From a virus: a DNA stretch of 44,520 nt. The translations under genes were made by a program, and so were the position numbers. Under the pieces are notes generated by a model. It ran no database searches. It saw only the letters and a program-made list of their open reading frames with translations, and was not told where the DNA came from. The DNA is taken from the UHGV virus genome UHGV-0202726; one strand, written 5' to 3'. This document shows, one piece after another, positions 1 to 44,520 of the stretch (positions within the stretch are counted from its first letter, which is position 1; each line of letters opens with the position of its first letter).

Positions 1-59
1 ATAGACTCGTCAATATCGTCACGAGATTTAACTGGGCTGGTGAACTCTTGCAGTGCCAT
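1..59 (-). CDS. hypothetical protein, N-terminal part only (gene continues past the left edge)
   Basis: ATG at 59 on minus strand with GGAGA 5 nt upstream; reading frame open to position 1. Confidence 0.3.
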   Translation of the reverse strand, partial: MALQEFTSPVKSRDDIDES

Positions 60-128
60 AATGGTCTCCATTAGCAAATACGAAAAACTTGGCCTAACCA
101 GAATACTAAATGCCTTCGGATTCGTCCA

Positions 129-614
129 TCATTTCACCGCGCGTCCAATAGCCTCAGCCTCCTGCCACGGTTTACCGTCGAACAGTGCCAGACGTCCGGC
201 AGTACGGCGACGCAGGCCTAGTAATGGTTTGCCGTTCTGGTTAATGAACAGCGCCAGCTTAGCCCGCAGCGTCGCAATATCCCCGGAACGCAGCGCTTTA
301 CCCGTACCAGTGGTAGCGGCAATCACGCCAGCACCGGCGTTATACACCAGGTCACACACTGCGTCGAACTGTGCCTGTGTAAGGGAATGGTGCGCTGCGG
401 CGTCAACCGCAGCTACGGCCTTAGCCATATCGCGATTCAGTAACAGGAGGCCTTGTCCGGGGGTGATGGTCTGTCCTGCCTTAACATGAGGGCCATAGCT
501 TCCATATCCGATAGTAAGGTACTTCTCGTTTGGTGTAGCACGATACGCAGTTCCGCGGAATCCCTCGAACGCAGCGGTGAAATGCAGTCCATTATCTGAA
601 ATGTTTCGAGACAC
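129..614 (-). CDS. endolysin, T4-type lysozyme-like
   Basis: FEGFRGTAYRA...TIGYG motif typical of phage lysozyme catalytic region; GTG start at 614 with GGAGGA 7 nt upstream preferred over track ATG at 665, which has no RBS. Confidence 0.8.
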   Translation of the reverse strand: MSRNISDNGLHFTAAFEGFRGTAYRATPNEKYLTIGYGSYGPHVKAGQTITPGQGLLLLNRDMAKAVAAVDAAAHHSLTQAQFDAVCDLVYNAGAGVIAATTGTGKALRSGDIATLRAKLALFINQNGKPLLGLRRRTAGRLALFDGKPWQEAEAIGRAVK

Positions 615-864
615 GCTTATGTCCTCCGTACGATAGCCACGCCTGACGAATCTGACGCAGCGCAACTAATGTGATTAATGTCTCTGGCAGCGTGGGGGAC
701 ATGCTGCCCTGTAACAGGTGGATGCACCCGGCAGCGCAGACAATAGCGGTCAGGATATAGAGCACCCGGCCAAATAGTCCGTCGTCAACGCTTGGGTGGT
801 ATACATTAAACAGCGATGTGCCCCCGATTGCCAGCATACCGCCGAACCAGAATAACTCATTCAT
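592..864 (-). CDS. small membrane protein, holin or antiholin-like (2 hydrophobic segments)
   Basis: ATG at 864 overlaps the stop of the upstream holin (ATGA); two hydrophobic stretches (FWFGGMLAIGGTSLF, VLYILTAIVCAAGCIHLL); sits directly upstream of the lysozyme. Confidence 0.5.
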   Translation of the reverse strand: MNELFWFGGMLAIGGTSLFNVYHPSVDDGLFGRVLYILTAIVCAAGCIHLLQGSMSPTLPETLITLVALRQIRQAWLSYGGHKRVSKHFR

Positions 865-1165
865 CTGTACCCCCTCGACGTGCGATGTATTCTCCGGCAA
901 CGATACCAGAGAGGCGGGAATAGATAGGCATCCAGAGAATAGCGATAATGAAGCCCAGACCGGCGATTTCACGGTCGCCAGTAATGCCGAACCATTGTGC
1001 CGCGAGGGGTGCGCCAAATACGGCGCAAGTGAAGCCAGTTGCAATAAAGCAGAAGCCGTCGATGGGGCCAGAAATAACGGACTTATGCTGCCGTAGTCCG
1101 ATTACCCCACCAGCGAGTGCGGCAGCCAGAAGCCAGCCTGTCACAGTTTCAGTAAATTTATCCAA
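857..1165 (-). CDS. holin-like membrane protein (3 hydrophobic segments)
   Basis: Three hydrophobic segments with a charged C-terminus; TTG start with GGAGGA 6 nt upstream; first gene of the holin-holin-lysozyme run. Confidence 0.55.
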   Translation of the reverse strand: MDKFTETVTGWLLAAALAGGVIGLRQHKSVISGPIDGFCFIATGFTCAVFGAPLAAQWFGITGDREIAGLGFIIAILWMPIYSRLSGIVAGEYIARRGGTDE

Positions 1166-1224
1166 GATGAATCCTCCAGGTGCGTATTAAGTATGCAGTA
1201 ACTGGAGGATAGCACGGTTAGGAA

Positions 1225-1665
1225 TTATCCTAATAGTTGTTTGGTAATAATCTTGCCGCCGGTGTTAATGTCGAATTGAGAGGCTACAGTAATCGCGCGT
1301 GTTGCGGTTTCGCCCAAATACATAGCCGCTAACGCATAGGGCGAGCCGGACCCAACGGCGGCAAAGCTATCGGCGACAGGGATAACCGAACTAAGGGCAC
1401 AATCCCATGATTTATAAAACGCGACTTTATACACCTTTTCTGTGTCTTTCACGAACACCAGGGCTTCGAAATCGAAGTCATAGTGCTTTGCCCGAAGGAT
1501 ACCGGGGCAATCGATAAGCATAGCGCCTACCCCCGCATCACCCGCCACCCCGATAACAGCAAAATCATTCTCGTATATCTTAGTGCCAGTGTTGTAGCAG
1601 TTACTTCCGCACACAACACGCGTGTCGCAAGCCATTGTCTTTCCGTCAAACGCGATAGTAGTCAT
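1225..1665 (-). CDS. HslV/proteasome beta-type Ntn-hydrolase peptidase-like protein
   Basis: N-terminal MTTIA (Thr nucleophile after Met), central K...IGVAGDAG and AVGSGSPYALAA matching the HslV GSGG region as recalled from memory; GGAGA RBS; ATGA overlap with upstream gene. Confidence 0.6.
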   Translation of the reverse strand: MTTIAFDGKTMACDTRVVCGSNCYNTGTKIYENDFAVIGVAGDAGVGAMLIDCPGILRAKHYDFDFEALVFVKDTEKVYKVAFYKSWDCALSSVIPVADSFAAVGSGSPYALAAMYLGETATRAITVASQFDINTGGKIITKQLLG

Positions 1666-1955
1666 TTGTGTCTCCAGATGTATTGTCGTCTCTGCGGTTT
1701 CGTCGGAATATCATCGTATCCCAGAGATTTCCAGTAATTAAATAACCGGTTAGCGATAGCTGCACGTTCCTGTGTTTTGAACTCACCGAGATTTACGGCC
1801 TTCCCGTTCTGGAACCCACAGGCGCGGACAGCTTTGCGTCTGGCCTGAATCTCCGGGTACAGCGCGTTATGGCGGCGCTTGTGTATGCGCGTCTTAGCTC
1901 TCGGTGACAGCGGCTCAAGGCCTCTTCGTTTCAGGATGTCAGTTGCAAGGCTCAT
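1662..1955 (-). CDS. hypothetical basic protein, possible AP2-like DNA-binding fold
   Basis: ATG with GAGGG RBS; Arg/Lys rich; segment NLGEFKTQERAAIA resembles AP2-type DNA-binding domains (weak). Confidence 0.45.
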   Translation of the reverse strand: MSLATDILKRRGLEPLSPRAKTRIHKRRHNALYPEIQARRKAVRACGFQNGKAVNLGEFKTQERAAIANRLFNYWKSLGYDDIPTKPQRRQYIWRHK

Positions 1956-2170
1956 TTAACACCCTCAAGTATCTTACGAGCTAGTGATTCAGCATCGTCT
2001 GCACTTAATACAACACAACCGGTTTCGCTGTAAACCTGCAACTCTACAAGCCCACACTCGCCTTCATCGTCTTTATAAAATTGAATACAGCAGACATCCC
2101 CGTCTTTGTCTTCGAACTCGAACGTAGGACAATCCGGCGTTCTTAGGCTGCTACGGTCTCTGAATATCAT
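1952..2170 (-). CDS. hypothetical protein
   Basis: ATG at 2170 with GGAG RBS preferred over the track's upstream non-ATG start at 2218; stop overlaps next start. Confidence 0.4.
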   Translation of the reverse strand: MIFRDRSSLRTPDCPTFEFEDKDGDVCCIQFYKDDEGECGLVELQVYSETGCVVLSADDAESLARKILEGVK

Positions 2171-2443
2171 AATCACTCCACCCCTTCCACATGTGTAACC
2201 GACCCACAGTTCGCGCACTCGACGTAATCCGGGAACTGGTCTTTGTATTTCTGTAACTCGGCTTCGAGAGCCATTAAATCAGAGTACCGCACGCGCACAT
2301 ACTCGCCGCTATATCAGGCCTCCGGCGGCAGTGTACGCCAGTCGAATAGTTTAATCATCACCACGCCTCCATAGAGTAAAACGTTTCTGATGCCGCGAGG
2401 TGCATCTGGCCTGCGGACAGTACCCAGATAAAGAGGATGCTGG

Positions 2444-3136
2444 TCATAAGTTTATCACCCCGCATTTGGTACAACGCCGCCCGTTGGGGTAATAATATTC
2501 CCACTCATGTTTGCATTTCTGCGTATAGGCTTTCGGCTCATACTCCGGGTCATCCCACTCACGCGCACCGCATTCGCAGCAAAACAGACTACCGGGCACG
2601 TTGCCCTTGTGGCCTTCGGCGATAAACAATCCTGGAGCGATAAGCCAATTGTGGTCACATTCCTGGGTATCTTCTTTACGGCAACCGGATTTCTCAGTGC
2701 CAAGCGCACCTTTACGGATAAGTTTGTACGCCTCCACGTCACCGGTAGCCAGTCGTTTTACCAGGTCATCAACTTGCGCTTGAAAGCGCAACGCATCGCC
2801 GCGATATGCTGACGATTGCCCTGTCAGGTGCGATATGTGCTCAGATTTCTTAATGTTGTCTTCCCGCAACTCCTTAATCTGCGCCGACGCATCACGTAAC
2901 TGATTCTTAAGTGACTGCACCTCATGCGCCAGGTCTTCGCACTGTTGCTTGTACTGGTTGTGCTCCAGGCCGATGTAGGCATCGATTACGGCATTTTCCT
3001 CGTCGGTATAGTTACCGCGACCAGCAATACTACGGTCGATACTCCACCGTTTAATTTCACCCATTACATCTGCGACCGGTAGCTGCTGCCGTAGTTGGTC
3101 AATCAGGTACTCGAATACTTCGTTTTTGTTACTCAT
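2444..3136 (-). CDS. hypothetical coiled-coil protein with C-terminal Cys-rich zinc-ribbon-like region
   Basis: ATG at 3136 (MSNKNE...) with GGAGGA RBS and 8-nt overlap with upstream gene; C-terminal CCECG...CTKCG cysteine pairs. Confidence 0.5.
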   Translation of the reverse strand: MSNKNEVFEYLIDQLRQQLPVADVMGEIKRWSIDRSIAGRGNYTDEENAVIDAYIGLEHNQYKQQCEDLAHEVQSLKNQLRDASAQIKELREDNIKKSEHISHLTGQSSAYRGDALRFQAQVDDLVKRLATGDVEAYKLIRKGALGTEKSGCRKEDTQECDHNWLIAPGLFIAEGHKGNVPGSLFCCECGAREWDDPEYEPKAYTQKCKHEWEYYYPNGRRCTKCGVINL

Positions 3137-3347
3137 CTTCTGGTTCCTCCCCATTATATTCTTCGAACACAAAGTCATCGTCTGCGGATAGCGCCCATCG
3201 ACCATACCCCGCGTAGTAGACATCAAGTTCAGTGCCGTTGTCGTCTATTACGTAGCAGCGGCTCTCGTCGCCGTCTTCTTTGAGATGGTATAAGTCGTTT
3301 TTAGTCAGCACCCAATAGTCATCGTGGGATTTGCATTCCAGGAACAT
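3129..3347 (-). CDS. hypothetical acidic protein
   Basis: ATG with GAGGAGAGA RBS; first gene downstream of the promoter element at 3379-3408; acidic C-terminus. Confidence 0.5.
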   Translation of the reverse strand: MFLECKSHDDYWVLTKNDLYHLKEDGDESRCYVIDDNGTELDVYYAGYGRWALSADDDFVFEEYNGEEPEDE

Positions 3348-3378
3348 CTTCTGTCTCTCCTCTCGTCTGTGTAAATGA

Positions 3379-3408
3379 ATAGTAGCCTATTCTATTTCAG
3401 CGTGCAAG
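3379..3408 (-). promoter_or_regulatory. promoter, TTGCAC-N18-TACTAT class with palindromic GAATAG/CTATT core
   Basis: -35 TTGCAC (3408..3403), -10 TACTAT (3384..3379) on minus strand, about 35 nt upstream of the ATG at 3347; related to the elements at 5157-5185 and 27631-27659. Confidence 0.5.
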
Positions 3409-3414
3409 TAAATT

Positions 3415-3588
3415 TTATTGGTGTGTTATAGAGTCGATGAACGCCAGTAACGCGCGCTCCGCTTCTGCTTCTCTTTCCTCAAGTGACCAGGTAGCGGACT
3501 CCTCTGTTGCCGTTGCTAAATCGGTTTTTACATCAATCATCGTGTCAATTAACGTGATTAGTCGTTCGGCCTGTTCTTTAGTAATCAT
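3415..3588 (-). CDS. hypothetical small protein (57 aa, below ORF-track cutoff)
   Basis: ATG at 3588 with GGAGA RBS 7 nt upstream; fills the gap between terminator and promoter. Confidence 0.3.
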   Translation of the reverse strand: MITKEQAERLITLIDTMIDVKTDLATATEESATWSLEEREAEAERALLAFIDSITHQ

Positions 3589-3639
3589 TGTTGCATCTCC
3601 TGCAATAGTCTCTTCGATTGTTGCGTTTGGTGAAATAGA

Positions 3640-3679
3640 ACAAAAATGAGAAAAATGATACGCTGCTGTGTAGCAGCGT
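3640..3679 (-). terminator. rho-independent terminator
   Basis: Stem ACGCTGCT/AGCAGCGT with 4-nt loop followed on minus strand by TCATTTTTCTCATTTTTG. Confidence 0.6.
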
Positions 3680-3759
3680 AAGTCACTCAGTAAAATCCCA
3701 AACTATTGAACATCACACTTCCAGCGGCTCGGGTAACGGCATCCAGTGTGTTATACGTA

Positions 3760-4065
3760 TCAATCAGTCGCGTGTTTACGTACCCAGGCGATGCGTGCCG
3801 GATTTAGGTGGATTGTTCCATCATCGCACTCGACGTCATAGTTAGGTTCGCCGTGGTTAAACGGGTAGCCCGAATCTAACCCAGCGTTGGTAAACTGTGC
3901 TTTCAACTCCAGGCGCAGAGCGCGGAGGTTGTAACCTTTATCACCTGCCCACTTATGCAATGCGAAACATAGTCCGGTGCAACATGTGAATACGCCATTG
4001 TTAACCGCACCAGCATCGAGCCACGCAGCGTAGGCTTTATAAAATGCTTTAAGTTCTTCGCTCAT
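3760..4065 (-). CDS. hypothetical protein
   Basis: ATG with GAGG RBS; 101 aa; no recognisable domain. Confidence 0.5.
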   Translation of the reverse strand: MSEELKAFYKAYAAWLDAGAVNNGVFTCCTGLCFALHKWAGDKGYNLRALRLELKAQFTNAGLDSGYPFNHGEPNYDVECDDGTIHLNPARIAWVRKHATD

Positions 4066-4068
4066 ATC

Positions 4069-4212
4069 TCACCTCGTATTCATCGCATATTGCACACCAG
4101 CTTTCCACGCCCGCCACGCGAGACGTGTCTTAACGTTAAGGTACTCTTTCTTAGAACCCTTGTTAACCGGCAGACCCTCGACGACGGCCCACCGTTCAAA
4201 TGCTTCTCTCAT
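4069..4212 (-). CDS. hypothetical small protein (47 aa)
   Basis: ATG at 4212 with TAAGGA RBS; exactly fills the gap between 4216 and 4065. Confidence 0.3.
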   Translation of the reverse strand: MREAFERWAVVEGLPVNKGSKKEYLNVKTRLAWRAWKAGVQYAMNTR

Positions 4213-4215
4213 AAC

Positions 4216-4473
4216 TTAGTCCTTAACCTTTACCCAGAATTCACCACAATACCAGCACCACAAAAGATTAGGGGTCTCACGAACCCAACCATAATCCTTA
4301 CGTGCACGAATCGGGATAATGCCTTTAATGGAATAATAACCTGTCTGAAGAAACTCAGGGTCGCGCGTCGCAATGCGCCACATGTTATAGAACTGCTCCA
4401 GCCCCGCACCCCGACGCATGACCCGTATTTTACGGTTATATTCCGCTACTGTTTTCAGTTCAGTATTATTCAT
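4216..4473 (-). CDS. hypothetical protein
   Basis: ATG at 4473 shares TAATG overlap with upstream stop; GGGAGG RBS. Confidence 0.5.
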   Translation of the reverse strand: MNNTELKTVAEYNRKIRVMRRGAGLEQFYNMWRIATRDPEFLQTGYYSIKGIIPIRARKDYGWVRETPNLLWCWYCGEFWVKVKD

Positions 4474-4706
4474 TAACGGCAACCTCCCTCGGAGTCGTCG
4501 GCACGAGCATCATGATTCGATGCCGTTGTGTATATTTCCGCTTCGGCCTTAGTTACTGGCACTTTGTAATGCCTGACCTTAATCCACCAGCCGTACTCGC
4601 AGGAGTCCAGCACATCAAAAACATCGCCAATATTTACGCCTATGCTTTCCAGAGTATCGTTAGCTGTTTCATAGGTAACGGTGTTATCTGTAATTATGAT
4701 TTGCAT
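4473..4706 (-). CDS. hypothetical protein
   Basis: ATG at 4706 in TGATG overlap with upstream stop. Confidence 0.5.
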   Translation of the reverse strand: MQIIITDNTVTYETANDTLESIGVNIGDVFDVLDSCEYGWWIKVRHYKVPVTKAEAEIYTTASNHDARADDSEGGCR

Positions 4707-4885
4707 CACTTTGCCCCTTTGAATTTAAAATTGTTGCCGATGAGTGTTAGCTCGTACTCGTAAAACCACATATCAAAATCCCAGTACGGATTAGTCAAAA
4801 AATATCTCCCTGGTATTTTAGAACCTCGCACAATGACGCCGTACCCGCAGTCTTTCGTTTTAACCAACTGACCGTGCTTAAACAT
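4706..4885 (-). CDS. hypothetical protein
   Basis: ATG at 4885 with GAGGGG RBS preferred over track GTG at 4894. Confidence 0.45.
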   Translation of the reverse strand: MFKHGQLVKTKDCGYGVIVRGSKIPGRYFLTNPYWDFDMWFYEYELTLIGNNFKFKGAK

Positions 4886-4903
4886 AACCCTCACCCCTCT
4901 GTC

Positions 4904-5122
4904 TTATTTAAAGTAGATAGCGAATTTCTTGTAACCCGCAGGCTCGTTACGAAGCCCTTTACCGTTGGCGAAACGTTGTACGTTAATAAAATCATTTTCA
5001 TCCATTCCGTCGGTGTCGAACGTAAAGAAGTTTCGTTTGTTCCCGATGATTACTCGCTCTGAGATATCGATGCCGTAAACTTCTTTTATTGCGGAAACTA
5101 CGCTTGCGGTCGCTTTGTTCAT
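4904..5122 (-). CDS. hypothetical protein
   Basis: ATG with AAGGAA RBS; first gene of the leftward operon. Confidence 0.5.
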   Translation of the reverse strand: MNKATASVVSAIKEVYGIDISERVIIGNKRNFFTFDTDGMDENDFINVQRFANGKGLRNEPAGYKKFAIYFK

Positions 5123-5156
5123 TTCTAAATTCCTTATGTCTCGTTTCGATAAGTGA

Positions 5157-5185
5157 ATAGTATCCTATTATGTTGGGGTGTGCAA
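5157..5185 (-). promoter_or_regulatory. promoter, TTGCAC-N17-TACTAT class (leftward)
   Basis: -35 TTGCAC (5185..5180), 17-nt spacer, -10 TACTAT (5162..5157); 36-bp element 32/36 identical to the one at 27629-27664. Confidence 0.5.
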
Positions 5186-5560
5186 GAGAATAGTTACGTT
5201 GCCGTTGTGATTCGTTCGTTTCTTAAAAGAGTACGCAACGCAGTGGGTGGGCGTTAGCCCACCCCAGCGGAGTGAAGTACTCTCTACCTTGCTTACGGCA
5301 ACTATAGAAACTTTTAATTATCATATACTTAAGAGATATGCTGCCGATGAGAATAGAGCTTGCCCAGGGCAACCGGAGATACTAAGGAAGGAAAGTTACG
5401 ATAATTCTTATGTTCAGTAATCTGCCGCTTAACACTTCGCTGGCGCTGGTGCGCCGCTGCGTTTCAAGCGGGTATTACAAGGTGAACAGGAATCAAAGTA
5501 ACTAAGATATAGAAGCACCTTAAACGAAGATTTTCATAATGTCAATAGGTGCGATTATGT

Positions 5561-5589
5561 TTGATTTCCCATTATTCGCAATGTATACT
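5561..5589 (+). promoter_or_regulatory. sigma70-like promoter (rightward) for the HTH/replication operon
   Basis: TTGATT, 17-nt spacer, TATACT, about 30 nt upstream of the GAGGG RBS and ATG at 5622. Confidence 0.5.
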
Positions 5590-5621
5590 TGGTTTCGTTA
5601 ACTGATAATGAGGGTTTGAGA

Positions 5622-5792
5622 ATGACGCAGAATGAGGTAGCTGAGCGTATTGGGGTTACTCGTCGTACGCTTAATAACTGGTTAAAGAGTGGGAAGTTCC
5701 CTGATTGTTGTACCCGCATTATGGGCCGCCGGCAGCCAGGTACGTTTGACCCGGAGAAAGTGGAAGCGTGGATTAAGGAGAATGTAAAATGA
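5622..5792 (+). CDS. helix-turn-helix DNA-binding protein (AlpA/excisionase-like fold suggested)
   Basis: ATG at 5622 with GAGGG RBS preferred over track TTG at 5589; MTQNEVAERIGVTRRTLNNWLKSGKFP looks like an HTH. Confidence 0.55.
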   Translation: MTQNEVAERIGVTRRTLNNWLKSGKFPDCCTRIMGRRQPGTFDPEKVEAWIKENVK

Positions 5793-6022
5793 CCGAGTTC
5801 CAGTCCCGGGTATTTACGGCTGTCGTTTCGCTAACACGTAAAAAAGGGTCGTGCAGCGTTATGGACTTGCGTCGTAGTTATTTTAGGTACTATAGTTCCG
5901 CCATTATTGAAGGGTCGTTGAAGGTGCTGGTTAAATCTGGTGTCGTGAAAAATGTTGGTGGGAAATATAGTGCTGTTGCTGAAGTTCGCGGAATGACCGC
6001 TACTTTAGAAGACCTGGAATAA
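5789..6022 (+). CDS. hypothetical protein
   Basis: ATGA overlap with upstream stop; AAGGAG RBS. Confidence 0.5.
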   Translation: MTEFQSRVFTAVVSLTRKKGSCSVMDLRRSYFRYYSSAIIEGSLKVLVKSGVVKNVGGKYSAVAEVRGMTATLEDLE

Positions 6023-6080
6023 AAGAAAGCCCCGACGCGGTGAACGCCGAGGCCAAATTACTTGCTGAAGGAATTATAAT

Positions 6081-8348
6081 ATGTCCGATGTAATTTTATC
6101 CTACTCGTGGTCACGCCGCAACGCGCGAGCAGAGAAAAAGGATATAAACGTCAGAACCACACACACGGCAACACTGGACGACCTGAAAGCGTTAATCCAG
6201 CCGCTTGATGCTGTTCGTGATGGGATTAACCCGAAGACAGCGCCCGGCTATATCACCGCCGCGTGTGACTCTACACACAGCACCGTGAAAGACCCGGAAA
6301 CCGGTGACTTTAAGCAAGCGCGTAAAGGCTTTTTCTATCGCTGCGACGCATCTGTAAGCAAATCGTCGCTGGCGTATCTGGACTTCGACAGCGCAACGCC
6401 GGAAGAGTATCAGGAAGCGGTGCGTCTGGTTAAGCGAAGCCGCCGTGCGATGTGCCTCTATACCACGGCATCACATACCGACGAGTCCCCGCGCTTTCGC
6501 GTCGTCATGCCGCTGGCCCGTCCGGTTGAAGTCGGCGACATCATCCGTGTTCGTCATGGGTTGCTTGAGCACTTCTTCAAAGGCATGGGCGCGGACCGCA
6601 GCGGGTTCACTCTGTCGCAGCCGATGTACCTGCCGCCAGTTGGCTCTCATGTTATCTGGTCGCGCCGCAACGACCTGATTGACCCGGACGAATTACTGGA
6701 AGGCATCCCCGCCGTTGACGTTAGCAGCGCATCGGATTACCAGATACCAGAAGAACTGCGCACCGCGTTTACAGATGCGTTCGAAGCACTGGCGTTCGAG
6801 TACGGCGGCATCATGACACCGCGCGGCCTTAAGATGCCAGCTACACCGGAACACGCAGAGAACTACAGCGACCCGACGCCGCGCCCGGATGACTTTCTGC
6901 TGTGTTTCCCGCGAGAGGGGTACGAAGCGCCGAACGTAACCATGATTCACGACACCGACATTACGGCAACCGAAGGCATGTCGCCGAAAGAGGTGTGGAA
7001 ATACGCGTGCGATGCGACTGGTCTGCCGTTCAGTGAAGTAGCCGAGGCAATCGGCTGGGGTGCACGTGAATCTGTTTCATGCAGTCTCGACGACCTGGAA
7101 GACGACGAGGACTCAGAGGAGGACGAGTTACCAGAACCGGTAAAGGCTGATTTCGTCGTCGAAGGGTACATGCCGTCGGATTGTATCTGGGATATCGTCG
7201 GGGAATCTGGCACGTACAAATCGTTTTATACGCTGGGGATGATGTACCTCAGCGCCGCCGGATACCGGTTCGCGGGGGCGGACACCCAGCGTTGCCACCA
7301 TTTCTATATAGACGGTGAGGGCGGCGCGGCCACACGTACACGTATTGATGCGCTCGCGGCTAAATACGGCGTGGAGGGTAAAGATTATGTACATGTCATA
7401 GACATGGGTGAGGTCGGAAAACTTAAAAGCCTGATTAAGTTAATGCGCGAAACTGCTGGCGACGAGCCAATCGGCATGGTTGCGTTCGACACCCTTAACC
7501 AGACGCTGGCCCTGACGATTGATAAGTTCGACGAGAACAGCTCATCAACGGCAATCGGTATGGGTAAAGTTATCGCCATCCTGAAAGAAGTACGTGATGC
7601 GACTAAAGCCGCGGTAGGTGTTGTCCACCACACACCGAAGGGCGGAAAGAAAGCCCGTGGTAGTGGGGCGCTGTACGCTGGCGTCGACGTGGAACTGACA
7701 ATTGAACGCGCTACCGACCGTCAGATAAACGTATATCACTCGAAATTTAAGCACGGGCCACAACAGAAGACAGTTGGCATGGTTCTGGAGTCGGTACAGT
7801 TCCGTGAAGCCCCGCCGCCGAAAGAGTACCGTGCAGTTGAGTTCCTGGGTAGCACAGAGGAATACGGCACAATCGTAAACCTGGACCTGCCTGAGCCACA
7901 CAAGGCGCTTGTGCTGATGCCGTGGGGCTTCGAGCCGTTTAAGACTGACGAGGAGAAAGAGCGGGAAGAAGGACTGACGAAGGAAGGTAAAGAAAACGTA
8001 CGTAAAACCGTAGAGAACGCCGTCAACAGTTCAGAAGCCACGATACTGGCGGCGTTTGAACTGGCGGAAGGAACCTACAACGGCAACGAGGGCATCACGG
8101 TAGCCGCAGCGAATAAGCTCGCACAGTCCGACCCTAACGCAAAGGCGTTTAACTCCAAAGAAGCCATAGAACGCGGGAAGATTAAGAAAATGGTTGAGGC
8201 GGGGTATCTTGTGCCAGGGACCGACGAAAACAATCAGATAATACCAGGCCGTTACAGGCTGAATACCCGGATAACGGATAACAAGATTCCGAAGACACTA
8301 TACGAACCGAATGAAATGCTGGTGGTGACCGAGGATGATTTGGAATAA
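6081..8348 (+). CDS. replication protein, RecA-fold ATPase (putative primase/helicase)
   Basis: 755 aa; Walker A GESGTYKS, Walker B-like MVAFDTLNQ, HHTPKG motif in C-terminal half; GAAGGA RBS; large N-terminal domain of unknown type. Confidence 0.7.
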   Translation: MSDVILSYSWSRRNARAEKKDINVRTTHTATLDDLKALIQPLDAVRDGINPKTAPGYITAACDSTHSTVKDPETGDFKQARKGFFYRCDASVSKSSLAYLDFDSATPEEYQEAVRLVKRSRRAMCLYTTASHTDESPRFRVVMPLARPVEVGDIIRVRHGLLEHFFKGMGADRSGFTLSQPMYLPPVGSHVIWSRRNDLIDPDELLEGIPAVDVSSASDYQIPEELRTAFTDAFEALAFEYGGIMTPRGLKMPATPEHAENYSDPTPRPDDFLLCFPREGYEAPNVTMIHDTDITATEGMSPKEVWKYACDATGLPFSEVAEAIGWGARESVSCSLDDLEDDEDSEEDELPEPVKADFVVEGYMPSDCIWDIVGESGTYKSFYTLGMMYLSAAGYRFAGADTQRCHHFYIDGEGGAATRTRIDALAAKYGVEGKDYVHVIDMGEVGKLKSLIKLMRETAGDEPIGMVAFDTLNQTLALTIDKFDENSSSTAIGMGKVIAILKEVRDATKAAVGVVHHTPKGGKKARGSGALYAGVDVELTIERATDRQINVYHSKFKHGPQQKTVGMVLESVQFREAPPPKEYRAVEFLGSTEEYGTIVNLDLPEPHKALVLMPWGFEPFKTDEEKEREEGLTKEGKENVRKTVENAVNSSEATILAAFELAEGTYNGNEGITVAAANKLAQSDPNAKAFNSKEAIERGKIKKMVEAGYLVPGTDENNQIIPGRYRLNTRITDNKIPKTLYEPNEMLVVTEDDLE

Positions 8349-8350
8349 GT

Positions 8351-8374
8351 AAAAAGAAAGGGGCATTAAGCCCC
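8351..8374 (-). terminator. terminator for the XRE regulator transcript
   Basis: Stem GGGGC/GCCCC with ATTAA loop spanning the stop codon, followed on minus strand by TTTCTTTTT. Confidence 0.5.
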
Positions 8375-8581
8375 TTCACCGAACGCCAGCCACTTGGCGT
8401 CTACTTGTAGCACTTCCGCCAGCTTGAACAGCGTCGCCGGTCGGACGTCCTGAGTTACCCCGAGCGCAAGCTGGTTAATCGCGCCCTGGGAAACGCCAGC
8501 CAGGACCGCCAGACGGCGCTGGGAGATGCCGAGTTCTTTACGGCGTTGTTCTACGCGGATACCTAGTTCAGATGGTTGCAT
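8366..8581 (-). CDS. XRE-family helix-turn-helix transcriptional regulator (Cro/CI-like)
   Basis: 71 aa; LGISQRRLAVLAGVSQGAINQLALG is a typical XRE HTH; AAGGAG RBS; monocistronic with own terminator. Confidence 0.75.
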   Translation of the reverse strand: MQPSELGIRVEQRRKELGISQRRLAVLAGVSQGAINQLALGVTQDVRPATLFKLAEVLQVDAKWLAFGEGA

Positions 8582-8604
8582 GTCATTTACTCCTTAGTCA
8601 GTTG

Positions 8605-8630
8605 ATATGTGAATAGTACCATATTAATTA
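8605..8630 (-). promoter_or_regulatory. operator-like palindrome and probable -10 region of the XRE regulator gene
   Basis: TGTGAATAGTACCATATTAA; TACTAT on minus strand (8618..8613) about 30 nt upstream of ATG 8581; weak -35, AT-rich upstream. Confidence 0.4.
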
Positions 8631-8645
8631 TTTTAGAAAAGCCCA

Positions 8646-8674
8646 TTGACACGTGAATAGTTCGCTATTATAGT
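8646..8674 (+). promoter_or_regulatory. consensus sigma70 promoter
   Basis: TTGACA, 17-nt spacer containing TGAATAGTT, TATAGT. Confidence 0.6.
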
Positions 8675-8704
8675 TAACCCATACCAAACGAGAGGATACA
8701 TAGC

Positions 8705-8884
8705 GTGGATGTTAAAGACTGGTGCGGGAGGTTTAGCAAATGTGACGGTTGCAAACTTCAATCAGAATGCGCCGTAAGGCCAGAAGAGCTTTTTATAGTG
8801 TTCGAAGATGGTAAACCGGTAGACCGCTGGGCCATCAGAACGACAGAAATGATTAAACGAGAACTGGAGAAAGAAAAATGTTAG
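8705..8884 (+). CDS. hypothetical small Cys-rich protein (59 aa)
   Basis: GTG start with GAGAGGA RBS; DWCGRFSKCDGC...SEC cysteine cluster; stop overlaps next start. Confidence 0.3.
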   Translation: MDVKDWCGRFSKCDGCKLQSECAVRPEELFIVFEDGKPVDRWAIRTTEMIKRELEKEKC

Positions 8885-9375
8885 AGAAATTCTTAGTATT
8901 ACTGGAACGTTTCGTAGTTGCACATGAACTTATTGCTGCGAATAGCGCGAAACAAGTTGTCGTTTCCGAAGTAGATGGGTTACCCGCAGAGACTAAAGCC
9001 GACGTAGTTCGTGCCGTTGTAAAAGCCGAAGAAACAAAAGAAATCCCGGTCGAAGGTGAAGACCTCGTAGACACTAAACCGGCAGAAGAAGAGAAGCCAA
9101 AACGCAAGCCGCGTAAAGCTAAAGTAGAGGAACCTACGCCAGAGCCGGAAGAAGAGAAAGAAGAAGTCGATTATCAGTCTCTGCGTGACCAGATTCAGGC
9201 TATCGACGACGCCATTAACGAAGGTCCGAGCGACGCCGCGTGCGACGATTCTGATGAACTACTGGAAGAGTTCACCGGTAAGAAAATGAAGATTGCCGCG
9301 ATTAAAGACGAAGACCTGGCTGAATATCTGGAACGCCTGACGGCAATCAAGAACAAGTATTTCGAAGAAGAATAA
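8878..9375 (+). CDS. hypothetical highly acidic protein
   Basis: ATG with GGAGAAAG RBS; long Glu/Asp/Pro/Lys low-complexity centre and acidic C-terminus. Confidence 0.55.
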   Translation: MLEKFLVLLERFVVAHELIAANSAKQVVVSEVDGLPAETKADVVRAVVKAEETKEIPVEGEDLVDTKPAEEEKPKRKPRKAKVEEPTPEPEEEKEEVDYQSLRDQIQAIDDAINEGPSDAACDDSDELLEEFTGKKMKIAAIKDEDLAEYLERLTAIKNKYFEEE

Positions 9376-9382
9376 CTATCTT

Positions 9383-9402
9383 GCGGCCTTCGGGCCGCTT
9401 TA
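9383..9402 (+). terminator. GC hairpin with UUCG loop, weak terminator or attenuator
   Basis: GCGGCC-TTCG-GGCCGC followed by TTTAAC. Confidence 0.4.
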
Positions 9403-9418
9403 ACTGAGGGTCGGAAAT

Positions 9419-9706
9419 ATGAAATACGAAGATATGAGCGATTTTGAGATTAACTGCTGTGTACACGCAGAGGTTATGCAAATTTCAGGATTGAATTCGT
9501 TTAAGGCCAAAGACTACTGCAACAACCCATCTGATGCATGGCCCATAATAATTGATAATCACATATCAATTGAATGCGTTACGGCTAACCGGCATACGTT
9601 TACATATCGCGCGTACCACTCTGCATCTTTCACCAAAAGTACGCACGAAAACCCCCTACGCGCCGCTATGATTGTCTTTCTGAAAATGCGGGAGAAGGCG
9701 CAATGA
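9419..9706 (+). CDS. hypothetical protein
   Basis: ATG with GAGGG RBS; several Cys/His; no recognisable domain. Confidence 0.5.
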   Translation: MKYEDMSDFEINCCVHAEVMQISGLNSFKAKDYCNNPSDAWPIIIDNHISIECVTANRHTFTYRAYHSASFTKSTHENPLRAAMIVFLKMREKAQ

Positions 9707-9975
9707 TTTACCAACTCTACCGCGCCGTAGACAGGCGAGATAACACAGAGGCGCTATGGTTATTGCGTGCGCCGTCAGAGGCACACCAGATGGAAGAGAT
9801 GGCGTACTTAGGCAAAGTACCGCGGCCTAAAGACATAGGCCGTCATGTGTCGCAGATTAAGCGCACGACTTTCGCCAAACCTGACTTTTATGTCTTTGAG
9901 TCGATGTATGGCTGGGCTATGCACTGCGAGCATAAGACACGGCATTTAATTGACCAGTGGGAGAGCAGGGCATGA
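9703..9975 (+). CDS. hypothetical protein
   Basis: ATGA overlap with upstream stop; GGGAGAAGG RBS. Confidence 0.5.
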   Translation: MIYQLYRAVDRRDNTEALWLLRAPSEAHQMEEMAYLGKVPRPKDIGRHVSQIKRTTFAKPDFYVFESMYGWAMHCEHKTRHLIDQWESRA

Positions 9976-11213
9976 TTCTAAAAGAACGCGGTGGCAATAA
10001 CGATGTACACGCATTACTATCACCGTCAGGCGCTAAAAAGTGGTTAACCTGCCCGGCTTCTCTGGCCTGTGAAAAAGATATTCCTAACACGTCCGGTAAA
10101 GCCGCGGTATTAGGTACGGCTATGCACACCATAGCTGAGGTACATCTCAACGCCTATATCCGCGGCACTGCGCTACCATTAGAGCGTGAAGTCGGTGCTT
10201 ACGTGCTGGACGAGGGTAAAGGCCAGATTAAGGCGCTAATCAGCCCGATGAAATGCGCGGTACTGATTACGGCTGACATGATTGAGCAGGTGCGCAAGTA
10301 CACAGACTACTGCAAAGCTGTTATCGATGTAGCGACTTACGCCAAACTCGAGATGCGTGTCAATCTTACTGAGGTATTGCATCCAGGCTACGAAGGCGTT
10401 GAGACATTCGGAACCGCCGACCTTGTTGCCGTTCAGGAACTGGCGAACACCGACGAGCACATGCTCATTATTGGCGACCTTAAAACTGGACGGCATCGTG
10501 TTGAAGCGAAAGAAAACAAGCAGCTTATGCTTTACGCTCTCGGTGTTTATCGCCGACTCAAGAGACGTTATAACATCACAGTTGTTCGCCTGGTCATCTT
10601 TCAGCCGTACGCGGGCGGTGCGTCGGAGTGGGACATCTCGGTTGAAGGTCTGGAACTGTTCGCTAAGTTTGCACAGAAACGCGCACTGTTAGCTCTTGAC
10701 GCGTATTACCGAGGCAAGAAGAACCTGAAAGCATCTGACTTCAAGCCGTCAGTAGACGGTTGTCAGTGGTGCCGGTTCTCGGAACAGTGTGCCGCGCGTA
10801 CAAAAACCGTTAACGCGGTGCTGGCGGAAGAACTTGAAGACGACTTTGCGCTGGAACTGACACCAGAGCAACTCGTAGCTGAGTATGAGAAGTTGCCATT
10901 GTTGCGCCAGCACATCGACAAGGTCGAGAAAGCGATGTCCGCCGCGTTGCATTCCGGTAAGAAAGTGCCGGGGTACAAGCTGGTTGAAGGTAAGATGGGC
11001 AATCGTGCGTGGAAGGATGCTGAGGCGGTATACGAGAAATACGGCTACAAGCTGACTAAAGACGTGCTCATGTCACCTACCGAAGCGGTTAAAGTCATAC
11101 CGGAGGAGGAGCTAAAAGACTTCATTACCCGTAAGCCTGGCGCACCATGTGTTGCAACGGCGGACGACAAGCGTCCTGAGTGGAATCAGGTAACAGAGGA
11201 GGATTTGGAATGA
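9972..11213 (+). CDS. PD-(D/E)XK nuclease, Cas4/RecB-like with Cys cluster
   Basis: ATG at 9972 (ATGA overlap, GGAGAG RBS) preferred over track GTG 9957; GDLKTG (D-x-K), QLMLYAL (QxxxY), N-terminal C and C-terminal CQWCRFSEQC consistent with a Cas4-type Fe-S cluster. Confidence 0.75.
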   Translation: MILKERGGNNDVHALLSPSGAKKWLTCPASLACEKDIPNTSGKAAVLGTAMHTIAEVHLNAYIRGTALPLEREVGAYVLDEGKGQIKALISPMKCAVLITADMIEQVRKYTDYCKAVIDVATYAKLEMRVNLTEVLHPGYEGVETFGTADLVAVQELANTDEHMLIIGDLKTGRHRVEAKENKQLMLYALGVYRRLKRRYNITVVRLVIFQPYAGGASEWDISVEGLELFAKFAQKRALLALDAYYRGKKNLKASDFKPSVDGCQWCRFSEQCAARTKTVNAVLAEELEDDFALELTPEQLVAEYEKLPLLRQHIDKVEKAMSAALHSGKKVPGYKLVEGKMGNRAWKDAEAVYEKYGYKLTKDVLMSPTEAVKVIPEEELKDFITRKPGAPCVATADDKRPEWNQVTEEDLE

Positions 11214-11383
11214 TGGTTTATATTCTCACGCGGTATCACCGCCGATATTCTATTCAAGAACTTGATATTGTTTCTGTTCACGCTAAACGCGCCGACGCCG
11301 ACAAAATTGCAGAAGAGAAGAACTCGAAGCATGAGGCGGTGCAGCCCTATATTTATAAGGTAGTTCCGAAGAAACTTAAATAA
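11210..11383 (+). CDS. hypothetical protein
   Basis: ATG at 11210 overlaps nuclease stop (ATGA); GAGGAGGA RBS. Confidence 0.45.
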   Translation: MMVYILTRYHRRYSIQELDIVSVHAKRADADKIAEEKNSKHEAVQPYIYKVVPKKLK

Positions 11384-11387
11384 AGTG

Positions 11388-11416
11388 TTGACACCTGAAT
11401 AGTTAGCTATTATAGT
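11388..11416 (+). promoter_or_regulatory. consensus sigma70 promoter
   Basis: TTGACA, 17-nt spacer containing TGAATAGTT, TATAGT. Confidence 0.6.
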
Positions 11417-11472
11417 TCTAATCACTGGCCGGGCAGCTTCCCGGAGTAAACTGAAAACTGAGGAATCGAGAA

Positions 11473-12099
11473 ATGGGACTGAAACTGAATCTGCGTAAAG
11501 TAAACACTGCATGGGTTAACGTATTCGAACGTGAAAAAGACCGTGAAAACGATGATGGCTCAATCACTAAAGGGCAGTACAGCGCGACTATTATCCTGCC
11601 GTCTGACCATGCTCAAATCGACGCGCTATACGACACTGTCTACGCTGTAGTTGAAGAAGCGTTGGGTGCAGCCGCTGCCGAGAAGTGGATGAAGTCCAAC
11701 TACGGCGAAGGTAAGCACATGGATAAATGCGCGATTAAAGACATTGCCGAGCGCGACAATCCGTTTGAAGACTTCCCGGAGGGCTTCTACTTCAAAGCGA
11801 AGGCACAGAAACAGCCGCTGATTGTAACCTCTAAAAAAGGTGAGACTCAGGTAGAACAGGACTTCAATGTAGACGGCGAACAGATTGAAGGCGAACAGGT
11901 TTACAGCGGCTGTGTGGCTAACGTAAGCGTTGAAATCTGGTTCAGCCAGAAATACAAAGTCCTCGGCGTTAACCTGCTGGCAATTAAGTACGTTGGTGAG
12001 GGTAAAGCATTCGGGGGCTCTAAAGTCGCCGCGAGTGTTGATGACCTGGAAGATGACGAAGAAGATGAAGCACCACGCCGCGAGCGTCGTCGCCGCTAA
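11473..12099 (+). CDS. putative single-stranded DNA-binding protein
   Basis: Follows strong promoter; GAGGAA RBS; acidic C-terminal tail DDLEDDEEDEA typical of SSBs; sits between nuclease and polymerase as in phage nuclease/SSB/PolA modules. Confidence 0.5.
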   Translation: MGLKLNLRKVNTAWVNVFEREKDRENDDGSITKGQYSATIILPSDHAQIDALYDTVYAVVEEALGAAAAEKWMKSNYGEGKHMDKCAIKDIAERDNPFEDFPEGFYFKAKAQKQPLIVTSKKGETQVEQDFNVDGEQIEGEQVYSGCVANVSVEIWFSQKYKVLGVNLLAIKYVGEGKAFGGSKVAASVDDLEDDEEDEAPRRERRRR

Positions 12100-12118
12100 T
12101 ATCTGAATCAATTTAACT

Positions 12119-12141
12119 AAGGCCCTTCATTGGGCCTTTTT
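12119..12141 (+). terminator. rho-independent terminator
   Basis: AAGGCCC-TTCATT-GGGCCTT followed by TTTTT. Confidence 0.65.
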
Positions 12142-12160
12142 ACTAAGGGTCGAAAATAAT

Positions 12161-14413
12161 ATGCAAGACTTACTGTTTAAAGATACTGAAACTTTTAGCG
12201 AAGCCGATTTGAAAAAGGTTGGGGCTTACCGGTACTCGGAAGACCCGTCAACAGAGATTATTCTCGCCACTTACGCGTTTAACGATGAGCCAGTGGAGGT
12301 TTACGACCCCACAAAAGGCAGAAATATACCGAGAGAACTGCGACGTTGCCTTGCGGGCCTTGAAAAGCCGAATTACGGGTTGAAACTTGTTGGGCACAAT
12401 TTCCTTCAATTTGACAGGCTCGTCATAGAGCGCTGCTGGGGTTACAAAATTCACCCAACTAACATCATTGATACGATGATTCTTGCGTTTCGACACGCGC
12501 TACCCGGGTCACTGGCGGCGTTGTGCGAAGTACTTGGTGTGTCAGCAGAAAACGCGAAGGATAAACGCGGCAAGGCTCTGATTCAGCGTTTTTCTAAACC
12601 GACGCCGAAGAACTACAAAATACGTCGCTACACCGCGGATACGCACCCAGAAGAGTGGGCCTGGTTTATTAAGTATGGTATTAGCGACATTACATCGGTG
12701 CGTGAAGTCTTCCATAAGCTGCCGTGTTGGGGTAACTCTGAGTTCGAGGACCGTGTACTGGAACTCGACCAGCTAATCAACGATCGTGGGTTTAAGGTTG
12801 ACGTAGCGCTGGCGGAAGCCGCGATTGAAGCCGTGGAGAAGCACAAGGCACAGTTACAGGAAGAAGCCCAACGTAAATACGGCGGCTCGCTCACAGGTAA
12901 AGACTTCCTTCCGATTCTACGTGAACTAGCACCGGCGCACCGCATCCACAACGCGCAGAAGTCGACGCTTAACGACCTGTTGGCAGACGATGATTTACCG
13001 GACGACGCCCGCGCGATTATCGAAATGCGCCTCGGGGCCGCGTCCACCGCGTCAACGAAATATAACCCATTGCTATTAGGCCGCTCGTCGGACGACCGTC
13101 GCCGCGGTTGCATCCAGTACGGCGGGGCTAAGCGTACGTTACGATTTGCTGGCAAAGGCTTCCAGCCGCAGAACCTGGCGCGCGGGTACTATCACGACGA
13201 CCCGAAGAATAAAAAGAAGAAAGTCCGTTATGACTGGATGTCAGAGAAGGATTGGTGGAGAGTAACACACCCATTGTCCTACGGAATCGACCTGTTGTTT
13301 AAAGGCCGTGCTCATCGCCGTTTTGACGTAGCCAAGCTAACGGCATCGACGGTGCGTAGCTGCATTATACCTGAGGCTGGGCATAAGTTTGTCGTTGCCG
13401 ACTACTCTAACGTTGAGGGTCGTGGGTTGGCCTGGCTGGCGGGAGAAGAAACCGCTCTCGATACCTTCCGTGCGGGATTGGATATTTACTGCGTAACCGC
13501 AGGTAAGATGTTCGGAATGGACCCCGATTACATTCTCGAAAGCCGTAGTGACCTGCGCCAGATTGGCAAAGCATGTGAATTGGGCCTCGGCTATGCGGGT
13601 GGCGTTGGTGCTTTCGTTCAGTTTGCTAAAAACCTCGGCTTAAACCTTGTTGATATGGCTAAAACAATGGACGGAACTTTCCCCGACCACATATGGGCGG
13701 CTACTGCACGGGGCTATGAGTGGGCGCGTATTCAGGAAGCCAAGCGACCGCCGCGGCCTGGTGAAAAGGATGACCGACCATCGTATATTCTTGATAAGAA
13801 AGTGTGGCGTACCTGTGACGCTATCAAGCGCATGTGGCGCGAGTCTCACCCGGAAACAGTAGCGTTCTGGCGAGATATTGAAGATGCAGCTATGGCGGCT
13901 ATCCGCAATCCAGGCAAAGAGTTCACCGCAGGGCCGCGCGGCGTTAAATTTTCGCGCAACGTAGAGACAGACAACAACGGCAACAAAGTCGCGGGCTGGT
14001 GGTTGCGCATGACGTTGCCGTCGGGGCGCGTTATGTCATACCCGGGCGTCGGGTTAAGCGTGTCGAAAGAGACAGACGAAGATGGAAAGGTGACTACTAA
14101 CGTGCGCATCAAGTACCAGGGGGAGAATCAGTTAACCCGTCAGTGGGGTTTCCAGTACACATATTCCGGTAAACTCGTGGAAAACTGCACCCAAGCGCTG
14201 TGCCGTGATTTGTTGGCTAATGCGCTGCTGAACGTAGAGGCAAACGGCTACCCAATTGTACTTCATGTTCACGATGAAATTATCTGCGAGACACCAGATG
14301 CACCGGAATACAATGTCGCAGAGCTTGGGCGGTTGATGTGCGAATTACCGGAATGGGCAGAGGGGTTCCCTCTTGTAGCGGAAGGTGCTGAGATGAAGCG
14401 TTATGCTAAGTAA
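12161..14413 (+). CDS. family A DNA polymerase (Pol I-like) with 3'-5' exonuclease domain
   Basis: 750 aa; N-terminal FKDTETFS (Exo I), DYSNVEGRGLAWLAGE (motif A), RQIGKACELGLGYAGG (motif B), VHDEIICE (motif C). Confidence 0.9.
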   Translation: MQDLLFKDTETFSEADLKKVGAYRYSEDPSTEIILATYAFNDEPVEVYDPTKGRNIPRELRRCLAGLEKPNYGLKLVGHNFLQFDRLVIERCWGYKIHPTNIIDTMILAFRHALPGSLAALCEVLGVSAENAKDKRGKALIQRFSKPTPKNYKIRRYTADTHPEEWAWFIKYGISDITSVREVFHKLPCWGNSEFEDRVLELDQLINDRGFKVDVALAEAAIEAVEKHKAQLQEEAQRKYGGSLTGKDFLPILRELAPAHRIHNAQKSTLNDLLADDDLPDDARAIIEMRLGAASTASTKYNPLLLGRSSDDRRRGCIQYGGAKRTLRFAGKGFQPQNLARGYYHDDPKNKKKKVRYDWMSEKDWWRVTHPLSYGIDLLFKGRAHRRFDVAKLTASTVRSCIIPEAGHKFVVADYSNVEGRGLAWLAGEETALDTFRAGLDIYCVTAGKMFGMDPDYILESRSDLRQIGKACELGLGYAGGVGAFVQFAKNLGLNLVDMAKTMDGTFPDHIWAATARGYEWARIQEAKRPPRPGEKDDRPSYILDKKVWRTCDAIKRMWRESHPETVAFWRDIEDAAMAAIRNPGKEFTAGPRGVKFSRNVETDNNGNKVAGWWLRMTLPSGRVMSYPGVGLSVSKETDEDGKVTTNVRIKYQGENQLTRQWGFQYTYSGKLVENCTQALCRDLLANALLNVEANGYPIVLHVHDEIICETPDAPEYNVAELGRLMCELPEWAEGFPLVAEGAEMKRYAK

Positions 14414-14534
14414 ACTGATTATCGCGGTACTGGCGGGATTCGCCGCCGGTGTCTACTGTCACGAGGGTCAATACGGCATGATGGTTGCCATATTGGGTAT
14501 GTTCATCGCAATTTATCTGTGGGTGCTGGAATGA
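14403..14534 (+). CDS. hypothetical small membrane protein (43 aa)
   Basis: ATG overlapping the polymerase stop; single hydrophobic helix. Confidence 0.3.
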   Translation: MLSKLIIAVLAGFAAGVYCHEGQYGMMVAILGMFIAIYLWVLE

Positions 14535-14615
14535 AAATCTACTGGTTCTACGAAGAAGACTGTCGAATCTGTCCGCGCTGCGGGATTGAACACACGAAAC
14601 GCGAGGGGTGTATAG

Positions 14616-14933
14616 ATGAGTACGCCTGAGGGGCGCATCCAGAAATACGCAAAAGACCGATTCGAGGCCATTGGCGGCCTCGTTCGTAAACTTTCCTACG
14701 AAGGACGTTCCGGCGCTCCCGACCTGCTGGTAATTCTCCCCAACGGCATCGTCTGGTTCGTCGAGGTTAAGAAAGACGAAAACACGAAGCCAGACCCTCA
14801 CCAGTTACGGGAACACGAGCGGATGCGTAAACGTGGCGCAAATGTTTTTGTAGTTGGTTCGATAAAACAGGTTGACACCCTAGTAGCGGACTATTATAGT
14901 AAGTACATACCCCAACAATATAAGGAATTATAA
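14616..14933 (+). CDS. VRR-NUC domain nuclease
   Basis: PDLLVILPNG...VEVKK...Q..E arrangement typical of VRR-NUC PD-(D/E)XK proteins; GAGGGG RBS. Confidence 0.7.
   Translation: MSTPEGRIQKYAKDRFEAIGGLVRKLSYEGRSGAPDLLVILPNGIVWFVEVKKDENTKPDPHQLREHERMRKRGANVFVVGSIKQVDTLVADYYSKYIPQQYKEL
14872..14900 (+). promoter_or_regulatory. consensus sigma70 promoter inside the 3' end of the VRR-NUC gene
   Basis: TTGACA, 17-nt spacer, TATAGT. Confidence 0.55.
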
Positions 14934-14934
14934 A

Positions 14935-15189
14935 ATGGCTATCGAACTTCAACTGTCAGTAAACACTATGATTATTGGTTCAATCGACTCATCTGTTCGT
15001 ATCGGTAAATACACAGGGGCGTCAGTTAATTACTCATGGTCTATGAAGGTTTCGGAAGTAAACCGTATCCTGGGTTTCGGGTCAGTTGGCCGCAAAGTGC
15101 TGGCAGAAGACGTCGCTAAAGGGCTGTCGGTAGACTTCACAACGGCTGGGGAACTTATTAAGCAAGTTCAAGCAGAATTATCTAACTAA
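14935..15189 (+). CDS. hypothetical protein
   Basis: ATG with AAGGA RBS. Confidence 0.5.
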   Translation: MAIELQLSVNTMIIGSIDSSVRIGKYTGASVNYSWSMKVSEVNRILGFGSVGRKVLAEDVAKGLSVDFTTAGELIKQVQAELSN

Positions 15190-15192
15190 TAC

Positions 15193-15208
15193 AGGCCCTT
15201 CGGGGCCT
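15193..15208 (+). terminator. GC hairpin with UUCG loop (attenuator-like, no U tract)
   Basis: AGGCCC-TTCG-GGGCCT between two small genes. Confidence 0.3.
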
Positions 15209-15228
15209 TAACTATAAGGAATTGAGAA

Positions 15229-15420
15229 ATGAAACACGAATATGACCGCAAACCAGCACGTGACATCGTACCGGGCGACATGATTTTCAACGTTAAGACC
15301 CGTCGTCCTGTTGCCGTTGATACGGTGTACGTCGAGTCGAACGGTAAACTGGTTATCGAAGATGTAACCGGCAATATTACGGCGTTCGGGCGTAAAGAGT
15401 TAGTTCTGGTGTTGAAATGA
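15229..15420 (+). CDS. hypothetical protein
   Basis: ATG with AAGGAA RBS. Confidence 0.5.
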   Translation: MKHEYDRKPARDIVPGDMIFNVKTRRPVAVDTVYVESNGKLVIEDVTGNITAFGRKELVLVLK

Positions 15421-16100
15421 TTGTCTGGTCATTATTTGACGGTTCGGGCCTTATGGCCCAGCCGTGGGCGGAAGCGGGCCATACTTGCTACTGTTTCAAC
15501 TACGACGGCGCTGACCACGGCGACTACGCACTATTGGGTGCAAAGGTTGAACACGAGAACATCCACTATATAAACGCGTGGATTGATAATAAATTCGACT
15601 TCGAAGCCGCGCCGGATATTATTTTTGCGTTCCCTCCTTGCACAGATTTAGCCGTTAGTGGGTCGCGTCATTTCGAGGCTAAGCGCAAGAAGAACCCAAC
15701 GTTTCAGGTAGAGGCCGTGATTACATGCAAAGTGGCAGCGCGTCTGGCTAAAAAGTACAACGTACCTTATATGATTGAGAACCCAGTTAGCGTTCTTTCA
15801 TCTTTATGGCGTAAGCCCGATTATGTATTCGACCCACACGATTACGGCGGCTATCTACCGGAAGACGACACACATCCAATGTTTCCGGATGTTATTCCAG
15901 CGCGAGATGCCTATGTTAAAAAGACGTGCCTGTGGGCGGGCAATGGGTTTGTTATGCCCGACGTTGCCGATGTTGCCGCGGGTAGTGGAGATAATCCGGG
16001 CTGGGCTAAACTGGGCGGCAAGAGCGCCAGAACAAAAACAATCCGCAGCCTCACCCCGCGAGGTTTCGCAAAAGCAGTTTACGAGGCTAATCATGTCTAA
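15417..16100 (+). CDS. DNA cytosine-5 methyltransferase-like protein, short form without obvious target-recognition domain
   Basis: LFDGSGLM (motif I-like), FPPCTDLAVSG (PC catalytic motif IV-like), MIENPVSV (ENV-like motif VI); only 227 aa; ATGA overlap with upstream gene. Confidence 0.55.
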   Translation: MIVWSLFDGSGLMAQPWAEAGHTCYCFNYDGADHGDYALLGAKVEHENIHYINAWIDNKFDFEAAPDIIFAFPPCTDLAVSGSRHFEAKRKKNPTFQVEAVITCKVAARLAKKYNVPYMIENPVSVLSSLWRKPDYVFDPHDYGGYLPEDDTHPMFPDVIPARDAYVKKTCLWAGNGFVMPDVADVAAGSGDNPGWAKLGGKSARTKTIRSLTPRGFAKAVYEANHV

Positions 16101-17517
16101 GTTTCAAAGGCGAGAGTACCAGAAGCTCATGACTTCGTTCATGCTGCGGCACCATCGCTGCAACATATGGGCAAGCATGGGTGCCGGGAAGACTGGCAGC
16201 GTACTGTGGGCTTTAAACCGACTGTTCCGCAACGGCCAACTTAATGATGACGACCGTGTGTTAATCCTTGCCCCGCTACGAGTTGCGTCCGGTACGTGGC
16301 CCGCAGAACAAGAGAAATGGCGGTTCCCGTGTCTGAATGTTGTAGACGCAACAGGTTCAGAGAAGCGCCGCATCGCGGCGCTGGAGTCTGACGCTAACGT
16401 GGTGTGCACCAACTACGAAGTTATCGAGTGGCTGATTGACTACTACGGCAAAGACGACTGGCCTTTTACGGTTATTGTCGCCGATGAAAGCACGAAGCTG
16501 AAATCATTCCGCAGCCGTTCAGGCGGTAGTAAGAGGGCGAAGGCGCTCAGTAAGGTTGCGTTCGGTAAGGTTAAGCGTTTCATCAACCTGACGGGTACGC
16601 CGTCGCCAAACGGACTAAAAGACTTGTGGGGGCAGAACTGGTTTATCGACGCGGGTGAGCGCCTCGGTTCTTCGTACACAGCGTTCACGGACCGCTGGTT
16701 TAACTCGGTACAGAAAGGTAAGTCGGCGATGGCGCGCGAATACCACGCCCGCCCTGGTGCGGATAATGAAATTCACCAGAAGATGAAGGACATCAGTCTC
16801 ACGATTGACGCCGCCGAGTGGTTCGGTTGCGAGGCGCCGATTATTGTACCGGTTGAAATCGACCTGCCGAAGAAAGCGCGTCAGGCATACATAGATATGG
16901 AGGAGAAGTTATTCGCGGAACTGGAGAGCGGAGAAGTTGAAGCGGCTAACGCCGCGGCGAAGACCTCAAAGTGCTTGCAGATCGCATCCGGTGCCGTGTA
17001 TGTATCAGGGCCGGATGGTGAAGCAACGAAAGACTGGGAGAAAGTGCACGACACGAAACTGGATGCACTCGAGTCAATTGTTGAGGAGCTACAGGGTGCG
17101 CCGTTACTGGTGGCGTATCAGTTCAAGCACGAACTGGAGCGCATCCTTAAGCGATTCCCTCAGGCCCAGGCATTTTCTAAAGGCGCTAAGGGTAATAAGC
17201 AGATGGACGCGTGGAACCGCGGGGAAATACCAATGCTCCTGATACACCCAGCCTCCGCAGGCCACGGACTGTCGCTACAACACGGCGGGCACCACATGGC
17301 CTTTATGAGTCAGGGGTGGAACCTTGAACATTATTTGCAGGTTATCGAGCGTATAGGCCCGGTAAGGCAGATGCAATCTGGATACAAACGGTCTGTATTC
17401 ATTTATCAAATAATAGCCAGAGATACTCTTGATGAAGTTGTCGCCGCGCGTACAGACGAGAAAAGGTCCGTACAGGACGAACTACTTAATTATATGAAGA
17501 GAAGGAGTAAGAAATGA
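16093..17517 (+). CDS. SNF2-family helicase
   Basis: ATG at 16093 (GAGG RBS, 8-nt overlap with upstream gene) preferred over track start 15775; MGAGKTG Walker A, ADESTKLK (DExx box), LTGTPSPN. Confidence 0.8.
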   Translation: MSKFQRREYQKLMTSFMLRHHRCNIWASMGAGKTGSVLWALNRLFRNGQLNDDDRVLILAPLRVASGTWPAEQEKWRFPCLNVVDATGSEKRRIAALESDANVVCTNYEVIEWLIDYYGKDDWPFTVIVADESTKLKSFRSRSGGSKRAKALSKVAFGKVKRFINLTGTPSPNGLKDLWGQNWFIDAGERLGSSYTAFTDRWFNSVQKGKSAMAREYHARPGADNEIHQKMKDISLTIDAAEWFGCEAPIIVPVEIDLPKKARQAYIDMEEKLFAELESGEVEAANAAAKTSKCLQIASGAVYVSGPDGEATKDWEKVHDTKLDALESIVEELQGAPLLVAYQFKHELERILKRFPQAQAFSKGAKGNKQMDAWNRGEIPMLLIHPASAGHGLSLQHGGHHMAFMSQGWNLEHYLQVIERIGPVRQMQSGYKRSVFIYQIIARDTLDEVVAARTDEKRSVQDELLNYMKRRSKK

Positions 17518-17651
17518 ACATCATATCCACGATTCCGGCATTGCAAAAACGTATCAAAGAACTCGAAGAAGAGGTTCTACGACTACGACAACAGCGAGAC
17601 GCCGCTAATGCGCAACTGGCGTATGTACTGGAGAAGTTATCAGAAGAGTAG
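17514..17651 (+). CDS. hypothetical small coiled-coil protein (45 aa)
   Basis: ATGA overlap with SNF2 stop; AAGGAG RBS 8 nt upstream. Confidence 0.4.
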   Translation: MNIISTIPALQKRIKELEEEVLRLRQQRDAANAQLAYVLEKLSEE

Positions 17652-17655
17652 AGAA

Positions 17656-17682
17656 AAGGCCCCGTTTGGGGCCTTAGTTTTA
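17656..17682. terminator. bidirectional rho-independent terminator between convergent operons
   Basis: AAGGCCCC-GTTT-GGGGCCTT with T-rich tracts on both sides. Confidence 0.65.
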
Positions 17683-19599
17683 TAGGGTGTACGCAACAGA
17701 ACCGTCTGCTTTAAGCCATGAATTATTTCCATTATACCAAACAGGGAGGTTAAAAGTAGAGTCGAAAGTTGTGAACCCTTTTGCCTGTATGGCTACCTTG
17801 CTTTTTATCTCAGCAGTGGTGCCGAATGAGTACTCAATCAGGCGATGCGACACAAGACCTGTTGTGTTTGTCCATAATATTTCGTGTTTCTCTGTCTTTC
17901 CCCCGCTGGTTATAGGATTAACCTCGTACTCGACACGCACTGTATTTATAATGCCATTGTAAAAAGTAGCATATAGATGTAAGTATCCGGAGTAGTCACC
18001 TATAGCTGTTATCCACGGGAGAAAAACGTTACGTATATCGACGGTAGAGTCACCTAAAAACACTTTGAATTCAAAATTATTACGGATGTTATTTTCGTTA
18101 CACCATGTTTTAATGGCATTACACGCCTGTATCACCGTCATTTCTGGAGTTACTGTTGACAGGTACAAGTACTTAGCCAGCTCAGGGTCACTACTGGAAA
18201 GTATATCCGACTGCTGGATACTACTGGTGTAATTCACTACCGGGAATATACTACCATCTACCATATTCAGCACTCGAGTTAACGGGTACGATTTCCGCTC
18301 CATAGTATTTGTATATTCGTTTGTCACGGATGCATCTACCACATTAGCGGTATAGCCGTAGGCGTTAGGGTCCCAGATTGATAGGTCAAATCGGCAGCCG
18401 CTCATGAACCCCGGCGCGTGTTCCATATGCACAACCTTAACCATCTGAGCGTGAGGTTGTGATTGTAATCGCACATGCACATCACCAATTCCTCCAGCTA
18501 CGTTGCCACCAGATTGCGGGATGCTGGTATCCCTGAAATGATATGTACTGAACCAGGATACCAACTTAAGGTCAAGAGATGAAATAAAGTTAAGTGGATT
18601 TGTTCCTACGCCTATTGCATGAGCCACAGTAAACCCAGTGGATGAGACATCAACTTCGTTCCATATCAGTATTTCTTCATCTGCTGAGTTGCAGTCTATG
18701 GAGAAGCCGTACCCCTCATCGGTAACAGGAGCAGACGCTGATTCTTGTTTAACAGCCCCTTGTCGGTTAAACACGTAAAACGGACCGAATTTATTCTTCT
18801 GGGTTAATCGCCCAAGGTTAGAAGGTCCGGTGTAGTATTTGCTACCTCTTAAAGTTAAGGCTATCCTACTGTATCCACCGCCGGGGATGTCTACTGTTAT
18901 CCGCATGCCGTTTGCGTCGAAATTGGCGTTTGGATTCTTAAATATAAATCCGTTGATGTTGCTTCTAATGATAAATTCAACGTCCGGGCCAACCTCGACA
19001 TATTCAAGGGATGAAATATCCACCTCATGAGATGATGTTATTAGGTAAGTACCAGAGTTAACTATGAATTTTTTATCAGCTAGCATTTGCGAAATATAGG
19101 CGTCGCACGGCAATACCCCAGAAGCATCAGCACCGTAGGATTTTAGGTCACCTCCGACCATGTACATCCCATCAGGAGATTTTAAGTCGCTGCGCAAAGT
19201 GACATCGCCAACCACTGACCAGGCCCCGCTACCGATACCTCCGGTTGAATCAGGTGTGGATGCCGCCGGGATTACTTTAGGCAGTGACCCTTTCCATGCG
19301 TAATAGTTACCGTCCCCGCCGTCGGACTCCGGCCACAGAACGGCCAGGTCAGCGTCGTTCACGCCTAAGGTGCCGCCGGTGGTGAAATTAAAAGAAGCTG
19401 GCCTGAACCCGGCGTCACGCAACACCGCCGGCAGTGTCTTCTGGGTCTGCCCTGTAACGGCATTGGTCGCGTAATCGATATCAGCGCCACCAGCGACACC
19501 ACCTTGTTTCCCGGTAATTACCTCAGCTTCGAAAATCTGGTGTTTCTTAGCGGTTTGTAAATCCGCCAGGCTTAAAACGTCACCGCATCCGCTTGACAT
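17680..19599 (-). CDS. tail fibre / tailspike-like receptor-binding protein
   Basis: 639 aa; last gene of tail operon, immediately after the J-like protein; Gly/Ser/Thr/Asn-rich. Confidence 0.65.
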   Translation of the reverse strand: MSSGCGDVLSLADLQTAKKHQIFEAEVITGKQGGVAGGADIDYATNAVTGQTQKTLPAVLRDAGFRPASFNFTTGGTLGVNDADLAVLWPESDGGDGNYYAWKGSLPKVIPAASTPDSTGGIGSGAWSVVGDVTLRSDLKSPDGMYMVGGDLKSYGADASGVLPCDAYISQMLADKKFIVNSGTYLITSSHEVDISSLEYVEVGPDVEFIIRSNINGFIFKNPNANFDANGMRITVDIPGGGYSRIALTLRGSKYYTGPSNLGRLTQKNKFGPFYVFNRQGAVKQESASAPVTDEGYGFSIDCNSADEEILIWNEVDVSSTGFTVAHAIGVGTNPLNFISSLDLKLVSWFSTYHFRDTSIPQSGGNVAGGIGDVHVRLQSQPHAQMVKVVHMEHAPGFMSGCRFDLSIWDPNAYGYTANVVDASVTNEYTNTMERKSYPLTRVLNMVDGSIFPVVNYTSSIQQSDILSSSDPELAKYLYLSTVTPEMTVIQACNAIKTWCNENNIRNNFEFKVFLGDSTVDIRNVFLPWITAIGDYSGYLHLYATFYNGIINTVRVEYEVNPITSGGKTEKHEILWTNTTGLVSHRLIEYSFGTTAEIKSKVAIQAKGFTTFDSTFNLPVWYNGNNSWLKADGSVAYTL

Positions 19600-19611
19600 A
19601 TAGAGTCCTCT

Positions 19612-22167
19612 TTAATTAAAACCGTTGCTGAATCCGTCGGAGAAACCGCTGCCGTATGGCGCGACGCCGTCGTATTTGTAGAATCCGTCGTCATAGTTGT
19701 AACCCGTAATCTTGACCGTGCGGTCGTCGCCAGGGTCTATTGAAGAAACAACTATCTTCTGAGCATTATGCCTTGCTTCGTTACCGAATGAAAACTCAGT
19801 TTTTAGCGCGCTATTCCCTGTGTAGATTGCCTCCTCCGGCGCAGAGAGCATAATCACCTCGCGGTCGTGGCTTCCTTTGATAACAGATATACTCTGTACG
19901 GAGCCGTCGCGCTTCTTGAGGATGATGGAGTGGTCATCACCGGGAGTAAACGTAACAGGCTGGGACAGTGTCAGTGTAAGCCCATTAACGGCAACAACAT
20001 AACCATCTTGCGGCGCAATGCGAGAGCCTTTAACCACGCTGATTACCCCGCCGGGGGTAGCGAGCGCACCTTCTTCCGTAGCTTCGAACTCTACGACAAC
20101 TTTACTTAACGCATTGCGTTGGTAGCGACGCCACGCCAGCCAGTACGCTTGCTGATAGTTGCGCACGCCCTTTGATTCGTATTCCTCAGTGTTTGCACCG
20201 AGTTCTTCCGGGATATAAATAGTTTCCTGTACGTTAGTATCCGGGTCGATGTACGAGAACGACAGGCTATCGTAGGTTGTCGAATCATTGAACGTGCGGG
20301 TCCATTTCTCCGTACCGGTCGTTTTGCTGCGGTGGGTGAACACCATCTCTGGTCCAGCGACCGGACGGTCAAATCGAAGCATAATATCCGCGCCTTTACG
20401 GTACGCAGTACAGAACACGGCTTCCGCTATGGTCTGAACGATGTCCTGCATCGTAGTGTCGTAGTCGTCGAACGTGTAGCAGAACTGCCCCGCCAATTCA
20501 CTTCCGAAATAGGACTCAATCTCTTCCTGCACGGCGAGTAACTTGTCCATGTTTGCCGTTGTCAGTTCCAGATTACCTACCGCAGGGTCACGTGCCAGTC
20601 GAATTAGTGACTGCACAGCCTGAGTATTTGGTGACATTACCGTATCAAATACCCCATTGCCTAAGTATTTGTAGCACATCTCGGTTGCAATCATGCGCAG
20701 TTCAGGGTTATCGATACTGGCGGCGCGCGGCGTCTGTTTACGGGCGCAGTGTACGGTAGTTCGGTTTCCGTAGTGAGGGGTTGTATCCAGCGACTGGCCA
20801 TACAGGTTTATGAAGGTTATCTCGTCACTTACCGTACCGTCGTAGTCTTTATCGAAATTAGTTACACGACGCATACGGGCGCGGAAACGCGATGCAGTTG
20901 GCAACTGCCCATAAATGGACGTGCCGACGTAGTCAGTATTGTTACCTGTAATTGTGGCCTGTACCGTGTAAATATCGCTCAATGGGTTGCGCTGAGAATC
21001 AATCATCTGGTACTGGAGTTCTACGGTTACGCTGGTGCGGTTATAGCCGCCGTCGTATTTGTAGAGGCCGTTTTGCCCGGCAACGTTAGCAAGCACCCGG
21101 TCAACTTCTCCGCGTACCATGTAATACCAGTCCGTAAGAGAGACGTCATAGGTGTTGCTCGGACCGATAAACGTATCTGAACGCTCTGTAAGCGCGTAAG
21201 TCTCTCCGTTATTAAGGTTGCCCCAGTTACCTATATCCCCGACATACAACCGAACCTCAAAGTCGTCAACGTATAAAACCTCAAACGAGCCGTTCAGGTT
21301 AGTGACGTCCTTAACGTCAAAGTTGCTCAGCACCGCGACACCACCGACGCTAAGAAACTCAGAAAAAGCAGAGTCACCAGACGGGTCATAGATATAGCCG
21401 GTGGTTGAAATACGTTTGGCGGTTCCACCGGAGCTTGGGTTAGCCCCGATGTCGTTTGGCGCTTTCAGTACGATACCGTCAACGTCGTCGTTGGAGTATG
21501 TTACATAGAGTTTCTGGTCAATGACGTCGCCGATTTGTAGTTGCGGCGATGTGGTGTTGTTCGGTGACGTATACGGCGCGTATACGGCAACAGAGGAACC
21601 TGTGATGTCGCTTATCAGGGTGTCGCCCTCTGTTACGCCATCAGCCTCAATATGCAGATGCCCGCGCCCTGCGTCATAGTACGAATATTCCAGCAAAGCA
21701 CCAGTGGAGTTGAACGCCTTATACGTCTGCATAAGGTCGTTGGGGATTGTCTGCACAGTCCCGCAGATGTCATAAGAGCGCGCGTAAGGACGCGGCTTGT
21801 TGGAGCGGTCTGTGAGGCTGTTATTCGGTGATGTTGTCTGGTTGTTAGTCGCCGTGTAGTTGGCGTTGGCTGCCGTGTTCAGACCAAACAACTTAGCAAT
21901 TGGCTTAAGGATAAAGCCGAACACCTTACTAACTGCGCCAAGCGCGCCGCTGCCAGCACCCTCTATAATGTGGTACACAGCGTCTTCGTCTTTAAGCGCG
22001 TCGAAGTCGTCCGTTACGTCCGTGTCATCGCCAATCTCGCCGAGGTAGACGCGCACAGGCACACCGTCAGGAATACGGTTAACAACAAACTCCATCGGCA
22101 TCCCAACGTGTTTTGTACGGTCGAAAGCCCCGTCGGCATTTCGCGTGTAGTGCAGGATTATCGCCAA
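19612..22167 (-). CDS. central tail tip protein (lambda J-like host specificity protein)
   Basis: 851 aa; position after minor tail proteins and before the fibre. Confidence 0.65.
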   Translation of the reverse strand: MAIILHYTRNADGAFDRTKHVGMPMEFVVNRIPDGVPVRVYLGEIGDDTDVTDDFDALKDEDAVYHIIEGAGSGALGAVSKVFGFILKPIAKLFGLNTAANANYTATNNQTTSPNNSLTDRSNKPRPYARSYDICGTVQTIPNDLMQTYKAFNSTGALLEYSYYDAGRGHLHIEADGVTEGDTLISDITGSSVAVYAPYTSPNNTTSPQLQIGDVIDQKLYVTYSNDDVDGIVLKAPNDIGANPSSGGTAKRISTTGYIYDPSGDSAFSEFLSVGGVAVLSNFDVKDVTNLNGSFEVLYVDDFEVRLYVGDIGNWGNLNNGETYALTERSDTFIGPSNTYDVSLTDWYYMVRGEVDRVLANVAGQNGLYKYDGGYNRTSVTVELQYQMIDSQRNPLSDIYTVQATITGNNTDYVGTSIYGQLPTASRFRARMRRVTNFDKDYDGTVSDEITFINLYGQSLDTTPHYGNRTTVHCARKQTPRAASIDNPELRMIATEMCYKYLGNGVFDTVMSPNTQAVQSLIRLARDPAVGNLELTTANMDKLLAVQEEIESYFGSELAGQFCYTFDDYDTTMQDIVQTIAEAVFCTAYRKGADIMLRFDRPVAGPEMVFTHRSKTTGTEKWTRTFNDSTTYDSLSFSYIDPDTNVQETIYIPEELGANTEEYESKGVRNYQQAYWLAWRRYQRNALSKVVVEFEATEEGALATPGGVISVVKGSRIAPQDGYVVAVNGLTLTLSQPVTFTPGDDHSIILKKRDGSVQSISVIKGSHDREVIMLSAPEEAIYTGNSALKTEFSFGNEARHNAQKIVVSSIDPGDDRTVKITGYNYDDGFYKYDGVAPYGSGFSDGFSNGFN

Positions 22168-22523
22168 AATTCAATCTCCGTGTACGTGTCTCTGAGGTCC
22201 ACCAGCCTGTCAAGCCGTACCTGACGGGACGCAAGCTCGCAATGGCTCACCATCCCGTCGAAGTAAACTCCCGCGTGCCACACGATACGCCCACCACGGC
22301 GGTACCCCATAAGCACCGCACAGAAGTTTTCAGGCTTATCGATTTTCGTAAGCCCCTTCGTGTTGCGGTGGCCTTCGTCAAACGCTTCGTTAATTGCCGT
22401 GGGGCTTGTAACGTCGAACGCCGGAGTTTCTAACCCAGCATCTGCCCGTACAATGCGCACGTGATGCCAGCAATTGCGCTTGCGAAAGTCGTAAGGTATA
22501 CCCGTGTAGTCGTTAATATTCAT
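22158..22523 (-). CDS. minor tail protein, possible NlpC/P60-like (lambda K-like)
   Basis: 121 aa with conserved-looking Cys/His (NCWHHV...HAGVYFDGMVSHCE); position in tail tip cluster. Confidence 0.5.
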   Translation of the reverse strand: MNINDYTGIPYDFRKRNCWHHVRIVRADAGLETPAFDVTSPTAINEAFDEGHRNTKGLTKIDKPENFCAVLMGYRRGGRIVWHAGVYFDGMVSHCELASRQVRLDRLVDLRDTYTEIEFWR

Positions 22524-23035
22524 GTGGTCAACAGGCCGCGTAATAACGGTATCTCTTTAGGTGTCATCAGTATACCAGTGCTTCGTTGGTTCAGCATAGG
22601 TGTACCGACATCCGCGGAGAACTCGCCTTTCTCCTGGTTGATAGCCTGTAACTCGTACACGACAGGGCCGTCCGCGGGATAGGACAGGTCGGTGCTGACA
22701 TACCGGCGGAATACGAACTTTGGCAACTCGGTGTTACTCATCGGGATTTTATCCATCTCATCATCAAGTTGATTGAGAATATCCGGTAAAGTAAACGTCG
22801 TCGTCTGGTCCATATCGCTATTATTAGCCGCCCCCGACGCTTCCATCGGGGTGGGTTCGAATGTGATAGTTTCGCCCGTCTCCAGTGTTGCCGTAAGTTC
22901 CTGTAGCCCGCGCACAAGATAATACGTCTTCGATAGCAACGGGTGGCTGATTTGCAACGTGATGTAGTCCATCTCGCCGTCGGGGTTTGAGGCCAGCTTA
23001 CGGCGGTAGGCTGCTTCTACTGATTCCTGGCTCAT
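22520..23035 (-). CDS. minor tail protein
   Basis: Position between distal tail protein and K-like protein; overlapping stops and starts. Confidence 0.45.
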   Translation of the reverse strand: MSQESVEAAYRRKLASNPDGEMDYITLQISHPLLSKTYYLVRGLQELTATLETGETITFEPTPMEASGAANNSDMDQTTTFTLPDILNQLDDEMDKIPMSNTELPKFVFRRYVSTDLSYPADGPVVYELQAINQEKGEFSADVGTPMLNQRSTGILMTPKEIPLLRGLLTT

Positions 23036-23038
23036 AAG

Positions 23039-24439
23039 TTAACCGTCCACATTAAAATCAATACGGGTGATATATTTACTCCCCCACGCTGAATTAGCCC
23101 GTGGTATGGCGGCGTAGCCATCAACAGCCTGAACGTTTACCACAGAGCTGTCGGAGTAGGTGATGTCGATACTTGTTGCGCCGTTCATTGCTACTTTTGC
23201 AGTTGCGGAATACCGAGTAACGGGCGATGGTCCTGTGATTATAGGTGATGTCGCGAAACTACTACGCTCCATTTGCGGGGCACAAGACAGTACCCCACTA
23301 ACCCCATCTCCGATGAATGATGACCCTGTTGCGGAGTTATACACCCATGCCATTATGCCTAAGTATGCCGACCCTTTAGCTGACGAGAATGTTATTGTTT
23401 CTGTTACGCGGAACCATCCGCTACCGAGGTTAGTCACAGTAGTGCCGCTCGCCCCGGAAGACACCTCGCCGTCAGACAGGTCTACAACAGAATCGCCTAG
23501 TACCCCTATATCATCATATACGCGCAACCGTATAAACCTGTACCCGTAAGACTTGAAACACCAAGAGAATGTATACTTTGATCCATCCATAAAACTACCG
23601 GTAACTATCTGTTGTACAGAATGACTTCCGGATACCGCAGTTGGTATCAGGCTGTACGTGTAGTCCGTAGACAGTTCGTCAGAGGCCCAAATCACGTTTA
23701 CTCTTGTCCTGCTCCACGATGTTTCGGAAAGATTAGATGATTGTGTTAGAAAATTGACCACCCCATTGTCAGGAGGTACGCGCCCGACAGCAACCCCATC
23801 GATAAACGTAAGAGGCCATTCATCGGCAGCGGACTGCACAAGATTGCCGTTGCGGTTGATGTAATAAACCTGCGGCCCGTCATACACAATGCGGCTATCA
23901 AGAGTCGACGCCAGAAGGTTAATCGGCGGGTATCCTGCAGGCCCTTCATTGCTCCAGATGCGAGGGAACGTCGTCTCATAGTTCGCATATATTTTCAGGA
24001 AACTACCCAGACAATCCCCGTAACAACCGTACAAATCTGGAAGATTGTTAATCAGGCACTGGTTCTCTTGGTCCTGGAACGGCGATTTCTCGGCGGTTGC
24101 CGTGAAGGTAATCGTCCAGTTAATGCCGTCTTCGGTGGACTCCGCGATGGTGGATGTGATTGTTACCTGATAATCTTCGATGCCCATGCCGAAGTCGTGC
24201 GCCATCCAGAAACTTGACGCACCGCCGTCTACTTTTTCGAGGAACGACAGAAACGCCTGTCGCCCCATTGCGGATGTAATCAGGGTTACGCTAACAGGGA
24301 ACACGTCGTAATACGTGTCACGGCCCTGACGCACCCCGCCACCGGCTAAATCAACACTCCAGACGTTGTTGCGTCTGGTCATTGAGTAGCCTTTTGACAC
24401 CACTGGCTTAAGGCTACGTGGGAAATATAAGTCGCTCAT
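23039..24439 (-). CDS. minor tail protein (distal tail protein-like)
   Basis: 466 aa directly downstream of the tape measure gene. Confidence 0.5.
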   Translation of the reverse strand: MSDLYFPRSLKPVVSKGYSMTRRNNVWSVDLAGGGVRQGRDTYYDVFPVSVTLITSAMGRQAFLSFLEKVDGGASSFWMAHDFGMGIEDYQVTITSTIAESTEDGINWTITFTATAEKSPFQDQENQCLINNLPDLYGCYGDCLGSFLKIYANYETTFPRIWSNEGPAGYPPINLLASTLDSRIVYDGPQVYYINRNGNLVQSAADEWPLTFIDGVAVGRVPPDNGVVNFLTQSSNLSETSWSRTRVNVIWASDELSTDYTYSLIPTAVSGSHSVQQIVTGSFMDGSKYTFSWCFKSYGYRFIRLRVYDDIGVLGDSVVDLSDGEVSSGASGTTVTNLGSGWFRVTETITFSSAKGSAYLGIMAWVYNSATGSSFIGDGVSGVLSCAPQMERSSFATSPIITGPSPVTRYSATAKVAMNGATSIDITYSDSSVVNVQAVDGYAAIPRANSAWGSKYITRIDFNVDG

Positions 24440-26751
24440 TACTTGAACCCCGGCGCATTTCTTGTGGCCTTGCGGGCCTTGCTAATCTTACTGTTGCTGT
24501 TCTGCAAAGAGGCTGCCACTTGCTCTTCGATGATGATACGAAGACGCCCTTCATCATCTTGTTCGGTGGATACGTTGCTGATTTGAGAACTCGTGTTGTT
24601 TACGATAGTAACATTAGACGGGCCTGAAGAAGACCCGTTTTGCCCCATAATTTCTTTCATCTGCTGGGCGGTGCGCACACGGGATGCGCCGGCCGGCATG
24701 ATAACTTCCGGTTTACCGCGTTCTGCGATGGTGGAAGCCTGCCCTGCGGATAACTGTCCGCCCTGTTCACGCGCGGACCGGATAGCGGAAACCTGCGCCA
24801 TACCCGCCCCAACGGCAGCGGCAGCGGCTACGGGGGCCAGGAACGGGCCAACTACAGGGATAGCCGCCGTGGACTTGTACGCCTCGATAGCTGCGGTGTA
24901 CGTGGCTATGGTGGCCTGTACGATAGCGAATGCCTTATACGCACCAGAGGCCTCGCCCAACGCAGACCCGATGTTTGACGCCATGTTACCGAAGGCGGTT
25001 GCCGTTGCGTCGGCACGCTTGGTGGCGTATTGCTCGTTGATGGCGTTAAGCGCGGCCTGATACTGCTTCTCACTAATAAGCCCTTGCTCACGGTACTTAT
25101 CTGCGACCGCCAGTTTCTGCTGCTCCTGGATGTCGAGAAGCTCAAGCTCAGTAGCGTTCTGGCCAATAATCTGAGCCATGAAGTCGTCGCCTTTCTGCTT
25201 TTTCTCCTGCCGTTCTTTCTCGCGCTTATCCAATTCTTGCTGCCGTGCGGTATCCGCCTCCAGCATAATCTGAGTTTTGGCGTTTTCATACTGCTGCTGG
25301 CTTATCGTTCCGGCGCGGTTGAACTCTTCAAGTTTCGCCAGTTTCTGCTCTTCGGCCGCCGTGATGCGAGAAATTTCATCTCCGGTTGTACGGTCAACCG
25401 TAGCGAGGAAATCTTCCGCGGCTTTCTTCTGGCGTTGTGCCGCCGTTTCTTCACGTTTGGCCTGCGCCGCCAGACGTTTCTCGTTCGATTTAGCCTCGCG
25501 GTCTGCCTTCGCTTTTTCGGTCGCGTCGATGCGAGCGATGTCTTGCTGTGCTTCCGTGTCACGGGCTGCGTTATACGCGGCTATCTGTTCTTTGGTGACA
25601 GCTTCACGCTTAGCGAATGCCTGCTTGTCCAGTTCAGCTTGCGCCCGGATGCGTTCGCGGTCGCTTAAGATGGCAATTTGCTGATTCTTGACGATAGCTT
25701 CGTTCTGTTCCTGGAACCTCTGCGTGGTTGAGTTAACGTTACGACCGAGATTCTTTTGGGCCTCTGCTGCCGCGTTTGCTGACTTCTCCGCGTTCTCCAG
25801 TGCCGTGGCGTTCTTGTTGGCGTTGTCAGTCAGGCGGATAAGTTCCGGGTTCAACTGTTTTGTGTTACCGAGCCAGTCGGTAAACACATCGGCGATGCGG
25901 CGGGCATTCTCGGCGGTTGGCTCTTTGTTAAACGCGCTCTGCGCCGCTATCATCTCCAGCGCCTGGTCACGGTTAACCCCGAACTTACTGCTAAGCTCCG
26001 CTATATTCTGCGCCAGCATGTTGACGCCTACGATGTTACCCTCGTAAGTGCCGCCAAGTTTTTCTAACGTGTCGCCTACATCCGCACCCTTAGAGACCAA
26101 TGCATCGTACTGGCTAATAGCGGATGCCGTGGAGGCTTTCCATGTCTCCCATGACTCGGCGTCCTCGCGGACAGCTTTAGCTGTTTGCTGCGCGATAAGG
26201 TCTGCGTTAGCCTTAGCCAGAGCAAGCTGAGTCTCCGCCGCTTCTCTGCTGATTTGGGTAAGCTGGATAAGGCCGTCTGTCAGTTCGAGGGAGCCAGATG
26301 CCGTTTGCTGGAAAGTATCCTTTAACTGCTTCTGCGCAGCTTCGAGGTCTTTTGAACTGCCTTCTGCTTCGGTTAGTGATTTGTACAGGACACCACCAAT
26401 TGCTGATGCTAGAGCGATTACCGCCCCGAGCACCGCACCACCAGGGCCGAAAGCGCCAGCAAGTTGGGAACCTTGCTGCCCTATCGCAACGAATGCAGAC
26501 GTACCGGATTGCAACTGGACTACCATGTCCTGCACCTGGAAACCAACCTGCCCAGCAGCGTTACGGAACTTAGCGAAACCGTCGGACGCTGCTTTAGAGG
26601 TGGCGGTGTTAACTTTATTAACATCCGGCGTTAGTTTGTTTACAGATGTGTCCGCCCGGTCTGCGGATGCCGCCATAGCGTCAAGCTGTTTGGCAGCGAC
26701 GTCAGCCCCTTCAGTTTTTACTCTGGCGATTAGGGAAGCCGTATCAGCCAT
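24439..26751 (-). CDS. tail tape measure protein
   Basis: About 770 aa, Ala/Gln/Glu-rich coiled-coil, Gly-rich hydrophobic segment near C-terminus; ATG at 26751 with GAGGG RBS preferred over track TTG at 26766. Confidence 0.8.
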   Translation of the reverse strand: MADTASLIARVKTEGADVAAKQLDAMAASADRADTSVNKLTPDVNKVNTATSKAASDGFAKFRNAAGQVGFQVQDMVVQLQSGTSAFVAIGQQGSQLAGAFGPGGAVLGAVIALASAIGGVLYKSLTEAEGSSKDLEAAQKQLKDTFQQTASGSLELTDGLIQLTQISREAAETQLALAKANADLIAQQTAKAVREDAESWETWKASTASAISQYDALVSKGADVGDTLEKLGGTYEGNIVGVNMLAQNIAELSSKFGVNRDQALEMIAAQSAFNKEPTAENARRIADVFTDWLGNTKQLNPELIRLTDNANKNATALENAEKSANAAAEAQKNLGRNVNSTTQRFQEQNEAIVKNQQIAILSDRERIRAQAELDKQAFAKREAVTKEQIAAYNAARDTEAQQDIARIDATEKAKADREAKSNEKRLAAQAKREETAAQRQKKAAEDFLATVDRTTGDEISRITAAEEQKLAKLEEFNRAGTISQQQYENAKTQIMLEADTARQQELDKREKERQEKKQKGDDFMAQIIGQNATELELLDIQEQQKLAVADKYREQGLISEKQYQAALNAINEQYATKRADATATAFGNMASNIGSALGEASGAYKAFAIVQATIATYTAAIEAYKSTAAIPVVGPFLAPVAAAAAVGAGMAQVSAIRSAREQGGQLSAGQASTIAERGKPEVIMPAGASRVRTAQQMKEIMGQNGSSSGPSNVTIVNNTSSQISNVSTEQDDEGRLRIIIEEQVAASLQNSNSKISKARKATRNAPGFK

Positions 26752-27115
26752 CTTCTCTGCCCTCAAATATTCCGTCTAAGCCCATGATAACCTCGGCTTC
26801 GAACAAACTTATGCCGTAACCGGCGACATCACGAAACGCTACCAAATCTTGCCATTTGAGCGCATCGCGCGGGATTATAACGATAGTATCATCTGTTTCG
26901 CGCTGTAGGAATTTAATGGCACGGTATTTCTCGAACACGTCGATAAGAGAAACGGGGCATTCTGGCCCCGTCGCTTCTTTCATCTGCGGTTCTTTAATCA
27001 CGCCCATTGCAATCAAAGCCGCCTGGTGCCCCGCCGCGATGTCGTCGAATTGCTTACGTTTCTGGCGGTCGACAAAGCACCATTGCGCAAATTCATACAG
27101 CGCTTTTACTTTTCC
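26744..27115 (-). CDS. putative -1 frameshift extension of the tail assembly chaperone (GT-like product)
   Basis: Reading frame in -1 register relative to the upstream chaperone gene, open from 27130 through 26744 with no start codon near its 5' end; GGAAAAG heptamer precedes the chaperone stop. Confidence 0.35.
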   Translation of the reverse strand, partial: GKVKALYEFAQWCFVDRQKRKQFDDIAAGHQAALIAMGVIKEPQMKEATGPECPVSLIDVFEKYRAIKFLQRETDDTIVIIPRDALKWQDLVAFRDVAGYGISLFEAEVIMGLDGIFEGREDG

Positions 27116-27522
27116 GAGAGTTTCTCGCGGCTATCGGTGTGGTGCTTAACTACGGCTTCTGCCAACCCACTGTACTGGTCAAACAGGTTAGCCAGCGCCT
27201 CTTTGCTGAACGGTTCGTCGAATGACCAACCGGTGACGATTTCCACGGCAAGCTGCTTGTTCAGGTCCATCACCCGCCAGCCCTTCTCATCATTATAACG
27301 CGCCCAGTTATTCAGTGCCTCACACTCTTTATCTAATGGCGCAAGTTCTTCCGTAAGGCGTCGAATTGCCGTTGTGTAGGCGCGGCCCGCGCGAACCCCG
27401 ACATCACAATCAGGACCAATGACCTGCAACCATTCTCCGGAGTCTTTACCACTCGGCAGAAGGATAGGCATTTTAGTACCGGCAGCGTGTCGGTCAGCAA
27501 AATAGAAATCAGAAAGTTTCAT
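27106..27522 (-). CDS. tail assembly chaperone (lambda G-like)
   Basis: 138 aa immediately upstream of the tape measure; AAGGA RBS. Confidence 0.55.
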   Translation of the reverse strand: MKLSDFYFADRHAAGTKMPILLPSGKDSGEWLQVIGPDCDVGVRAGRAYTTAIRRLTEELAPLDKECEALNNWARYNDEKGWRVMDLNKQLAVEIVTGWSFDEPFSKEALANLFDQYSGLAEAVVKHHTDSREKLSEK

Positions 27523-27630
27523 TCTTTAGTCCTTTGGTTAAGAGGTTACAGGTTAAGGTTGACGCGCCAGACGGGAACCACCCGCTTTTCGTGTGCGACA
27601 CTAGGCGCAAACTTATTCTAGCACACTACT

Positions 27631-27659
27631 TGCACACCCCGATATAATAGGGTACTATT
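27631..27659 (+). promoter_or_regulatory. promoter, TTGCAC-N17-TACTAT class (rightward) for the plus-strand island
   Basis: TTGCAC, 17-nt spacer, TACTAT; 36-bp element 32/36 identical to 5151-5186 in inverted orientation; followed by GAGGAA RBS and ATG 27687. Confidence 0.5.
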
Positions 27660-27686
27660 CACCTGTAACTTACTGAGGAAATAATT

Positions 27687-28013
27687 ATGCGTAAATTAGT
27701 GTTAGCTCTTGGTTTTATGTCTTTTGCTACTTTTGGGTCTCCGTGTGAACAGGTGTTTAGTGAATCCGTTCTTATGACTTCTGGTGTGCTTGATAGAGCC
27801 GACCCTACTATTGTAAAGGCATTTAAGGACTCTACCGTTCGCGAGTGTGAGGCAGCCGTAGAGGTTGGTAAATCGGGCCTGCCTCCGCAAGCCGTAACAT
27901 ACACGGTAATACGTTCTGTAGAGAAAAACGGAGACGCGGTTTACAGCCTACTGACCGCCACCCGCCTGCAAATGGTAATGACTGGGTGGGCAATAGGCGC
28001 AGAAAGTAAATAG
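27687..28013 (+). CDS. hypothetical secreted protein (N-terminal signal peptide-like)
   Basis: MRKLVLALGFMSFATFG hydrophobic N-terminus; GAGGAA RBS. Confidence 0.5.
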   Translation: MRKLVLALGFMSFATFGSPCEQVFSESVLMTSGVLDRADPTIVKAFKDSTVRECEAAVEVGKSGLPPQAVTYTVIRSVEKNGDAVYSLLTATRLQMVMTGWAIGAESK

Positions 28014-28077
28014 TCGCCTTTATTTAAAGGAATGCACTGTGGTTAAATAGGACAAATCCTAAGCACGAGGAATAAGC

Positions 28078-29208
28078 ATGGCCAGGAAGAAAATAACCGA
28101 CGAACAGTTGCAGGAAGAATTGAACGCCGGTATGAAGAATATCGACATCGCCCGTAAATACGGCATCTCAGACCGCGTTATTCGCATCCGTAAAGCGAAG
28201 CTGGCTAAGAAAGGCGTAGGCCACGGGCGCGACGTTAGTCACCTTGTGCCAGATGGCTACAAGATTAAAGGAACGTCGTCACTTGTGGACGAGTTCGGCA
28301 ACACTAAGTTGCAATGGGTTAAGACCGACACAGACGCAGAACGTCAGGTCGAGTTGATGAAAGCCGTAATCGAAGGCATGAAGTCAGAGATTACTCCGGT
28401 TGCACCTGTTAAAGCAACCCGAGCCAAACGCGACGATAAACTGCTTAATCTTTACACTGTATCCGATTTTCATCTCGGTATGCTGGCCTGGGCCGACGAG
28501 AGCGGCGACGACTGGGATATGAAGATTGCGGAAGACCTGTTCTCTCGCTGGTTCGACGCGGCGTTTCAGAAAGCACCGGATGCGGGGACTGGGGTTATTA
28601 ACCTGCTGGGCGACTTCGCGCACTTCGATAGTCTGGTTGCCGTTACACCTGCAAGCGGTCACGCCCTTGACGCCGACACCCGTTACCAGAAACTTGTCCG
28701 CTACATGATTCGCATGGTCCGCCGTGTTGTCGATATGGCGCTGGTTAAGCATAAAAATGTTCGCTTGCTTATCGTGCAAGGGAATCACGACGAAAGTGGC
28801 ATGATTTGGTTGGCTGAGATGTTCAGTACGCTGTATGACAATGAGCCGCGTGTGTTCGTCGATACGTCACCGGATGTTTACAAGATGGTGCAACACGGCA
28901 AAACGACGCTGTTCTTTCACCACGGACATAAAGCACGCTTCGACGCTATCGAACCGGTTATGATCGCCAAGTTCCGCAAAGCGTTCGGTGAGAGTGTTTA
29001 CAGCTACGCCCATGTAGGACACCTGCACCATCAGAAGATTGTGGAAAGCCGTAACATGATTGTTGAGCAACACCGCACCTTAGCGGCTAAAGACGCCTAC
29101 GCCTCCCGCGGAGGTTGGATGTCGGGCCGTAGCGCAAATGTAATTACTTATAGCGCCGAATTTGGCGAGGTCGCACGTTTAACTATTTCACCGGAGATGC
29201 TGGGATGA
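28078..29208 (+). CDS. calcineurin-like metallophosphoesterase with N-terminal HTH-like segment
   Basis: DFHLG, GDFAHFD, GNHDE, HHGH, GHLHH motifs in the order expected for metallophosphoesterases; N-terminal NIDIARKYGISDRVIRIRKAKL HTH-like; GAGGAA RBS. Confidence 0.65.
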   Translation: MARKKITDEQLQEELNAGMKNIDIARKYGISDRVIRIRKAKLAKKGVGHGRDVSHLVPDGYKIKGTSSLVDEFGNTKLQWVKTDTDAERQVELMKAVIEGMKSEITPVAPVKATRAKRDDKLLNLYTVSDFHLGMLAWADESGDDWDMKIAEDLFSRWFDAAFQKAPDAGTGVINLLGDFAHFDSLVAVTPASGHALDADTRYQKLVRYMIRMVRRVVDMALVKHKNVRLLIVQGNHDESGMIWLAEMFSTLYDNEPRVFVDTSPDVYKMVQHGKTTLFFHHGHKARFDAIEPVMIAKFRKAFGESVYSYAHVGHLHHQKIVESRNMIVEQHRTLAAKDAYASRGGWMSGRSANVITYSAEFGEVARLTISPEMLG

Positions 29209-29690
29209 AAGATATTGTGATTTTCGATTTAGACGGGACATTGGCGGATGGTACTCATCGTTTACACCTGCTGCCGAAAGATAACTACGGCGAAACCTGG
29301 GCGTGGAAACCATTTAACATGGCGTGCAAAGATGATGAACCAATTATAGATAACATCGAACTGTGTAACGCCCTTAATCGCTGCTACGCCGTTGTTATTT
29401 TAACGGGCCGCAGTGATGACGCGGAAAAAGAAACAAGAATGTGGTTGCAGCGCCACCGCGTCGAATTTTACCAGTTAATCATGCGCAGCAAACACGACAA
29501 CAGAAAAGACATCGTAATTAAGGAAGAGGTGCTACGTGCTATCGGGCTGGAAAGAATCTTGTGCGCATTCGACGACTCTCCCGCGGTAATAAAGCATTTC
29601 CGCGAACTCGGCATAACCACTCACGCGGTTACCGAATATGACTGTAACGGGAACTCTTCACACTTAAAGCCACATGGGAGCGATAAATAA
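29205..29690 (+). CDS. HAD-superfamily phosphatase, polynucleotide 3'-phosphatase-like
   Basis: VIFDLDGTLA (DxDGT), TGR, KD..IKEE, FDDS motifs; resemblance to the T4 Pnkp phosphatase domain as recalled from memory; ATGA overlap with upstream gene. Confidence 0.6.
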   Translation: MKDIVIFDLDGTLADGTHRLHLLPKDNYGETWAWKPFNMACKDDEPIIDNIELCNALNRCYAVVILTGRSDDAEKETRMWLQRHRVEFYQLIMRSKHDNRKDIVIKEEVLRAIGLERILCAFDDSPAVIKHFRELGITTHAVTEYDCNGNSSHLKPHGSDK

Positions 29691-30259
29691 TGGCTAAGGT
29701 AATTATTCTTAATGGTCCTGCGGGTTGCGGGAAAGACACGCTTGCTATGGCACTGGTAGAAATGGGCTTTGCGAAAGGAACTACCAGTTTCAAGAATCCA
29801 ATGTTCAATATTGCTTTGGCGGCGTTAGGTCCGGATGCTTACCATGAGTTTCTCGACGGCTACGACGACCGGGCACGGAAAGAAAAGCCAGAATGTTTCC
29901 TTAATGGGTTGTCGCGACGTCAGTTCATGATTGCTATCTCGGAGCAATTCATTAAGCCTGTACTTGGCAATGATTATTTCGGTAAGTATCTTGCTGAAAA
30001 CTTGCCAGACGGCAACGAAGTTTTTGTAGTGTCTGATGGCGGATTCGCCAGTGAAGTGACTCCTATCGTCGCCGCGGGTCATGACGTGAGAATCGTTCGC
30101 CTTCATCGTGACGGCTATACGTTTGAGGATGACAGCCGTGGTTATCTGTACGATATTGATGGGGTAGTGCACCATGACGTCGCCGTCGTTCCGGGCGAGA
30201 TTACATTAACAGCGGCTGCGATTGCTAATAGAATCCTGGGGATTTACCCAAATGCGTGA
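29690..30259 (+). CDS. P-loop kinase, dNMP kinase-like
   Basis: GPAGCGKDT Walker A resembling the T4 gp1 dNMP kinase GKDT P-loop (from memory); start overlaps upstream stop. Confidence 0.6.
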   Translation: MAKVIILNGPAGCGKDTLAMALVEMGFAKGTTSFKNPMFNIALAALGPDAYHEFLDGYDDRARKEKPECFLNGLSRRQFMIAISEQFIKPVLGNDYFGKYLAENLPDGNEVFVVSDGGFASEVTPIVAAGHDVRIVRLHRDGYTFEDDSRGYLYDIDGVVHHDVAVVPGEITLTAAAIANRILGIYPNA

Positions 30260-30428
30260 AAACATTATGAAAACAATATATGTAATCCGCGTATTCGACG
30301 AAGAATGGGACGAGTGGGTCGATATTTACGCCGTTGGTAGCAAGGAGGAGGCCTCAAAAGAAATGACAGAACGAAGTGATCGAGGCCAGTTAACTAACTT
30401 CTATGAAATGCCATTCAAAAGTGAGTAA
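30252..30428 (+). CDS. hypothetical small protein
   Basis: ATG at 30252 overlapping kinase stop (alternative ATG at 30267); acidic. Confidence 0.35.
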   Translation: MRENIMKTIYVIRVFDEEWDEWVDIYAVGSKEEASKEMTERSDRGQLTNFYEMPFKSE

Positions 30429-30431
30429 GAA

Positions 30432-30458
30432 AAGGCCCCTTTCGGGGCCTTAGTTTTA
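30432..30458. terminator. bidirectional rho-independent terminator
   Basis: AAGGCCCC-TTTC-GGGGCCTT followed by AGTTTTA; between convergent island and major tail gene. Confidence 0.65.
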
Positions 30459-31622
30459 TGCGTAGGTGATACGCTGGATAACAATAGACGACTGGTACTG
30501 GTTGCCGGTAGCCTGGCCTTCAATGGACTGAGTGATTGACTCAGGCCCCCCAATCTCTGGTGTAACCGCCGTGAGTTCTGCACGTTTCAAACTGAAAGAC
30601 ATAGCTCCGTTTACCCCCGCCAGAATAGAGTTAATCTCCACCTGCTGTTCGTTGATAAACTTCTGAATCATCGCCATGTCATACAGCTTACCGGAGATGG
30701 AGAAGGTGTTAGCTGCACGGCTACGCTCCACAAACGCTACGTTAGTGTTGCCTAGTTCGAACTGCGCAGATGCGCTGTTATCGTTGGTGATGGTAAGGCT
30801 ATCGCAACGCAACGGCGTAGAGCCATCGAACACGGAAACGTCAACCGAAGAGAACGGCTCATCGCCAAAAGTAACAGATGAGAAGTTGGAATCGGTCGGC
30901 GGCGTAGTGAGAATCTCCTGACTGCGACCTATGAATGGGAAGCTGCCAGTTACCATCGCGTTAACAGCCTGTTCGATGGTAAAACCAGAAACTTCCACGC
31001 CTTTGGTTAACGTGTACGCGTCAGTACCGCCGCACTGGCCTTTGTACCAGGTAAGGATAGAGAACGTCTTACACGTGTTACCGGTTTCCAGCGTGTCGCC
31101 GGTTTTAGCCTTACTAGTTTTTGTCTCGGTGGTCAGGGTGTGTTGGATGCCTGCACCAGTAACAACCGTAGCCGTTACTGCAGTAACAATAAATGGTTTT
31201 GCGTTATCGCCTGTTAAATCGGTAAATGCAATCAGGTCGCCTACCACAACTCCGTCAGTGATAAAACTGCCGGTAGCGCGTGTGAACGTCTTGCCTGCGG
31301 GTGCGACGGTAATCGACAGACTGGACAGGGAAACACCGGATCGCCACGTAGAGCCTAAAGCACCCGCCAGCCAGTCATCCTGGCTTTTCGAGCTAAGCTC
31401 GATCGCGTATTCACCGCTAACCTGTTTGTTACCGGTGCGGATGGATGTAGTTTCACGGCTGCCGTCCAGTTCGTTGGAGGTCAGCGTGTCGCGGGTGATA
31501 GCAGGAACACCGCCAGTGTTACGCAACGGTGACCAGACCGGGTTAGCCGGTGTTACGCCCGGGGTGACTTCCGCCACATAGAATTGCGCGGTATTCGCGC
31601 CCTTAAAAGGAGTTGTAGCCAT
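30456..31622 (-). CDS. major tail protein
   Basis: About 388 aa, Thr/Ser/Gly-rich; follows the tail terminator-like gene; ATG at 31622 with AGAGG RBS preferred over track GTG 31628. Confidence 0.65.
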   Translation of the reverse strand: MATTPFKGANTAQFYVAEVTPGVTPANPVWSPLRNTGGVPAITRDTLTSNELDGSRETTSIRTGNKQVSGEYAIELSSKSQDDWLAGALGSTWRSGVSLSSLSITVAPAGKTFTRATGSFITDGVVVGDLIAFTDLTGDNAKPFIVTAVTATVVTGAGIQHTLTTETKTSKAKTGDTLETGNTCKTFSILTWYKGQCGGTDAYTLTKGVEVSGFTIEQAVNAMVTGSFPFIGRSQEILTTPPTDSNFSSVTFGDEPFSSVDVSVFDGSTPLRCDSLTITNDNSASAQFELGNTNVAFVERSRAANTFSISGKLYDMAMIQKFINEQQVEINSILAGVNGAMSFSLKRAELTAVTPEIGGPESITQSIEGQATGNQYQSSIVIQRITYA

Positions 31623-31624
31623 AT

Positions 31625-32041
31625 TCACAGCCTCTTGGTGAATGCAATAAAGTTAATTGACAATGGTCGTTTTGCCCATCCGTTTTCTACAATCAGTGGC
31701 CCCAGGCTAACCGATTGAACCTCGGCGCAGATGTTGTTACGTGAAAATGACTTACCTGCTTTAAACGCCGTGTTAAGTAAGTCTGCCATTTTATTGATCG
31801 GCGCGCTACCTTTCACCGATGCGTAGTTAATATCTACCTGGTAGACGCCAGCGCGTTGTTCCGTGAAGAACAAATCAGCCTGTTCCGTATCCGCGAGTAA
31901 CATGTAACTAGCCAGATACGGCGTATCGGTTGACGTCGGCGCGTCGATGTTTTCAAGTGCTACCTTGATGCCGTTGGTGGTTCCGAAGGCTACCAGCGGC
32001 ACGTCGAACGCTTTTGTTAAGTCCTCAAAGTAGCCCATCAT
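31625..32041 (-). CDS. tail completion / tail terminator-like protein
   Basis: 138 aa immediately upstream of the major tail gene; ATGATG overlap with upstream stop. Confidence 0.45.
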   Translation of the reverse strand: MMGYFEDLTKAFDVPLVAFGTTNGIKVALENIDAPTSTDTPYLASYMLLADTEQADLFFTEQRAGVYQVDINYASVKGSAPINKMADLLNTAFKAGKSFSRNNICAEVQSVSLGPLIVENGWAKRPLSINFIAFTKRL

Positions 32042-32433
32042 TTCACCTTGTTGGCTTCTTCGTTAATGAGTTGCTGGAAACGCGATATATTCACCCGGAC
32101 AAATCCTTGCGGCGCCTGTTGCGACCAGCCGTACTCCAGACGCTGTATATACGGCAGGTTATTGGTAAGTGTGAACTCGCTCCAGTCTGTAGCGGTGTTT
32201 ATAACCGCAGTAACACGCTGGATTGTTGCTGTTCCTTGCGGTGCGCCGTAGGTGGTAGTTTCCTGTGACGGAGTACTGCCAGACGCAAACCAGTTATTTC
32301 TCGCACGACCAGTATCAACTGGCGTCGCCTTTATGATAGCGGAAAACAGCTTGATAGACACCTGACGCATCACCTTCTCAGGGTTCTTCTTCGCCTTTTC
32401 CACGAACTTAGAGACATCAAGCGCGAAACTCAT
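32038..32433 (-). CDS. head-tail joining protein (HK97 gp10-like suggested)
   Basis: 131 aa in the connector gene run; weak motif similarity. Confidence 0.5.
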   Translation of the reverse strand: MSFALDVSKFVEKAKKNPEKVMRQVSIKLFSAIIKATPVDTGRARNNWFASGSTPSQETTTYGAPQGTATIQRVTAVINTATDWSEFTLTNNLPYIQRLEYGWSQQAPQGFVRVNISRFQQLINEEANKVK

Positions 32434-32789
32434 TTTCTCACCTGAATAAAGTATGCCACAACATCGTCGTTAACCATCTTCTTCTCGATGGCTTCGATGG
32501 ACCATTGCTCTCCGCCGAATTGTACCTTGTCTTCCATCTTCGGAACGACACTGCAATCCACTTTGACAATCATGTCGCCAGCCTGGATCGTCGTACCGTT
32601 TACCAGTCCCGCGTTTACCGGAACTGGAACGGCCTTCAACGGCAACACTTCATCGTCAGACCAGACGTACTCACCGAGAACTTCATCCCATACTTTCGAA
32701 CCAGCGCGAACAAGAGATACCGTACTGCCGAATTTGGTCAGCAGGCGCGTACCCACGCCTTGCATACGTTTACTGAAAGCGGTGCTCAT
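32430..32789 (-). CDS. head-tail adaptor-like protein
   Basis: ATG at 32789 with GGAGG RBS and ATGA overlap preferred over track start 32843. Confidence 0.45.
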   Translation of the reverse strand: MSTAFSKRMQGVGTRLLTKFGSTVSLVRAGSKVWDEVLGEYVWSDDEVLPLKAVPVPVNAGLVNGTTIQAGDMIVKVDCSVVPKMEDKVQFGGEQWSIEAIEKKMVNDDVVAYFIQVRK

Positions 32790-33403
32790 CAGGCGGCCTC
32801 CAGTCTCGAGATAACCAGTAACGCTGATGGTGCTGTGCCCCATGCGGTCACGGTAGCCGCTTGCGGGTATACGCCGCCGTAGTTGCTTCCGGAGCTATCT
32901 CGCATAATCTGAACGGCAAACGTCTGGCCTGCTGTCGGGTTAATAACGACGCGGGATTCAATCGGAATCGTTACGTCGGCGCTGACCAGTTTAGTAGCTG
33001 CGGGGGAGCCGTACTGAGCGCCGTTAAGGAGAATGCGTGATAAAAGGATTGATGTACCACTCGCCCCTGTACGCCCCGCCTGTAACTTGATACGAACGGC
33101 ATAGTTACCTGCGGTGTTGAATGTAACAAGCCCCGCAGCATTAATCATTACCGGGTCTGACGCGCTACCCTGCGCGGAGCCGAAAGTTAACTGCAACGCC
33201 GTATCTACTGCGGAAGGCGTTTGTGTTACGGTAGACGCAGCGCGGAGAACTTCAACCTCTTTAACACCCGGAGTGGCGTAAATAGGTGAGTCTGCCATCT
33301 GTGTCATTACTTCGCGCAATGCGGCGGGGGTAATAAGTCCGGTGGGGTTATCAGGGAGGTTCGCGCCGATAAGGGTAAACATCTCTGTTTTAGTCTTCGC
33401 CAT
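32789..33403 (-). CDS. hypothetical virion structural protein
   Basis: 204 aa in the connector gene run. Confidence 0.45.
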   Translation of the reverse strand: MAKTKTEMFTLIGANLPDNPTGLITPAALREVMTQMADSPIYATPGVKEVEVLRAASTVTQTPSAVDTALQLTFGSAQGSASDPVMINAAGLVTFNTAGNYAVRIKLQAGRTGASGTSILLSRILLNGAQYGSPAATKLVSADVTIPIESRVVINPTAGQTFAVQIMRDSSGSNYGGVYPQAATVTAWGTAPSALLVISRLEAA

Positions 33404-33405
33404 TT

Positions 33406-33918
33406 TTAACCCCGGTACACATTAAATGAGAAGCCATTGTTAAGCCCGCCACACAGTAACGGGCGTAAGGCGTCGTCCGCAGCGGTAATCGCGGTTGTAG
33501 CGCCACTGTTGCCGTTGTTGAAGTAGGTAACTGTTACTGCACCCTCGACACGCTCGGTCTGTACAGAACGCCCATCAGAGTTAGCCCGCACCTCAGTACC
33601 TGCACCATACGTGGCGGACGCGATTACCTGCGCAAGAATCACCTGTTTCGGGATGACATTGTTCGCGACAGGGAATCCGTTCAGCGTAACGCCGGTGCGC
33701 GGATACGCCAGAGACTGTTCAGCGGATACACGACGACCGCACATCTGCGGTTCTGCAAGCCCGACATACGTAGCGCCGTTGCGCAAAGCCACCTCCGCGG
33801 CGGTATCGTCCGCGGGCAACTCCAGGCCATAATCAGCCGCTAACGCGCGGGCGTCAGCCAGACTAATGTAACTGTCAGCGCCAGGTACTATTGACCCATC
33901 TTCCACGATTAGCGGCAT
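33406..33918 (-). CDS. hypothetical virion structural protein
   Basis: 170 aa in the connector gene run. Confidence 0.45.
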   Translation of the reverse strand: MPLIVEDGSIVPGADSYISLADARALAADYGLELPADDTAAEVALRNGATYVGLAEPQMCGRRVSAEQSLAYPRTGVTLNGFPVANNVIPKQVILAQVIASATYGAGTEVRANSDGRSVQTERVEGAVTVTYFNNGNSGATTAITAADDALRPLLCGGLNNGFSFNVYRG

Positions 33919-33921
33919 AAA

Positions 33922-34101
33922 TTATTCCTCTGACTTACGGCGACGGCGCTTGGCACCACCGCCGTTGTTGTGCGCTTCTTCGTTGTCCGGTTGGGTTGCG
34001 ACCAGTTCATCCGCTTCTACCACACCGCGAACGGGCATCACCTGACCGTCAATAATATCAACGTGGGTGTATTTCTCTCGGATTACATAGTTATCTGCCA
34101 T
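33922..34101 (-). CDS. hypothetical small protein (59 aa) with basic C-terminus
   Basis: ATG at 34101 with AAGGAAAGG RBS; ends 4 nt before the next start. Confidence 0.3.
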   Translation of the reverse strand: MADNYVIREKYTHVDIIDGQVMPVRGVVEADELVATQPDNEEAHNNGGGAKRRRRKSEE

Positions 34102-34137
34102 GACCTTTCCTTATTACGGCCCCGAAGGGCCGTTGTA

Positions 34138-34479
34138 TTAAGGCACAGTTGCTACAGTGCTGCTGGAGATAATATTACCATACGCATCGTGAACAACCAC
34201 TTTATACGTACCAGAATCGGCGGTAGTGGTTGACGCTTTAGCGTAGGTAGCCGCGGTAGCCCCGGCGATGGCGTTGTTGTTCTTATACCACTGGTAGGAA
34301 TACGGCTCCAGACCGCCAGTTACGGTTACGGTCAGTGTCATGGTTTCGCCTGCGGTAACGGAGGTAGTAGCCGCCAGCGCGGACGAGAAAGACGCAGGAG
34401 AAATAGTCACCATGTCAATCTTAGCACCCGGGGCGTCAGCGGAGACGCCGGTGATGCGTCGCTTCAATACGTCTGCCAT
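34138..34479 (-). CDS. Ig-like domain protein (probable capsid decoration)
   Basis: 113 aa; TLTVTVTGG...YQWYKNNN...GTYKVVV pattern of bacterial Ig-like domains; directly downstream of the major capsid gene. Confidence 0.55.
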   Translation of the reverse strand: MADVLKRRITGVSADAPGAKIDMVTISPASFSSALAATTSVTAGETMTLTVTVTGGLEPYSYQWYKNNNAIAGATAATYAKASTTTADSGTYKVVVHDAYGNIISSSTVATVP

Positions 34480-34499
34480 TTAGGAATCCTCTTAGTAAA

Positions 34500-34524
34500 T
34501 GAAAAGAGGGACCGAAGTCCCTCT
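34500..34524 (-). terminator. attenuating terminator after the major capsid gene
   Basis: On minus strand AGAGGGAC-TTCG-GTCCCTCT followed by TTTCATTT. Confidence 0.45.
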
Positions 34525-34540
34525 CGATTATAGCTTAACC

Positions 34541-35590
34541 TTAAGACCCAACACCAGTTACCAGGAAGGCAATCGGTACATGCTTACGGTCAACAACACG
34601 GTTCCAGTTGGAGGCGTTCGCCAGGTCCTGCCAGGAAGCGGAGCGCGGGGTAGTCTCGGTGCCGTTGCCGGTGATCACCGCGCTGGTGAAGCTGTAGCCC
34701 AGTGGGTGCAGCAACCAAGTCTTACGTGTCCACAGGGTTTCGACGCCACCACCGTTACCGCGAGACTCTTCGCGCGCATAGGCCAGCGGGTTGGACGGAG
34801 AACCTTCACCGTAACCAATAGCGCCGTTGCCGAAGATGATGGAGATGAACTTACGGCTGCCACCAGTACCGACTACGGTCATGCTGTCATCAACAATCAC
34901 GCGGTAGCCCTGGTAGGTGGCGAACAGGGTGTCGTTGTCAGCGTTCTTGATGAAGTCAATAAGCTGCTGCTTACGGGCCTGCGCATAAACGAAGCTGTGC
35001 ATCGCAATAGCGCCAAGCACTTCACCGCCGTTGCCCATCAGGGCATCACCCATAGTCTGGGTAGCGTCGATGAACGCGCCTGCATCGAAGCCCAGAGTAG
35101 AGGACACGTCGATTACCATGTCATTCTGCTCGTGGTAAGCATCGGTAGCAGCTACGTTGTCATTGTACAGACCGAGCGCGGTAGCAATCAGACGGCGTTG
35201 TGCCTGACGCTGCCAGAAGTTATCCAGGCGAGAAGCCACAGATTGCAGCGGGTTCTGGCTGGTCAGTTCAACGGTCAGGTCAGCCTGGCCAAAACCTTCG
35301 TTCAGGTAAGCTACGCGCGCCATCATCTCGCCGGTCTGGACATTACGCGGGGTAGCGATGTCCTGGTATACGTCGTTCGAGTAGTTCGGCTCAATAGAAG
35401 TGTCAATCGCTTTCCAGAAAGGAATATTAGCGATGTTGGACGAGCCGCGGGCAATCTCGGCAGCGTATGGAGTCGGGGACAGAATACCAGACTGGAAAAA
35501 CGCGGTTTTTTCTACCGGGTCCTCGGTCATATAAGACGCCAGGACCGGGATGTTGCCAGTTACGATATCGCCGATAGTGGTAATTGCCAT
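34541..35590 (-). CDS. major capsid protein
   Basis: 349 aa directly downstream of scaffold gene; GAGGAA RBS; flanked by attenuator hairpin. Confidence 0.8.
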   Translation of the reverse strand: MAITTIGDIVTGNIPVLASYMTEDPVEKTAFFQSGILSPTPYAAEIARGSSNIANIPFWKAIDTSIEPNYSNDVYQDIATPRNVQTGEMMARVAYLNEGFGQADLTVELTSQNPLQSVASRLDNFWQRQAQRRLIATALGLYNDNVAATDAYHEQNDMVIDVSSTLGFDAGAFIDATQTMGDALMGNGGEVLGAIAMHSFVYAQARKQQLIDFIKNADNDTLFATYQGYRVIVDDSMTVVGTGGSRKFISIIFGNGAIGYGEGSPSNPLAYAREESRGNGGGVETLWTRKTWLLHPLGYSFTSAVITGNGTETTPRSASWQDLANASNWNRVVDRKHVPIAFLVTGVGS

Positions 35591-35592
35591 TA

Positions 35593-36294
35593 TTATTTCC
35601 TCAGGGCTTTAAGTTGCCGTTCAAATTCGGCAGGGTTCGATTTATACAGTGCTAAACGCTCTGCTTCACTCATGTCTTTAAACGCTGGTGCGGCCCCGCC
35701 GCCTTTGCTACCGGAAGCCCCGCCGCCGGAAGCTGCATTTGCTTTAATCAAATGCGAAAACGCTTTGTGTTCGCGCAGGTATTTGCGGAACTGTTCCGGG
35801 TCAGTCGTGATTACGTTGCCGTCTGCGCCGACAAACTTAGTAACCACATCATCGCCTTCGAACTCAGTCTTAACGAACGGCGCAAGGATGTCCACTGCTT
35901 CCGGGGTAATAAAGTCACCCGCGAAAGAGCCTAACACCGCTTTACGTTCGCTGCCGAGGATGCGCTCTGCCATTCTGGAGATGCGGCCATCTTTCTCGGC
36001 TAACACCGGGTCATACTGGCTACGAATCGTCTTTTCGAACTCGTCCATCTTACCTGCGGCTTTTAACGCCTCCTGGTGTGCGCGCTGCCGTTCTTCTTCG
36101 GCCTCTTTTGCTTTGCGAGCGGCTTCTTTCTTCTCCGCCAGCAATGCTTCCTGATTGGCCTTAAGCCCGGCGACTTCTTTCTCAATCAGCGCCTGAACTT
36201 CTTCGGCGGTGAACATTTTCGGCGCGTCACCGCCACCGGCTTTATCTTCTGCCCCAGCTTCTTCCTGGAACGGATAACGTAAAAAACGATTCAT
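35593..36294 (-). CDS. scaffolding protein
   Basis: ATG at 36294 (MNRFLRY...) preferred over track TTG 36348; Ala/Glu/Lys-rich coiled-coil; immediately upstream of the capsid gene. Confidence 0.6.
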   Translation of the reverse strand: MNRFLRYPFQEEAGAEDKAGGGDAPKMFTAEEVQALIEKEVAGLKANQEALLAEKKEAARKAKEAEEERQRAHQEALKAAGKMDEFEKTIRSQYDPVLAEKDGRISRMAERILGSERKAVLGSFAGDFITPEAVDILAPFVKTEFEGDDVVTKFVGADGNVITTDPEQFRKYLREHKAFSHLIKANAASGGGASGSKGGGAAPAFKDMSEAERLALYKSNPAEFERQLKALRK

Positions 36295-36376
36295 AGTCAG
36301 TATGTCCCCTGGACGTTGGAATCCGGGCCACCCGGATTTACATGTCAAGAATAAATTATTCCAACATGCAAGGCAA

Positions 36377-36640
36377 CTATTCCAGAATATTCCTCACGTA
36401 GTCCTGCAACATGAACACTTTCAGTCTCAGTTGCCGTACACATTCAGCGTTCTGAACGTCGATAGCTAAATCCTCGTCCGCGTCGCTACTTGGTGCCGCC
36501 AGTTTGCACGGCGGCTGCATCATCGTCGTATCCGGGGATGGAATTGGCATTTGCGACGGCGCGGGACTTGAGCTGCACGCGCTCAGGGTCAAAAGTGCAC
36601 ACGCTGCGACCAGGCGTTTTAATGTACTTAACGACTTCAC
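36377..36640 (-). CDS. o-spanin (Rz1-like outer-membrane lipoprotein)
   Basis: Signal peptide with lipobox LSAC, Pro-rich mature part; overlaps the 3' end of the i-spanin gene in another frame. Confidence 0.6.
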   Translation of the reverse strand: MKSLSTLKRLVAACALLTLSACSSSPAPSQMPIPSPDTTMMQPPCKLAAPSSDADEDLAIDVQNAECVRQLRLKVFMLQDYVRNILE

Positions 36641-36872
36641 GGGTGATCACCTCTGATTTCGTCTTGCCTTCGTTGTCAGCGGCTGCGGCCTTCGATTCAT
36701 CCTGCTGCTGCCGTTGTGTTTTCTTCGCTAACGCAGCCTGTGCTTTCTGCTGTTGCTGCGAAACGAGATTCGCCCGGCCTTCGTTCCAGCCGATGCGGTA
36801 TTGATAGTAGCCGTGGGCATATAACAGGATGATGAAACATGCCCCTGCTACGACAGTTGCTTTAAGATTCAT
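36486..36872 (-). CDS. i-spanin (Rz-like)
   Basis: N-terminal transmembrane anchor, Gln/Ala-rich coiled-coil, periplasmic C-terminus; overlapped by Rz1-like ORF. Confidence 0.65.
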   Translation of the reverse strand: MNLKATVVAGACFIILLYAHGYYQYRIGWNEGRANLVSQQQQKAQAALAKKTQRQQQDESKAAAADNEGKTKSEVITREVVKYIKTPGRSVCTFDPERVQLKSRAVANANSIPGYDDDAAAVQTGGTK

Positions 36873-37123
36873 GTTTCTCCTTTCTCGATAAGTAAAGCCC
36901 CGCCATAAAGCGGGGCGCTAGTCCTTATCATTTAAACATAGAAACGGCGTAATCTCAGTAAACCCGTTCCTTTTTACACAAGCAATAGAGTATGGCCCTT
37001 CCGAACGCGTCAGCGTAACTACACTCAGGACTTACGTCCCGCTCCGTTACCTGCCCGCGCCGCGGTCGCTTGTTCATACTTCACAAGCTCAGGTGGAGCT
37101 TATCACATTTTTAGTGAAAAGTC

Positions 37124-37139
37124 AACTATTCGAATAGTT
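37124..37139. repeat. perfect 16-bp palindrome AACTATTCGAATAGTT
   Basis: Read directly; lies in the 340-bp non-coding region upstream of the Rz gene; shares the GAATAG/CTATT core with the promoter-associated motif. Confidence 0.9.
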
Positions 37140-37189
37140 TATTCCAACATTTACAATTAGGAGGAATAACTGGAATAATAACAGGCGCT

Positions 37190-37209
37190 AAAAAGCCCCT
37201 TTCGGGGCC
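37190..37209 (-). terminator. rho-independent terminator downstream of the Ig-like gene
   Basis: AGCCCC-TTTC-GGGGCT hairpin followed on minus strand by TTTT. Confidence 0.5.
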
Positions 37210-37214
37210 TTAGT

Positions 37215-37676
37215 TTATTCAGGCTTAGTGACCTTCGCCGCTTTACTGACGGCCTCTACACCATCGGCATCGGTAACTTTAACGAAGTATTCGCCTGCCG
37301 CGTTAACCGTAAGAGACAAAGCCTCTTCGGGTGCGTTTACAACTTCCTTACCATCTTTGTACCAGGTCAGAGCATACGGCGCTTTACCAGCCTTAACTTC
37401 GACCGTGATAGTTGCGCTGCCGTCTGCCAGTTCTGTGTCTTTCGGTTGCACCGAGAAATACACGTCGCCAGCATCAGCCAGATACGGAATTTCATAAAGC
37501 ATACCCGCCGCCGGCAGCGCAATACCGGTTTTATCTGCAAACGGCATGTCGTCTACTGGTGTACCAAGTACACTTTCATCTTCGATAAATACCACGTTCT
37601 CACCAGAACCAGACACTCGGGCGTACTGAACTACGCGACGCGACGGTACATCAGTTACTTTGAAAAAGCCCATCAT
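37215..37676 (-). CDS. Ig-like domain protein
   Basis: 153 aa; C-terminal ITVEVKAGKAPYALTWYKDGKEV...GEYFVKVTD pattern of Ig-like domains. Confidence 0.5.
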   Translation of the reverse strand: MMGFFKVTDVPSRRVVQYARVSGSGENVVFIEDESVLGTPVDDMPFADKTGIALPAAGMLYEIPYLADAGDVYFSVQPKDTELADGSATITVEVKAGKAPYALTWYKDGKEVVNAPEEALSLTVNAAGEYFVKVTDADGVEAVSKAAKVTKPE

Positions 37677-38752
37677 TAATCCCCTTTCAGATAATCAGCA
37701 ACACGTTTATCGAGTTCCGCCATCTGCTTAAGCGTGAGCGGATTCCCGAAACCATCTACAGATATTACGCGAAACTCTTCCGGCGATATACCGCTGTTGC
37801 GGAAAATCTTACCTCGCACCGGGCCGAGCGCCTGGTCCTGAAACCATGCGGGTTGTTGTTTCAGGAACTCGTAGTAAGTGGTGTCTGCGCTTACCTGAGT
37901 ACCGCCATCCGCACCCTTAGCCGCGCGTTTTGCACCTTTATCAAGGAAGTCGAACTCGGAACTGATTACCGGAGCCGTGCACGACCGGCAGTTCGGATGG
38001 GCGGGTGGCATCGGCCCTTTACCGATTTCCCACGTCATCCCGTCTCTGGCCCTGCAAATCGTACTGGTACGGCTGTCCAGCGTCGACACCCACTCGTACT
38101 TCTCGATGATGTCGTCGTTCTGGCGGTACGTCTCGTTACGTGCTTCGTTGGATACGTGAGACAGAGCGGTGCGGATTACCGTCGCAGCGTTTCGTTCTGA
38201 AATGTCCGCCAGTCCACCAGCGCCTACGACATTTTTAACAATCTGCCGTGTGGTTTGGCCTTGTACGAAACCCATCTTAACGCCAGTTACCAGGCGCGCG
38301 ACCTCCGTTTCACCCCAGCCAGACATCAGCTTCGTGAAATCAACAGGCTTGTCACTTAACGATAATGGCTGAAACTCGGCAGCGGCCCACACCTGTTCTG
38401 CGGTAGGCGTAACAAATTCCGCGTTAACGTTAGCCGTCAGCGTCTTTACGTTCCACTCAGCCTCATATGCCACCAGTTCCTTAAGGTCTTCTGTCAGTTT
38501 TGTTTGCCAGTCACCGGTAAGTCCTGCCAGTGCTTCTTCGAGGTCGCGTAACAGTTTATTCAGTCGCGCAGTGCTGCGACCGTCGTCACCGAATAGCAGA
38601 ACCTGCCGTTTGATTTCGTCTCGCATCTCCTGAATGAATGGTGTGAGGTCTTTCACTTCACCGGAAGCGGCTCGTTGTAGCCATATCTGGTGGCTTATTA
38701 GGGATGTAAGTAAGCTCATAGATAAACCCTGTGGTGCTAAAGTTAATAGCAT
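37676..38752 (-). CDS. head morphogenesis protein (Mu F / SPP1 gp7-like)
   Basis: 358 aa directly downstream of portal; PPAHPNCRSCTAP motif typical of the Mu F-like minor head protein family; alternative ATG at 38719. Confidence 0.7.
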   Translation of the reverse strand: MLLTLAPQGLSMSLLTSLISHQIWLQRAASGEVKDLTPFIQEMRDEIKRQVLLFGDDGRSTARLNKLLRDLEEALAGLTGDWQTKLTEDLKELVAYEAEWNVKTLTANVNAEFVTPTAEQVWAAAEFQPLSLSDKPVDFTKLMSGWGETEVARLVTGVKMGFVQGQTTRQIVKNVVGAGGLADISERNAATVIRTALSHVSNEARNETYRQNDDIIEKYEWVSTLDSRTSTICRARDGMTWEIGKGPMPPAHPNCRSCTAPVISSEFDFLDKGAKRAAKGADGGTQVSADTTYYEFLKQQPAWFQDQALGPVRGKIFRNSGISPEEFRVISVDGFGNPLTLKQMAELDKRVADYLKGD

Positions 38753-38760
38753 ACTATAAG

Positions 38761-38778
38761 AAAGCCCCTTTCGGGGCT
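38761..38778 (-). terminator. GC hairpin between portal and head morphogenesis genes (attenuator or processing site)
   Basis: AAAGCCCC-TTTC-GGGGCT; no strong U tract. Confidence 0.3.
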
Positions 38779-38788
38779 ATATGCGAAC

Positions 38789-40270
38789 TTACCGCTGAAT
38801 GGTATCTTGTTGCTGCGCCGACTGCGGAATCTCCCCCGCTACCTTGGTAACCGCGCCCATCGGCAGAGGTGCATCCTCGATAGCGTTCTGAATGTCCTCA
38901 TCCGTCCAGTCAGTTACACCCGCCTTACGCAACGCTGCGTAGTAAGCAGTAGCCGGTAACAGGCCTGCGTTAATGTCCGCCATCCACTGTGCACGGTCCT
39001 GAGCGGTCATAGGCTGCAGGAAGAACTCCATATTCAGCTTGAACTCAATCTCTGTGCCTTCACGTAGCCCTAGCATCGCAGCAACCCAGCGCAACGCATC
39101 TGTATACGCCATGCTTACGTTACGTGCGATTGTTGCCATAACGGACGTATCAGCGCCGCGTTGCAGCCGGGCCGATTCCGCGGTGATTTGCTGCGTCTGG
39201 GTGATAAGCTGCGCACCAATCTGGATGGCCTGATTCTCTTTGTCCAGCATATTCTGTTTGGCGAGGTTGTTCTCTCCCGCCTGAACCAGAAACGCATTGC
39301 CGCCGTAACCGATGTTATGGCCTGAGCGCGACCCCATGCGCACGCCGTGTGGGTTGGCTTCTGCCCACTGTTCCATGCTCATGTTCTCACCCGGGGCGAT
39401 GAACAGAGTGGGCTGGCCTACAACGAAGCTGGATTCCTCATTGTCCGCGCTGTTGCGGAAATGTCCGATATTAAGCTCAGCCAACGGCAGCAAAGGTGCG
39501 TCGTCGATGGTTGCATCGTTGTTGCTTGCGCCGATGAACGTGAACGGGATTTTGCCGCGCAACTGTTCGCCAAGTTCCGGGAAGATTTCTTTTACTTCAC
39601 CCTGTGCGCCACCTTCTGCATCGAAGCGGTAAATGCGCTGACGGTAGCGTCCATCAATAAGGTCAAGGACGCGATATTGCTCACCGAACTTTGTTTCGAA
39701 CTCTGCACCCGGTTCTGAGTATTCCCACACCTCACGCAGCACTACCATTGTCACGCGGTTAACCGAACCGATACGGGTCAGTCGCCAGTTGATGATGTTC
39801 TCCGCGGTATAGAACGCGATGACCGGGTTTAATAAACCGGCGTTCTGTTCAGCTGCCGTCGCCGCAGCCGTCTCCGGGGCGTCCACCAGCAACCCACCAC
39901 GCCCTACCGAGTCAATCTCCATCAACGTGTCCTGCGCGTGCTGCCACAGCCCGACGCCAGAACCGTCAGCGTTGCGTAACAGGTACTCCAGTTCAGGTGG
40001 AATGATCTGTTCCGGGTCTTTGCGCATGACACTGCCAACCATCCCCGCCAGGGTGCGTTTAGTGAAGTTGTAGCAGATAGCCCCGTTCTCGTATTCTTCC
40101 TGGCGCTGTGCCGCGTAGGCCGGGTCTGGTTCGTTCTTCCCGACATTTCGAAGATAGCGAATAAGGTCGCCTTCCAGTGCGTGGCGTACCTTCTGCCATT
40201 TATCGAAGTGATGCAGCCATTCCCGGTGTTTTGTCTTAACACCCTGATTCTGACCGTTCATAGTTAACAT
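38789..40270 (-). CDS. portal protein
   Basis: 493 aa immediately downstream of the terminase large subunit. Confidence 0.75.
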   Translation of the reverse strand: MLTMNGQNQGVKTKHREWLHHFDKWQKVRHALEGDLIRYLRNVGKNEPDPAYAAQRQEEYENGAICYNFTKRTLAGMVGSVMRKDPEQIIPPELEYLLRNADGSGVGLWQHAQDTLMEIDSVGRGGLLVDAPETAAATAAEQNAGLLNPVIAFYTAENIINWRLTRIGSVNRVTMVVLREVWEYSEPGAEFETKFGEQYRVLDLIDGRYRQRIYRFDAEGGAQGEVKEIFPELGEQLRGKIPFTFIGASNNDATIDDAPLLPLAELNIGHFRNSADNEESSFVVGQPTLFIAPGENMSMEQWAEANPHGVRMGSRSGHNIGYGGNAFLVQAGENNLAKQNMLDKENQAIQIGAQLITQTQQITAESARLQRGADTSVMATIARNVSMAYTDALRWVAAMLGLREGTEIEFKLNMEFFLQPMTAQDRAQWMADINAGLLPATAYYAALRKAGVTDWTDEDIQNAIEDAPLPMGAVTKVAGEIPQSAQQQDTIQR

Positions 40271-40282
40271 TGAATAATCCTC

Positions 40283-41533
40283 TTAAAGTGCGAAAGTCAC
40301 CGGGATGTTGATTACTGGTTTAACCACCGGCATCTCGTAAACTACAGGGTAGCCGAGAGCATCCGCCATATGGTCAATGATGCCGTCTTTAGCTGGCTCT
40401 CCGTTATCATCGTATGCCTGCTGTTCCAGCGTCTTGGCTATCTCGGGGCATAAGTGGTCATTAACCCACAGCTTACCTTTTTCCAGCGCGGTATTCACTG
40501 CTAAAACACGGTCTTTAACCGGAGGGTTGGCGGATTTAGCGCGAACATCGAACCCGGCCTGCTGGAGTAATGCAATATCAGAGATTGACGCTGAGTTTGT
40601 CTTGCGGTTCTTGCCGCTGGCATCGGGGTAAACGACAATGCGGTGGCCCTGCGACTTCCACTTCTCGGTAATTACACGCACGGTGTCTGGTGTATCGAAC
40701 AGGCCCTTCAGTTCCGCCACCGCGTGCCAGCCGTCTTTTCGCTGTACATATACGGCGCTCGCGTTCTTCGTAACGTTGAAGTCCTGCCCGATGTACAGCG
40801 TGTCGCCCGGTTGAATTGTCTCTTTGCTGCGGTGCTTACGGCGGTCATACGCGTAATACACGCTGCCGGAGGTAAGGTTGACGAACTCACCGTTCAGATA
40901 CGCGTTAATCAGTTGCGCCGGATAAGTCTCGGTCAGCGAGCTAATGTAGTCCGGCGGCAGAAAACGCGCATTCTCATGTGTGGATGCCTGCACCATCGAG
41001 TAACTAGGCGTCGGGTTCTCTTTGAACTTGGCGTAGACGAACTTGAACCCTTCTGGCGTCGTGGTGACAGAGATGTGGTTAGTTATGCCAGGAATAACCA
41101 GACGCATACGGGCTACAATTTTGTTCCACGCCAGCTCAGCTTTCTCGCGACTCAATACGTCCAGCTCATCCACGACAGCTGCGGCGATTTTGAAGCCCAC
41201 AATCGAGCCAGGGTTATCCATTGAACGGCAGATAACAGTTCCGAGCACCGTCTTACCGCGAGTAACCACAACCTCTTTGTCGCCGGATTTAACCAGCACA
41301 TCGAGGCCAAGCAGGTTAGCCGCTTCCTCGAATGTCGGGTAGAAGATGTCGCGTATAGCGGGATATGTCGGGCCGAAGTATCCAAGGCGCGTACCTGGAT
41401 GCTTGAGCATGAACGTAAGCAGGTCCAGACAGCCCACAAACGTCTTGCCACTGCCGAAGCCGCCGACGTATGCTTTGTATTTATTGTCACAATTCAGGAA
41501 CAAAGCCTGTGGCGCGGATAGCTGAATACTCAT
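40283..41533 (-). CDS. terminase large subunit
   Basis: 416 aa; Walker A GGFGSGKT near N-terminus; nuclease-like C-terminal half; overlaps small subunit stop. Confidence 0.85.
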   Translation of the reverse strand: MSIQLSAPQALFLNCDNKYKAYVGGFGSGKTFVGCLDLLTFMLKHPGTRLGYFGPTYPAIRDIFYPTFEEAANLLGLDVLVKSGDKEVVVTRGKTVLGTVICRSMDNPGSIVGFKIAAAVVDELDVLSREKAELAWNKIVARMRLVIPGITNHISVTTTPEGFKFVYAKFKENPTPSYSMVQASTHENARFLPPDYISSLTETYPAQLINAYLNGEFVNLTSGSVYYAYDRRKHRSKETIQPGDTLYIGQDFNVTKNASAVYVQRKDGWHAVAELKGLFDTPDTVRVITEKWKSQGHRIVVYPDASGKNRKTNSASISDIALLQQAGFDVRAKSANPPVKDRVLAVNTALEKGKLWVNDHLCPEIAKTLEQQAYDDNGEPAKDGIIDHMADALGYPVVYEMPVVKPVINIPVTFAL

Positions 41534-42075
41534 TCCTCTACCTCACCCATATTCGTTGTTACGATTTTACCCACAGGCTCCGCAACACTGAAAATAATCT
41601 CTGTTGGCGCTGTTTCTTCGGTCGATTCAACCGGTTTCTCTTTGCCGAGTCCCAGCTTCGCGGCGGCAAACGTAGCAGAGATGCCCGCGGCCCCAGTCTC
41701 AGTGAAATATGCCTCTTCCAGTGCCTGTGCTGTTTCATAGGCTTCGGCAAATGCGGGAATCTCGCGCAGCCACAGCTTAATAATCGGGATAGTGACGCCG
41801 ATATGTAAGGCAAAGCGGGCCAGAGATGGTGGCTTATCCTGAATCAGCGGACGTTCGTCACCTTTGGACGTAGGCACCAGTTCCCACGACGTGCGGTCGA
41901 AGAACTCGATTAATTCGTCGCAATAGTCCGGGTCCCACAACGCGGCGGAATTACGGGATGATTGATAAAGGCTCTGTTTGCCACGCGGTCGTCTACGGCG
42001 ACGGTTTGCGCTAACCGCTTCTTCATGTGCAGCTTGCACCACCTCTGGCGATGGCTGCTTAAGTTTCAGCTTCAT
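41530..42075 (-). CDS. putative terminase small subunit
   Basis: ATG at 42075 with AAGGGGA RBS preferred over track start 42114; basic N-terminus RRRRRPRGK; position directly upstream of the large subunit. Confidence 0.5.
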   Translation of the reverse strand: MKLKLKQPSPEVVQAAHEEAVSANRRRRRPRGKQSLYQSSRNSAALWDPDYCDELIEFFDRTSWELVPTSKGDERPLIQDKPPSLARFALHIGVTIPIIKLWLREIPAFAEAYETAQALEEAYFTETGAAGISATFAAAKLGLGKEKPVESTEETAPTEIIFSVAEPVGKIVTTNMGEVEE

Positions 42076-42170
42076 AGAATCCCCTTGCTTATGCGTCTGA
42101 CCATCAGAGCGCATCAGACGCGCCCTACGCGTCTAAAAGGATTATATAAGGGGATTGGGAGGGATGTACA

Positions 42171-42192
42171 GAAAAGCCCTCCGTAGAGGGCT
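42171..42192 (-). terminator. rho-independent terminator separating the small-gene operon from the terminase operon
   Basis: AGCCCTC-TACG-GAGGGCT followed on minus strand by TTTTCTGT. Confidence 0.55.
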
Positions 42193-42251
42193 TGTATCAG
42201 TTATATAGGCCGTGTCGTGGTGCTCTTTTACCATCGCCGCCGTAATGGTCG

Positions 42252-42524
42252 TTAGCTACGACTATAGTCCAGGCATTCGGAAAGACTAAAAGTCGCATTA
42301 AATTCCTCAAGGTCTATTTTACGAATACATGGTGAAAGGCAATCAGCGAAAACCAACTCACCAGAATCAATAACGACGAACCGCCAGCCTTTGAATATGT
42401 TCTCGGAAATACCCTCTGCAACTTCGCGAACATTAGGCATGTGTTCTGGGAAATCGTGGAAGTTTCTGGACAAAAATTCAAGTGCCTCACACCGGTTTAT
42501 GTGGTAATTATCATATTCAATCAT
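42252..42524 (-). CDS. hypothetical protein
   Basis: 90 aa; overlaps upstream gene stop. Confidence 0.45.
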   Translation of the reverse strand: MIEYDNYHINRCEALEFLSRNFHDFPEHMPNVREVAEGISENIFKGWRFVVIDSGELVFADCLSPCIRKIDLEEFNATFSLSECLDYSRS

Positions 42525-42757
42525 TCCCCACTCTCCTCTTTAGCAATGCGTTGCTCGGTTTTAGTGATACCGCGTCGCGTGAATAACACCGGGCTTGTCT
42601 TAACGTGCGTCATCAGACGGTTGTTATAAATTACGTGGCGCTCGCAATCAACGTCTTTGCTGTACTTCGCAATCGTCATTTCGTTGATGCCGGTTTGACG
42701 GCATGTCTCGGCCATCGTGCCGTATTCTTTAATCAGGTTCGGAATGCTGGTAATCAT
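42521..42757 (-). CDS. hypothetical protein with HTH-like segment
   Basis: ATG at 42757 in ATGA overlap with upstream ORF preferred over track GTG 42781; GTMAETCRQTGINEMTIAKY. Confidence 0.45.
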   Translation of the reverse strand: MITSIPNLIKEYGTMAETCRQTGINEMTIAKYSKDVDCERHVIYNNRLMTHVKTSPVLFTRRGITKTEQRIAKEESGE

Positions 42758-42924
42758 CCTACGAAATTCCTCGTTGTCCACATCGCATTCGGATATTTGT
42801 TATCGCGGTCCTGCACTACGGCAATCATGTTCCCACGTTGCACCAGGCAGAAGTGCCGTTGTTGCTCGCCGTTGTAACGACGCCATATTGCTTCTTCGAT
42901 TGCCGCGTTGATGTCACTGAACAT
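42754..42924 (-). CDS. hypothetical small protein (56 aa)
   Basis: Fills the gap between 42927 and 42757 exactly; ATGA overlap at its 3' end. Confidence 0.3.
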   Translation of the reverse strand: MFSDINAAIEEAIWRRYNGEQQRHFCLVQRGNMIAVVQDRDNKYPNAMWTTRNFVG

Positions 42925-42926
42925 AA

Positions 42927-43121
42927 TTACCCTACTATCTCATCACCAAGCCACGCCGTTTCTCGTATATCGTCTACCACACAAGCAGCGTGCTCACGGC
43001 TAATTGCAAAAATGTAGAAGCTGAACTTCTTCCCGTCGGCGTCGATGTGGTTAACCGAGTAGGGTTTCCACAGAACGCCATCGATAACTACTGGTTTAGG
43101 AGACTCCATACGCTTTACCAC
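42927..43121 (-). CDS. hypothetical protein
   Basis: Track ORF (GTG start); alternative ATG at 43109; no clear RBS. Confidence 0.4.
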   Translation of the reverse strand: MVKRMESPKPVVIDGVLWKPYSVNHIDADGKKFSFYIFAISREHAACVVDDIRETAWLGDEIVG

Positions 43122-43341
43122 ATTTAACGCATGTCACTCGATGTACCCCATCAAAATGTATGTAGTAGTCGTGTGCACAAGGCCTTTCGTCCGCTTTCAA
43201 CTTATCAAGTAACTGCTTAAACGCCTCCAGTTGAAACTCACCGTTAATTGACAGTTGTCCGCCTAACGTCTGTTTCTCTGACTCGAGTACCAGAATACGG
43301 CGCTCGAGTGATGCGATTGTTATTTTAGGCATTGGCGTCAC
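43096..43341 (-). CDS. hypothetical coiled-coil protein with C-terminal zinc-ribbon-like Cys/His
   Basis: CAHDYYIHFDGVHRVTCVKCG; overlaps neighbours. Confidence 0.45.
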   Translation of the reverse strand: MTPMPKITIASLERRILVLESEKQTLGGQLSINGEFQLEAFKQLLDKLKADERPCAHDYYIHFDGVHRVTCVKCGKAYGVS

Positions 43342-43510
43342 CTTTGTTCAGGTTGAAGCGGTTAATCAGTTCACGGCGTGTCTCATAAAGCGACTCAACC
43401 ATTTGCTCGGCTACCGCGATTTTAGTATTCAGGACGTGCATCACGTGGCTGATGTCTACGCCGCTGTTAACGGCCTCTACCATCATCTTTTCGTATTCAC
43501 GGTCAGTCAT
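43325..43510 (-). CDS. hypothetical protein
   Basis: 61 aa; start overlaps upstream stop. Confidence 0.4.
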   Translation of the reverse strand: MTDREYEKMMVEAVNSGVDISHVMHVLNTKIAVAEQMVESLYETRRELINRFNLNKGDANA

Positions 43511-43742
43511 TTTTATACCCCTTAGGCAGTTTATACTGGTTGACTAGCCGCTCGTCTGCTTTCATCTCATCGATGAACTTTGGAAGTTCTCCGTGCTGGC
43601 AATTAAATAGCCACCACTGGTCACATATGCTTTGAGGGATTGCAAGTTCGTAGGTAATACCAAGTTCACGCATTACGGTTTGTGGATGTCGGGTTTCACC
43701 CGCATAATACGCACCAATGCAGTCATATCGTAAATGTTTCAT
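43503..43742 (-). CDS. hypothetical protein
   Basis: ATG at 43742 in ATGA overlap preferred over track start 43757. Confidence 0.45.
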   Translation of the reverse strand: MKHLRYDCIGAYYAGETRHPQTVMRELGITYELAIPQSICDQWWLFNCQHGELPKFIDEMKADERLVNQYKLPKGYKND

Positions 43743-43894
43743 TTCTTCTCTCCCCACATGCGATTGAGATACTTGTTCTTGTCCGGCCCCGGGAAACTGT
43801 TACGTTTCATCAGTTCCTCGCGTGTCGGGAACGGGGTGTTGCTGACTTTACGGCCTACTCGTAATGGCTGGCTTACTGGGCCTTGTTCGCTCAT
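43739..43894 (-). CDS. hypothetical small protein (51 aa)
   Basis: ATGA overlaps at both ends, fills the gap between 43891 and 43742. Confidence 0.3.
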   Translation of the reverse strand: MSEQGPVSQPLRVGRKVSNTPFPTREELMKRNSFPGPDKNKYLNRMWGEKK

Positions 43895-44175
43895 TTCGTC
43901 TCCCCTCTGTATCCGGTTACAGCGCTTCCGCTGTTAGGTATTCCGTTTATATCATCAACAACTATCGTGTCCTTACTTATACAGCGTCTGTAATAATCTT
44001 CGGAATTGCGCTCACCTAGATTAAGAACCCACTCCATCCCTTCGCCGTCTGCATCCCACGGGCATTGATGTTTAGCCAACACCTGTTTCCAGTCCGCGCG
44101 GTCTATGCGAGAAAGTGTCTTATGCTTTCGCGACACAACCCTATAACCCGCGCTAATTAACTGTTGGTTTATCAT
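43891..44175 (-). CDS. hypothetical protein
   Basis: 94 aa; ATGA overlap with upstream small ORF. Confidence 0.45.
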   Translation of the reverse strand: MINQQLISAGYRVVSRKHKTLSRIDRADWKQVLAKHQCPWDADGEGMEWVLNLGERNSEDYYRRCISKDTIVVDDINGIPNSGSAVTGYRGETK

Positions 44176-44321
44176 TTCTTCTCTCCTGCATAAGCTGCTT
44201 TCAGTGTCTGCATCGCAGCAAACCAGAACGCGTCCGCTGGAATACTGCTGCTCAGGTTGCTAACGGCGATGCGCGCCATCAGTTGTGCGTCTTTGAATGC
44301 TTCGATATCTGTGATTTTCAT
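44172..44321 (-). CDS. hypothetical small protein (49 aa), first gene of leftward operon
   Basis: ATG at 44321 with GGAG RBS 8 nt upstream. Confidence 0.3.
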   Translation of the reverse strand: MKITDIEAFKDAQLMARIAVSNLSSSIPADAFWFAAMQTLKAAYAGEKK

Positions 44322-44405
44322 CTTCTCTACTCCGTTCTCGTTGTCGATGGAGTAGATATAATATGGTCGTAGGTAATAGTCAACTAGTCATTACAGAAAA
44401 TAGAT

Positions 44406-44437
44406 AAAAAAAATCCCGGCTGGGTCAGGGCCGGGAT
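44406..44437 (-). terminator. strong rho-independent terminator (minus strand)
   Basis: ATCCCGGC...GCCGGGAT stem followed on minus strand by TTTTTTTT. Confidence 0.65.
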
Positions 44438-44520
44438 AAAACTGGAGAGCAGAGGGATGGAGCAGGAGGTGATTTAAGTATCGTAGGATTGGCCTTAGGT
44501 GTCAACCTTCGCCGTAACCA

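Follow-up and report, generated by a model that had tools for sequence, protein, structure and literature searches.

A predicted proteasome-like peptidase of the PPH family as an accessory gene in an Escherichia coli Kagunavirus

How is a gene for a small, proteasome-like peptidase to be understood when it lies beside the lysis genes of a phage in which no AAA+ unfoldase is found? The question is raised by a 44,520-nucleotide stretch of viral DNA (UHGV-0202726; the whole of this stretch is referred to as the window), which shows ~88–90% nucleotide identity to the phages UTEC10 and BCH953P1 and belongs with the E. coli Kagunavirus phages of the Guernseyvirinae. A first-pass annotation had described the product of one 146-aa reading frame as an HslV-like Ntn-hydrolase lacking an HslU partner, and had proposed that it might hijack host HslU, poison the host HslUV protease as a decoy, or process a phage or host target. 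Here, we examine which family the protein belongs to, whether its active site is intact, and which of these roles is compatible with its distribution and surroundings.

The reading frame itself was as the first-pass annotation had described it (Table 1). Its product reads MTTIAFDGKTMACDTRVV...IGVAGDAG...AVGSGSPYALAAM..., with the N-terminus MTTIAFDGKTMACDT..., and the gene is clearly real, as homologues with invariant catalytic residues are found in more than 300 phage records and more than 2,000 cluster representatives. The ATG (1665-1663) overlaps the TGA (1664-1662) of a 97-aa reading frame to form an ATGA, with a GGAG lying 6 nt 5′ of the start codon. The overlap that had earlier been described as translational coupling within the lysis operon is thus present, but it joins the peptidase to this upstream gene, whose product matched no Pfam or NCBIfam family, and not to the lysis genes, which begin beyond a 59-nt spacer with the first of two holins. 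A strong hairpin separates the peptidase from the holin gene, so that a shared operon is no more than plausible. This hairpin (MFE −22.4 kcal/mol, z = −3.83) carries the Shine-Dalgarno sequence of the holin, GGAGGA, in its 3′ arm and is invariant among the Kagunavirus relatives. At the equivalent spot, the hairpin of the Jerseyviruses is unrelated and precedes a U tract; its 3′ arm likewise contains the holin Shine-Dalgarno sequence (loci L008/L009, ~6470-6515). The spacer hairpin could be a conserved throttle on holin translation or transcription. A promoter and terminator scan of positions 1-6200 returned nothing beyond chance beside the peptidase gene, and we infer its late expression from gene position and strand only. 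The one transcriptome paper that was checked gave no data for the gene, and our literature search found nothing on virion proteomics or expression timing for it. Further upstream in the same string of genes, a 260-aa reading frame (2444-3226, minus strand) is coiled-coil in its middle part and rich in Cys at the C-terminus, with several CxxC-like pairs; its sole database match was a weak, sub-threshold one to Phage_scaffold, and the proteins found at this position in relatives vary widely in length (130-237 aa).

Table 1. Positions of the peptidase gene, its predicted catalytic codons and other features of the window.
Feature	Position	Strand	Remarks
PPH-family N-terminal-threonine peptidase CDS, 146 aa	1225..1665	−	
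Catalytic codon, Thr2	1660-1662		
Catalytic codon, Asp14	1624-1626		
Catalytic codon, Lys29	1579-1581		
Catalytic codon, Gly42	1540-1542		
Catalytic codons, Gly105-Ser106-Gly107	1345-1353		
Catalytic codon, Asp132	1270-1272		
Catalytic codon, Thr135	1261-1263		
97-aa ORF, phrog_9632	1662..1955	−	Upstream of peptidase; function not assigned
Hairpin, peptidase–holin spacer	1171..1210	−	9-bp stem AUCCUCCAG/CUGGAGGAU
Holin, 102 aa	857..1165	−	First lysis-cassette gene 3′ of peptidase
Second holin, ~90 aa	592..864	−	Start inferred from annotated relatives
Endolysin, Phage_lysozyme domain	129..614	−	PF00959 E=7.6e-26; start inferred from relatives
SPP1-like head module	34541-35590 and 35593-40270	−	No protease gene

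Searches with the single sequence gave faint signals: Pfam returned Proteasome at E=0.021, under the gathering threshold, and phmmer against the PDB returned HslV at E=0.047, alongside a better-scoring decarboxylase match that is spurious. As such searches are too weak to place the protein, profile and structure searches were needed. Against the PHROG profiles, residues 1-143 match phrog_1040, "peptidase HslV family", with 124 bits (E=1.7e-35). An exhaustive HMMER search recovered 2,143 relatives among cluster representatives, nearly all of them 135-160 aa long and 30-42% identical, and homologues were found in 308 phage records as well as in 429 viral contigs; for the longer relatives (186-230 aa), Pfam shows no additional domain. 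When an alignment of 114 of the 2,143 relatives was turned into a profile and compared with solved chains, the best matches were to HslV (2e-11), BPH (4e-10) and beta5 subunits (~1e-9), and hhalign against E. coli HslV, the sequence of which agrees with PDB 5ji3 and 1e94, gave a probability of 97.4% (E=1e-11) at an identity of 25%. These results point to the proteasome-beta type of Ntn fold that characterises Pfam Proteasome (PF00227) and MEROPS T1.

Within this large grouping, the protein corresponds to the PPH family of Fuchs et al. 2021 (PMC8665760; reference sequence WP_042125023.1), whose members are ~140 residues long, are encoded by Caudovirales and in prophage regions, and have no propeptide. 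The same study reports that the triad Thr1/Asp17/Lys33 and the oxyanion Gly47 are conserved, that H2 is lacking and that there is no C-terminal S12/H5. All of the features named there are found in the 146-aa protein, which begins MTT with no propeptide and is encoded by a tailed phage of the genus Kagunavirus; the assignment rests on these features together with phrog_1040. The gene had been treated as unusual in the first-pass annotation, a view that does not survive the published family, the PHROG profile and the GenBank labels of close relatives ("peptidase HslV family protein", "ATP-dependent protease" and "nucleophile aminohydrolase"). We consider it very probable that the protein is a PPH with a competent active site, the latter as a prediction. 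Literature searches found no experimental study, biochemical or genetic, of any PPH, the PDB holds no PPH structure, and the PADLOC defence-system models matched neither the peptidase nor its 97-aa neighbour.

The predicted structure agrees with this placement. The AlphaFold2 model (pLDDT 94.6, pTM 0.89) matches HslV, BPH and beta5 in Foldseek with E values of ~5e-7 and TM scores of 0.70-0.75. It has a single short helix (residues 46-51) where HslV has both H1 and H2, corresponding to a gap of ~30 residues opposite HslV residues ~58-92 in the hhalign alignment, and it ends after a strand at residues 139-143. Across the 114 aligned sequences, and with numbering that includes Met1, position 2 is Thr in 110/114 (96%) and Ser in the other 4/114, while D14 and K29 are each conserved at 100% and G42 at 99%. 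The triplet G105/S106/G107 is conserved at 100/94/100% and D132 at 95%, and position 135 is Thr, Ser or Cys. These residues align with Thr1, Asp17, Lys33, Gly47, Ser129, Asp166 and Ser169 of the proteasome, and with the corresponding positions of HslV; at the Asp166 position, the 146-aa protein has Asp, as do the beta subunits, whereas HslV has Cys. The protein has the fold of a proteasome beta subunit together with the full catalytic set, so that the Ntn-hydrolase fold and the Thr, Lys and Gly-Ser-Gly positions that the first-pass annotation had proposed are both borne out. Conserved residues do not, however, guarantee measurable proteolysis.

When the protein is compared specifically with HslV, the earlier HslV label does not hold. 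Against the NCBIfam HslV equivalogs (TIGR03692 / NF003964), it scores 16.9 bits where the cut-off is 157.75 and 16 bits where the cut-off is 137, and it is equally near HslV, BPH and the 20S beta subunits. From its sequence, we conclude that the peptidase is not an HslV orthologue. This bears directly on the proposal that the protein recruits host HslU, the two making up a hybrid ATP-dependent protease by which folded proteins of host or phage are degraded. E. coli, the host, has HslU, HslV is among the closest solved relatives, and the MTTI start without a propeptide is shared with E. coli HslV. Yet the surface through which such a hybrid would form is largely deleted. In E. coli HslV, the pocket that receives the C-terminal tail of HslU is formed by F54, F57, Q114, A79 and K80 (PMC6429459). 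In our alignment, F54 falls opposite A48, a variable position, and F57 opposite I51, while A79 and K80 lie inside the deletion; the apical H1/H2 surface lacks H2 altogether and the greater part of H1, and its pocket residues are unconserved.

The genomic context points the same way. As the first-pass annotation had stated, no AAA+ unfoldase is encoded in the window, where P-loop proteins are limited to an AAA_25 helicase-primase and an SNF2 helicase, and no such unfoldase is present in the fully annotated relative Bas73; no partner hslU occurs in the same genome or operon. Furthermore, a PPH relative occurs in a Microbacterium phage, which has an actinobacterial host, whereas HslV has no entry for Actinobacteria in Table 1 of PMC8665760; this distribution argues against a dependence on HslU. 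With the docking surface largely deleted, we regard a hijack of HslU as quite unlikely, although HslU might conceivably be used, weakly or transiently, by way of a different surface. The related idea of a decoy, in which the protein would co-assemble with host HslV or titrate HslU and so poison HslUV and stabilise some protein, appears less probable still. Nothing but the common fold and the retention of H3/H4 speaks for it, and it must contend with an identity of 25% to E. coli HslV as well as with the missing docking surface. A decoy would need no catalytic residues, yet these are the most conserved positions of the family.

If the protein does not serve HslU, a second possibility is that it takes part in building the virion. 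SPP1 heads mature without proteolysis, and the head module of the window is of the SPP1 type, with genes for a portal (phrog_145), a gp7-like head morphogenesis protein (phrog_241), a scaffold (phrog_206), a major capsid protein and an Ad1 adaptor. The major capsid protein matches SPP1 gp13 (PDB 4an5, 6r3a) from residue 1 (E=2.6e-43) and has no propeptide. The peptidase gene lies outside this module and is missing from most congeners, and in the Microbacterium phage Cassita a capsid maturation protease is encoded separately from the PPH-like "protease", the gene for which lies upstream of the terminase. We conclude that capsid maturation is not the job of the peptidase in the window phage, in agreement with the earlier statements that it is not of a prohead protease type and that the capsid module has no protease gene. 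The 204-aa protein encoded after Ad1, a slot that is occupied by a PPH gene in some other phages, was considered as a hidden relative and rejected (hhalign probability 0.2%).

A different role in assembly can be envisaged, in which the protein would be a new type of virion-assembly protease that processes scaffold, portal-associated, connector or tail proteins and is perhaps packaged. Its attraction comes from the positions of PPH genes in other phages. Among 52 groups of deduplicated viral contigs outside the Guernseyvirinae, at least 33 have the PPH gene no more than 4 kb away from genes for head, packaging or connector proteins and on the same strand, in arrangements that place it beside or inside modules showing no canonical prohead protease. 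The slots include TerS-[PPH]-TerL, portal-[PPH]-scaffold-MCP, MCP-Ad1-[PPH]-Hc1 and [PPH]-TerS/TerL, and the window resembles Cassita in having the gene a few kb upstream of the terminase (~3.5 kb in the window) on the same strand. This proximity carries modest weight, as by a rough estimate chance would bring a gene this close to them about half the time in a phage of 40 kb. The slots are also of at least six differing kinds, unlike those of core morphogenetic genes, and such a wandering position within late operons fits an accessory late gene instead. Together with the viability of the ~70% of Kagunaviruses that do without the gene, the SPP1-like capsid protein without a propeptide and the separate maturation protease of Cassita, this makes an assembly role improbable in our view.

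The survey of relatives also yielded several observations on individual loci. In Cassita, the annotated start of the gp16 "protease" (locus 4940-4965), VKIAWDS..., omits the in-frame upstream sequence ...ITTIAAKATNGK, and the true N-terminus probably includes the catalytic Thr-Thr, perhaps with a non-ATG start. Pseudomonas phage vB_PaeM_GXNNE2, a nucleus-forming jumbo phage of the genus Elvirus, encodes a 182-aa PPH relative that is annotated as hypothetical (locus 5001-5549); it has internal insertions and a C-terminal extension of ~20 residues, and it matches the family profile with E=2.6e-31. A search of bacterial genomes with a sub-alignment profile returned 45 PPH loci. Five copies in Roseomonas/Falsiroseomonas (Acetobacteraceae) lie in an island of variable length between pyrB and plsY, while ~20 further loci, mostly from Acetobacteraceae, have the gene elsewhere. 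For four or five of the other loci, neighbouring portal or head-morphogenesis genes suggest a prophage, and the Acetobacteraceae copies may be prophage remnants or domesticated copies. No informative partner gene emerged from the bacterial loci.

Within its own genus, the gene is unevenly distributed. The 97-aa upstream gene is found in 483 phage records, 113 of them Escherichia/Kagunavirus, and many of these lack the peptidase, for which only ~33 of the 308 phage records are Escherichia/Kagunavirus. Overall, the peptidase is present in ~30% of Escherichia/Kagunavirus records versus ~70% of Salmonella records, and is missing from ~70% of Kagunavirus records. The phages fTaEco01 (MT711527.1, 1534-1613) and Bas75 (PQ850596.1, 40283-40362) show what its absence looks like: the spacer hairpin and the holin come immediately after the 97-aa gene, with the peptidase cleanly absent, although fTaEco01 retains a remnant of ~12 nt from the 3′ end of the peptidase gene. 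The peptidase gene is therefore accessory within its own genus, and the existence of phages without it means that neither plaque formation nor lysis nor assembly requires it. The 97-aa protein was considered as an obligate partner of the peptidase and set aside, as it persists in peptidase-less phages.

Where the gene is present, its product varies in a structured way. In a set of 119 sequences that share at least 80% identity with the window protein, two surface segments are hypervariable, residues 44-62 (the short H1 and the loop that follows) and residues 116-127 (the H3-H4 turn), with a mean entropy there of ~1.0 bit versus 0.3-0.4 bit elsewhere, while the active-site residues are invariant. 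The hypervariable segments resemble mosaic blocks of alleles (for example, MYLGETATRAITVASQ versus MECGYSAHGGVAVASK). The patchy presence of the gene among near-identical phages, the hypervariable segments around an invariant active site and the repeated relocation within late operons would fit an accessory weapon for counter-defence or host takeover: an ATPase-independent threonine protease with a defence or stress protein, or another factor, of the host as its target, either acting late in infection or travelling with the virion into the next cell. We regard this more specific reading as rather unlikely, if somewhat less so than a role in assembly; if true, no earlier proteasome-type protease would have had a part in phage–host conflict.

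Taking identity and mode of action together, the explanation that we favour, and consider probable, is that the gene encodes an accessory PPH peptidase whose action does not depend on an ATPase. The mode of action, taken by itself, is the more tentative part: judged from the sequence features described above, the protein may be a self-sufficient, ATPase-independent threonine peptidase, a proposal that we hold with somewhat less than even confidence. A Thr at position 2 permits the action of methionine aminopeptidase, and the host enzyme would remove Met1 and expose Thr1. The peptidase would be translated from a transcript continuing into the genes for lysis and packaging. It would then act alone, either as a ring formed through the retained H3/H4 helices or as a small, specific enzyme like connectase. 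The H3/H4 helices mediate ring–ring contacts in proteasome-type assemblies, and their retention makes ring assembly possible; on the other hand, the loss of H2 may block it, in which case the exposed active site would need high specificity. The substrate would be a phage or host protein or peptide, the cleavage of which would raise fitness on some hosts and would not be needed for capsid maturation or lysis, and no step would proceed via host HslU. The comparison with connectase also brings up a non-degradative activity, in which the protein would be a sequence-specific transpeptidase or ligase of that kind, or else an amidohydrolase whose substrate is not a protein; we give this about as little credence as a part in virion assembly, and both the morphogenetic and the ligase roles are minor possibilities.

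The ATPase-independent peptidase that we favour is not a new kind of system, as the PPH family was published in 2021 and is annotated in close relatives. What this analysis adds is the accessory status of the gene, the two hypervariable surface segments of its product, its several positions inside the late head and packaging operons of other phages and the SPP1-like type of the capsid, which needs no protease. The PPHs are the only proteasome-like lineage that is mainly viral. The Kagunaviruses offer a handy entry to their biology: they are 44-kb E. coli phages for which there are sequenced isolates with the gene (Bas73) and without it (Bas75 and fTaEco01), and Bas73 and Bas75 belong to the BASEL collection.

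Set against known systems, the 146-aa protein differs in nothing essential from the PPH family, which is likewise encoded by tailed phages and prophages of Proteobacteria and has no partner ATPase. Peculiar to the Kagunavirus/Jerseyvirus clade are short insertions at residues 87-89 and 92-95, in addition to the two hypervariable segments. HslV (ClpQ) is similar in its N-terminal start, but relative to it the peptidase is ~30 residues shorter, lacks H2 and part of H1, has no adjacent hslU and falls far below the equivalog cut-offs. BPH and the 20S beta subunits, at 180-220 aa, likewise have H1 as well as H2, and they assemble into heptameric rings. Finally, the prohead proteases of the HK97 gp4/S78, ClpP-like S14/S49 and T4 gp21/U9 types resemble the PPHs in being phage-encoded late proteases, and some PPH relatives sit in the portal–scaffold slot, but in fold and catalytic type they are unrelated to the PPH family.

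Follow-up and report, generated by a model that had tools for sequence, protein, structure and literature searches.

Palindromic AATAG-N4-CTATT sites on the promoters of a Kagunavirus genome and their probable regulator, a 434-Cro-like protein

The genome and its palindromic repeat

The DNA analysed here (UHGV virus genome UHGV-0202726, 44,520 nucleotides, in the following: the window) is a near-complete Kagunavirus genome, i.e. a K1G-like genome of the Guernseyvirinae. The phage is a lytic one, with E. coli as its host. Table 1 lists the palindromic sites, the promoters on which they are found and the gene of a small XRE protein. An earlier note on this sequence had drawn attention to seven copies of a near-palindromic motif, all of which were found, at most 1-2 nt away from the positions given there. 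The list was incomplete: it lacked the site at 44375-44388, which is outside the range covered by the note, and a doubtful one at 38745-38758. No promoter was recognised at the latter, which is also found in 590B and was flagged by PHIRE in the phage Golestan (see below).

Table 1. Candidate operators, promoters and the proposed regulator gene in the window
Feature	Position	Strand	Remarks
Candidate operator, 10/10	3378-3391	-	on -10 TACTAT (3384-3379) of a class B promoter with -35 TTGCAC (3407-3402)
3407 class B promoter, leftward	3407-3379	-	heads small genes, then holins and endolysin
Candidate operator, 10/10	5156-5169	-	on -10 TACTAT (5162-5157) of a class B promoter with -35 TTGCAC (5185-5180)
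5185 class B promoter, leftward	5185-5157	-	heads a block of small early genes
XRE / 434-Cro-like repressor gene, 71 aa	8366-8581	-	proposed cognate regulator
Putative own operator of the XRE gene, AATATGGTACTATT, 9/10	8612-8625	-	on -10 TACTAT (8618-8613) of an extended -10 (TGG) promoter
Candidate operator, 10/10	8656-8669	+	in spacer of class A promoter TTGACA(8646-8651)-N17-TATAGT(8669-8674)
8646 class A promoter, rightward	8646-8674	+	heads Ral / NinX / exonuclease operon
Candidate operator, 10/10	11398-11411	+	in spacer of class A promoter TTGACA(11388-11393)-N17-TATAGT(11411-11416)
11388 class A promoter	11388-11416	+	heads SSB (DUF2815) / DNA polymerase operon
Candidate operator, 9/10, AGTAG-CGGA-CTATT	14882-14895	+	in spacer of class A promoter TTGACA(14872-14877)-N17-TATAGT(14895-14900)
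14872 class A promoter	14872-14900	+	heads VRR-NUC / methylase / helicase operon
Candidate operator, 10/10	27646-27659	+	on -10 TACTAT (27653-27658) of a class B promoter with -35 TTGCAC (27630-27635)
27630 class B promoter, rightward	27630-27658	+	heads 27687-30259 operon (exonuclease, kinase, ATPase), embedded in tail gene region
Candidate operator, 9/10, AATAG-TTGA-CTTTT	37117-37130	-	centred on class C -35 TTGACT (37125-37120)
37125 class C promoter, leftward, TGaTAAGCT	-10 at 37102-37097	-	upstream of spanin and head genes
Possible extra site, AATAGCATACTATA, 9/10	38745-38758		adjoins terminator; status uncertain
Candidate operator, 9/10, ACTAG-TTGA-CTATT	44375-44388	-	centred on class C -35 TTGACT (44383-44378)
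44383 class C promoter, leftward	44383-44355	-	-10 TATATC (44360-44355); heads small genes and terminase

The exact palindrome AATAG-N4-CTATT occurs five times in the window, where 0.04 copies are expected, and none of 100 shuffled sequences contained five or more copies. A search for the 17-mer with at most 3 mismatches gave 7 occurrences (0.25 expected), and a PWM scan at a threshold of at least 10 bits gave 9 sites, as compared to 0.35 in the shuffles. The earlier note had proposed a motif scan of the genome and its relatives. When all 5+5 palindromes with spacers of 0-10 were scanned without bias, the enriched AATAG-N4-CTATT ranked first in the window as well as in K1G, 590B, Jersey and SETP3, and it is the top de novo palindrome of all Kagunavirus and Jerseyvirus genomes that were examined; the remaining top palindromes are terminator stems.

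The repeat itself is already known as an observation. Seven "phage-specific conserved promoter sequences" were listed with the PHIRE program for the Kagunavirus VB_EcoS-Golestan (PMC7203180, Table S4, 2020), and the 20-mers (TAATAGnnnACTATTCAnnn) are those described here, with seven copies in each genome, two of them before the HTH gene. The list treats them as promoters only and does not mention that they are dyad-symmetric, that their register varies, that the half-sites are under selection or that there is a link to a repressor.

Position on the promoters and conservation of the half-sites

Each of the nine sites overlaps the core of a sigma-70-type promoter, and both strands are represented, as the earlier note had said. 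The dyad is seen in three registers, its centre being at about -18.5 (class A promoters), -12.5 (class B) or -33.5 (class C), and it occurs in both orientations relative to transcription. Three registers and two orientations indicate that the element is independent of RNA polymerase contacts.

The half-sites are under purifying selection: their entropy is at or near zero in the 20-27 unique orthologues of each promoter, in contrast to the centre and the flanks, which drift. Mismatches in the half-sites are never compensated, neither in the window nor in the relatives. The 14882-14895 site is exact in most relatives, and in 26 unique orthologues its half-sites are nearly invariant and its centre varies. 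The 5156-5169 site is conserved in 27 unique orthologues, the one at 37117-37130 is kept in K1G, 590B, ST20 and XY1, and the one at 44375-44388 in 24 unique sequences from Kagunavirus and 9 from Jerseyvirus, with its lone mismatch in opposite half-sites in the two groups. Judged from these sequence patterns, the dyad is most likely an independent protein-binding operator, neither an RNA polymerase contact nor a hairpin.

As to the sites, two readings of the earlier note had to be modified. A related perfect palindrome had been placed at 37124-37139; AACTATTCGAATAGTT is indeed present there, but it overlaps the 37117-37130 site, and what we see is an ordinary 9/10 operator on the -35 with an extra half-site. 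The proposed control would not be limited to early promoters: the spanin/head and the small-gene/terminase promoters carry sites too, in the form of weaker ones, and the promoter of the HTH_17/primase-helicase operon, TTGATT-N17-TATACT, is operator-free.

The XRE protein

The 71-aa protein consists of a DNA-binding domain only, and its identification as an XRE-type HTH protein in the earlier note proved correct. It matches Pfam HTH_3 (PF01381) with an E value of 1.2e-12 (48 bits, the cutoff being 23), its PHROG matches are transcriptional repressor families, and its best PDB sequence match by phmmer is 434 Cro, which is also 71 aa long, over the full length (E 4.9e-7). The AF2 single-sequence model (pLDDT 84) has five helices, at residues 5-17, 21-28, 32-39, 48-57 and 62-66. 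Its best PDB matches are 434 Cro and the N-terminal domain of 434 repressor (Foldseek top matches 2cro, which comes first with 40% identity and TM 0.72-0.78, 1pra and 3cro; TM 0.72-0.79 for the three). It is a genuine 434-Cro-like protein in family and fold. No close homologue was found in bacteria among 185,579 bacterial species genomes. The protein had been called the only small regulator of the window, which does not hold, as an HTH_17 protein encoded at 5622-5792(+) is above the Pfam cutoff; a NinH-like one at 42521-42781 is sub-threshold.

The divergent region 8582-8704, which is the control region of the XRE gene, contains two sites 44 bp apart, the only adjacent pair of the window. The "mismatch" in the XRE-proximal site creates a TGn extended -10 for the XRE gene, and this TGn is conserved in 20 unique Kagunavirus orthologues, with n being G, A or C. 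In Jersey the corresponding position has a weaker site. The copy that had been reported upstream of the gene is thus located on its own extended -10 promoter, which is consistent with the autoregulation suggested at the time. The one temporal RNA-seq study of a Kagunavirus (K1B4) is coarse; by gene order, and with an uncertain mapping of the gene numbers, XRE is more likely the "middle" gene _004 of K1B4 than its "early" HTH gene _008.

Comparison with relatives and the identity of the binding protein

All genomes and loci with the motif encode XRE. ST20, a complete genome, has 9 operators and an identical XRE and lacks HTH_17. Cornellvirus has kept XRE (41% identity) and also lacks HTH_17; AATAG-N4-CTATT was not found there, and its promoter spacers contain ATTAG-N4-GTAWT, a motif defined post hoc (n=4, 0.12 expected). 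The more distant lineages all retain a homologue of XRE that is syntenic but differs in the recognition helix, and their own top palindromes, TTAGC-N2-GCTAA and TAATA-N6-TATTA, are at the same promoter positions. These comparative data make XRE the best candidate binder. The AATAG-N4-CTATT dyads are probably the operators of a phage-encoded, symmetric dimeric HTH repressor, and this would most likely be the 71-aa XRE.

It is rather unlikely that the sites belong to another binder, i.e. an unrecognised phage protein or an exploited host transcription factor, and that XRE has a different or narrower target. The recognition helices of the Kagunavirus and Jerseyvirus proteins differ (SQGAINQL and SQSLITHL, respectively) while the AATAG core is common to both, and we found no simple residue-to-base code across the lineages. 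There are also several conserved small ORFs of no known function, e.g. 15229-15420 and 8878-9375. However, XRE is the only specific-regulator-type protein common to all five complete motif-bearing genomes, and the tandem sites are located exactly at its gene. A conserved host factor would not be expected to go with a dyad that changes between lineages all of which infect enterobacteria, and the conserved 63-aa and 43-aa ORFs give only weak, membrane-protein-like matches.

That the repeat is just a promoter consensus, a "phage-specific promoter" of the PHIRE kind or a duplicated cassette that is read by RNA polymerase without any regulator, appears improbable to us. The repeat always coincides with promoters and has been published as such; in class B one half-site also serves as the -10 (TACTAT), in class A it contributes the T at -12, and within a class the promoters have sequence in common beyond the dyad, e.g. 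TTGCACACCCC. Against this, the dyad has three registers relative to the -35 and -10 and both orientations, and the upstream half-site of class A is nearly invariant in 26 orthologues even though sigma-70 requires no particular sequence in the spacer, where this half-site is located. Moreover, the dyad is dispensable for a promoter, as exemplified by that of the primase operon, and no relative has an annotated RNA polymerase or sigma factor of its own.

The second small HTH protein, the 56-aa HTH_17 (Xis/MerR-like), is a very improbable binder. Its identity between the window phage and Jersey (87.5%, as compared to 51% for XRE) would go well with the identical operator core, it is absent from the motif-less Cornellvirus, its own promoter is operator-free, and it may correspond to the gene called "early HTH" in the K1B4 transcriptome. 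On the other hand, ST20 and the loci L017 and L030 have swapped the gene for an unrelated cassette and have kept 9, 3 and 6 sites, respectively, and ST20 brings this reading close to refutation. The gene is also missing in all lineages other than Kagunavirus and Jerseyvirus, the distant ones of which still have operator-like dyads on the same promoters. As a rule, proteins of the HTH_17/Xis type act as monomers on direct repeats rather than on 14-bp palindromes. A hairpin (cruciform, terminator-like element or processing site) is barely credible in spite of the perfect 5-bp inverted repeat, as it is predicted to have next to no stability (about -1.4 to -1.5 kcal/mol), the pairing is lost in imperfect copies with no compensatory changes seen, most copies are upstream of the transcription start, and there is no Rfam match.

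A possible mode of action of the XRE repressor

The nine sites are on the -35, spacer or -10 of host-RNA-polymerase (sigma-70-type) promoters that head almost every transcription unit. If XRE is the binder, a bound dimer would block the polymerase by occlusion, since the sites are on core elements of the promoters. The perfect and near-perfect sites are on consensus-strength promoters, those of the replication, recombination and small-gene/lysis operons, which XRE accumulating after infection would turn down like Cro does in lambdoid phages. The 9/10 sites on the extended -10 promoter of XRE and on the lysis/head and terminase promoters would respond only at higher concentrations, and this arrangement suggests negative autoregulation along with a graded hierarchy. 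The HTH_17/primase-helicase promoter, having no site, would escape repression. We note that a simple "early shut-off" is hard to reconcile with the sites at structural and lysis operons.

There is a slight chance that XRE is a stripped-down CI/Cro relic able to shut nearly every phage promoter except its own (weak site) and that of primase-helicase (no site). Such a protein might provide a family that is regarded as strictly lytic, and that has been widely suggested for therapy, with a carrier-like state of transient repression or with an immunity to superinfection by relatives at the level of transcription, and the operator/repressor specificities would then diversify between genera like those of the lambdoid immunity groups.

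Similarity to known systems

XRE and the 434 Cro/repressor N-terminal domain are of the same protein family and fold, and the 434 operators are likewise dyad-symmetric, 14 bp long and overlap promoter cores. In the 434/lambdoid immunity region the repressor gene and a strong early promoter are divergent and operators are found on both promoters, and the same is true for XRE; the lambdoid accessory genes Ral, NinX and NinH-like are near in the window phage. The differences lie in the half-site (AATAG as opposed to ACAA in 434), in the layout, i.e. nine sites dispersed genome-wide instead of two clusters of three, and in the fact that XRE, unlike the 434 system, is not accompanied by a second repressor that has an oligomerisation or cleavage domain. 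A temperate immunity module, i.e. a cI/cro lysogeny switch, was rejected on the grounds that XRE is only a DNA-binding domain, that the bacterial species genomes gave no close homologue and that integrase or partition genes are not annotated in the related phages K1G, Jersey, SETP3, ST20, 590B and XY1. The family is reported in the literature to be strictly lytic, with no lysogeny genes.

The C1 repressor of the temperate phage P1 is a single protein with operators scattered before many operons, i.e. a genome-wide regulon, and its operators are asymmetric 17-mers. The dispersed-operator regulon resembles that of the window phage, whereas the sequences are unrelated, and we do not claim homology. 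The controller (C) proteins of restriction-modification systems (C.AhdI, C.BclI and C.Esp1396I), which are among the structural matches of the XRE model, are dimers of small, stand-alone proteins with the XRE fold, and they regulate themselves through palindromic boxes that they bind at their own promoter. However, they act on one or two promoters of an R-M operon, usually by activation first and then by repression, and the XRE gene has no R-M context.

Significance

A nine-operator regulon of this kind would be an ordinary type of switch and involves no new regulatory principle. Nevertheless, few phages are isolated as often as Kagunaviruses and Jerseyviruses for use against E. coli and Salmonella in therapy and food biocontrol, and a "transcriptional repressor (DicA)" gene of unexplained role is routinely pointed out in their genomes. 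If XRE does govern the nine operators, this DicA-type gene would be a Cro-type regulator of the lytic cycle and not a marker of lysogeny, and the transcription map would take a concrete form with three promoter classes and one escape promoter. It would also provide a compact orthogonal repressor/operator set for engineering, with natural variants in the AATAG, ATTAG and TTAGC cores.

Genome context

A 12-kb stretch of the window matched 486 phage records, among which the Escherichia Kagunavirus phages K1G, K1ind, EC3-1 and SZH-1 had the highest identity (85-91%) and the Salmonella Jerseyviruses were more distant. The 44,520 bp are essentially an entire Kagunavirus genome, subfamily Guernseyvirinae. 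The gene map was transferred from annotated relatives. We note that this lytic siphovirus carries lambdoid accessory genes, i.e. NinX, a sub-threshold NinH-like gene and a homologue of the lambda antirestriction protein Ral that opens the main rightward operon (Pfam E 1.6e-30).

Features of the window and of related loci (positions refer to the window unless another locus is named)
Feature	Position	Strand or direction	Remarks
Small genes, holins, endolysin	left end	leftward	from annotated relatives
HTH_17/primase-helicase operon	after left-end block	rightward	from annotated relatives
XRE gene	8366-8581	minus	
Replication and recombination operons	after XRE gene, to about 17.5 kb	rightward	
Structural genes		minus	broken by rightward exonuclease/kinase operon, 27.7-30.3 kb
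Class A sites	8656, 11398, 14882	rightward	TTGACA-N17-TATAGT, consensus match 11/12
Class B sites	3378, 5156	leftward	TTGCAC-N17-TACTAT
Class B site	27646	rightward	TTGCAC-N17-TACTAT
Class C sites	37117, 44375	leftward	AATAG-TTGA-CTnTT, -35 is TTGACT
XRE gene's own promoter	site 8612		class-B-like -10 TACTAT, poor -35
HTH_17/primase operon promoter	5561-5589		TTGATT-N17-TATACT, dyad absent
Copy at portal/head terminator	38745-38758		AATAGCATACTATA, 9/10
Counterpart of AATAGGTTACTATT	about 3690-3710		decayed, 2 mismatches
HTH_17 gene	5622-5792	plus	
77-aa gene	5789-6022	plus	
Replacement cassette	L030 12559-13144; L064 (ST20) 6954-7539		
Ral homologue	8705-8884	plus	
NinX	9419-9706		
NinH-like gene	42521-42781		sub-threshold
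Spanin promoter and leader	36870-37125	minus	terminal hairpin 36916-36897
Second promoter-plus-leader copy	ST20 (L064) 6600-6863	minus	early intergenic region
GAATAA-N-TTATTC	SP-031 (L004) 25438, 26069, 26596		spanin/late region
Noncoding stretch	5190-5560		~370 bp; GGGTGGGCGTTAGCCCACCC at about 5246-5265

A repeated palindrome on promoter cores

The exact palindrome AATAG-N4-CTATT (the dyad) occurs 5 times in the window against 0.04 expected, the 17-mer of the earlier note 7 times with up to 3 mismatches (0.25 expected), and a PWM derived from the relatives' sites found 9 sites as compared to 0.35 in shuffled sequences. In order not to favour that motif, all 5+5 palindromes with spacers of 0-10 were enumerated. 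The dyad ranked first in the window, K1G, 590B, Jersey and SETP3, the other high-ranking palindromes of these five genomes being terminator stems, and it headed the ranking in nearly all of 46 additional Kagunavirus and Jerseyvirus loci from IMG/VR. By enrichment and rank the repeated palindrome that the earlier note described is thus real, and the coordinates of its sites were correct to within 1-2 nt. The "perfect palindrome" placed at 37124-37139 is there as well, but it consists of a class C site and one additional everted half-site.

The dyad occupies sigma-70-type promoters, several of which are already annotated in the GenBank records of Jersey and SETP3, in three arrangements (classes A, B and C). 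In class A it fills the spacer, its final T being base 1 of the -10, and its centre is at about -18.5. In class B one half-site is the -10 itself, the centre lies at about -12.5, and the flanks, TGAATAG and TAATAG, are asymmetric and face the opposite way to those of class A. The class C dyads, which match at 9 of the 10 half-site positions, are centred at about -33.5. At the XRE gene the lone departure from the palindrome, AATAT-G, provides the TGn of an extended -10; among 20 unique orthologues TG is retained and n is variable.

Copies are also found beside terminators. AATAGCATACTATA directly adjoins the terminator that separates portal from head-morphogenesis genes, where no promoter could be recognised; it is present in 590B and on the PHIRE list for Kagunavirus Golestan (PMC7203180). 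In many Kagunavirus loci, e.g. near 14650 in the relative L030, a perfect AATAGGTTACTATT shares bases with a small gene's stop codon; it is away from promoters, with a bidirectional terminator at a distance of ~13 nt, and the Jerseyviruses have a 9/10 copy at the same place. This copy could act as a roadblock or an auxiliary operator. AACGAGA(G)GAG-like leaders lie 15-25 nt downstream of several operator promoters (5139, 8687 and 44336, with GACGAGA near 3362); the AACGAGA heptamer is not enriched genome-wide (8 vs 5.4 expected), so it may simply be common RBS context.

Conservation of the half-sites

Orthologous promoters from ~40 Kagunavirus genomes or loci were aligned (20-27 unique sequences for each promoter). 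The entropy of the half-sites is zero or near zero, i.e. comparable to that of the -35 and -10 hexamers, and the central bases and flanks of the dyad vary freely. The upstream half-site of class A is likewise nearly invariant, though it lies in a region without sigma-70 sequence requirement. A dyad that is under selection and overlaps promoter cores is characteristic of operators bound by symmetric dimers, and its positions on the cores predict repression by occlusion. Promoter consensus on its own does not account for the pattern, since the spacer half-site is invariant while register and orientation vary, and a fixed polymerase contact is incompatible with the occurrence of three registers and two orientations. 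A hairpin function can be dismissed, as the stem is worth only about -1.4 kcal/mol and in imperfect copies the other arm never compensates. An Rfam scan of the window gave no match.

XRE as the candidate binding protein

XRE, a 71-aa HTH_3 protein, has 434 Cro as its nearest solved homologue (full length, E 4.9e-7, also 71 aa), followed by the N-terminal domain of the 434 repressor. In its single-sequence AF2 model (pLDDT 84) XRE forms a bundle of five helices, the top PDB matches of which are again 434 Cro and the 434 repressor. The operators of 434 Cro are 14-bp dyads, i.e. of the same size as the candidate operators of XRE. By domain, fold, operator type and gene-adjacent sites, XRE is a member of the XRE/434-Cro family. 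As a lead, the Kagunavirus protein keeps glutamines at positions equivalent to Gln28 and Gln33 of the 434 repressor. When all ORFs of the window were profiled against five complete motif-bearing genomes, XRE was the sole specific-regulator-type protein common to all. On this sequence evidence, XRE is probably the protein that binds the dyads.

Variation among lineages

Kagunavirus and Jerseyvirus differ in the helix-3 residues of XRE and have an identical dyad core. Their operators differ systematically at one base only, that directly outside the half-site, which is T in 42/42 Jerseyvirus half-sites and T (53%) or G (38%) in Kagunavirus. Cornellvirus (SP-031 and three metagenomic relatives) keeps XRE at 41% identity, with the helix TQSAISHL, and has no AATAG-N4-CTATT. 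The spacers of its equivalent promoters carry ATTAG-N4-GTAWT, a motif defined post hoc, at 4 sites vs 0.12 expected, with zero sites in Kagunavirus and Jerseyvirus genomes; position 2 of the half-site is changed symmetrically in both arms, again a post hoc pattern.

Further lineages, including phiEap-2-like phages, were collected by an SSB-anchored search. All of them encode a syntenic XRE homologue, which lies on the opposite strand ~3 kb upstream of SSB and has a different recognition helix in each. In some of them the top de novo palindrome lies inside promoter spacers, including that of the SSB promoter. TTAGC-N2-GCTAA has three copies in each of two distant loci, TAATA-N6-TATTA has five copies in one, and the two promoters inspected in the phiEap-2-like group carry AATAT-TAAA-CTATT and AATAG-TTTA-GTATT. 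In other words, the wider clade shares dyads at the same promoter positions, with sequences specific to each lineage, and the XRE homologue is the regulator that accompanies them.

A phage factor that co-evolves agrees with this pattern. A host factor conserved among enterobacteria fits poorly, since the promoter positions are shared but the dyad sequence differs by phage lineage. A residue-to-base recognition code was sought over the lineages, and helix 3 gave no consistent mapping. With no simple code, and with the same core accompanying different helix-3 residues, the assignment to XRE is probable rather than proven.

Contrary to the earlier note, XRE is not the only small regulator in the window: there is the NinH-like gene and a 56-aa Xis/MerR-like protein, HTH_17, which is restricted to Kagunavirus and Jerseyvirus (443 records). 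HTH_17 was initially the better phyletic match, being missing in Cornellvirus, itself without the dyad, and it is 87.5% identical between the window and Jersey as compared to just 51% for XRE. Nevertheless, it was rejected as the binder. In phage ST20 and the relatives L017 and L030 the module of the HTH_17 and 77-aa genes is swapped for an unrelated cassette of 149-aa and 47-aa (CxxC...CxxC) proteins, and the sites are retained. ST20, a complete genome, retains nine sites, its XRE is 100% identical to that of the window, and a sensitive tblastn search found HTH_17 nowhere in it; the distant lineages are without the gene, too. The two genes before the primase-helicase thus form a swappable cassette, the replacement of which is also present in GZMU_E2010.

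A separate observation concerns GAATAA-N-TTATTC in Cornellvirus SP-031. At least one copy adjoins a -35 TTGACA, where Kagunavirus has a class C site, and a separate late regulator may act on the repeat.

Proposed regulation

On entry, host RNA polymerase would fire the primase promoter, which has no operator, and the promoters of classes A and B, which are of consensus strength, and XRE would be made from its own extended -10 promoter. XRE dimers, with TGAATAGTTAGCTATTAT as the putative operator sequence, would fill the perfect sites first and damp the replication, recombination and small-gene/lysis operons; with more XRE, the 9/10 sites would be filled, its own promoter included (autoregulation). 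The proposed action is like that of Cro in lytic lambdoid infection. The earlier note had suggested central control of early promoters, which is largely right and in places over-stated: the early promoters carry sites, but so do the spanin/head and terminase blocks, so that the regulon is not purely "early", and the HTH_17/primase operon has none.

The sole temporal Kagunavirus dataset is a coarse RNA-seq series (5-120 min) of vB_Eco_K1B4, in which one "helix-turn-helix domain" gene is among the four early genes (PMC12645636). By gene order, XRE is more likely the "specific DNA binding" gene beside the AAA primase, which that study classes as middle. The two named relatives differ in HTH_17 content.

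Relation to known systems

As judged from comparative data, the dyads and XRE together probably make up a repressor/operator regulon of the Cro type in a virulent siphovirus family. Operators of P1 C1 are dispersed and lambdoid operators are clustered; the dispersed operators of the window are functionally closer to the former. Published descriptions consider Kagunavirus-type phages strictly lytic. A temperate immunity module was rejected, as a C-terminal domain and a second repressor are absent and integrase/partition genes occur in 0 annotated relatives. Evidence of a prophage or episome was sought by scanning 185,579 bacterial species genomes with XRE, which gave no close homologue and only distant, unrelated matches (<=48%).

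GenBank names the XRE gene of relatives "transcriptional repressor (DicA)". In Golestan, seven PHIRE "conserved promoter sequences" (Table S4) are exactly this repeat, and two of them stand "before ORF48", its HTH gene (PMC7203180). In the literature searched, the 2015 Jerseyvirinae taxonomy paper aside, the repeat is nowhere treated as a palindromic operator or tied to the repressor. A Cro-type regulon is no new principle of regulation; its practical relevance lies in phage-therapy genome vetting and synthetic biology.

Noncoding regions

Behind the class C promoter that precedes the spanin genes lies a leader of ~220 nt with a high degree of structure (MFE -78.9 kcal/mol, z -3.7). Its last element is a strong hairpin directly ahead of the spanin RBS, and the arrangement recalls lambda PR'-6S RNA-tR' ahead of the late genes. 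The leader is kept between Kagunavirus and Jerseyvirus, with compensatory changes at 10/47 predicted pairs (8 sequences from few lineages), and has no Rfam match. It could be a late-gene attenuator or antitermination target, or a small RNA. ST20 has a second, diverged copy of promoter and leader, in which the promoter is without the AATAG half-site.

The noncoding stretch from which the leftward and rightward early operons diverge has no Rfam match and contains GC-rich inverted repeats, e.g. GGGTGGGCGTTAGCCCACCC; it could be a replication origin or a regulatory RNA region.

Follow-up and report, generated by a model that had tools for sequence, protein, structure and literature searches.

The operators bound by Cro and repressor in phage 434 (OR1-3 and OL1-3) are 14-bp dyads, ACAAG-N4-CTTGT, in which 5-bp half-sites enclose a variable 4-bp centre, and they lie inside sigma70 promoters. 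The same layout recurs in the DNA analysed here, a stretch of 44,520 nucleotides (hereafter the window) that constitutes the complete or nearly complete genome of a Kagunavirus (Guernseyvirinae), an E. coli siphophage. The likeness extends to the regulator, in that a 71-aa HTH_3 protein whose best relative in the PDB is 434 Cro is encoded beside two of the sites, in a divergent promoter region. Several differences separate the two systems: the half-site is ACAAG in phage 434 and AATAG here; alignment shows that the residues of the recognition helix differ; and where phage 434 has clustered tripartite operators, the window has single sites scattered over seven to nine promoters. Moreover, no CI repressor or lysogeny genes were noted here, and the relatives of this phage are described as lytic.

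Two further classes of elements invite comparison. Symmetric bidirectional promoters of bacteria share a -10 element and have start sites spaced by 18 bp; as in these promoters, a palindromic AT-rich core can be found here between divergent genes, and one site of the Salmonella Jerseyvirus PVP-SE2, at 27.3 kb, is symmetric. However, the -10-like hexamers here are about 7 bp apart, which would place the starts about 30 bp apart, and most copies are found in one-directional contexts. The second class comprises the moron-type or cassette promoters found at the mosaic junctions in tailed-phage genomes, which resemble the present elements in combining a conserved promoter with variable cargo and in having homology breakpoints no more than about 20 nt from the predicted start. 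In the window, by contrast, it is the promoter that is kept and the gene that is swapped, and the same type of promoter would also drive core replication genes.

The motif itself has already been published. In the Kagunavirus fBC-Eco01, seven PHIRE 'phage promoters' with the consensus tgAATAGTa-ccTATTat-T were credited to a phage RNA polymerase (PMC9825357), and seven PHIRE promoters were likewise listed for vB_EcoS-Golestan (PMC7203180). Motif and copy number are the same as in the window, but these papers give the consensus and the phage-polymerase attribution alone, with no mention of the dyad, of its different registers or of a link to a Cro-like protein, and we found nothing in the published Guernseyvirinae literature searched that ties the motif to a dyad operator or to a Cro-like protein. 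The PVP-SE2 record carries phiSITE-predicted promoters at collinear sites, and an RNA-seq study of K1B4 offers coarse gene-level timing, in which an HTH gene is among four early genes.

A duplicated, predicted promoter and its 14-bp core

The 36 nt at 5151-5186 (AAGTGAATAGTATCCTATTATGTTGGGGTGTGCAAG) are identical to the reverse complement of 27629-27664 at 32 of 36 positions, by direct reading and by recomputation, and about 2e-6 inverted pairs of this quality would be expected by chance in 44.5 kb. An independent repeat search returned 5153-5186/27629-27662 (34 nt, 91%) as the top inverted repeat of the window, which bears out the duplication reported in an earlier note on this DNA. What that note took for a shorter relative, at 3373-3410, is in fact a full-length third copy, since 3373-3408 aligns over all 36 nt (28/36 to 5151-5186 and 27/36 to the 27629 copy). 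The note had also described TTGCAC-N17/18-TACTAT followed by a ribosome-binding site (RBS) and an ATG within about 30 nt. Its outline stands, with the amendment that the spacer towards the adjoining gene is 17 nt in each copy and an 18-nt spacer is never seen; the purine-rich RBS and the ATG (5122 on the minus strand, 27687 on the plus strand and 3347 on the minus strand) follow 28-34 nt past the -10 hexamer.

Judging from this anatomy and from comparison with relatives, these elements are predicted sigma70-type promoters, and the note was right to read them as promoters. The hexamers fit the forms TTGNNN and TANNNT at a spacing within 17±1 nt, are oriented towards an RBS-bearing gene and are conserved in relatives; the hexamers, the 17-nt spacer and the placement just upstream of RBS and ATG hold in dozens of related phages. 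The window is about 90% identical to UTEC10, K1ind2/3 and phiWAO78-1, and is collinear with PVP-SE2 at about 74%.

Two points go beyond the earlier note: the core common to the three copies is a 14-bp palindrome, AATAG-N4-CTATT, and at least four more promoters (at 8612, 8656, 11398 and 14882) bear it. Allowing at most one mismatch, AATAGNNNNCTATT has 10 matches in the window against 1.17 expected, a number reached in 0 of 100 shuffles. Among all dyads of the form 5+N+5, AATAG-N4-CTATT is the most frequent in the window, in K1ind2 and in PVP-SE2, the last with 10 matches (1.16 expected) at positions collinear with those of the window. In other phages the motif is looser: phiEap-2 has the form AATA-N6-TATT (8 matches against 0.60 expected), and Cornellvirus, at the same promoter positions, has a degenerate ATTAG-N4-GTATT that is not truly palindromic, with no enrichment of AATA-N6-TATT (2 against 0.62 expected). 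Because a repeat search also united 5146, 8602, 8646, 11388 and 14872 in one direct-repeat family (D1), the 5151/27629 pair is best seen as a subset of a family of seven to nine members.

Some candidates were dropped. A one-mismatch dyad at 38745 spans the start codon of a head-morphogenesis gene and lacks the flanks, and 30081-30110, which had been grouped into D1, shows just 67% identity and is devoid of a dyad. In Cornellvirus and phiEap-2, the leading dyad, GAATAA-N-TTATTC, was rejected as a variant operator, being a separate motif of the late region that is built of GGAATAA units. A scan of IMG/VR for TGAATAGNNNNCTATTAT returned 119 loci, about 34 of which matched the window by blastn, and these served only as extra Kagunavirus fragments.

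The promoters fall into classes according to where the dyad sits (Table 1). In class A, TTGACA-N4-dyad-ATAGT (i.e., TTGACA-N17-TATAGT), the dyad occupies the spacer, from about -25 to -12. In class B, TTGCAC-N10-dyad, TACTAT is formed by dyad positions 8-13, such that the dyad covers the -10 element, from about -19 to -6. In class C, represented by two weaker copies at 37117 and 44375, the -35 hexamer TTGACT is contained in the dyad. At all nine sites, the dyad falls between about -40 and -6. The three class A sites are exactly those that score best as sigma70 promoters (11/12 to consensus) over the first 20 kb, and the seven core sites are all intergenic and all face genes. The direction of class B is fixed by the 3378 copy, which fills a 67-bp gap between two genes of the minus strand (3415-3588 and 3129-3347).

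Table 1. Predicted dyad-bearing promoters of the window and the genes of two candidate binding proteins
Feature	Position	Strand	Details
Class B promoter	5153-5185	-	-35 TTGCAC 5185-5180, 17-nt spacer, -10 TACTAT 5162-5157; dyad AATAGTATCCTATT 5156-5169
Class B promoter, inverted copy	27630-27662	+	-35 TTGCAC 27630-27635, -10 TACTAT 27653-27658; dyad AATAGGGTACTATT 27646-27659
Class B promoter, third copy	3375-3407	-	-35 TTGCAC 3407-3402, -10 TACTAT 3384-3379; dyad 3378-3391
Probable class B member	8609-8625	-	Dyad AATAGTACCATATT 8612-8625 (one mismatch), TACTAT 8618-8613, weak -35; ahead of Cro-like gene
Class A promoter	8646-8674	+	TTGACA-N17-TATAGT, 11/12 to consensus; dyad 8656-8669; divergent from Cro-like gene
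Class A promoter	11388-11416	+	TTGACA-N17-TATAGT; dyad 11398-11411; upstream of DUF2815/SSB-like gene and DNA polymerase
Class A promoter	14872-14900	+	TTGACA-N17-TATAGT; dyad AGTAGCGGACTATT 14882-14895 (one mismatch); upstream of SNF2-helicase block
Possible class C promoter, weaker	44355-44388	-	Dyad ACTAGTTGACTATT holds -35 TTGACT, then N17 and TATATC; PVP-SE2 orthologue annotated as predicted promoter
Possible class C promoter, weak	37097-37130	-	Dyad AATAGTTGACTTTT over TTGACT, poor -10 TAAGCT; beside GGAATAA repeats of the late region
Gene, 71-aa HTH_3 protein, 434-Cro homologue	8366-8581	-	Candidate dyad binder
Gene, 56-aa HTH_17 winged-helix protein	5622-5792	+	Alternative candidate binder

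Conservation was assessed over 129 unique site sequences from 40 Guernseyvirinae loci, a comparison in which many alignment columns are conserved regardless, since most of the genomes are 85-92% identical. In class B, TACTAT is invariant in every copy and the central dyad positions 6-7 vary. Class A retains TTGACA, the half-sites and TATAGT apart from occasional substitutions, whereas the 4-5 nt between the -35 element and the dyad, and the 4-nt centre, vary at most of their positions; the half-sites vary least, at none of ten positions in the 8656 group and at one or two of ten in the other two groups. The right half-site may owe part of its conservation to sigma70, because it overlaps or abuts the -10 element in classes A and B.

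Flanks, cargo genes and neighbouring non-coding sequence

The earlier note proposed that conservation of the GGGGTGTG flank points to recognition by something more than sigma70. There is indeed conservation beyond the hexamers, but its informative part is the dyad and not this flank. A TTGCACACCCC run is common to the 5156- and 27646-type copies of Kagunaviruses; the GGGGTGTG flank is not found in the 3378 type (TTGCACGCTGAAA), in the extra class B copies that other Kagunaviruses have (TTGCAGACACC) or in the Jerseyvirus orthologues (TTGCAGAACCT, TTGCATAACCG), and it is therefore a lineage-specific likeness instead of a deeply conserved recognition element. The 5153-5185 promoter as such is conserved in Kagunaviruses and in some Salmonella phages.

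In most relatives, the match to the window does not begin before 5137 and does not extend past 27662. At one promoter the homology with K1ind2 stops at 27662, immediately behind CTATTCAC; at the other it stops at 5137, some 20 nt into the leader; and the genes downstream differ. Since homology breaks just downstream of each, both promoters border variable gene cassettes, and this lends circumstantial support to the suggestion of a recombination hotspot that had been made for the element, with no sign of a dedicated recombination site. The 5153-5185 promoter is predicted to drive the gene at 4904-5122 and a leftward run of small genes, and its inverted copy is predicted to drive 27687-28013 and the plus-strand island with a metallophosphatase (28078-29208) and a PNK-phosphatase (29205-29690). 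Directly behind the former promoter, on the minus strand, the 72-aa gene at 4904-5122 is an extra one, inserted ahead of a conserved gene (MFKHGQLV) and absent from K1ind2 and PVP-SE2; other Kagunaviruses have further class B copies before unrelated small genes near the head-spanin region. This pattern of junctions fits a swap of cargo genes behind a conserved promoter, and the extra identity of the two copies (TTGCACACCCC...ACTATTCAC, 32/36), which is confined to the Kagunavirus lineage, may reflect common descent or recombination of a class B promoter cassette beside variable cargo. The product of 4904-5122 matches PHROG 7673 (E 9.5e-27), annotated as 'internal head protein', which would be unexpected of a gene in an early cassette position.

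Several non-coding features lie close to these promoters. Between the 5156 promoter and that of the HTH_17 gene there are about 370 bp of non-coding DNA (5190-5560), with a strong GC hairpin, GGGTGGGC-GTTA-GCCCACCC, at 5247-5266; the adjacent 5187-5211 is highly conserved, even in some Salmonella phages, and an extra GAATAG half-site occurs at 5188. A scan of the window against Rfam gave no match; 5190-5560 might harbour a replication origin or a small RNA. For the HTH_17 gene itself, the list of open reading frames gives a TTG start at 5589, and the Jerseyvirus orthologue and the RBS indicate ATG 5622 (56 aa); with the TTG start, the predicted promoter at 5561-5589 would overlap the start codon. 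Directly after the class A promoter of the DUF2815/SSB-like gene, the leader contains a hairpin, CCGGG-CAGCTT-CCCGG (11423-11450), that is conserved in four genera and shows a compensatory change (CCTGG...CCAGG) in phage Shemara. The 5' leader may thus be structured, with autoregulation or stability as conceivable roles.

Near-identical terminator hairpins, AAAGGCCCC-TTYG-GGGGCCTTAGTTT, mark module boundaries at 17639-17680, 30415-30456 and 37175-37216, with an inverted copy at 12115-12145, and some of them read as terminators on both strands. A second, unrelated motif is built of GGAATAA/TTATTCC units, which often take the form GGAATAACTGGAATAA or that of the palindrome GAATAA-N-TTATTC, and recurs in the late/structural region of all Guernseyvirinae examined (37131-37185 in the window; 25438, 26069 and 26596 in locus L003; 11501, 11874, 12637 and 12670 in locus L004); these units may be late-promoter or activator sites.

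The dyad as a putative operator

Relative to the hexamers, the dyad adopts four registers, being 4, 7 or 10 nt after the -35 element or over it; the 7-nt register is found in PVP-SE2, at its counterpart of the 27646 site. PVP-SE2 also has an asymmetric 14-mer at 8436 (AATAGAGTACGATT) that recurs at 10846 as its exact reverse complement, with both promoters facing the same direction. That neither the register nor the orientation of the dyad relative to the hexamers is fixed argues that it is separate from the promoter elements proper, and it is likely that it serves as a protein-binding site. Sigma70 is not known to contact the left half-site, AATAG, which in class A lies at -25 to -21.

The foremost candidate for the binding protein is the 71-aa HTH_3 protein encoded at 8366-8581. 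It matches Pfam HTH_3 at 1e-12, and its best solved relative is 434 Cro, a protein also of 71 aa, which it matches nearly end to end (E 4.9e-7), followed by the 434 repressor. The gene is present in all 503 Guernseyvirinae-type records found, and every dyad-bearing lineage has it, which does not hold for the other HTH gene. It is situated in a divergent region with two dyads, those of 8612 and 8656, whose centres are 44 bp apart. Several features expected of operators of the 434/lambda Cro type are found together: a dyad of about 14 bp, near-invariant half-sites, a variable centre, overlap with promoters and an adjacent gene of the Cro family. The recognition helix reads SQGAINQLA in Kagunavirus and SQSLITHLA in Jerseyvirus, yet the dyad is the same; in Cornellvirus and phiEap-2, both the helix and the dyad differ. 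A lambdoid Klebsiella phage, RCIP0098, encodes a 45%-identical homologue annotated as cro, but it gives no direct support because its immunity region has ACAAG-type sites and not AATAG.

Under the model that we consider the best explanation, a phage without an RNA polymerase of its own would start its non-structural transcription units from at least seven host sigma70-type promoters, all seven of which bear a 14-bp inverted repeat within the region that RNA polymerase must occupy. This repeat would be the operator of the 434-Cro-like protein, a dimer of which would block RNA polymerase, so that the promoters, that of the Cro-like gene included, would be turned down as infection proceeds. We give this model about an even chance of being correct, and hold it no higher, because the HTH_17 protein is 86% identical between genera and the recognition helices of the Cro-like proteins differ.

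A possible alternative is that these are plain sigma70 promoters without a dedicated factor, which resemble one another because a single cassette spread by duplication or recombination and because strong promoters change slowly. This would account for the 93% identity of class A copies to one another over 30 nt, for class B copies that precede different cargo genes in other Kagunaviruses and for homology breakpoints that adjoin promoters. Nevertheless, we regard it as unlikely: from genus to genus the half-sites are retained, whereas changes affect the dyad centre, the stretch from the -35 element to the dyad and even the register; the same asymmetric 14-mer is used in both orientations in PVP-SE2, and the left half-site lies where sigma70 is not known to make contact. 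The published attribution to a phage-encoded RNA polymerase, proposed by the fBC-Eco01 authors for their seven PHIRE copies, is contradicted by gene content and is almost certainly wrong. None of the window ORFs scanned, and no gene annotated in the relatives, encodes an RNA polymerase; by scan or by the annotation of relatives, the long ORFs are those for helicase-primase, a DUF2800 nuclease, DNA polymerase A, an SNF2 helicase and proteins of the tail, of the head and of packaging. The elements themselves have near-consensus sigma70 hexamers.

It is also conceivable, but quite doubtful, that the dyad is bound by a protein other than the Cro-like one, either the HTH_17 protein, as a repressor, an activator or a promoter-loaded antiterminator, or a host regulator. 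The HTH_17 protein, which PHROGs groups with excisionase-like regulators, is the weaker of the two phage candidates and is only weakly like monomeric winged-helix proteins. Its 86% identity is between Kagunavirus and Jerseyvirus, which both have the gene and share the same exact dyad, a conservation that would suit it as the binder about as well as the Cro-like protein, and Cornellvirus and phiEap-2, whose dyads are altered or degenerate, lack the gene; its structural model resembles MerR-like winged-helix DNA binders (RacA, BldC, Xis), and intrinsic terminators are numerous inside operons. However, the fold matches are not significant (best E 0.06) and there is no sequence match in the PDB, its own promoter at 5561-5589 lacks the dyad, and phiEap-2, which lacks the gene, has enriched dyads nonetheless. 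Direct repeats are the usual targets of small winged-helix proteins of this kind. A spacer-binding activator of the MerR type, with a 19-20-nt spacer and a dimerisation helix, was rejected, as the spacers here are the optimal 17 nt, unlike those of MerR-type promoters, and the HTH_17 protein has 56 aa and no coiled coil. Among host regulators, the ArgR, OxyR and CRP boxes misfit the spacing; these three motifs, the marbox and those of sigma54, sigma32 and sigma28 all failed to fit on inspection.

Still less probable, in our estimate, is that the palindrome at the divergent regions of 5156 and 27646 is the shared core of a bidirectional promoter, with -10-like hexamers on both strands. Both sites do lie between divergent genes, and D1 aligns 5146-5175 with class A in the opposite direction. 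The PVP-SE2 site at 27.3 kb (27267; 27250-27300) is nearly perfectly symmetric, with TTGCAT-N17-TATTAT on the plus strand and TTGACG-N17-TATTAA on the minus strand around one dyad, and the predicted promoter in the PVP-SE2 record is there on the minus strand. In addition, 27583-27628, a non-coding, leader-like segment upstream of the tail-assembly-chaperone gene that includes a hairpin (27592-27609), is conserved into Jerseyvirus, which hints at a functional minus-strand leader and hence at a leftward promoter in the same element. Against this, the window has only poor hexamers on the opposite strand (GTTACA/TATATC and TCGATA/TATGTT), five dyad promoters are inside one-directional blocks in which an antisense promoter would have no target, and the HTH_17/helicase block has a promoter of its own.

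Implications for the Guernseyvirinae

Returning to the Cro-operator model, the feature is best described as a set of sigma70 promoters with an embedded, putative Cro-type operator, tidy but ordinary, and belonging to a motif family that is already published. Phages of the genera Kagunavirus and Jerseyvirus are commonly isolated with phage therapy in view and have been proposed as small chassis for synthetic biology. Although the gain is incremental, the promoter set, the candidate protein-operator pair and the map of cargo genes would correct annotations of 'phage RNAP promoters', indicate safe places for gene insertion and supply a compact, orthogonal repressor-operator system related to that of 434 Cro.

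A more far-reaching scheme, and to our minds a rather improbable one, is that in this strictly lytic family without CI a single regulator, Cro alone (or a promoter-loaded HTH_17 protein), acts through one dyad at every non-structural promoter, in four registers, and at the two divergent sites switches direction between cargo genes and tail or replication genes. If true, the remnant of an immunity module would here have become a timing switch for the whole genome.

Follow-up and report, generated by a model that had tools for sequence, protein, structure and literature searches.

The early locus analysed here probably forms the first unit of a rightward early operon, in which a protein homologous to Ral, the anti-restriction factor of lambda, is followed by a strongly acidic protein that would act as a non-enzymatic early adaptor or decoy. 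The window, that is, the whole stretch of 44,520 nucleotides (UHGV virus genome UHGV-0202726), comes from a virulent Kagunavirus-like (Guernseyvirinae) siphophage of E. coli, and all features given below lie on its plus strand unless stated otherwise. The promoter and the two ORFs described in the first-pass annotation were all recovered at the same positions, namely the promoter at 8646-8674, a small Cys-rich ORF at 8705-8884 (59 aa, 5 Cys; hereafter ral) and the acidic gene at 8878-9375 (165 aa), and the genes for an XRE regulator, a nuclease, an SSB and a polymerase (PolA) were likewise confirmed as neighbours.

The promoter at 8646-8674 is a near-consensus sigma-70 early promoter (TTGACA-17-TATAGT) that matched 11 of the 12 consensus positions and was almost unchanged among the relatives (alignment A3). 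Only three sites of this quality were found in the entire 44.5-kb window (8646, 11388 and 14872), all on the plus strand and with identical hexamers, against a mean of 0.52 expected by chance from first-order Markov shuffles. The gene for a 71-aa XRE/Cro-like HTH regulator (8366-8581, minus strand; Pfam HTH_3, E 1.2e-12) is divergent from the early unit and adjoined the acidic gene in 60 of 62 related loci. An operator-like motif, TGAATAGTnnnC(T/A)ATT, was present in the window in six copies, at 3376, 5154, 8610, 8654 and 11396 on the plus strand and at 27661 on the minus strand. The left copy of the divergent intergenic region occupies 8610-8625, and a palindrome, AATAGTTCGCTATT (8656-8669), lies within the promoter spacer; the motif is a putative operator to which the XRE protein would bind. 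A second, identical promoter-plus-operator module was located at 11388-11416, ahead of the SSB gene.

On its right side the unit is closed by a GC-rich hairpin, GCGGCC-TTCG-GGCCGC followed by TTTAA (9383-9403; folding energy -17.1 kcal/mol, z-score -2.6), which is terminator-like or an attenuator and was missed by a consensus terminator scan because its T-run is short. The same hairpin was found in nearly all relatives, and distant relatives carried other GC-rich hairpins at the same position, some with T-runs after them; no RNA family was recognised by Rfam within 8200-9800. Downstream of the acidic gene follow the genes for a PD-(D/E)XK/DUF2800 nuclease, an Enc34/gp2.5-type SSB and PolA. Four antisense ORFs (8633-8761, 8762-8923, 8853-9107 and 9195-9356) lie opposite conserved coding sequence and were regarded as spurious. 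In the proposed mechanism, the strong host-type promoter, apparently gated by the divergent XRE repressor, would start the unit, and the hairpin would end it as a leaky terminator.

The gene ral starts with GTG and has a Shine-Dalgarno sequence of its own, GAGAGGA (8690-8696), located 8 nt upstream and directly after the 11/12 promoter. Judged from its sequence, the 59-aa product is a clear homologue of lambda Ral: it matched the Pfam Ral family (PF11058) with 104.9 bits (cut-off 25) over residues 2-57 of 59, and phrog_1055 with an E value of about 1e-30 (1.1e-30). Identity to the Ral proteins of lambda, P22 and CUS-3 was 66%, with 35 invariant columns that include the four cysteines of a C-X5-C-X2-C-X5-C motif (C7, C13, C16 and C22), and identity to the wider lambdoid set (lambda, P22, Sf6, CUS-3 and HK140) was 66-72% over nearly the full length. 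The lambdoid proteins share these four cysteines, the size class and expression from an early promoter, but they are encoded by temperate phages, whereas the present copy lies in a virulent Guernseyvirinae phage, as the first gene after the promoter and not, as in lambda, downstream of N. Compared with lambda Ral, the product is shorter by 4 residues at the N-terminus and by 2-3 at the C-terminus. Unlike in lambdoid Ral, the junction with the downstream gene reshaped the C-terminus of the product and gave rise to a fifth cysteine (C59); this residue showed no conservation in the family, and its codon spans the junction with the start codon of the acidic gene.

Between ral and its copy in a sibling phage (L072), 21 synonymous and 5 non-synonymous codon differences were counted, a ratio that points to purifying selection and thus to a maintained gene. 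The exact protein sequence was found in NCBI (WP_404855289.1 and DAV78845.1) as 'antirestriction Ral family protein', and the naming of this sequence as Ral is therefore already known. A word-indexed protein search with Ral returned only two clusters, a figure that says little on Ral diversity. Ral activity is predicted for the product, and such a function would be relevant to the phage in view of the five EcoKI sites and one EcoBI site in the window. The protection given by lambda Ral is only partial. Lambda Ral alleviates type IA (EcoKI/EcoBI) restriction and boosts de novo modification through HsdM (PMC12707154; PMC12373910), and Ral supplied in trans was confirmed as an inhibitor of type I R-M (PMC12373910). 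The homologue described here would likewise speed the methylation of fully unmethylated sites, so that cutting would spare part of the genomes that enter or replicate, and the progeny would become modified.

The position of ral was resolved by comparison with phages EM1 and phiSD1, in which GAGAGGA runs straight into the ATG of the acidic gene at the point where the window has ral (alignment A3). The gene is thus a cassette whose insertion point falls precisely between the Shine-Dalgarno sequence, which marks the left edge of the variable slot, and the start codon of the acidic gene. It was acquired horizontally, and the slot that it occupies is hypervariable: in 60 related loci the slot was empty in 31 and held one of at least 10 unrelated small genes in about 21, and of 117 phage records that carry Ral only 1, that of the sibling phage, was Kagunavirus-like. 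Inside the 3' end of ral lies a Shine-Dalgarno sequence for the acidic gene (GGAG, 8866-8869), and the two genes overlap by 7 nt (ATGTTAG), with the ral stop codon covering codons 2-3 of the acidic gene. An overlap of this length suggests translational coupling and could be taken as the mark of a partnership, in which Ral and the acidic protein would form a two-component anti-restriction unit. This explanation is extremely unlikely, since other slot cassettes overlap the acidic gene in the same manner, a ral gene precedes the acidic gene in just one other phage record, the remaining records having unrelated cassettes or no cassette in front of it, and lambdoid Ral works without such a partner.

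The acidic protein is, in contrast to this accessory cassette, a conserved core protein of the Guernseyvirinae. It matched phrog_3127 ('13.88 kDa late protein') over residues 1-165 with an E value of 1.5e-67, and its family comprised 486 phage records and 2584 database proteins, with 32 representatives at 50% clustering. The gene was found upstream of the nuclease and SSB genes in nearly all of those of the 62 loci that were long enough to show them, and the order XRE / acidic-nuclease-SSB-PolA was retained even with the helicase-primase gene on the flipped strand. The name of the family derives from an entry for Salmonella phage MB78 (UniProt Q9T1Z8), from which '13.88 kDa late protein' has been propagated in GenBank; this protein belongs to the same family (85% identity over the aligned part), but the entry has only 123 aa against the 165 aa found here, and the name carries no function. 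An early role is at odds with the word 'late' in this name. A literature search traced neither the name nor its 'late' label to a source, and the temporal class of the acidic gene is not stated in the K1B4 transcriptome paper.

The strong acidity that had been expected of this protein was borne out by calculation, which gave a pI of 4.45 and a net charge of -21 (45 D+E against 24 K+R), and every member of the family was acidic (pI 4.37-4.86). A common layout of N-terminal helix, linker and C-terminal domain was recognised across alignment A1 and the 62 loci. Residues 1-25 (MLEKFLVLLERFVVAHELIAANSAK; 8878-8952) form an amphipathic hydrophobic helix that is nearly invariant, with R11, A15, E17 and A20 unchanged in 19 representatives; residues 2-23 were modelled by AF2 as a helix with a pLDDT of about 80. 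In the related locus L067 this helix was 96% identical, against 26% for the helicase-primase and 51% for the nuclease. Residues 26-98 (8953-9171; net charge -10, 8 Pro) form a Glu/Asp/Pro/Lys linker of about 73-75 aa that was predicted to be disordered (pLDDT about 50) and that holds the short motifs PVEGEDLVDTKP and EEEKPKRKPRKAK; its sequence and length differ among homologues, yet the short motifs recur. Residues 99-165, encoded together with the stop codon at 9172-9375 (net charge -11), end in EEE and were modelled as a 67-residue three-helix bundle (helices 99-115, 119-133 and 144-163, pLDDT about 90), a domain that is duplicated in two family members (P0131 and P0142). The pTM of the whole model was only 0.40.

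No enzymatic or DNA-binding motif was recognised in the acidic protein, and searches of Pfam, NCBIfam, PADLOC and PDB sequences, with the single sequence and with a profile, gave no match. In a Foldseek comparison the AF2 model resembled nothing in the PDB beyond three-helix bundles that were generic or designed (E > 1), and in BFVD it matched only members of its own family. The family profile was further aligned by hhalign with 19 proteins of T7 (Ocr and gp0.4, 1.1, 1.2, 1.6, 2, 2.5, 4, 4.3, 4.5, 4.7, 5.3, 5.5, 5.7, 5.9 and 6.5) and lambda (Gam, Ea10 and Kil), and all probabilities were 0.5% or lower.

These results bear on the proposal of the first-pass annotation that the acidic protein is a DNA-mimic anti-restriction factor. 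A mimic of the Ocr/ArdA type, blocking type I R-M or other DNA-binding defences, would agree with the charge of -21 and the pI of 4.45, with the acidity of all family members and with the position of the gene as the first core gene after a strong early promoter, and strong negative charge and very early expression are indeed shared with T7 Ocr (gene 0.3) and ArdA. The acidic protein nevertheless differs from Ocr in showing no homology (hhalign 0.5%), a different fold and the status of a core rather than an accessory gene. Structure prediction, which had been proposed as a check, yielded a helix, a disordered linker and a generic three-helix bundle with no relative in the PDB; confident folding is confined to the 67-aa bundle, and the disordered linker bears half of the charge. 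Phage Bas70 was taken as a proxy for restriction, its homologue being 84% identical over the whole length and free of any difference in residues 1-28 and 97-165. The plating efficiency of Bas70 was 1.3e-5 and 5e-6 on EcoKI, and on five other R-M systems it ranged from 1e-3 to 1e-6, with 1e-3 for EcoCFT_I and values of 1e-5 to 1e-6 for type II and III systems (PMC11990801 supplement). A phage that carries identical folded parts is thus restricted about 10^5-fold by EcoKI, by which protection of Ocr strength is ruled out and the protein was rejected as an Ocr-like inhibitor; it may have a weak alleviating effect. DNA mimicry is accordingly very unlikely for the acidic protein, and the anti-restriction function attributed to the first early unit stood for the small ORF, in the form of Ral, and fell for its larger neighbour.

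The acidic protein is better explained as an adaptor or decoy that binds other proteins, is made early and in abundance and serves the replication-recombination programme, a mechanism that, like its partners, is proposed from composition, short motifs and patterns of conservation. In this explanation the invariant helix would serve for docking and be joined by a flexible, charged linker to the acidic three-helix bundle. The partner held by the N-terminal helix would be highly conserved and may belong to the host, and the linker would present short motifs, acidic ('E-D-L') and basic ('KPKRKPR'). In the helicase-primase, the nuclease, orf77 and the SSB, acidic tails or segments were found to be conserved, with the same type of motif as in the linker of the acidic protein; acidic 'DLE' tails occurred in 3 of the 314 ORFs of the window, all three encoding replication proteins, and were kept in relatives. 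The linker motifs resemble the tails of the helicase-primase, nuclease and SSB, and these tails would probably dock on a common hub. A role for the acidic tails of T7-type SSBs has been described (PMC5686142), and the acidic C-terminal tails of T7 gp2.5 and gp4 dock on T7 DNA polymerase; the tails of the present phage are similar, although their motif ends in D-L-E, whereas T7 tails end in an aromatic D-F. The EDL and basic motifs were absent from the shortest family member (P0144) and may therefore not be essential.

The acidic protein could instead inhibit or hijack a conserved protein of the host that acts on DNA ends or in the nucleoid; RecBCD would be the most attractive target, with the acidic protein in the role of Gam or gp5.9. 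Lambda Gam and T7 gp5.9 are, like the acidic protein, small acidic helical early proteins that head a nuclease and SSB/annealase module, and lambda gam-bet-exo and T7 5.9-6 show an arrangement comparable to that of the acidic gene, which precedes a PD-(D/E)XK nuclease and a gp2.5-like SSB/annealase. An N-terminal helix so extremely conserved between phages of different Enterobacterales agrees with a conserved target in the host, and the curated relative Bas75 is annotated without any other RecBCD inhibitor. The defence protein Old is linked to loss of RecBCD function. Sensitivity to Old varies among Kagunavirus phages, as reported by the BASEL authors, a variation that would suit this role, but Bas70 plates at about 1.2 on Old. 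The conserved helix is moreover hydrophobic and not DNA-like, and neither Gam nor gp5.9 resembled the acidic protein in sequence profile or fold (hhalign about 0.1% each; both absent among the Foldseek PDB matches). Inhibition of such a host protein is consequently unlikely, though less so than the other rival roles considered.

A role in transcription, as an anti-sigma factor, an RNA-polymerase-binding protein or an XRE antagonist that drives the early-to-later switch, was also weighed. Small acidic early proteins that act on transcription exist in T7 (Gp2) and T4 (AsiA). The acidic gene holds the 'cro' position opposite the XRE gene, with a shared operator region between them, and the curated relative Bas75 has no RNA polymerase of its own. 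The protein, on the other hand, has neither an HTH nor similarity to Gp2, and its gene is always coupled to the nuclease-SSB-PolA operon and not to late genes, which leaves a transcriptional role improbable. The adaptor or decoy reading was kept as the best explanation of the acidic protein.

It is also conceivable, if rather doubtful, that the gap of about 30 nt from the Shine-Dalgarno sequence behind the early promoter to the acidic gene is a dedicated counter-defence hotspot of the Guernseyvirinae and that the acidic protein, together with the E-D-L-E tails, forms an undescribed docking network of short motifs. Were the first part true, Ral would be the sole recognisable occupant of the hotspot, and the at least 10 unrelated cassettes (49, 53, 58, 75, 85 aa and others) would be new anti-defence proteins. 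Were the second part true, the network would organise a widespread replication module, with the acidic protein as its adaptor or competitive regulator.

Phages of the genera Kagunavirus and Jerseyvirus are common candidates for phage therapy. They have been reported by the BASEL authors to be highly sensitive to restriction-modification, and the rare lineage with an acquired ral illustrates a route by which these phages can obtain partial protection from EcoKI-type systems. The slot itself is a site of accessory-gene exchange, useful in the search for new counter-defence genes and for placing engineered insertions. For the acidic protein, a mis-annotation is avoided by its recognition as a core protein that is not Ocr-like, and, as a conserved early protein of hundreds of genomes, it has a partner that is worth finding.

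The DNA around the finding was 89-93% identical to that of Escherichia phages of the genus Kagunavirus (subfamily Guernseyvirinae), such as fFiEco03, EM1, and the BASEL phages Bas70, Bas74 and Bas75. This region matched 440 phage records, and the helicase-primase of the window was 98% identical to that of the prototype K1G. Kagunavirus phages are small virulent siphophages that are transcribed by the host RNA polymerase. The acidic gene (8878-9375, + strand) has an XRE HTH regulator gene (8366-8581) on the opposite strand and the helicase-primase gene upstream, and is followed by the genes for NinX, a PD-(D/E)XK/DUF2800 nuclease, an Enc34/gp2.5-type SSB, and PolA. The neighbours named in the first-pass annotation (XRE; nuclease, SSB and polymerase downstream) were thus all present, as was every other feature that it had described.

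The small ORF preceding the acidic gene (8705-8884, + strand), previously described as Cys-rich, was confirmed to encode 59 aa with five Cys, with a GTG start and the Shine-Dalgarno sequence GAGAGGA (8690-8696). By sequence comparison it is a homologue of Ral, matching Pfam PF11058 (antirestriction protein Ral) at 104.9 bits (cut-off, 25) and phrog_1055 with an E value of 1e-30. The protein was 66% identical to Ral of lambda, P22, and CUS-3, and four Cys (C-X5-C-X2-C-X5-C) were among the 35 invariant columns. The codon of the fifth Cys, TGT, overlaps the ATG of the acidic gene, so this residue is a product of the junction and not a feature of the Ral family. A sibling copy (locus L072) was 93% identical at the protein level, with 21 synonymous and 5 non-synonymous codon differences, which indicates purifying selection on ral. 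The exact sequence was found in NCBI as WP_404855289.1 ('antirestriction Ral family protein') and DAV78845.1 ('MAG TPA: antirestriction protein'); it is an already annotated member of a known family, in an unusual host genome. Lambda Ral accelerates first-strand methylation of unmodified sites by type IA enzymes, an effect not seen with type IB and IC enzymes (PMC12707154); in a recent screen of genes expressed in trans, Ral likewise came out as an inhibitor of type I R-M (PMC12373910). The window contains five EcoKI sites and one EcoBI site. A 227-aa ORF (15417-16100, + strand) gave a sub-threshold match to C-5 cytosine DNA methylase (19.4 bits; cut-off, 22), which, if real, would be a second R-M-related function in this phage.

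The acidic protein had been proposed to be a DNA mimic or an anti-restriction or anti-defence factor. An anti-restriction gene does occur in the early unit, but it is the small ORF, ral, and not the acidic gene. Profile, fold, and defence-library searches gave no link between the acidic protein and Ocr, ArdA, Gam, gp5.9, or solved structures. The most telling result comes from published plating experiments with Bas70. This phage carries no ral, and its acidic protein shows 84% overall identity to that of the window, rising to 100% within residues 1-28 and 97-165. Its efficiency of plating (BASEL supplement, PMC11990801) was 1.3e-5 and 5e-6 with EcoKI, 1e-3 with EcoCFT_I, 1.5e-5 with EcoRI, 8e-6 with EcoRV, 1.5e-6 with EcoCFT_II, 5e-5 with EcoP1, and about 1.2 with Old, and all Kagunavirus isolates of that study were reported to be highly R-M-sensitive (PMC11990801). 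Protection of Ocr strength was therefore ruled out; the acidic protein may at most alleviate restriction weakly, and an anti-restriction role is unlikely.

Alignment with relatives placed ral in a variable slot equivalent to window positions 8697-8877. The acidic gene of EM1 and phiSD1 has its ATG directly after GAGAGGA, and in the window and GZMU_E2010 ral is inserted exactly between the two; an unrelated 53-aa gene occupies this position in fFiEco03. Of the 60 IMG/VR relatives in which an XRE gene could be recognised, the slot was empty in 31 and held one of at least 10 unrelated inserts in about 21 (37, 49, 53, 58, 75, 85, and 86 aa, HNH endonucleases, and two larger ORFs), and ral was found in none. 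Occupied slots were recorded in the related loci L009, L011, L014, L015, L020, L021, L028, L031, L034, L035, L040, L042, L047, L048, L052, and L071, and the inserts include a 49-aa protein (MTNNRKAK...) and a 75-aa Cys-rich protein (MNTITG...; phrog_32657), which is also present in Bas70. Apart from the HNH endonucleases, no known function was found among the other small inserts, and those of 49, 53, 58, 75, and 85 aa are candidates for an accessory or counter-defence role. The slot gene of Bas75 (Bas75_0049; 33234-33455 of locus L070) is annotated in its record on the strand opposite the acidic gene; the frame conserved in relatives is the 75-aa ORF (phrog_32657), which runs in the direction of the acidic gene, so this looks like a strand mis-annotation. 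Ral homologues were detected in 117 phage records, of which GZMU_E2010 was the only Kagunavirus-like one; the others were temperate lambdoid or P22-like phages (Ral 64-72% identical), and among about 15 billion collected proteins the Kagunavirus-type Ral cluster had 8 members. From this rarity, the temperate-phage distribution, and the cassette position, ral looks like a gene of temperate phages that was captured by a virulent one, as a rare and not a recent event. An HNH homing endonuclease gene replaces ninX after the acidic gene in GZMU_E2010 (L004, 3727-4221) and lies in the slot before it in loci L022 and L057, which marks this early region as a general insertion hotspot.

The acidic protein itself is an uncharacterised core protein. 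On calculation, the 165-aa product was as acidic as expected (pI 4.45, net charge -21), and every family member was acidic (pI 4.37-4.86). With tblastn it was detected in 486 phage records, 355 of them of Salmonella phages and 103 of Escherichia phages, the remainder including Serratia, Klebsiella, and Enterobacter phages; among Salmonella phages the count is almost that of the helicase-primase (358 records). When all 1.84 billion representatives were scanned with HMMER, only 32 clusters emerged, hence a narrow, phage-restricted family. It belongs to the function-unassigned phrog_3127, and its GenBank name, '13.88 kDa late protein', derives from UniProt Q9T1Z8 of Salmonella phage MB78; a literature basis for 'late' was sought and not found. 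On the right-hand side of XRE, the acidic gene comes first among the core genes and leads into nuclease, SSB, and PolA, and this synteny is strict even in distant relatives with the helicase-primase on the other strand.

Alignment of 19 representatives and 62 loci divided the protein into an almost invariant N-terminal segment (MLxKFLxLLERFVVAHELIAANS), a Glu/Asp/Pro/Lys-rich linker of variable sequence and length, and a C-terminal domain of about 65 aa that is acidic and conserved, in agreement with the low-complexity centre and acidic C-terminus noticed at first reading. AF2 predicted a helix at 2-23 (pLDDT about 80), disorder at about 24-98, and a three-helix bundle at 99-163 (pLDDT about 90), with net charges of 0, -10, and -11, respectively. 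Two representatives carry a second copy of the C-terminal domain. In the distant locus L067 the N-terminal 25 residues were 96% identical and the remainder did not align, whereas its helicase-primase, nuclease, and SSB were 26%, 51%, and 48% identical; this difference suggests that the helix binds a partner far more conserved than the phage replication proteins.

The consensus promoter placed directly ahead of the ORFs was verified as TTGACA-17-TATAGT at 8646-8674 (11 of 12 consensus positions), in a region nearly invariant among relatives. Only three such 11/12 sites occur in the window (8646, 11388, and 14872), all on the + strand with identical hexamers, against 0.52 on average in first-order Markov shuffles; the second (11388-11416) precedes the SSB gene and the third (14872-14900) lies just past PolA. 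A 16-nt operator-like motif, TGAATAGTnnnC(T/A)ATT, is present in six copies (3376, 5154, 8610, 8654, and 11396 on the + strand; 27661 on the - strand). The stretch between the XRE and acidic genes holds two, of which one is within the promoter spacer, and another is within the promoter ahead of the SSB gene, so that three of the six lie at or beside the early promoters 8646 and 11388. The other three precede a second shared element, ...G(T/C)GTGCAAG. The six copies are probably operators of the 71-aa XRE protein and outline its regulon.

A GC-rich hairpin at 9383-9398, with TTTAA directly after it, closes the strongly promoted ral-acidic unit. The hairpin is conserved, and distant relatives have different GC-rich hairpins there, some with T-runs; together with the strong promoter, this suggests high early expression that is attenuated before the downstream enzymes. 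For the RNA at 9383-9413 two folds were predicted, a GCGGCC-UUCG-GGCCGC hairpin and a pairing of 9384-9393 with 9404-9413 (minimum free energy, -17.1 kcal/mol) that would mask the Shine-Dalgarno sequence GAGGG of the ninX-like gene. Such alternative folding could couple termination to translation of that gene.

No catalytic or DNA-binding motif was found in the acidic protein. Among 314 window ORFs of at least 40 aa, an acidic ...DLE C-terminus was found in only three, namely orf77 (5789-6022), the helicase-primase (6081-8348), and the nuclease (9957-11213); the SSB (11473-12099) ends in ...VDDLEDDEEDEAPRRERRRR. Conserved acidic E/D-D-L-E motifs lie at or near the C-termini of four replication-module proteins (...TLEDLE, ...VTEDDLE, ...VTEEDLE, and VDDLEDDEEDE-APRRERRRR), and relatives retain these tails even where the proteins are only about 26% identical. 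The motif sites also include the helicase-primase linker (about aa 325-340). The shared tails suggest that these proteins dock by one common motif on a single hub protein. In the acidic protein, the linker contains PVEGEDLVDTKP and then EEEKPKRKPRKAK, and distant homologues have EDDL(A/D)DDE and then KPKRKPR, the same layout of acidic motif and basic cluster as in the SSB tail. In T7-type systems, the SSB and helicase have acidic tails that serve as polymerase-docking elements and compete with ssDNA (PMC5686142). As a working model, the acidic protein may be an abundant adaptor or decoy plugged into the tail-docking network, its invariant helix holding a conserved partner, possibly a host protein. 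This model is weakened by P0144, the shortest family member, in which the linker motifs are absent. In the most serious rival reading, the acidic protein would be a RecBCD inhibitor like Gam or gp5.9, a candidate role suggested by the position of its gene ahead of the nuclease and annealase module. The features most worth pursuing are the variable slot and the tail motif shared by the replication proteins.

Follow-up and report, generated by a model that had tools for sequence, protein, structure and literature searches.

Gene and Genomic Setting

The window analysed here is the whole 44,520-nucleotide stretch of virus genome UHGV-0202726, which belongs to a Kagunavirus (Guernseyvirinae) phage. 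It features a gene predicted to encode a short Dcm-like C5-cytosine DNA methyltransferase (C5-MTase), located between a small ORF and a gene for a SNF2-family helicase (Table 1). The product of the small upstream ORF gave no match in a Pfam search, and a homologous small ORF is annotated 5′ of the MTase gene in the related phages SZH-1 and Jersey. The helicase matches PF00176 (SNF2-rel_dom) with 49.5 bits against a cut-off of 24.9. Salmonella phage Jersey is particularly close: its gp37, annotated as a 'C-5 cytosine-specific DNA methylase', shares 95% protein identity with the MTase, the same 8-nt overlap is found with the next gene, and the gene order (VRR-NUC, small ORFs, MTase, SNF2 helicase) is the same. 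The gp37 annotation refers to the 'Dcm' of phage TLS, a likeness at the level of annotation only.

The helicase coding sequence lies in frame with a longer ORF (15775..17517), and an earlier note on this DNA had proposed that about 100 codons of this frame overlap the MTase gene. Upstream of the helicase ATG the frame is open for 106 codons here vs 21 in SZH-1 and 26 in Jersey, and both relatives have the helicase start annotated at the equivalent ATG. The long open frame was therefore rejected as a real overlapping gene and is regarded as an artefact of chance, and the true overlap of the two genes is the 8 nt at 16093-16100, ATGTCTAA.

Table 1. Features of the methyltransferase locus, with positions in the window
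Feature	Coordinates	Strand	Basis or remarks
Upstream ORF, 63 aa	15229..15420	+	Stop overlaps MTase start (ATGA, 15417-15420)
Short Dcm-like C5-cytosine DNA MTase CDS (predicted)	15417..16100	+	ORF list; ATG start, 227 aa, stop included
Motif I, F7-D-G-S-G11, SAM-binding loop after strand 1	15435..15449	+	Alignment
Motif IV, FPPCTDLAVSG, residues 72-82, catalytic nucleophile Cys75 (codon 15639-15641)	15630..15662	+	
Motif VI, I-E121-N-P, residues 120-123, ENV-type, catalytic Glu	15774..15785	+	
Chance open extension of the helicase frame, non-coding	15775..16092	+	106 codons, TTG-initiated ORF
Insertion of ~31 aa, residues 139-169 (DYGG...PARDAYVKK), between motif VII and VIII strands	15831..15923	+	
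Variable cassette, residues 155-200, candidate mini-TRD	15879..16016	+	Entropy, variants, relatives
Motif VIII equivalent, Y166-V-K-K-T-C-L-W-A-G175	15912..15941	+	Conservation, strand order
Motif X-like C-terminal segment, I209-RSLTPRGFAKAVYEAN-225, terminal helix of Rossmann domain	16041..16091	+	
SNF2-family helicase gene, 474 aa	16093..17517	+	Downstream; start overlaps MTase stop by 8 nt

Catalytic Domain

The earlier note had described a 227-aa ORF with three C5-MTase signatures, and the ORF and all three signatures, FDGSGL (residues 7-12, nt 15435-15452), FPPCTDLAVSG and IENP, are present. Motif I features G9, S10 and G11, which are invariant in an alignment of 39 sequences (A1), and it aligns with SLFDG of DNMT3B, with motif I of HhaI and with Pfam profile PF00145 from position 3 onward. 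P74-C75 of motif IV pairs with the Pro-Cys of both DNMT3B and M.HhaI, and E121 of motif VI is located on a strand predicted by AF2 to span residues 118-123. A larger set of 222 sequences keeps P73, C75, E121, N122 and P123 at 95% or above, and the catalytic Cys and Glu lie in motifs of the PC and ENV type.

The AF2 model is a confident and complete class I Rossmann MTase fold that is closest to the catalytic domains of C5-MTases. Two fold searches gave this placement. The Pfam profile PF00145 scores 19.4 bits, under its gathering cut-off of 22 (E = 8e-4), and covers only profile positions 3-98 of 324. Nine of the 39 family members match this profile at E ≤ 0.01. An NCBIfam search with the 227-aa protein gave no hit, and phmmer of the protein against the PDB returned only a spurious GST match (E = 0.52). 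Searching the PDB with the family profile gave DNMT3B (E = 0.16, motifs I-IV only), and hhalign of the same profile against the single M.HhaI sequence likewise covered motifs I-IV only, at a probability below 1%.

The second half of the domain departs from the canonical type II enzymes. Like M.HhaI, M.HaeIII and E. coli Dcm (PF00145), the phage enzyme has the fold of their catalytic domain with motifs I, IV and VI, and it presumably follows the same covalent-catalysis mechanism; unlike them, it lacks motif IX, features non-canonical motifs VIII and X and has motifs VII and VIII set apart by a 31-aa insertion. The equivalences to HhaI from motif VIII to motif X follow from secondary-structure order, by-eye comparison and a published superposition, and that of motif VIII from strand order and the superposition reported by Wang et al. 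The insertion is flanked by AF2-predicted strands at 136-138 and 170-175. Among the 222 sequences it ranges from 12 to 43 aa (median 31), and P140, D164, Y166 and K168 each reach 95% conservation or more; canonical enzymes appear to have about 10 aa at this site, judging from a by-eye comparison with HhaI 'LDYGIPQKRERIYMICF'. The segment assigned to motif VIII is conserved (Y166, K168, T170 and W173, each at least 95% in the same set), however, it does not feature the canonical QxRxR and has Lys167 and Lys168 where the canonical arginines stand.

According to the earlier note the protein ends without a target-recognition domain (TRD) or motifs IX-X. This holds for the canonical TRD and motif IX, but a motif X-like C-terminal helix, IRSLTPRGFAKAVYEAN (residues 209-225), is conserved. 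In A1 the residues I209, R210, S211, L212, T213, R215 and G216 are invariant, and R210 and G216 are kept in 95% or more of the 222 sequences. The terminal helix is predicted at 215-225 with a pLDDT of 90-95, and the conserved IRSLTPRGFAKAV segment together with this helix is without the GN dipeptide of motif X. By eye only, the C-terminus appears to resemble that of DNMT3A, ...ARQRLLGRSWSVPVIRHLF (GRSWSVP segment).

The catalytic domains of DNMT3A and DNMT3B share 12-18% identity with the phage enzyme. At about 285 aa, the DNMT3 domain exceeds the phage enzyme by about 60 aa and keeps a TRD loop and motif IX; DNMT3 also has an Arg in motif VIII where the phage enzyme has a Lys, and it acts as a DNMT3L-assisted tetramer at CpG.

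Family Conservation and Selection

The protein matches PHROG 757, 'DNA methyltransferase', over residues 1-226 (E = 5e-86). Homologues at E ≤ 1e-3 number 6,636, the best 120 of which are all 215-260 aa long; clustering at 50% identity gives 2,080 clusters with representatives mostly of 200-260 aa, and tblastn matches were found in 1,528 phage records. The rare long members mostly have extra parts in which no Pfam domain is found; one (P0252) joins the MTase domain to a DNA adenine MTase of the D12 (Dam) type, and another long member carries HNH_2.

One of the options in the earlier note was a decayed gene. The protein might be suspected of being what is left, perhaps without catalysis, of a longer methyltransferase, as it scores under the Pfam cut-off and falls about 100 aa short of canonical enzymes. 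M.HhaI has 327 aa, and the loss lies between motif VIII and the C-terminus. Decay is nevertheless excluded by a dN/dS of 0.065 vs Jersey and 0.13 vs SZH-1 together with thousands of full-length homologues of the same length, and the conserved catalytic residues, the complete predicted fold and the existence of an active homologue of equal length further make it the least credible of the readings considered here. The gene is an intact, strongly conserved member of a short MTase family common in enterobacterial phages, as its sequence and those of its relatives indicate.

A Homologue That Has Been Tested

The closest functional information comes from the Dcm of phage K42, which has a counterpart in KarlJaspers (Bas06). 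Bas06 gene 0055 (711 bp, 236 aa) is 63% identical over the full length of the present protein (BLASTP, E = 8e-108), and its translation features C82, E128, K175 and K176, matching K42 Dcm. These four residues, which were mutated in the inactive Dcm-mut of K42, correspond to C75, E121, K167 and K168 and are all kept here, each of the four being paired by the BLASTP alignment. The enzymes belong to the same family and architecture, share the DNPGW loop and are encoded among early or replication-region genes in both phages; they differ in length (227 vs 236 aa), in 37% of residues and in host phage, which is of the Drexlerviridae in one case and the Guernseyvirinae in the other.

Phage mutants that escape the retron Ec86 map to the dcm gene of K42, and K42 Dcm was reported to put 5mC on the msDNA of Ec86 and thereby to trigger defence (Wang et al., bioRxiv 10.1101/2023.08.16.553469; the journal version, Cell Rep 43:114857, is cited in PMC12916289). 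Run with a 5mC standard, LC-MS showed this base in msDNA with the wild-type enzyme and none of it with C82A/E128A/K175A/K176A; a superposition on DNMT3A had singled out K175 and K176 as residues that bind substrate. Produced from a plasmid, K42 Dcm sufficed by itself to methylate msDNA and set off the retron (bioRxiv 10.1101/2023.08.16.553469). Beyond this work, a literature search on the Guernseyvirinae and Drexlerviridae copies found no methylome or specificity data, and mentions were at the level of annotation only.

The fold, the conserved motifs, the purifying selection and the homology to a tested enzyme argue together that the product is very probably an active, stand-alone, SAM-dependent DNA cytosine-C5 MTase of the short phage Dcm-like family (PHROG 757, ~225-240 aa). 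Among the options left by the earlier note, that of a minimal C5-MTase is thus the one borne out.

Alternative Substrates and Partners

A C5-MTase fold could serve a different transfer, such as carboxymethylation with Cx-SAM, a product of the host's CmoA. The phage DNA cytosine C5-carboxymethyltransferase CmoX (PDB 8yf3; PMC12783734) requires Cx-SAM through Arg350, and its gene is linked to phage cmoA and cmoY. In enzymes of this type an Arg that stands in place of HhaI Asn304 binds the carboxylate of Cx-SAM. In the present protein Arg210 and Arg215 sit in the motif X-like segment and may or may not correspond to that position, and DNMT3A, a methyltransferase, also has an Arg there (GRSWSVP). 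Unlike the present protein, CmoX is full-length and bears a TRD, its solved chain having 333 residues. The homologue yields 5mC, and the genes examined around the MTase gene include neither a phage cmoA nor a cmoY-type ligase. Carboxymethylation is thus very unlikely, and the other C5 chemistry that the earlier note had entertained is without support.

The protein might also act on something other than DNA, as an RNA methyltransferase (Dnmt2-like, on tRNA) or as an enzyme of free nucleotides, the latter being another option in the earlier note that nothing supports. In phages, C5 modification of pyrimidines at the dCMP level is known to use enzymes of the thymidylate-synthase family, which have another fold. 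DNA C5-MTases outscore Dnmt2 in both fold searches, the homologue methylates an msDNA stem-loop, that is, DNA, and the natural fusion to a Dam-type MTase in P0252 further supports a DNA substrate; an RNA or nucleotide enzyme is accordingly highly improbable.

The adjacent gene suggests a third arrangement, in which the short MTase would depend on the SNF2 ATPase for DNA access or base flipping. In eukaryotic DNMT5 the MTase domain depends on a fused SNF2 domain. However, the K42 enzyme works alone in methylating msDNA, and adjacency is not universal: no helicase is found nearby in Phapecoctavirus ESCO5 or Serratia phage JS26, and in nimi the neighbour is annotated as a primase/helicase, not obviously the same protein. 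The linkage of the two genes is explained by their joint position in the replication module. Functional coupling to the helicase was ranked low for these reasons and is improbable.

The Reduced DNA-Recognition Region

The usual TRD/small domain of C5-MTases comprises 90-140 residues. In the phage enzyme a canonical TRD and motif IX are absent, and only about 40 residues (176-213) separate the strand at 170-175 from the terminal helix; the distance between motifs VIII and X is about 42 residues, compared with about 139 in HhaI (R165 to N304). A motif IX signature was sought between motifs VIII and X in A1 and is absent, and the RE of canonical enzymes has no counterpart there. AF2 predicts residues 176-213 as a loop and two short helices with the lowest pLDDT of the model, falling to 63-77 at residues 191-210. 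With the TRD cut to about 40 residues, DNA recognition would have to rest on the insertion before motif VIII and on the hypervariable loop after it.

These elements overlap a variable cassette whose core is a hypervariable loop at residues 181-200. The cassette has the highest column entropy among the 222 sequences, in which the length of the loop is 7-70 aa. The cassette has two covarying variants, the pair IPARD and DNPGW (60 sequences) and the pair YPKK and YSxQ (56 sequences); cross combinations are found only twice. The present protein features the DNPGW variant, in common with the Bas06 enzyme. Its relatives P0035-37 are 92% identical to it over residues 1-154 and 89-96% over residues 201-227, but only 57-59% over residues 155-200. 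This pattern suggests that residues 155-200 possibly act as a swappable variable cassette, a mini-TRD. A broader proposal is that the short Dcm-like enzymes are the smallest working C5-MTases, reading their target via a recombination-swapped cassette of about 45 residues, built from the last part of the family-specific insertion and the loop that follows motif VIII, so that the variants (DNPGW, YSxQ and longer ones) would methylate different motifs, perhaps with the help of DNMT3-like dimerisation; this proposal is tentative and less likely than not.

Target Sequence

There are some discrepancies regarding the target of the family. The CCWGG specificity of K42 Dcm was assumed from E. coli Dcm and tested indirectly: changing CCTGG in the msDNA to AATGG, ACTGG or CATGG abolished Ec86 defence against K42 in each case (bioRxiv 10.1101/2023.08.16.553469). 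These site mutants speak for CCWGG and are indirect as regards specificity, since they could equally disturb effector binding. The assays were done in dcm+ MG1655, where empty-vector msDNA carried little 5mC (bioRxiv 10.1101/2023.08.16.553469). Given this poor methylation in the absence of the phage enzyme, the latter may or may not be isospecific with the host Dcm, and it does something that host Dcm does not.

An active DNA C5-MTase with a target other than CCWGG is consistent with that result. It could recognise a shorter or degenerate motif, or favour hairpin or replicating DNA, and the DNPGW and YSxQ enzymes may differ in specificity. The shortness of the usual TRD region and the exchange of the cassette between close relatives, in the manner of TRDs, point in the same direction, and in the BASEL work the MTase genes of Drexlerviridae did not simply go together with resistance to restriction. 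Motif usage can be added only as a circumstantial sign of specificity. Bas06 carries genes for Dam and for a Dcm-like enzyme and shows no avoidance of GATC (O/E 1.00) or CCWGG (O/E 1.03) but does avoid CCSGG, which indirectly argues against a non-CCWGG target. The present phage has no Dam homologue, avoids GATC (O/E 0.08) and keeps 86 CCWGG sites. The two phages together give circumstantial support to the favoured reading, against which stands the mild under-representation of CCWGG here (O/E 0.73). Taken with the msDNA mutants, these observations leave a non-CCWGG target as a serious possibility, though not the favoured one.

Proposed Mechanism

Enzymes of the M.HhaI type flip the cytosine out of the helix, attack C6 with a Cys and transfer a methyl group to C5. 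By analogy with this family mechanism, the active DNA C5-MTase favoured here would flip out its target cytosine, and Cys75 of the PPC motif would attack C6. Glu121 in the ENP of motif VI would protonate N3, SAM held by the FDGSG loop would give its methyl group to C5, and β-elimination would free the enzyme. Lys167 and Lys168 on the motif VIII strand would replace the canonical arginines. The enzyme would be little more than a Rossmann catalytic domain with its TRD/small domain reduced to about 40 residues, and we infer that DNA is read by the 31-aa insertion and the hypervariable loop acting as one cassette.

The MTase gene would share its expression with the replication genes, its translation being coupled to that of the adjoining genes. 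Replicating phage DNA would be methylated, and host DNA incidentally, most probably at CCWGG-like sites, and the methylation would protect against m5C-sensitive restriction. It would also be a liability: in hosts with Ec86 (Eco1), methylation of the msDNA stem-loop would switch on the abortive-infection effector, as for the K42 homologue.

Significance

The annotation of the genome is unchanged by this analysis, as the gene is already known and is routinely labelled Dcm or DNA cytosine methyltransferase in related phages. With the family annotated and a relative already characterized, the find is an ordinary one except for its unusually small DNA-recognition part. By analogy with K42, this Kagunavirus is predicted to be sensitive to retron Ec86/Eco1, which E. 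coli BL21 carries, among others, and to escape it by gene loss, which bears on host-range prediction and on phage-therapy cocktails. The phage DNA is expected to carry 5mC, which would affect restriction mapping, cloning and nanopore basecalling. The scientific interest lies in how a 227-aa enzyme with almost no TRD chooses its target. If the cassette at residues 155-200 sets specificity, the family would lend itself to C5-MTase engineering as a compact scaffold and would serve as a clean model of minimal DNA recognition.

The methyltransferase gene and its neighbours

An earlier note described the 227-aa product as a short C5-cytosine methyltransferase (MTase)-like protein, and the ORF and the three motif strings quoted there are all found, with FDGSGL at residues 7-12, FPPCTDLAVSG at 72-82 and IENP at 120-123. 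Over the 3.1 kb surrounding the gene, nucleotide identity to Escherichia phage SZH-1 and to Kagunavirus isolates (Guernseyvirinae) is 88-90%. These relatives share with the window the arrangement DNA polymerase, small ORFs, VRR-NUC, two small ORFs, 'DNA cytosine methyltransferase', 'DNA helicase' and, on the opposite strand, tailspike. Salmonella phage Jersey gp37, annotated as 'C-5 cytosine-specific DNA methylase; similar to Dcm of phage TLS', shares 95% identity with the window protein; the gene is thus known and already has a name in public records. In the window, ORFs of 84 and 63 aa separate VRR-NUC from the MTase; neither has a Pfam match and both keep their position in SZH-1 and Jersey. 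The 63-aa ORF is translationally coupled to the MTase through an ATGA.

The downstream gene matches PF00176 with 49.5 bits (Pfam cut-off 24.9). The earlier note had proposed a long overlap with this helicase frame. In the window the frame runs open for 106 codons ahead of its ATG, against only 21 and 26 in SZH-1 and Jersey. Both records start the helicase at the equivalent ATG, so the long overlap is a chance open frame. Elsewhere in the replication module, a 418-aa protein with a full-length DUF2800 (E=1.2e-67) and a PD-(D/E)XK nuclease domain is encoded upstream of an Enc34-type ssDNA-binding protein.

Coordinates of the MTase gene, its neighbours and compared loci (window positions unless a phage locus is named)
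Feature	Position	Strand	Remarks
DUF2800 protein gene	9957-11213		418 aa
Enc34-type ssDNA-binding protein gene	11473-12099		
Small ORF	14935-15189		84 aa
Upstream small ORF	15229-15420		63 aa; stop shares ATGA (15417-15420) with MTase start codon
MTase ORF	15417..16100	+	ATG start, 227 aa
Mosaic 46-residue stretch	15879-16016		MTase residues 155-200; identity drop vs homologues P0035-P0037
SNF2-family helicase gene	ATG at 16093		MTase stop overlaps its start by 8 nt; PF00176
MTase near helicase, L004 (Bas06)	37759-40797		
MTase near helicase, L006 (Dhillonvirus PNS1)	1580-3696		
MTase near helicase, L007 (Vequintavirus nimi)	2965-5797		
MTase near helicase, L009 (Webervirus)	2989-6268		
'Putative Sir2-like protein' gene, L008 (Escherichia phage ESCO5)	4833-5633		

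Fold and domain anatomy

The sequence-level signal for a C5-MTase is weak. PF00145 scores 19.4 bits, below its gathering score of 22, and covers motifs I-IV only; an hhalign comparison with the verified M.HhaI sequence is likewise confined to motifs I-IV, with negligible probability. The NCBIfam search gave no match, and PDB sequence and profile searches gave nothing significant. The match to PHROG 757, 'DNA methyltransferase', spans the protein from end to end (E=5e-86). The AlphaFold2 model, built from 39 homologues (pLDDT 88.1, pTM 0.87), features the seven-strand order of class I methyltransferases, and in an independent Foldseek comparison the top matches are DNMT3A/B/C (E about 2e-7, probability 1.00), with M.HaeIII at 5.7e-6.

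Motifs I (FDGSG), IV (PPC) and VI (ENP) are canonical. Motif VII-X positions rest on the secondary-structure order of the model, the family alignment and a published DNMT3A superposition. The motif VII strand (136-138) is separated from that of motif VIII (170-175) by a conserved insertion of ~31 residues, opening with a DYGG that echoes the canonical DYG; at this place M.HhaI has about ten residues (LDYGIPQKRE). The strand of motif VIII has Y-V-K-K-T-C where Q-x-R-x-R is canonical. Only ~40 residues separate it from the terminal helix (215-225); the counterpart of the M.HhaI R165 to N304 spacing, about 139 residues, is about 42. On this spacing, the model indicates that the target-recognition domain (TRD)/small domain and motif IX are effectively absent, as the earlier note had held. 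Motif X, which it had also thought missing, appears to have a counterpart in the terminal helix and the invariant IRSLTPRG preceding it, a segment likened by eye to the C-terminus of DNMT3A (GRSWSVPV; sequence verified).

Conservation and activity

Homologues number 6,636 at E<=1e-3, and the best 120 of them are all 215-260 aa. Clustering at the 50% identity level gives 2,080 groups, of which 949 reach E<=1e-10; almost all are 200-260 aa. Matches occur in 1,528 phage records, including Guernseyvirinae, Drexlerviridae, Dhillonvirus, Vequintavirinae, Stephanstirmvirinae, Casjensviridae and records named as Campylobacter phages. At least 95% of 222 aligned sequences keep P73, C75, E121, N122, P123, R132, Y166, K168, T170, W173, R210 and G216, and dN/dS is 0.065 against Jersey and 0.13 against SZH-1. 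The large, length-uniform family, its conserved residues and these ratios exclude a decayed gene, an option of the earlier note. Rare longer members fuse the short domain to a C-terminal D12-class N6-adenine DNA MTase (P0252, 563 aa; PF02086, E=2.5e-48) or an HNH_2 endonuclease domain (P0263, 348 aa); P0237, P0258 and P0259 carry N-terminal extensions of 170-200 aa that have no Pfam match.

A homologue has been tested. Working with the Drexlerviridae phage K42 (95.4% identity to KarlJaspers/Bas06), Wang et al. obtained mutants that escape retron Ec86 (Eco1), and in every one of them a 711-bp dcm gene was hit (bioRxiv 10.1101/2023.08.16.553469; PMC12916289 cites the work as Cell Rep 43:114857 (2024)). 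Dcm expressed alone was toxic only when the retron was present, and by LC-MS msDNA carried 5mC in the presence of wild-type Dcm and lacked it with a C82A/E128A/K175A/K176A mutant (bioRxiv 10.1101/2023.08.16.553469). Bas06 (MZ501090) carries a 711-bp gene, bas06_0055, 'Dcm-like C5 cytosine methyltransferase', whose 236-aa product has C82, E128, K175 and K176 under identical numbering. The window protein is 63% identical to it over its full length (E=8e-108) and conserves all four residues as C75, E121, K167 and K168. By this identity and these residues, the window gene belongs to a family in which methylation of DNA at C5 is demonstrated for the K42 homologue.

Other chemistries are unlikely. 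Carboxymethyl transfer, as in the phage enzyme CmoX, would be at odds with the 5mC made by the homologue and with the absence of the partners cmoA/cmoY among the neighbouring genes examined, and an Arg in motif X is likewise present in DNMT3A. An RNA or nucleotide substrate would be hard to reconcile with best fold matches that are DNA enzymes, with a naturally occurring fusion to a DNA MTase of the Dam type and with msDNA as the substrate tested. The reading as a minimal C5-MTase is right, given the fold, the conserved motifs and the active homologue.

In unrelated phage lineages a helicase gene adjoins the short MTase gene or lies within about 1 kb on either side. By analogy with DNMT5, the MTase might depend on its adjoining SNF2 helicase; this is unlikely, since K42 Dcm is active alone and Phapecoctavirus ESCO5 (L008) and Serratia phage JS26 (L010) have no such adjacency. 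The recurrent proximity is probably replication-module synteny. Some 1.2 kb downstream of its short MTase gene, ESCO5 encodes a 'putative Sir2-like protein'.

Target sequence and recognition

CCWGG is a working assumption for the target and is unproven; its authors took it over from E. coli Dcm (bioRxiv 10.1101/2023.08.16.553469). Altering the CCTGG site in the msDNA stem-loop abolished defence, and msDNA was poorly methylated in dcm+ MG1655 lacking the phage enzyme (bioRxiv 10.1101/2023.08.16.553469). The site mutants could act via effector binding instead. Site counts back CCWGG circumstantially. Bas06, which has Dam-like and Dcm-like enzymes, avoids neither GATC (O/E 1.00) nor CCWGG (1.03) and avoids CCSGG (0.17). 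The window phage keeps 86 CCWGG sites (O/E 0.73) and strongly avoids GATC, with 12 sites against 154 expected (O/E 0.08; maximal-order Markov model, whole window 1-44520); tblastn detects no Dam-type MTase homologue in it. CTAG (19 observed, 68 expected) and the 6-bp palindromes AAGCTT (0/10), GGTACC (1/10.3), GGCGCC (2/16.8) and CAGCTG (2/13.2) are also avoided.

Residues 181-200 are the most variable stretch of the family (7 to 70 residues long) and the least confidently modelled (pLDDT 63-77). Among closer homologues, the loop variants DNPGW/YSxQ co-vary with the pre-motif-VIII variants IPARD..KK/..YPKK (60 and 56 sequences, respectively, against only 2 with mixed pairings); the window protein and the tested Bas06/K42 type both have DNPGW. 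Identity of P0035-P0037 to the window protein is 92% over residues 1-154 and 89-96% over 201-227 but falls to 57-59% over 155-200, where the window protein is nearer to Bas06 (65%). This mosaic suggests that a specificity cassette is exchanged by recombination, much as TRDs are in larger MTases, and we infer that residues 155-200 may serve as a mini-TRD. The family is known, widely annotated and partly characterised, and novelty is therefore low; what remains mildly interesting is how so small an enzyme recognises its target and the possible role of the 155-200 cassette in specificity.

What the first reader, a model, noticed from the sequence alone, without database searches (positions are those of the whole stretch)
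26744..27133. Putative programmed -1 ribosomal frameshift joining the tail chaperone to a T-like extension
The 90-aa ORF at 26744-27016 is in the -1 frame relative to the chaperone gene (27106-27522). That frame is open from 27130 through 26744 with no start codon near its 5' end, and the heptamer GGAAAAG (27115-27109, minus strand) lies just before the chaperone stop codon. This mirrors the lambda G/GT arrangement (lambda uses GGGAAAG, as recalled from memory). The heptamer here is non-canonical, with GAA to GGA re-pairing in the P-site.
Basis: inference. Interest (0 to 1): 0.45.

Follow-up and report, generated by a model that had tools for sequence, protein, structure and literature searches.

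The report
Tail chaperone G/GT programmed frameshift site
This is the well-known ribosomal -1 frameshift that tailed phages use to make a long and a short tail-assembly chaperone from one gene; it is ordinary and already annotated in a sister phage, but its signal is a minimal A_AAG slip site followed by a conserved long-range RNA helix that I found described in none of the papers I could search.

Summary
The window is a Kagunavirus genome, 99.5% identical to phage SZH-1. The chaperone gene G (27522-27106, minus strand) ends ...GAA AAG TAA. The -1 frame is open from 27130 to 26744 and encodes a 121-aa Phage_TAC_18 domain that ends on the tape-measure start codon.

The frameshift reading is strongly supported. 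In 80 loci (31 lineages) found through the T domain alone:
- NNA_AAG is invariant, while the preceding codon varies (GAA, GCA, GTA, TCA, AAA).
- T-frame protein conservation starts at the first codon after the slip.
- No start codon is conserved.

RefSeq phage K1H already annotates the same fusion as a joined CDS, and PHROG 15027 is a 259-aa fusion profile.

The conserved core is the tetramer A_AAG, usually followed directly by TAG or TAA.

New here: five bases after the slip site begins a conserved 12-16 bp helix whose partner lies about 180 nt downstream. In Jersey-like relatives the partner lies about 110 nt downstream instead. Compensatory changes support both versions. It is probably the frameshift stimulator.

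Nothing was tested experimentally. Overall this is an ordinary feature with a modestly interesting signal.

The parts
27106..27522 (-). Gene G: tail assembly chaperone, 138 aa, 15.6 kDa. This is the zero-frame product.
   Evidence: ORF list and translation. Pfam Phage_TAC_4 E=7.9e-9. PHROG 15027 positions 1-138. Annotated 'tail assembly chaperone' in SZH-1, K1H and Bas70. Mass.
27109..27112 (-). Slip site A_AAG: the last base of GAA plus the Lys codon AAG.
   Evidence: NNA_AAG is present in 80 of 80 loci found through the T domain. In 31 lineages the third base of the preceding codon is always A although that codon varies, and AAG is never AAA. Two lineages carry canonical heptamers at exactly this position: G_GGA_AAG (L041, L067) and A_AAA_AAG (L207, L211).
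27106..27108 (-). G stop codon TAA, directly 3' of the slip site. With the next two bases it forms the 5-nt spacer 27108-27104.
   Evidence: The stop is adjacent in 79 of 80 loci; L188 has it one codon later. TAG occurs 61 times, TAA 18 and TGA never. The fourth base is A 60, C 17, T 3 and G 0 times.
27088..27103 (-). 5' arm of the long-range helix, GCGCUGUAUGAAUUUG. It codes A-L-Y-E-F of T and starts 5 nt after the slip site.
   Evidence: The inverted-repeat finder reports arms 27089-27103 and 26900-26914, 93% complementary. The helix is in the MFE and centroid fold. Mean pair probability is 0.92 in contexts of 230-600 nt. GCG and YUG are invariant at synonymous positions in 31 lineages.
26900..26915 (-). 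3' arm of the long-range helix, UAAAUUCCUACAGCGC. It codes K-F-L-Q-R of T.
   Evidence: RNAalifold finds the helix de novo on 21 lineages. 96% of cells are paired, 4 pairs show compensatory changes, 0 of 500 shuffles reach the observed values, and slid controls give 18-50%. Arm duplex energy is -18.3 kcal/mol.
26744..27109 (-). T extension read in the -1 frame after the slip: 121 aa plus the TGA stop. The GT fusion is join(27522..27109, 27109..26744), 259 aa, 29.3 kDa.
   Evidence: Translation. Pfam Phage_TAC_18 E=8e-18. PHROG 15027 positions 139-259. K1H joined CDS of 779 nt, i.e. 260 codons after a -1 shift. Mass.
26951..26972 (-). GC-rich hairpin inside the long-range loop, GACGGGGCC-AGAAUG-CCCCGUU. 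It codes G-P-E-C-P and was flagged as terminator-like.
   Evidence: Consensus scan. The GGGC/GCCC pairing is kept in all 16 group-B sequences and appears in the window MFE fold. Its role was not established.
24439..26751 (-). Tape measure protein gene. Its ATG (26751-26749) overlaps the T stop.
   Evidence: Sequence, ORF list, annotation of the orthologues.

Best explanation
Most ribosomes translating gene G read ...GAA AAG and terminate at the adjacent TAA, giving the 138-aa chaperone G. A small fraction slip back one base while tRNA-Lys is on AAG (A_AAG re-read as AAA). They continue with GUA in the -1 frame and make a 259-aa G-T fusion (junction ...LSEK|VKALYEF). By analogy with lambda, the G part of this fusion would hold the tape measure protein and the T part would recruit the major tail protein. 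The slip is probably stimulated by a helix of 12-16 bp that begins 5 nt after AAG and is closed by a partner about 180 nt downstream inside the T coding region. With AAG in the A site, the first pairs of this helix sit at about +12, at the mRNA entrance of the ribosome, where they resist translocation. Because the stop codon is adjacent to the slip site, nearly all ribosomes leave before the T region, so this large structure can stay folded. Shown here: the anatomy, the conservation of A_AAG, the absence of a conserved start codon, and the covarying helix. Inferred: that slippage occurs and at what rate, that the helix stimulates it, and what G and GT do.
For: Identity and context:
- The window is 99.5% identical to Kagunavirus SZH-1.
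- The G/T/tape-measure gene order matches the annotated relatives.

Fusion already annotated:
- K1H RefSeq carries a joined CDS of 779 nt, ORF19B.
- PHROG 15027 is a 259-position fusion profile with its boundary at 138/139.

Domain membership: Phage_TAC_4 and Phage_TAC_18 both score above their Pfam cut-offs.

Slip site. The 80 loci were found with T-domain peptides unrelated to the slip site.
- All 80 have NNA_AAG.
- In 31 lineages the third base before AAG is A 31 of 31 times across 5 different codons, and AAG occurs 31 of 31 times, while other Lys columns mix AAA and AAG.
- Canonical heptamers G_GGA_AAG and A_AAA_AAG arose at the same position in two lineages.

No independent initiation:
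- T-frame conservation begins at codon 1.
- First start codons are scattered from codon 5 to codon 95.

Helix:
- The best partner of the 3' element lies at +198 in 19 of 31 lineages (+199 in two more) and at +124 to +128 in 8 others.
- RNAalifold finds both versions de novo.
- Group A: 96% of cells paired, 4 compensated pairs, 0 of 500 shuffles reach the observed values, slid controls 18-50%.
- Group B: 99% paired, with C-G changed to U-A in 5 sequences.
- 18 G-U cells mean the pairing works only in the mRNA sense strand.
- Window fold: z = -3.5, helix in the MFE and centroid. Pair probability is 0.92 up to 600 nt of context.
- Single-sequence folds predict the helix in all 21 group-A sequences and 14 of 16 group-B sequences.

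Literature:
- A_AAG is the most shift-prone tetramer in E. coli, 5.6% with a 3' pseudoknot and near background without one (PMC4066793).
- The lambda G:GT ratio is 30:1, spacers of 5-9 nt are typical, and E. coli has a single tRNA-Lys (PMC5009743).
Against: - There is no experimental evidence for this phage group: no papers hold both 'Kagunavirus' and 'frameshift'.
- G and GT are not virion proteins, so virion proteomics would not show them.
- The heptamer G_GAA_AAG is not canonical. A published genome note on a Guernseyvirinae-like phage stated that there is 'no canonical slippery sequence' (PMC6776780).
- Several GenBank records annotate the downstream ORF as a separate gene.
- Both helix arms lie in conserved coding sequence, so part of their conservation is protein-driven.
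- Most of the covariation may trace to a few evolutionary events.
- A helix closing a loop of about 180 nt is unusual for a bacterial frameshift stimulator, and it could serve another purpose.
Confidence: 0.85

Rival explanations
1. T is made as a separate protein, not as a fusion. This would happen either by termination-reinitiation at the conserved CUG/UUG nine bases after the G stop (27100-27098), or by internal initiation at TTG 27016 or at the ATG three codons downstream of it.
For: Bas70 annotates a separate CDS that starts at that CTG, and SZH-1 annotates an 88-aa ORF from the ATG. The Leu codon is always CTG or TTG in 31 lineages.
Against: - This does not explain why the third base of the codon before AAG is invariably A, or why AAG is never AAA.
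- It does not explain the canonical heptamers that arose at that position.
- There is no conserved Shine-Dalgarno sequence.
- The ATG codon is Ile in several lineages, and the first start codon is at codon 95 in L027.
- The Phage_TAC_18 match and the protein conservation begin upstream of those internal starts.
- The CTG/TTG restriction is explained by pairing with CAG/CAA in the 3' arm.
Confidence: 0.04
2. The frameshift is real but works as a 'shifty stop'. Peptidyl-tRNA-Lys slips in the P site while the slowly decoded UAG/UAA waits in the A site. The long-range helix is not the stimulator and instead serves mRNA stability, control of tape-measure translation, or attenuation.
For: - The stop is adjacent in 79 of 80 loci.
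- TAG, which is rare in E. coli genes by my recollection, is used in 61 of 80 loci. TGA never occurs, although it would keep Val in the T frame.
- The fourth base is A or C in 77 of 80 loci. From memory, these are weak termination contexts (Poole et al. 1995; not checked here).
- A terminator-like hairpin lies inside the loop.
Against: - One lineage (L188) has the stop one codon later yet keeps the 5-nt spacing to the helix.
- Tetramers alone are near background in E. coli and need a 3' structure (PMC4066793).
- The helix always starts exactly 5 nt from the slip site, even though its 3' partner has moved between clades. That is hard to explain unless the position relative to the slip site matters.
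- The two mechanisms are not mutually exclusive and give the same protein.
Confidence: 0.2
3. The shift is made at the RNA level by transcriptional slippage on the A run, not by the ribosome.
For: There is an A4 run at the site.
Against: The run is only 3-4 A in most lineages, for example GGTAAAG and CAGCAAAG. From established knowledge, productive polymerase slippage needs runs of about 8 or more identical bases. Invariant AAG rather than AAA is the opposite of what a slippage run would favour.
Confidence: 0.01

Closest known systems
Phage lambda G/GT tail assembly chaperone frameshift and its homologues in long-tailed dsDNA phages (Levin 1993; Xu, Hendrix and Duda 2004, 2013, 2014, as cited in PMC5009743)
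   Same: There are two overlapping ORFs directly upstream of the tape measure gene. The second is in the -1 frame, has no start of its own, and ends at the tape-measure start. The slip is on a Lys AAG codon near the end of G. A low-level fusion product is expected.
   Different: Lambda uses the canonical heptamer G_GGA_AAG with the G stop several codons downstream (join position recalled from memory). Here only A_AAG is conserved, the stop is adjacent, and a long-range helix follows. G and T show no detectable sequence similarity to lambda G and T: they belong to Pfam Phage_TAC_4 and Phage_TAC_18. The major tail protein gene is not adjacent; four opposite-strand genes intervene.
Escherichia phage K1H ORF19A/ORF19B (RefSeq NC_027994, Kagunavirus)
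   Same: This is the orthologous locus, 93.6% identical in DNA. It is annotated as a joined CDS of 779 nt alongside the 417-nt G CDS.
   Different: It is an annotation only. I found no slip site, stimulator or experiment described for it. The window's nearest record, SZH-1, annotates an 88-aa hypothetical protein instead.
Tetra- and hexanucleotide -1 frameshift sites on A_AAG: IS3 (A_AAG plus pseudoknot), IS1222 (G_CGA_AAG), B. subtilis cdd (A_CGA_AAG) (PMC5009743, PMC4066793)
   Same: A single tRNA-Lys slips from AAG to AAA. Efficiency depends on the 5' codon (NNA_AAG) and on a 3' structure. With a pseudoknot the rate is about 5.6%, close to what a G:GT ratio would need.
   Different: Those stimulators are compact local pseudoknots or stem-loops. 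Here the closing helix spans about 110 or about 180 nt.
IS911 three-way-junction stimulator, and long-distance pairing in luteovirus, umbravirus and dianthovirus frameshifting (PMC5009743)
   Same: The stimulator is an elaborate or long-range structure whose basal helix lies a few nucleotides 3' of the slip site.
   Different: The IS911 junction is much smaller. The plant-virus interactions join a local stem-loop to a site kilobases away. Here a single helix closes a 110-180 nt coding domain in a phage mRNA.
Burkholderia phage KL1 gp18/gp19 (PMC3483164)
   Same: The predicted G/GT slip site lies immediately upstream of the G stop codon.
   Different: KL1 has a canonical heptamer (GGGAAAC), and only a local 35-nt fold was examined.

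Membership tests
Lambda-type G/GT tail assembly chaperone frameshift (Xu et al. 2004) | Two overlapping ORFs immediately upstream of the tape measure gene, the second in the -1 frame | tested here: met
   G is 27522-27106. The -1 frame is open 27130-26744. The tape-measure ATG is at 26751. The same layout is seen in K1H, Bas70 and SZH-1.
Lambda-type G/GT tail assembly chaperone frameshift (Xu et al. 2004) | The downstream ORF has no start codon or RBS of its own that is conserved | tested here: met
   The first start codons lie at codons 5 to 95 depending on lineage. Met35 is replaced by Ile in L014, L016, L027 and L028. Protein conservation starts at codon 1.
Lambda-type G/GT tail assembly chaperone frameshift (Xu et al. 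2004) | A canonical X_XXY_YYZ slippery heptamer in the overlap | tested here: not met
   The window has G_GAA_AAG. Only A_AAG is conserved. Canonical heptamers occur at this position only in L041/L067 and L207/L211. Distant relatives use T_TTT_TTC or A_AAT_TTT. A tetramer is an accepted alternative motif (PMC4066793).
Lambda-type G/GT tail assembly chaperone frameshift (Xu et al. 2004) | The slip site is conserved at synonymous positions among relatives | tested here: met
   The third base of the preceding codon is A in 31 of 31 lineages across 5 codons, and AAG occurs 31 of 31 times.
Lambda-type G/GT tail assembly chaperone frameshift (Xu et al. 2004) | The genes lie between the major tail protein gene and the tape measure gene | tested here: inconclusive
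   They are directly upstream of the tape measure gene. However, the putative major tail gene (30456-31628) is separated from G by four plus-strand genes, as in K1H.
Lambda-type G/GT tail assembly chaperone frameshift (Xu et al. 2004) | G and GT are made at a fixed ratio (about 30:1), both are needed for tail assembly, and both are absent from virions | not testable with these tools
   This needs western blots, reporters and genetics. No published data were found.
Pfam tail assembly chaperone families | Score above the curated gathering threshold | tested here: met
   G: Phage_TAC_4, 36.2 bits against 21.1. T: Phage_TAC_18, 64.8 bits against 27.
Z_ZZN tetranucleotide -1 frameshift signals (A_AAG type: IS3, IS1222) | A_AAG in the zero-frame register, with a 3' structural stimulator 5-9 nt downstream | tested here: met
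   The register was confirmed. A covarying helix starts 5 nt downstream. This is computational only.
Z_ZZN tetranucleotide -1 frameshift signals (A_AAG type: IS3, IS1222) | Measured frameshifting that depends on the motif and on the stimulator | not testable with these tools
   A reporter assay is required.
Shifty-stop frameshifting (P-site slip with a stop codon in the A site) | [quoted passage not shown] | tested here: met
   The stop is adjacent in 79 of 80 loci. TAG occurs 61 times, TAA 18 and TGA 0.
Shifty-stop frameshifting (P-site slip with a stop codon in the A site) | The frameshift rate responds to release-factor activity or stop-codon identity | not testable with these tools
   This needs reporters with altered stops or altered RF1 levels.

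The most novel reading that the evidence does not exclude
The G/GT frameshift of Guernseyvirinae phages is driven by a minimal A_AAG slip site abutting the stop codon, plus a long-range helix that starts 5 nt downstream and closes a coding domain of 110-180 nt. This architecture is described in none of the papers I could search. The 3' arm has been relocated during evolution (about +198 in Kagunavirus K1H-like lineages, about +124 in Jersey-like lineages) while the 5' arm and its spacing stayed fixed. Placing the stop at the slip site keeps the T region almost free of ribosomes, so the large structure can form. Each frameshifted ribosome would melt it transiently, which could make the G:GT ratio self-limiting.
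Probability: 0.4. Interest if true: 0.5.

Novelty: already known. Interest (0 to 1): 0.3.

Why it matters
For annotation: many Kagunavirus and Jerseyvirus records, including the window's nearest relative SZH-1, call the T region a separate hypothetical gene. One published note reports no slippery sequence. The conserved A_AAG-stop junction gives a simple rule for annotating the 259-aa fusion correctly.

For recoding biology: the locus offers a natural and easily tested case of a tetranucleotide slip site paired with a covarying long-range helix in an E. coli phage. The two alternative 3' arm positions amount to a natural arm-swap experiment. The frameshift itself is textbook and would not surprise a specialist.

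Tried and rejected
- My first RNAalifold run used only +135 nt downstream and found no structure. This was a truncation artefact, corrected by a duplex search over +20 to +260 nt.
- Local hairpins just after the slip site (for example GCGC...GCGC in the window) and a pairing with GCGGCGC at T codons 30-32 are seen in some lineages only. They were rejected as not conserved.
- No upstream Shine-Dalgarno-like stimulator is conserved. AAGGAG occurs 10 nt upstream only in L019 and L246.
- The apparent invariance of GCGCTGT in the first sample was partly a sampling effect. The unbiased set shows GCGTTG and ACGCTG variants, and these variants turned out to be compensated in the 3' arm.
- 'The fourth base after the stop is only A or C' does not hold strictly: T occurs in 3 of 80 loci.
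- A motif scan of IMG/VR with AAAGTARNNGCGCTGTA gave mostly chance hits. L057, which looked like a second family, is an ordinary gene with its own AGGAGG-ATG.
- The big protein search with the fusion returned only G-like proteins at 50-64% identity and no annotated fusions, so it was uninformative.
- Rfam has no match in 26600-27300.
- No PDB relative was found by sequence.
- The sigma-70 scan found no convincing promoter upstream of G.
- Licznar et al. 2003, on NNA_AAG efficiencies, is not held in the library.
Full report
**What is there**

The window is a Kagunavirus genome (Guernseyvirinae). The 1.6 kb around the finding is 99.5% identical to Escherichia phage SZH-1 and 93-95% identical to K1H, the Bas70-76 phages and many others.

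On the minus strand:
- A 138-aa gene runs from 27522 to 27106 and ends ...CTC TCG GAA AAG TAA.
- The -1 frame has a TAG at 27133-27131 and is then open to a TGA at 26746-26744.
- Its first possible start codons are a TTG at 27016 and the ATG three codons further on, codons 32 and 35 after the putative slip.
- The end of this frame overlaps the ATG of the tape measure gene (ATGGCTGA, ATG at 26751).

**What the two reading frames encode**

The 138-aa protein matches Pfam Phage_TAC_4 (E=8e-9). The -1 frame product matches Phage_TAC_18 (E=8e-18). Both score above the curated cut-offs.

PHROG 15027 is a 259-position 'tail assembly chaperone' profile.

Annotation of the orthologous locus differs between records:
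- RefSeq K1H has both a 417-nt CDS and a joined CDS spanning 779 nt. That gives 260 codons only if one base is read twice.
- Bas70 annotates a separate second chaperone gene.
- SZH-1 annotates an 88-aa hypothetical protein.
- A genome note on a related phage says there is 'no canonical slippery sequence' (PMC6776780).

**Comparative test of the frameshift**

I collected relatives in two independent ways:
- through the G protein, giving 49 IMG/VR loci at 99% down to 30% identity;
- through peptides from the middle and the end of T that have nothing to do with the slip site, giving 80 loci.

Results in the second, unbiased set:
- All 80 loci have NNA_AAG at the junction, and 79 have TAG or TAA directly after it.
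- Clustering at under 88% nucleotide identity gives 31 lineages. In these the codon before AAG is GAA (19), GCA (8), GTA (2), TCA (1) or AAA (1). Its third base is A in 31 of 31.
- The Lys codon is AAG in 31 of 31, whereas other conserved Lys columns mix AAA and AAG freely.
- Two lineages have turned the site into textbook heptamers at exactly this position: G_GGA_AAG (L041, L067) and A_AAA_AAG (L207, L211).
- T-frame amino-acid conservation starts at the first post-slip codon, V-x-A-L-Y-x-F/Y-A-x-W.
- No start codon is conserved. The Met at codon 35 is Ile in four lineages, and L027 has no ATG, GTG or TTG before codon 95.

Distant relatives (30-35% G identity) use ordinary heptamers (T_TTT_TTC, A_AAT_TTT) 24-57 nt before the stop. 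The gene pair is thus a normal G/GT pair whose signal was remodelled in this clade.

**The slip site**

The conserved unit is the tetramer A_AAG, not the heptamer.

This fits what is known for E. coli:
- A_AAG is by far the most shift-prone Z_ZZN tetramer.
- It gives 5.6% frameshifting with a 3' pseudoknot and close to background without one (PMC4066793).
- NNA_AAG hexamers are used naturally by IS1222 and occur in B. subtilis cdd.
- The behaviour rests on the single tRNA-Lys, whose modified U34 reads AAG weakly (PMC5009743).
- A few percent is what a lambda-like G:GT ratio of 30:1 needs.

**The downstream helix (new here)**

In the 31 lineages, Ala codon 3 of T is always GCG and Leu codon 4 is always CTG or TTG, although other conserved Ala and Leu columns use all synonyms.

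A first RNAalifold run cut at +135 nt found nothing. A duplex search over +20 to +260 nt then showed that this element has a complementary partner at a fixed distance:
- +198 nt in 19 of 31 lineages and +199 in two more; I call these 21 lineages group A;
- +124 to +128 nt in 8 others, the core of group B.

The remaining two lineages, L238 and L241, carry the same ACAGCGC arm in the group-B alignment. For them the duplex search picked partners at +234 and +86 instead, and single-sequence folding supports the helix in L241 but not in L238.

Group A (+198, 21 lineages including the window):
- RNAalifold finds the helix de novo.
- For the 12-bp core, 96% of cells are paired, four pairs have compensatory changes, none of 500 shuffles reaches any of the five observed measures, and sliding the partner by 1-3 columns gives 18-50% pairing.
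- Some compensations change amino acids on both sides. In L235, UUGAA pairs with UUCAA. In L207, CAUAA pairs with UUAUG.

Group B (+124, Jersey-like, 16 sequences):
- The 7-bp core is 99% paired.
- The CTG-to-TTG change is matched by CAGCGC-to-CAACGC in all five sequences that carry it.

Across the helix, 18 cells are G-U pairs. These would be A-C mismatches on the other strand, so the pairing is meaningful only in the mRNA.

In the window itself:
- The arms are 27103-27088 and 26915-26900. They form 8 pairs, a 1x1 mismatch, then 7 more pairs, with a duplex energy of -18.3 kcal/mol.
- The helix is in the MFE and centroid folds of the 216-nt domain (z = -3.5; 0 of 200 shuffles fold as well).
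- Its mean pair probability stays at 0.92 when 230 to 600 nt of downstream context are folded.

The helix always begins exactly 5 nt after AAG, even in L188 where the stop lies one codon later. That is within the usual 5-9 nt spacer range (PMC5009743). Rfam has no family here.

**Mechanism proposed**

- With AAG in the A site, the first helix pairs lie at about +12 from the P-site codon, at the entrance of the mRNA channel. Resistance to unwinding during translocation favours re-pairing of tRNA-Lys on AAA. This step is inferred.
- Ribosomes that do not slip meet the stop at once and leave. The T region therefore carries few ribosomes, and a structure closed over 110-180 nt can persist. This step is also inferred.
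- The adjacent stop may add a 'shifty stop' contribution. TAG is strongly preferred (61 of 80). TGA is never used, although it would keep Val in T. The next base is A or C in 77 of 80. I cannot separate these contributions by computation, and both routes give the same protein.

**Comparison and novelty**

The frameshift is a member of the lambda G/GT class and is already annotated in K1H, so the finding as stated is known.

It departs from the classic description in four ways:
- a tetramer rather than a heptamer;
- the stop abutting the slip site; a stop directly after a canonical heptamer has been predicted for Burkholderia phage KL1 (PMC3483164);
- the major tail gene separated from G by four opposite-strand genes;
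- the long-range helix.

I found no description of that helix. Searches for frameshifting together with Kagunavirus, Guernseyvirinae or Jerseyvirus, and for tail chaperones together with stem-loop, long-range or pseudoknot, gave nothing relevant. The literature tool does not cover subscription journals, so this absence is weak evidence.

The nearest analogues of the signal are IS3 (A_AAG plus a pseudoknot), the IS911 three-way junction, and the long-distance pairings of plant RNA viruses.

**Verdict**

- The feature is ordinary and already known at the annotation level.
- The signal architecture is a modestly interesting and readily testable variant.
- Nothing here is experimental.

Noticed in passing
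window 32425-32445 (minus strand); ORFs 32430-32843 and 32038-32433: There is a second 'A-run plus stop' junction...CAG GTG AGA AAA TGA, with the next ORF's ATG overlapping it (AAAATGA). RefSeq K1H annotates the orthologous pair (ORF12/ORF13, 'tail completion or Neck1 protein') as a joined CDS of 752 nt, which implies another -1 shift. The second ORF has its own ATG and a GGTGAG Shine-Dalgarno-like sequence, so a fusion is not required.
   Followed up: partly
window 26951-26972 (minus strand): A GC-rich hairpin, GACGGGGCC-AGAAUG-CCCCGUU, followed by a U-rich stretch, was flagged as terminator-like inside the T ORF. It codes the conserved G-P-E-C-P motif. Its GGGC/GCCC pairing is kept in all 16 group-B sequences, and it lies inside the long-range loop. 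In several relatives the tail is more U-rich (..CUAUUUUU). Possible roles are an attenuator upstream of the tape measure gene or part of the stimulatory domain.
   Followed up: partly
window 27106-27108 and the equivalent position in loci L173-L252: The stop codon after the slip site is TAG in 61 loci, TAA in 18 and TGA in none of 80, although TGA would keep Val (GUG) in the T frame. The next base is A 60, C 17, T 3 and G 0 times. The cause is unexplained. It may reflect selection on termination efficiency.
   Followed up: partly
window 28078-30259 (plus strand), between 27522 and 30456: The tail module is split. The putative major tail gene (30456-31628, minus strand) and the terminator gene are separated from G by plus-strand genes annotated in K1H as exonuclease, polynucleotide kinase, ATP-binding protein and a hypothetical protein. 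G is therefore the first gene of its transcription unit. The consensus scan found no convincing sigma-70 promoter in 27523-27700.
   Followed up: no
loci L048, L050, L051, L052: Distant G/T relatives (30-35% identity) carry canonical heptamers (T_TTT_TTC, A_AAT_TTT, T_TTT_TTT) 24-57 nt before the G stop rather than A_AAG next to the stop. The signal was therefore replaced within one protein family.
   Followed up: partly
locus L188 (IMGVR_UViG_2162886012_000023), around 1196-1215: This is the only lineage in which the G stop is not adjacent to the slip site (GCA AAG TTA TAG). The 5-nt distance from AAG to the helix is nevertheless unchanged.
   Followed up: no
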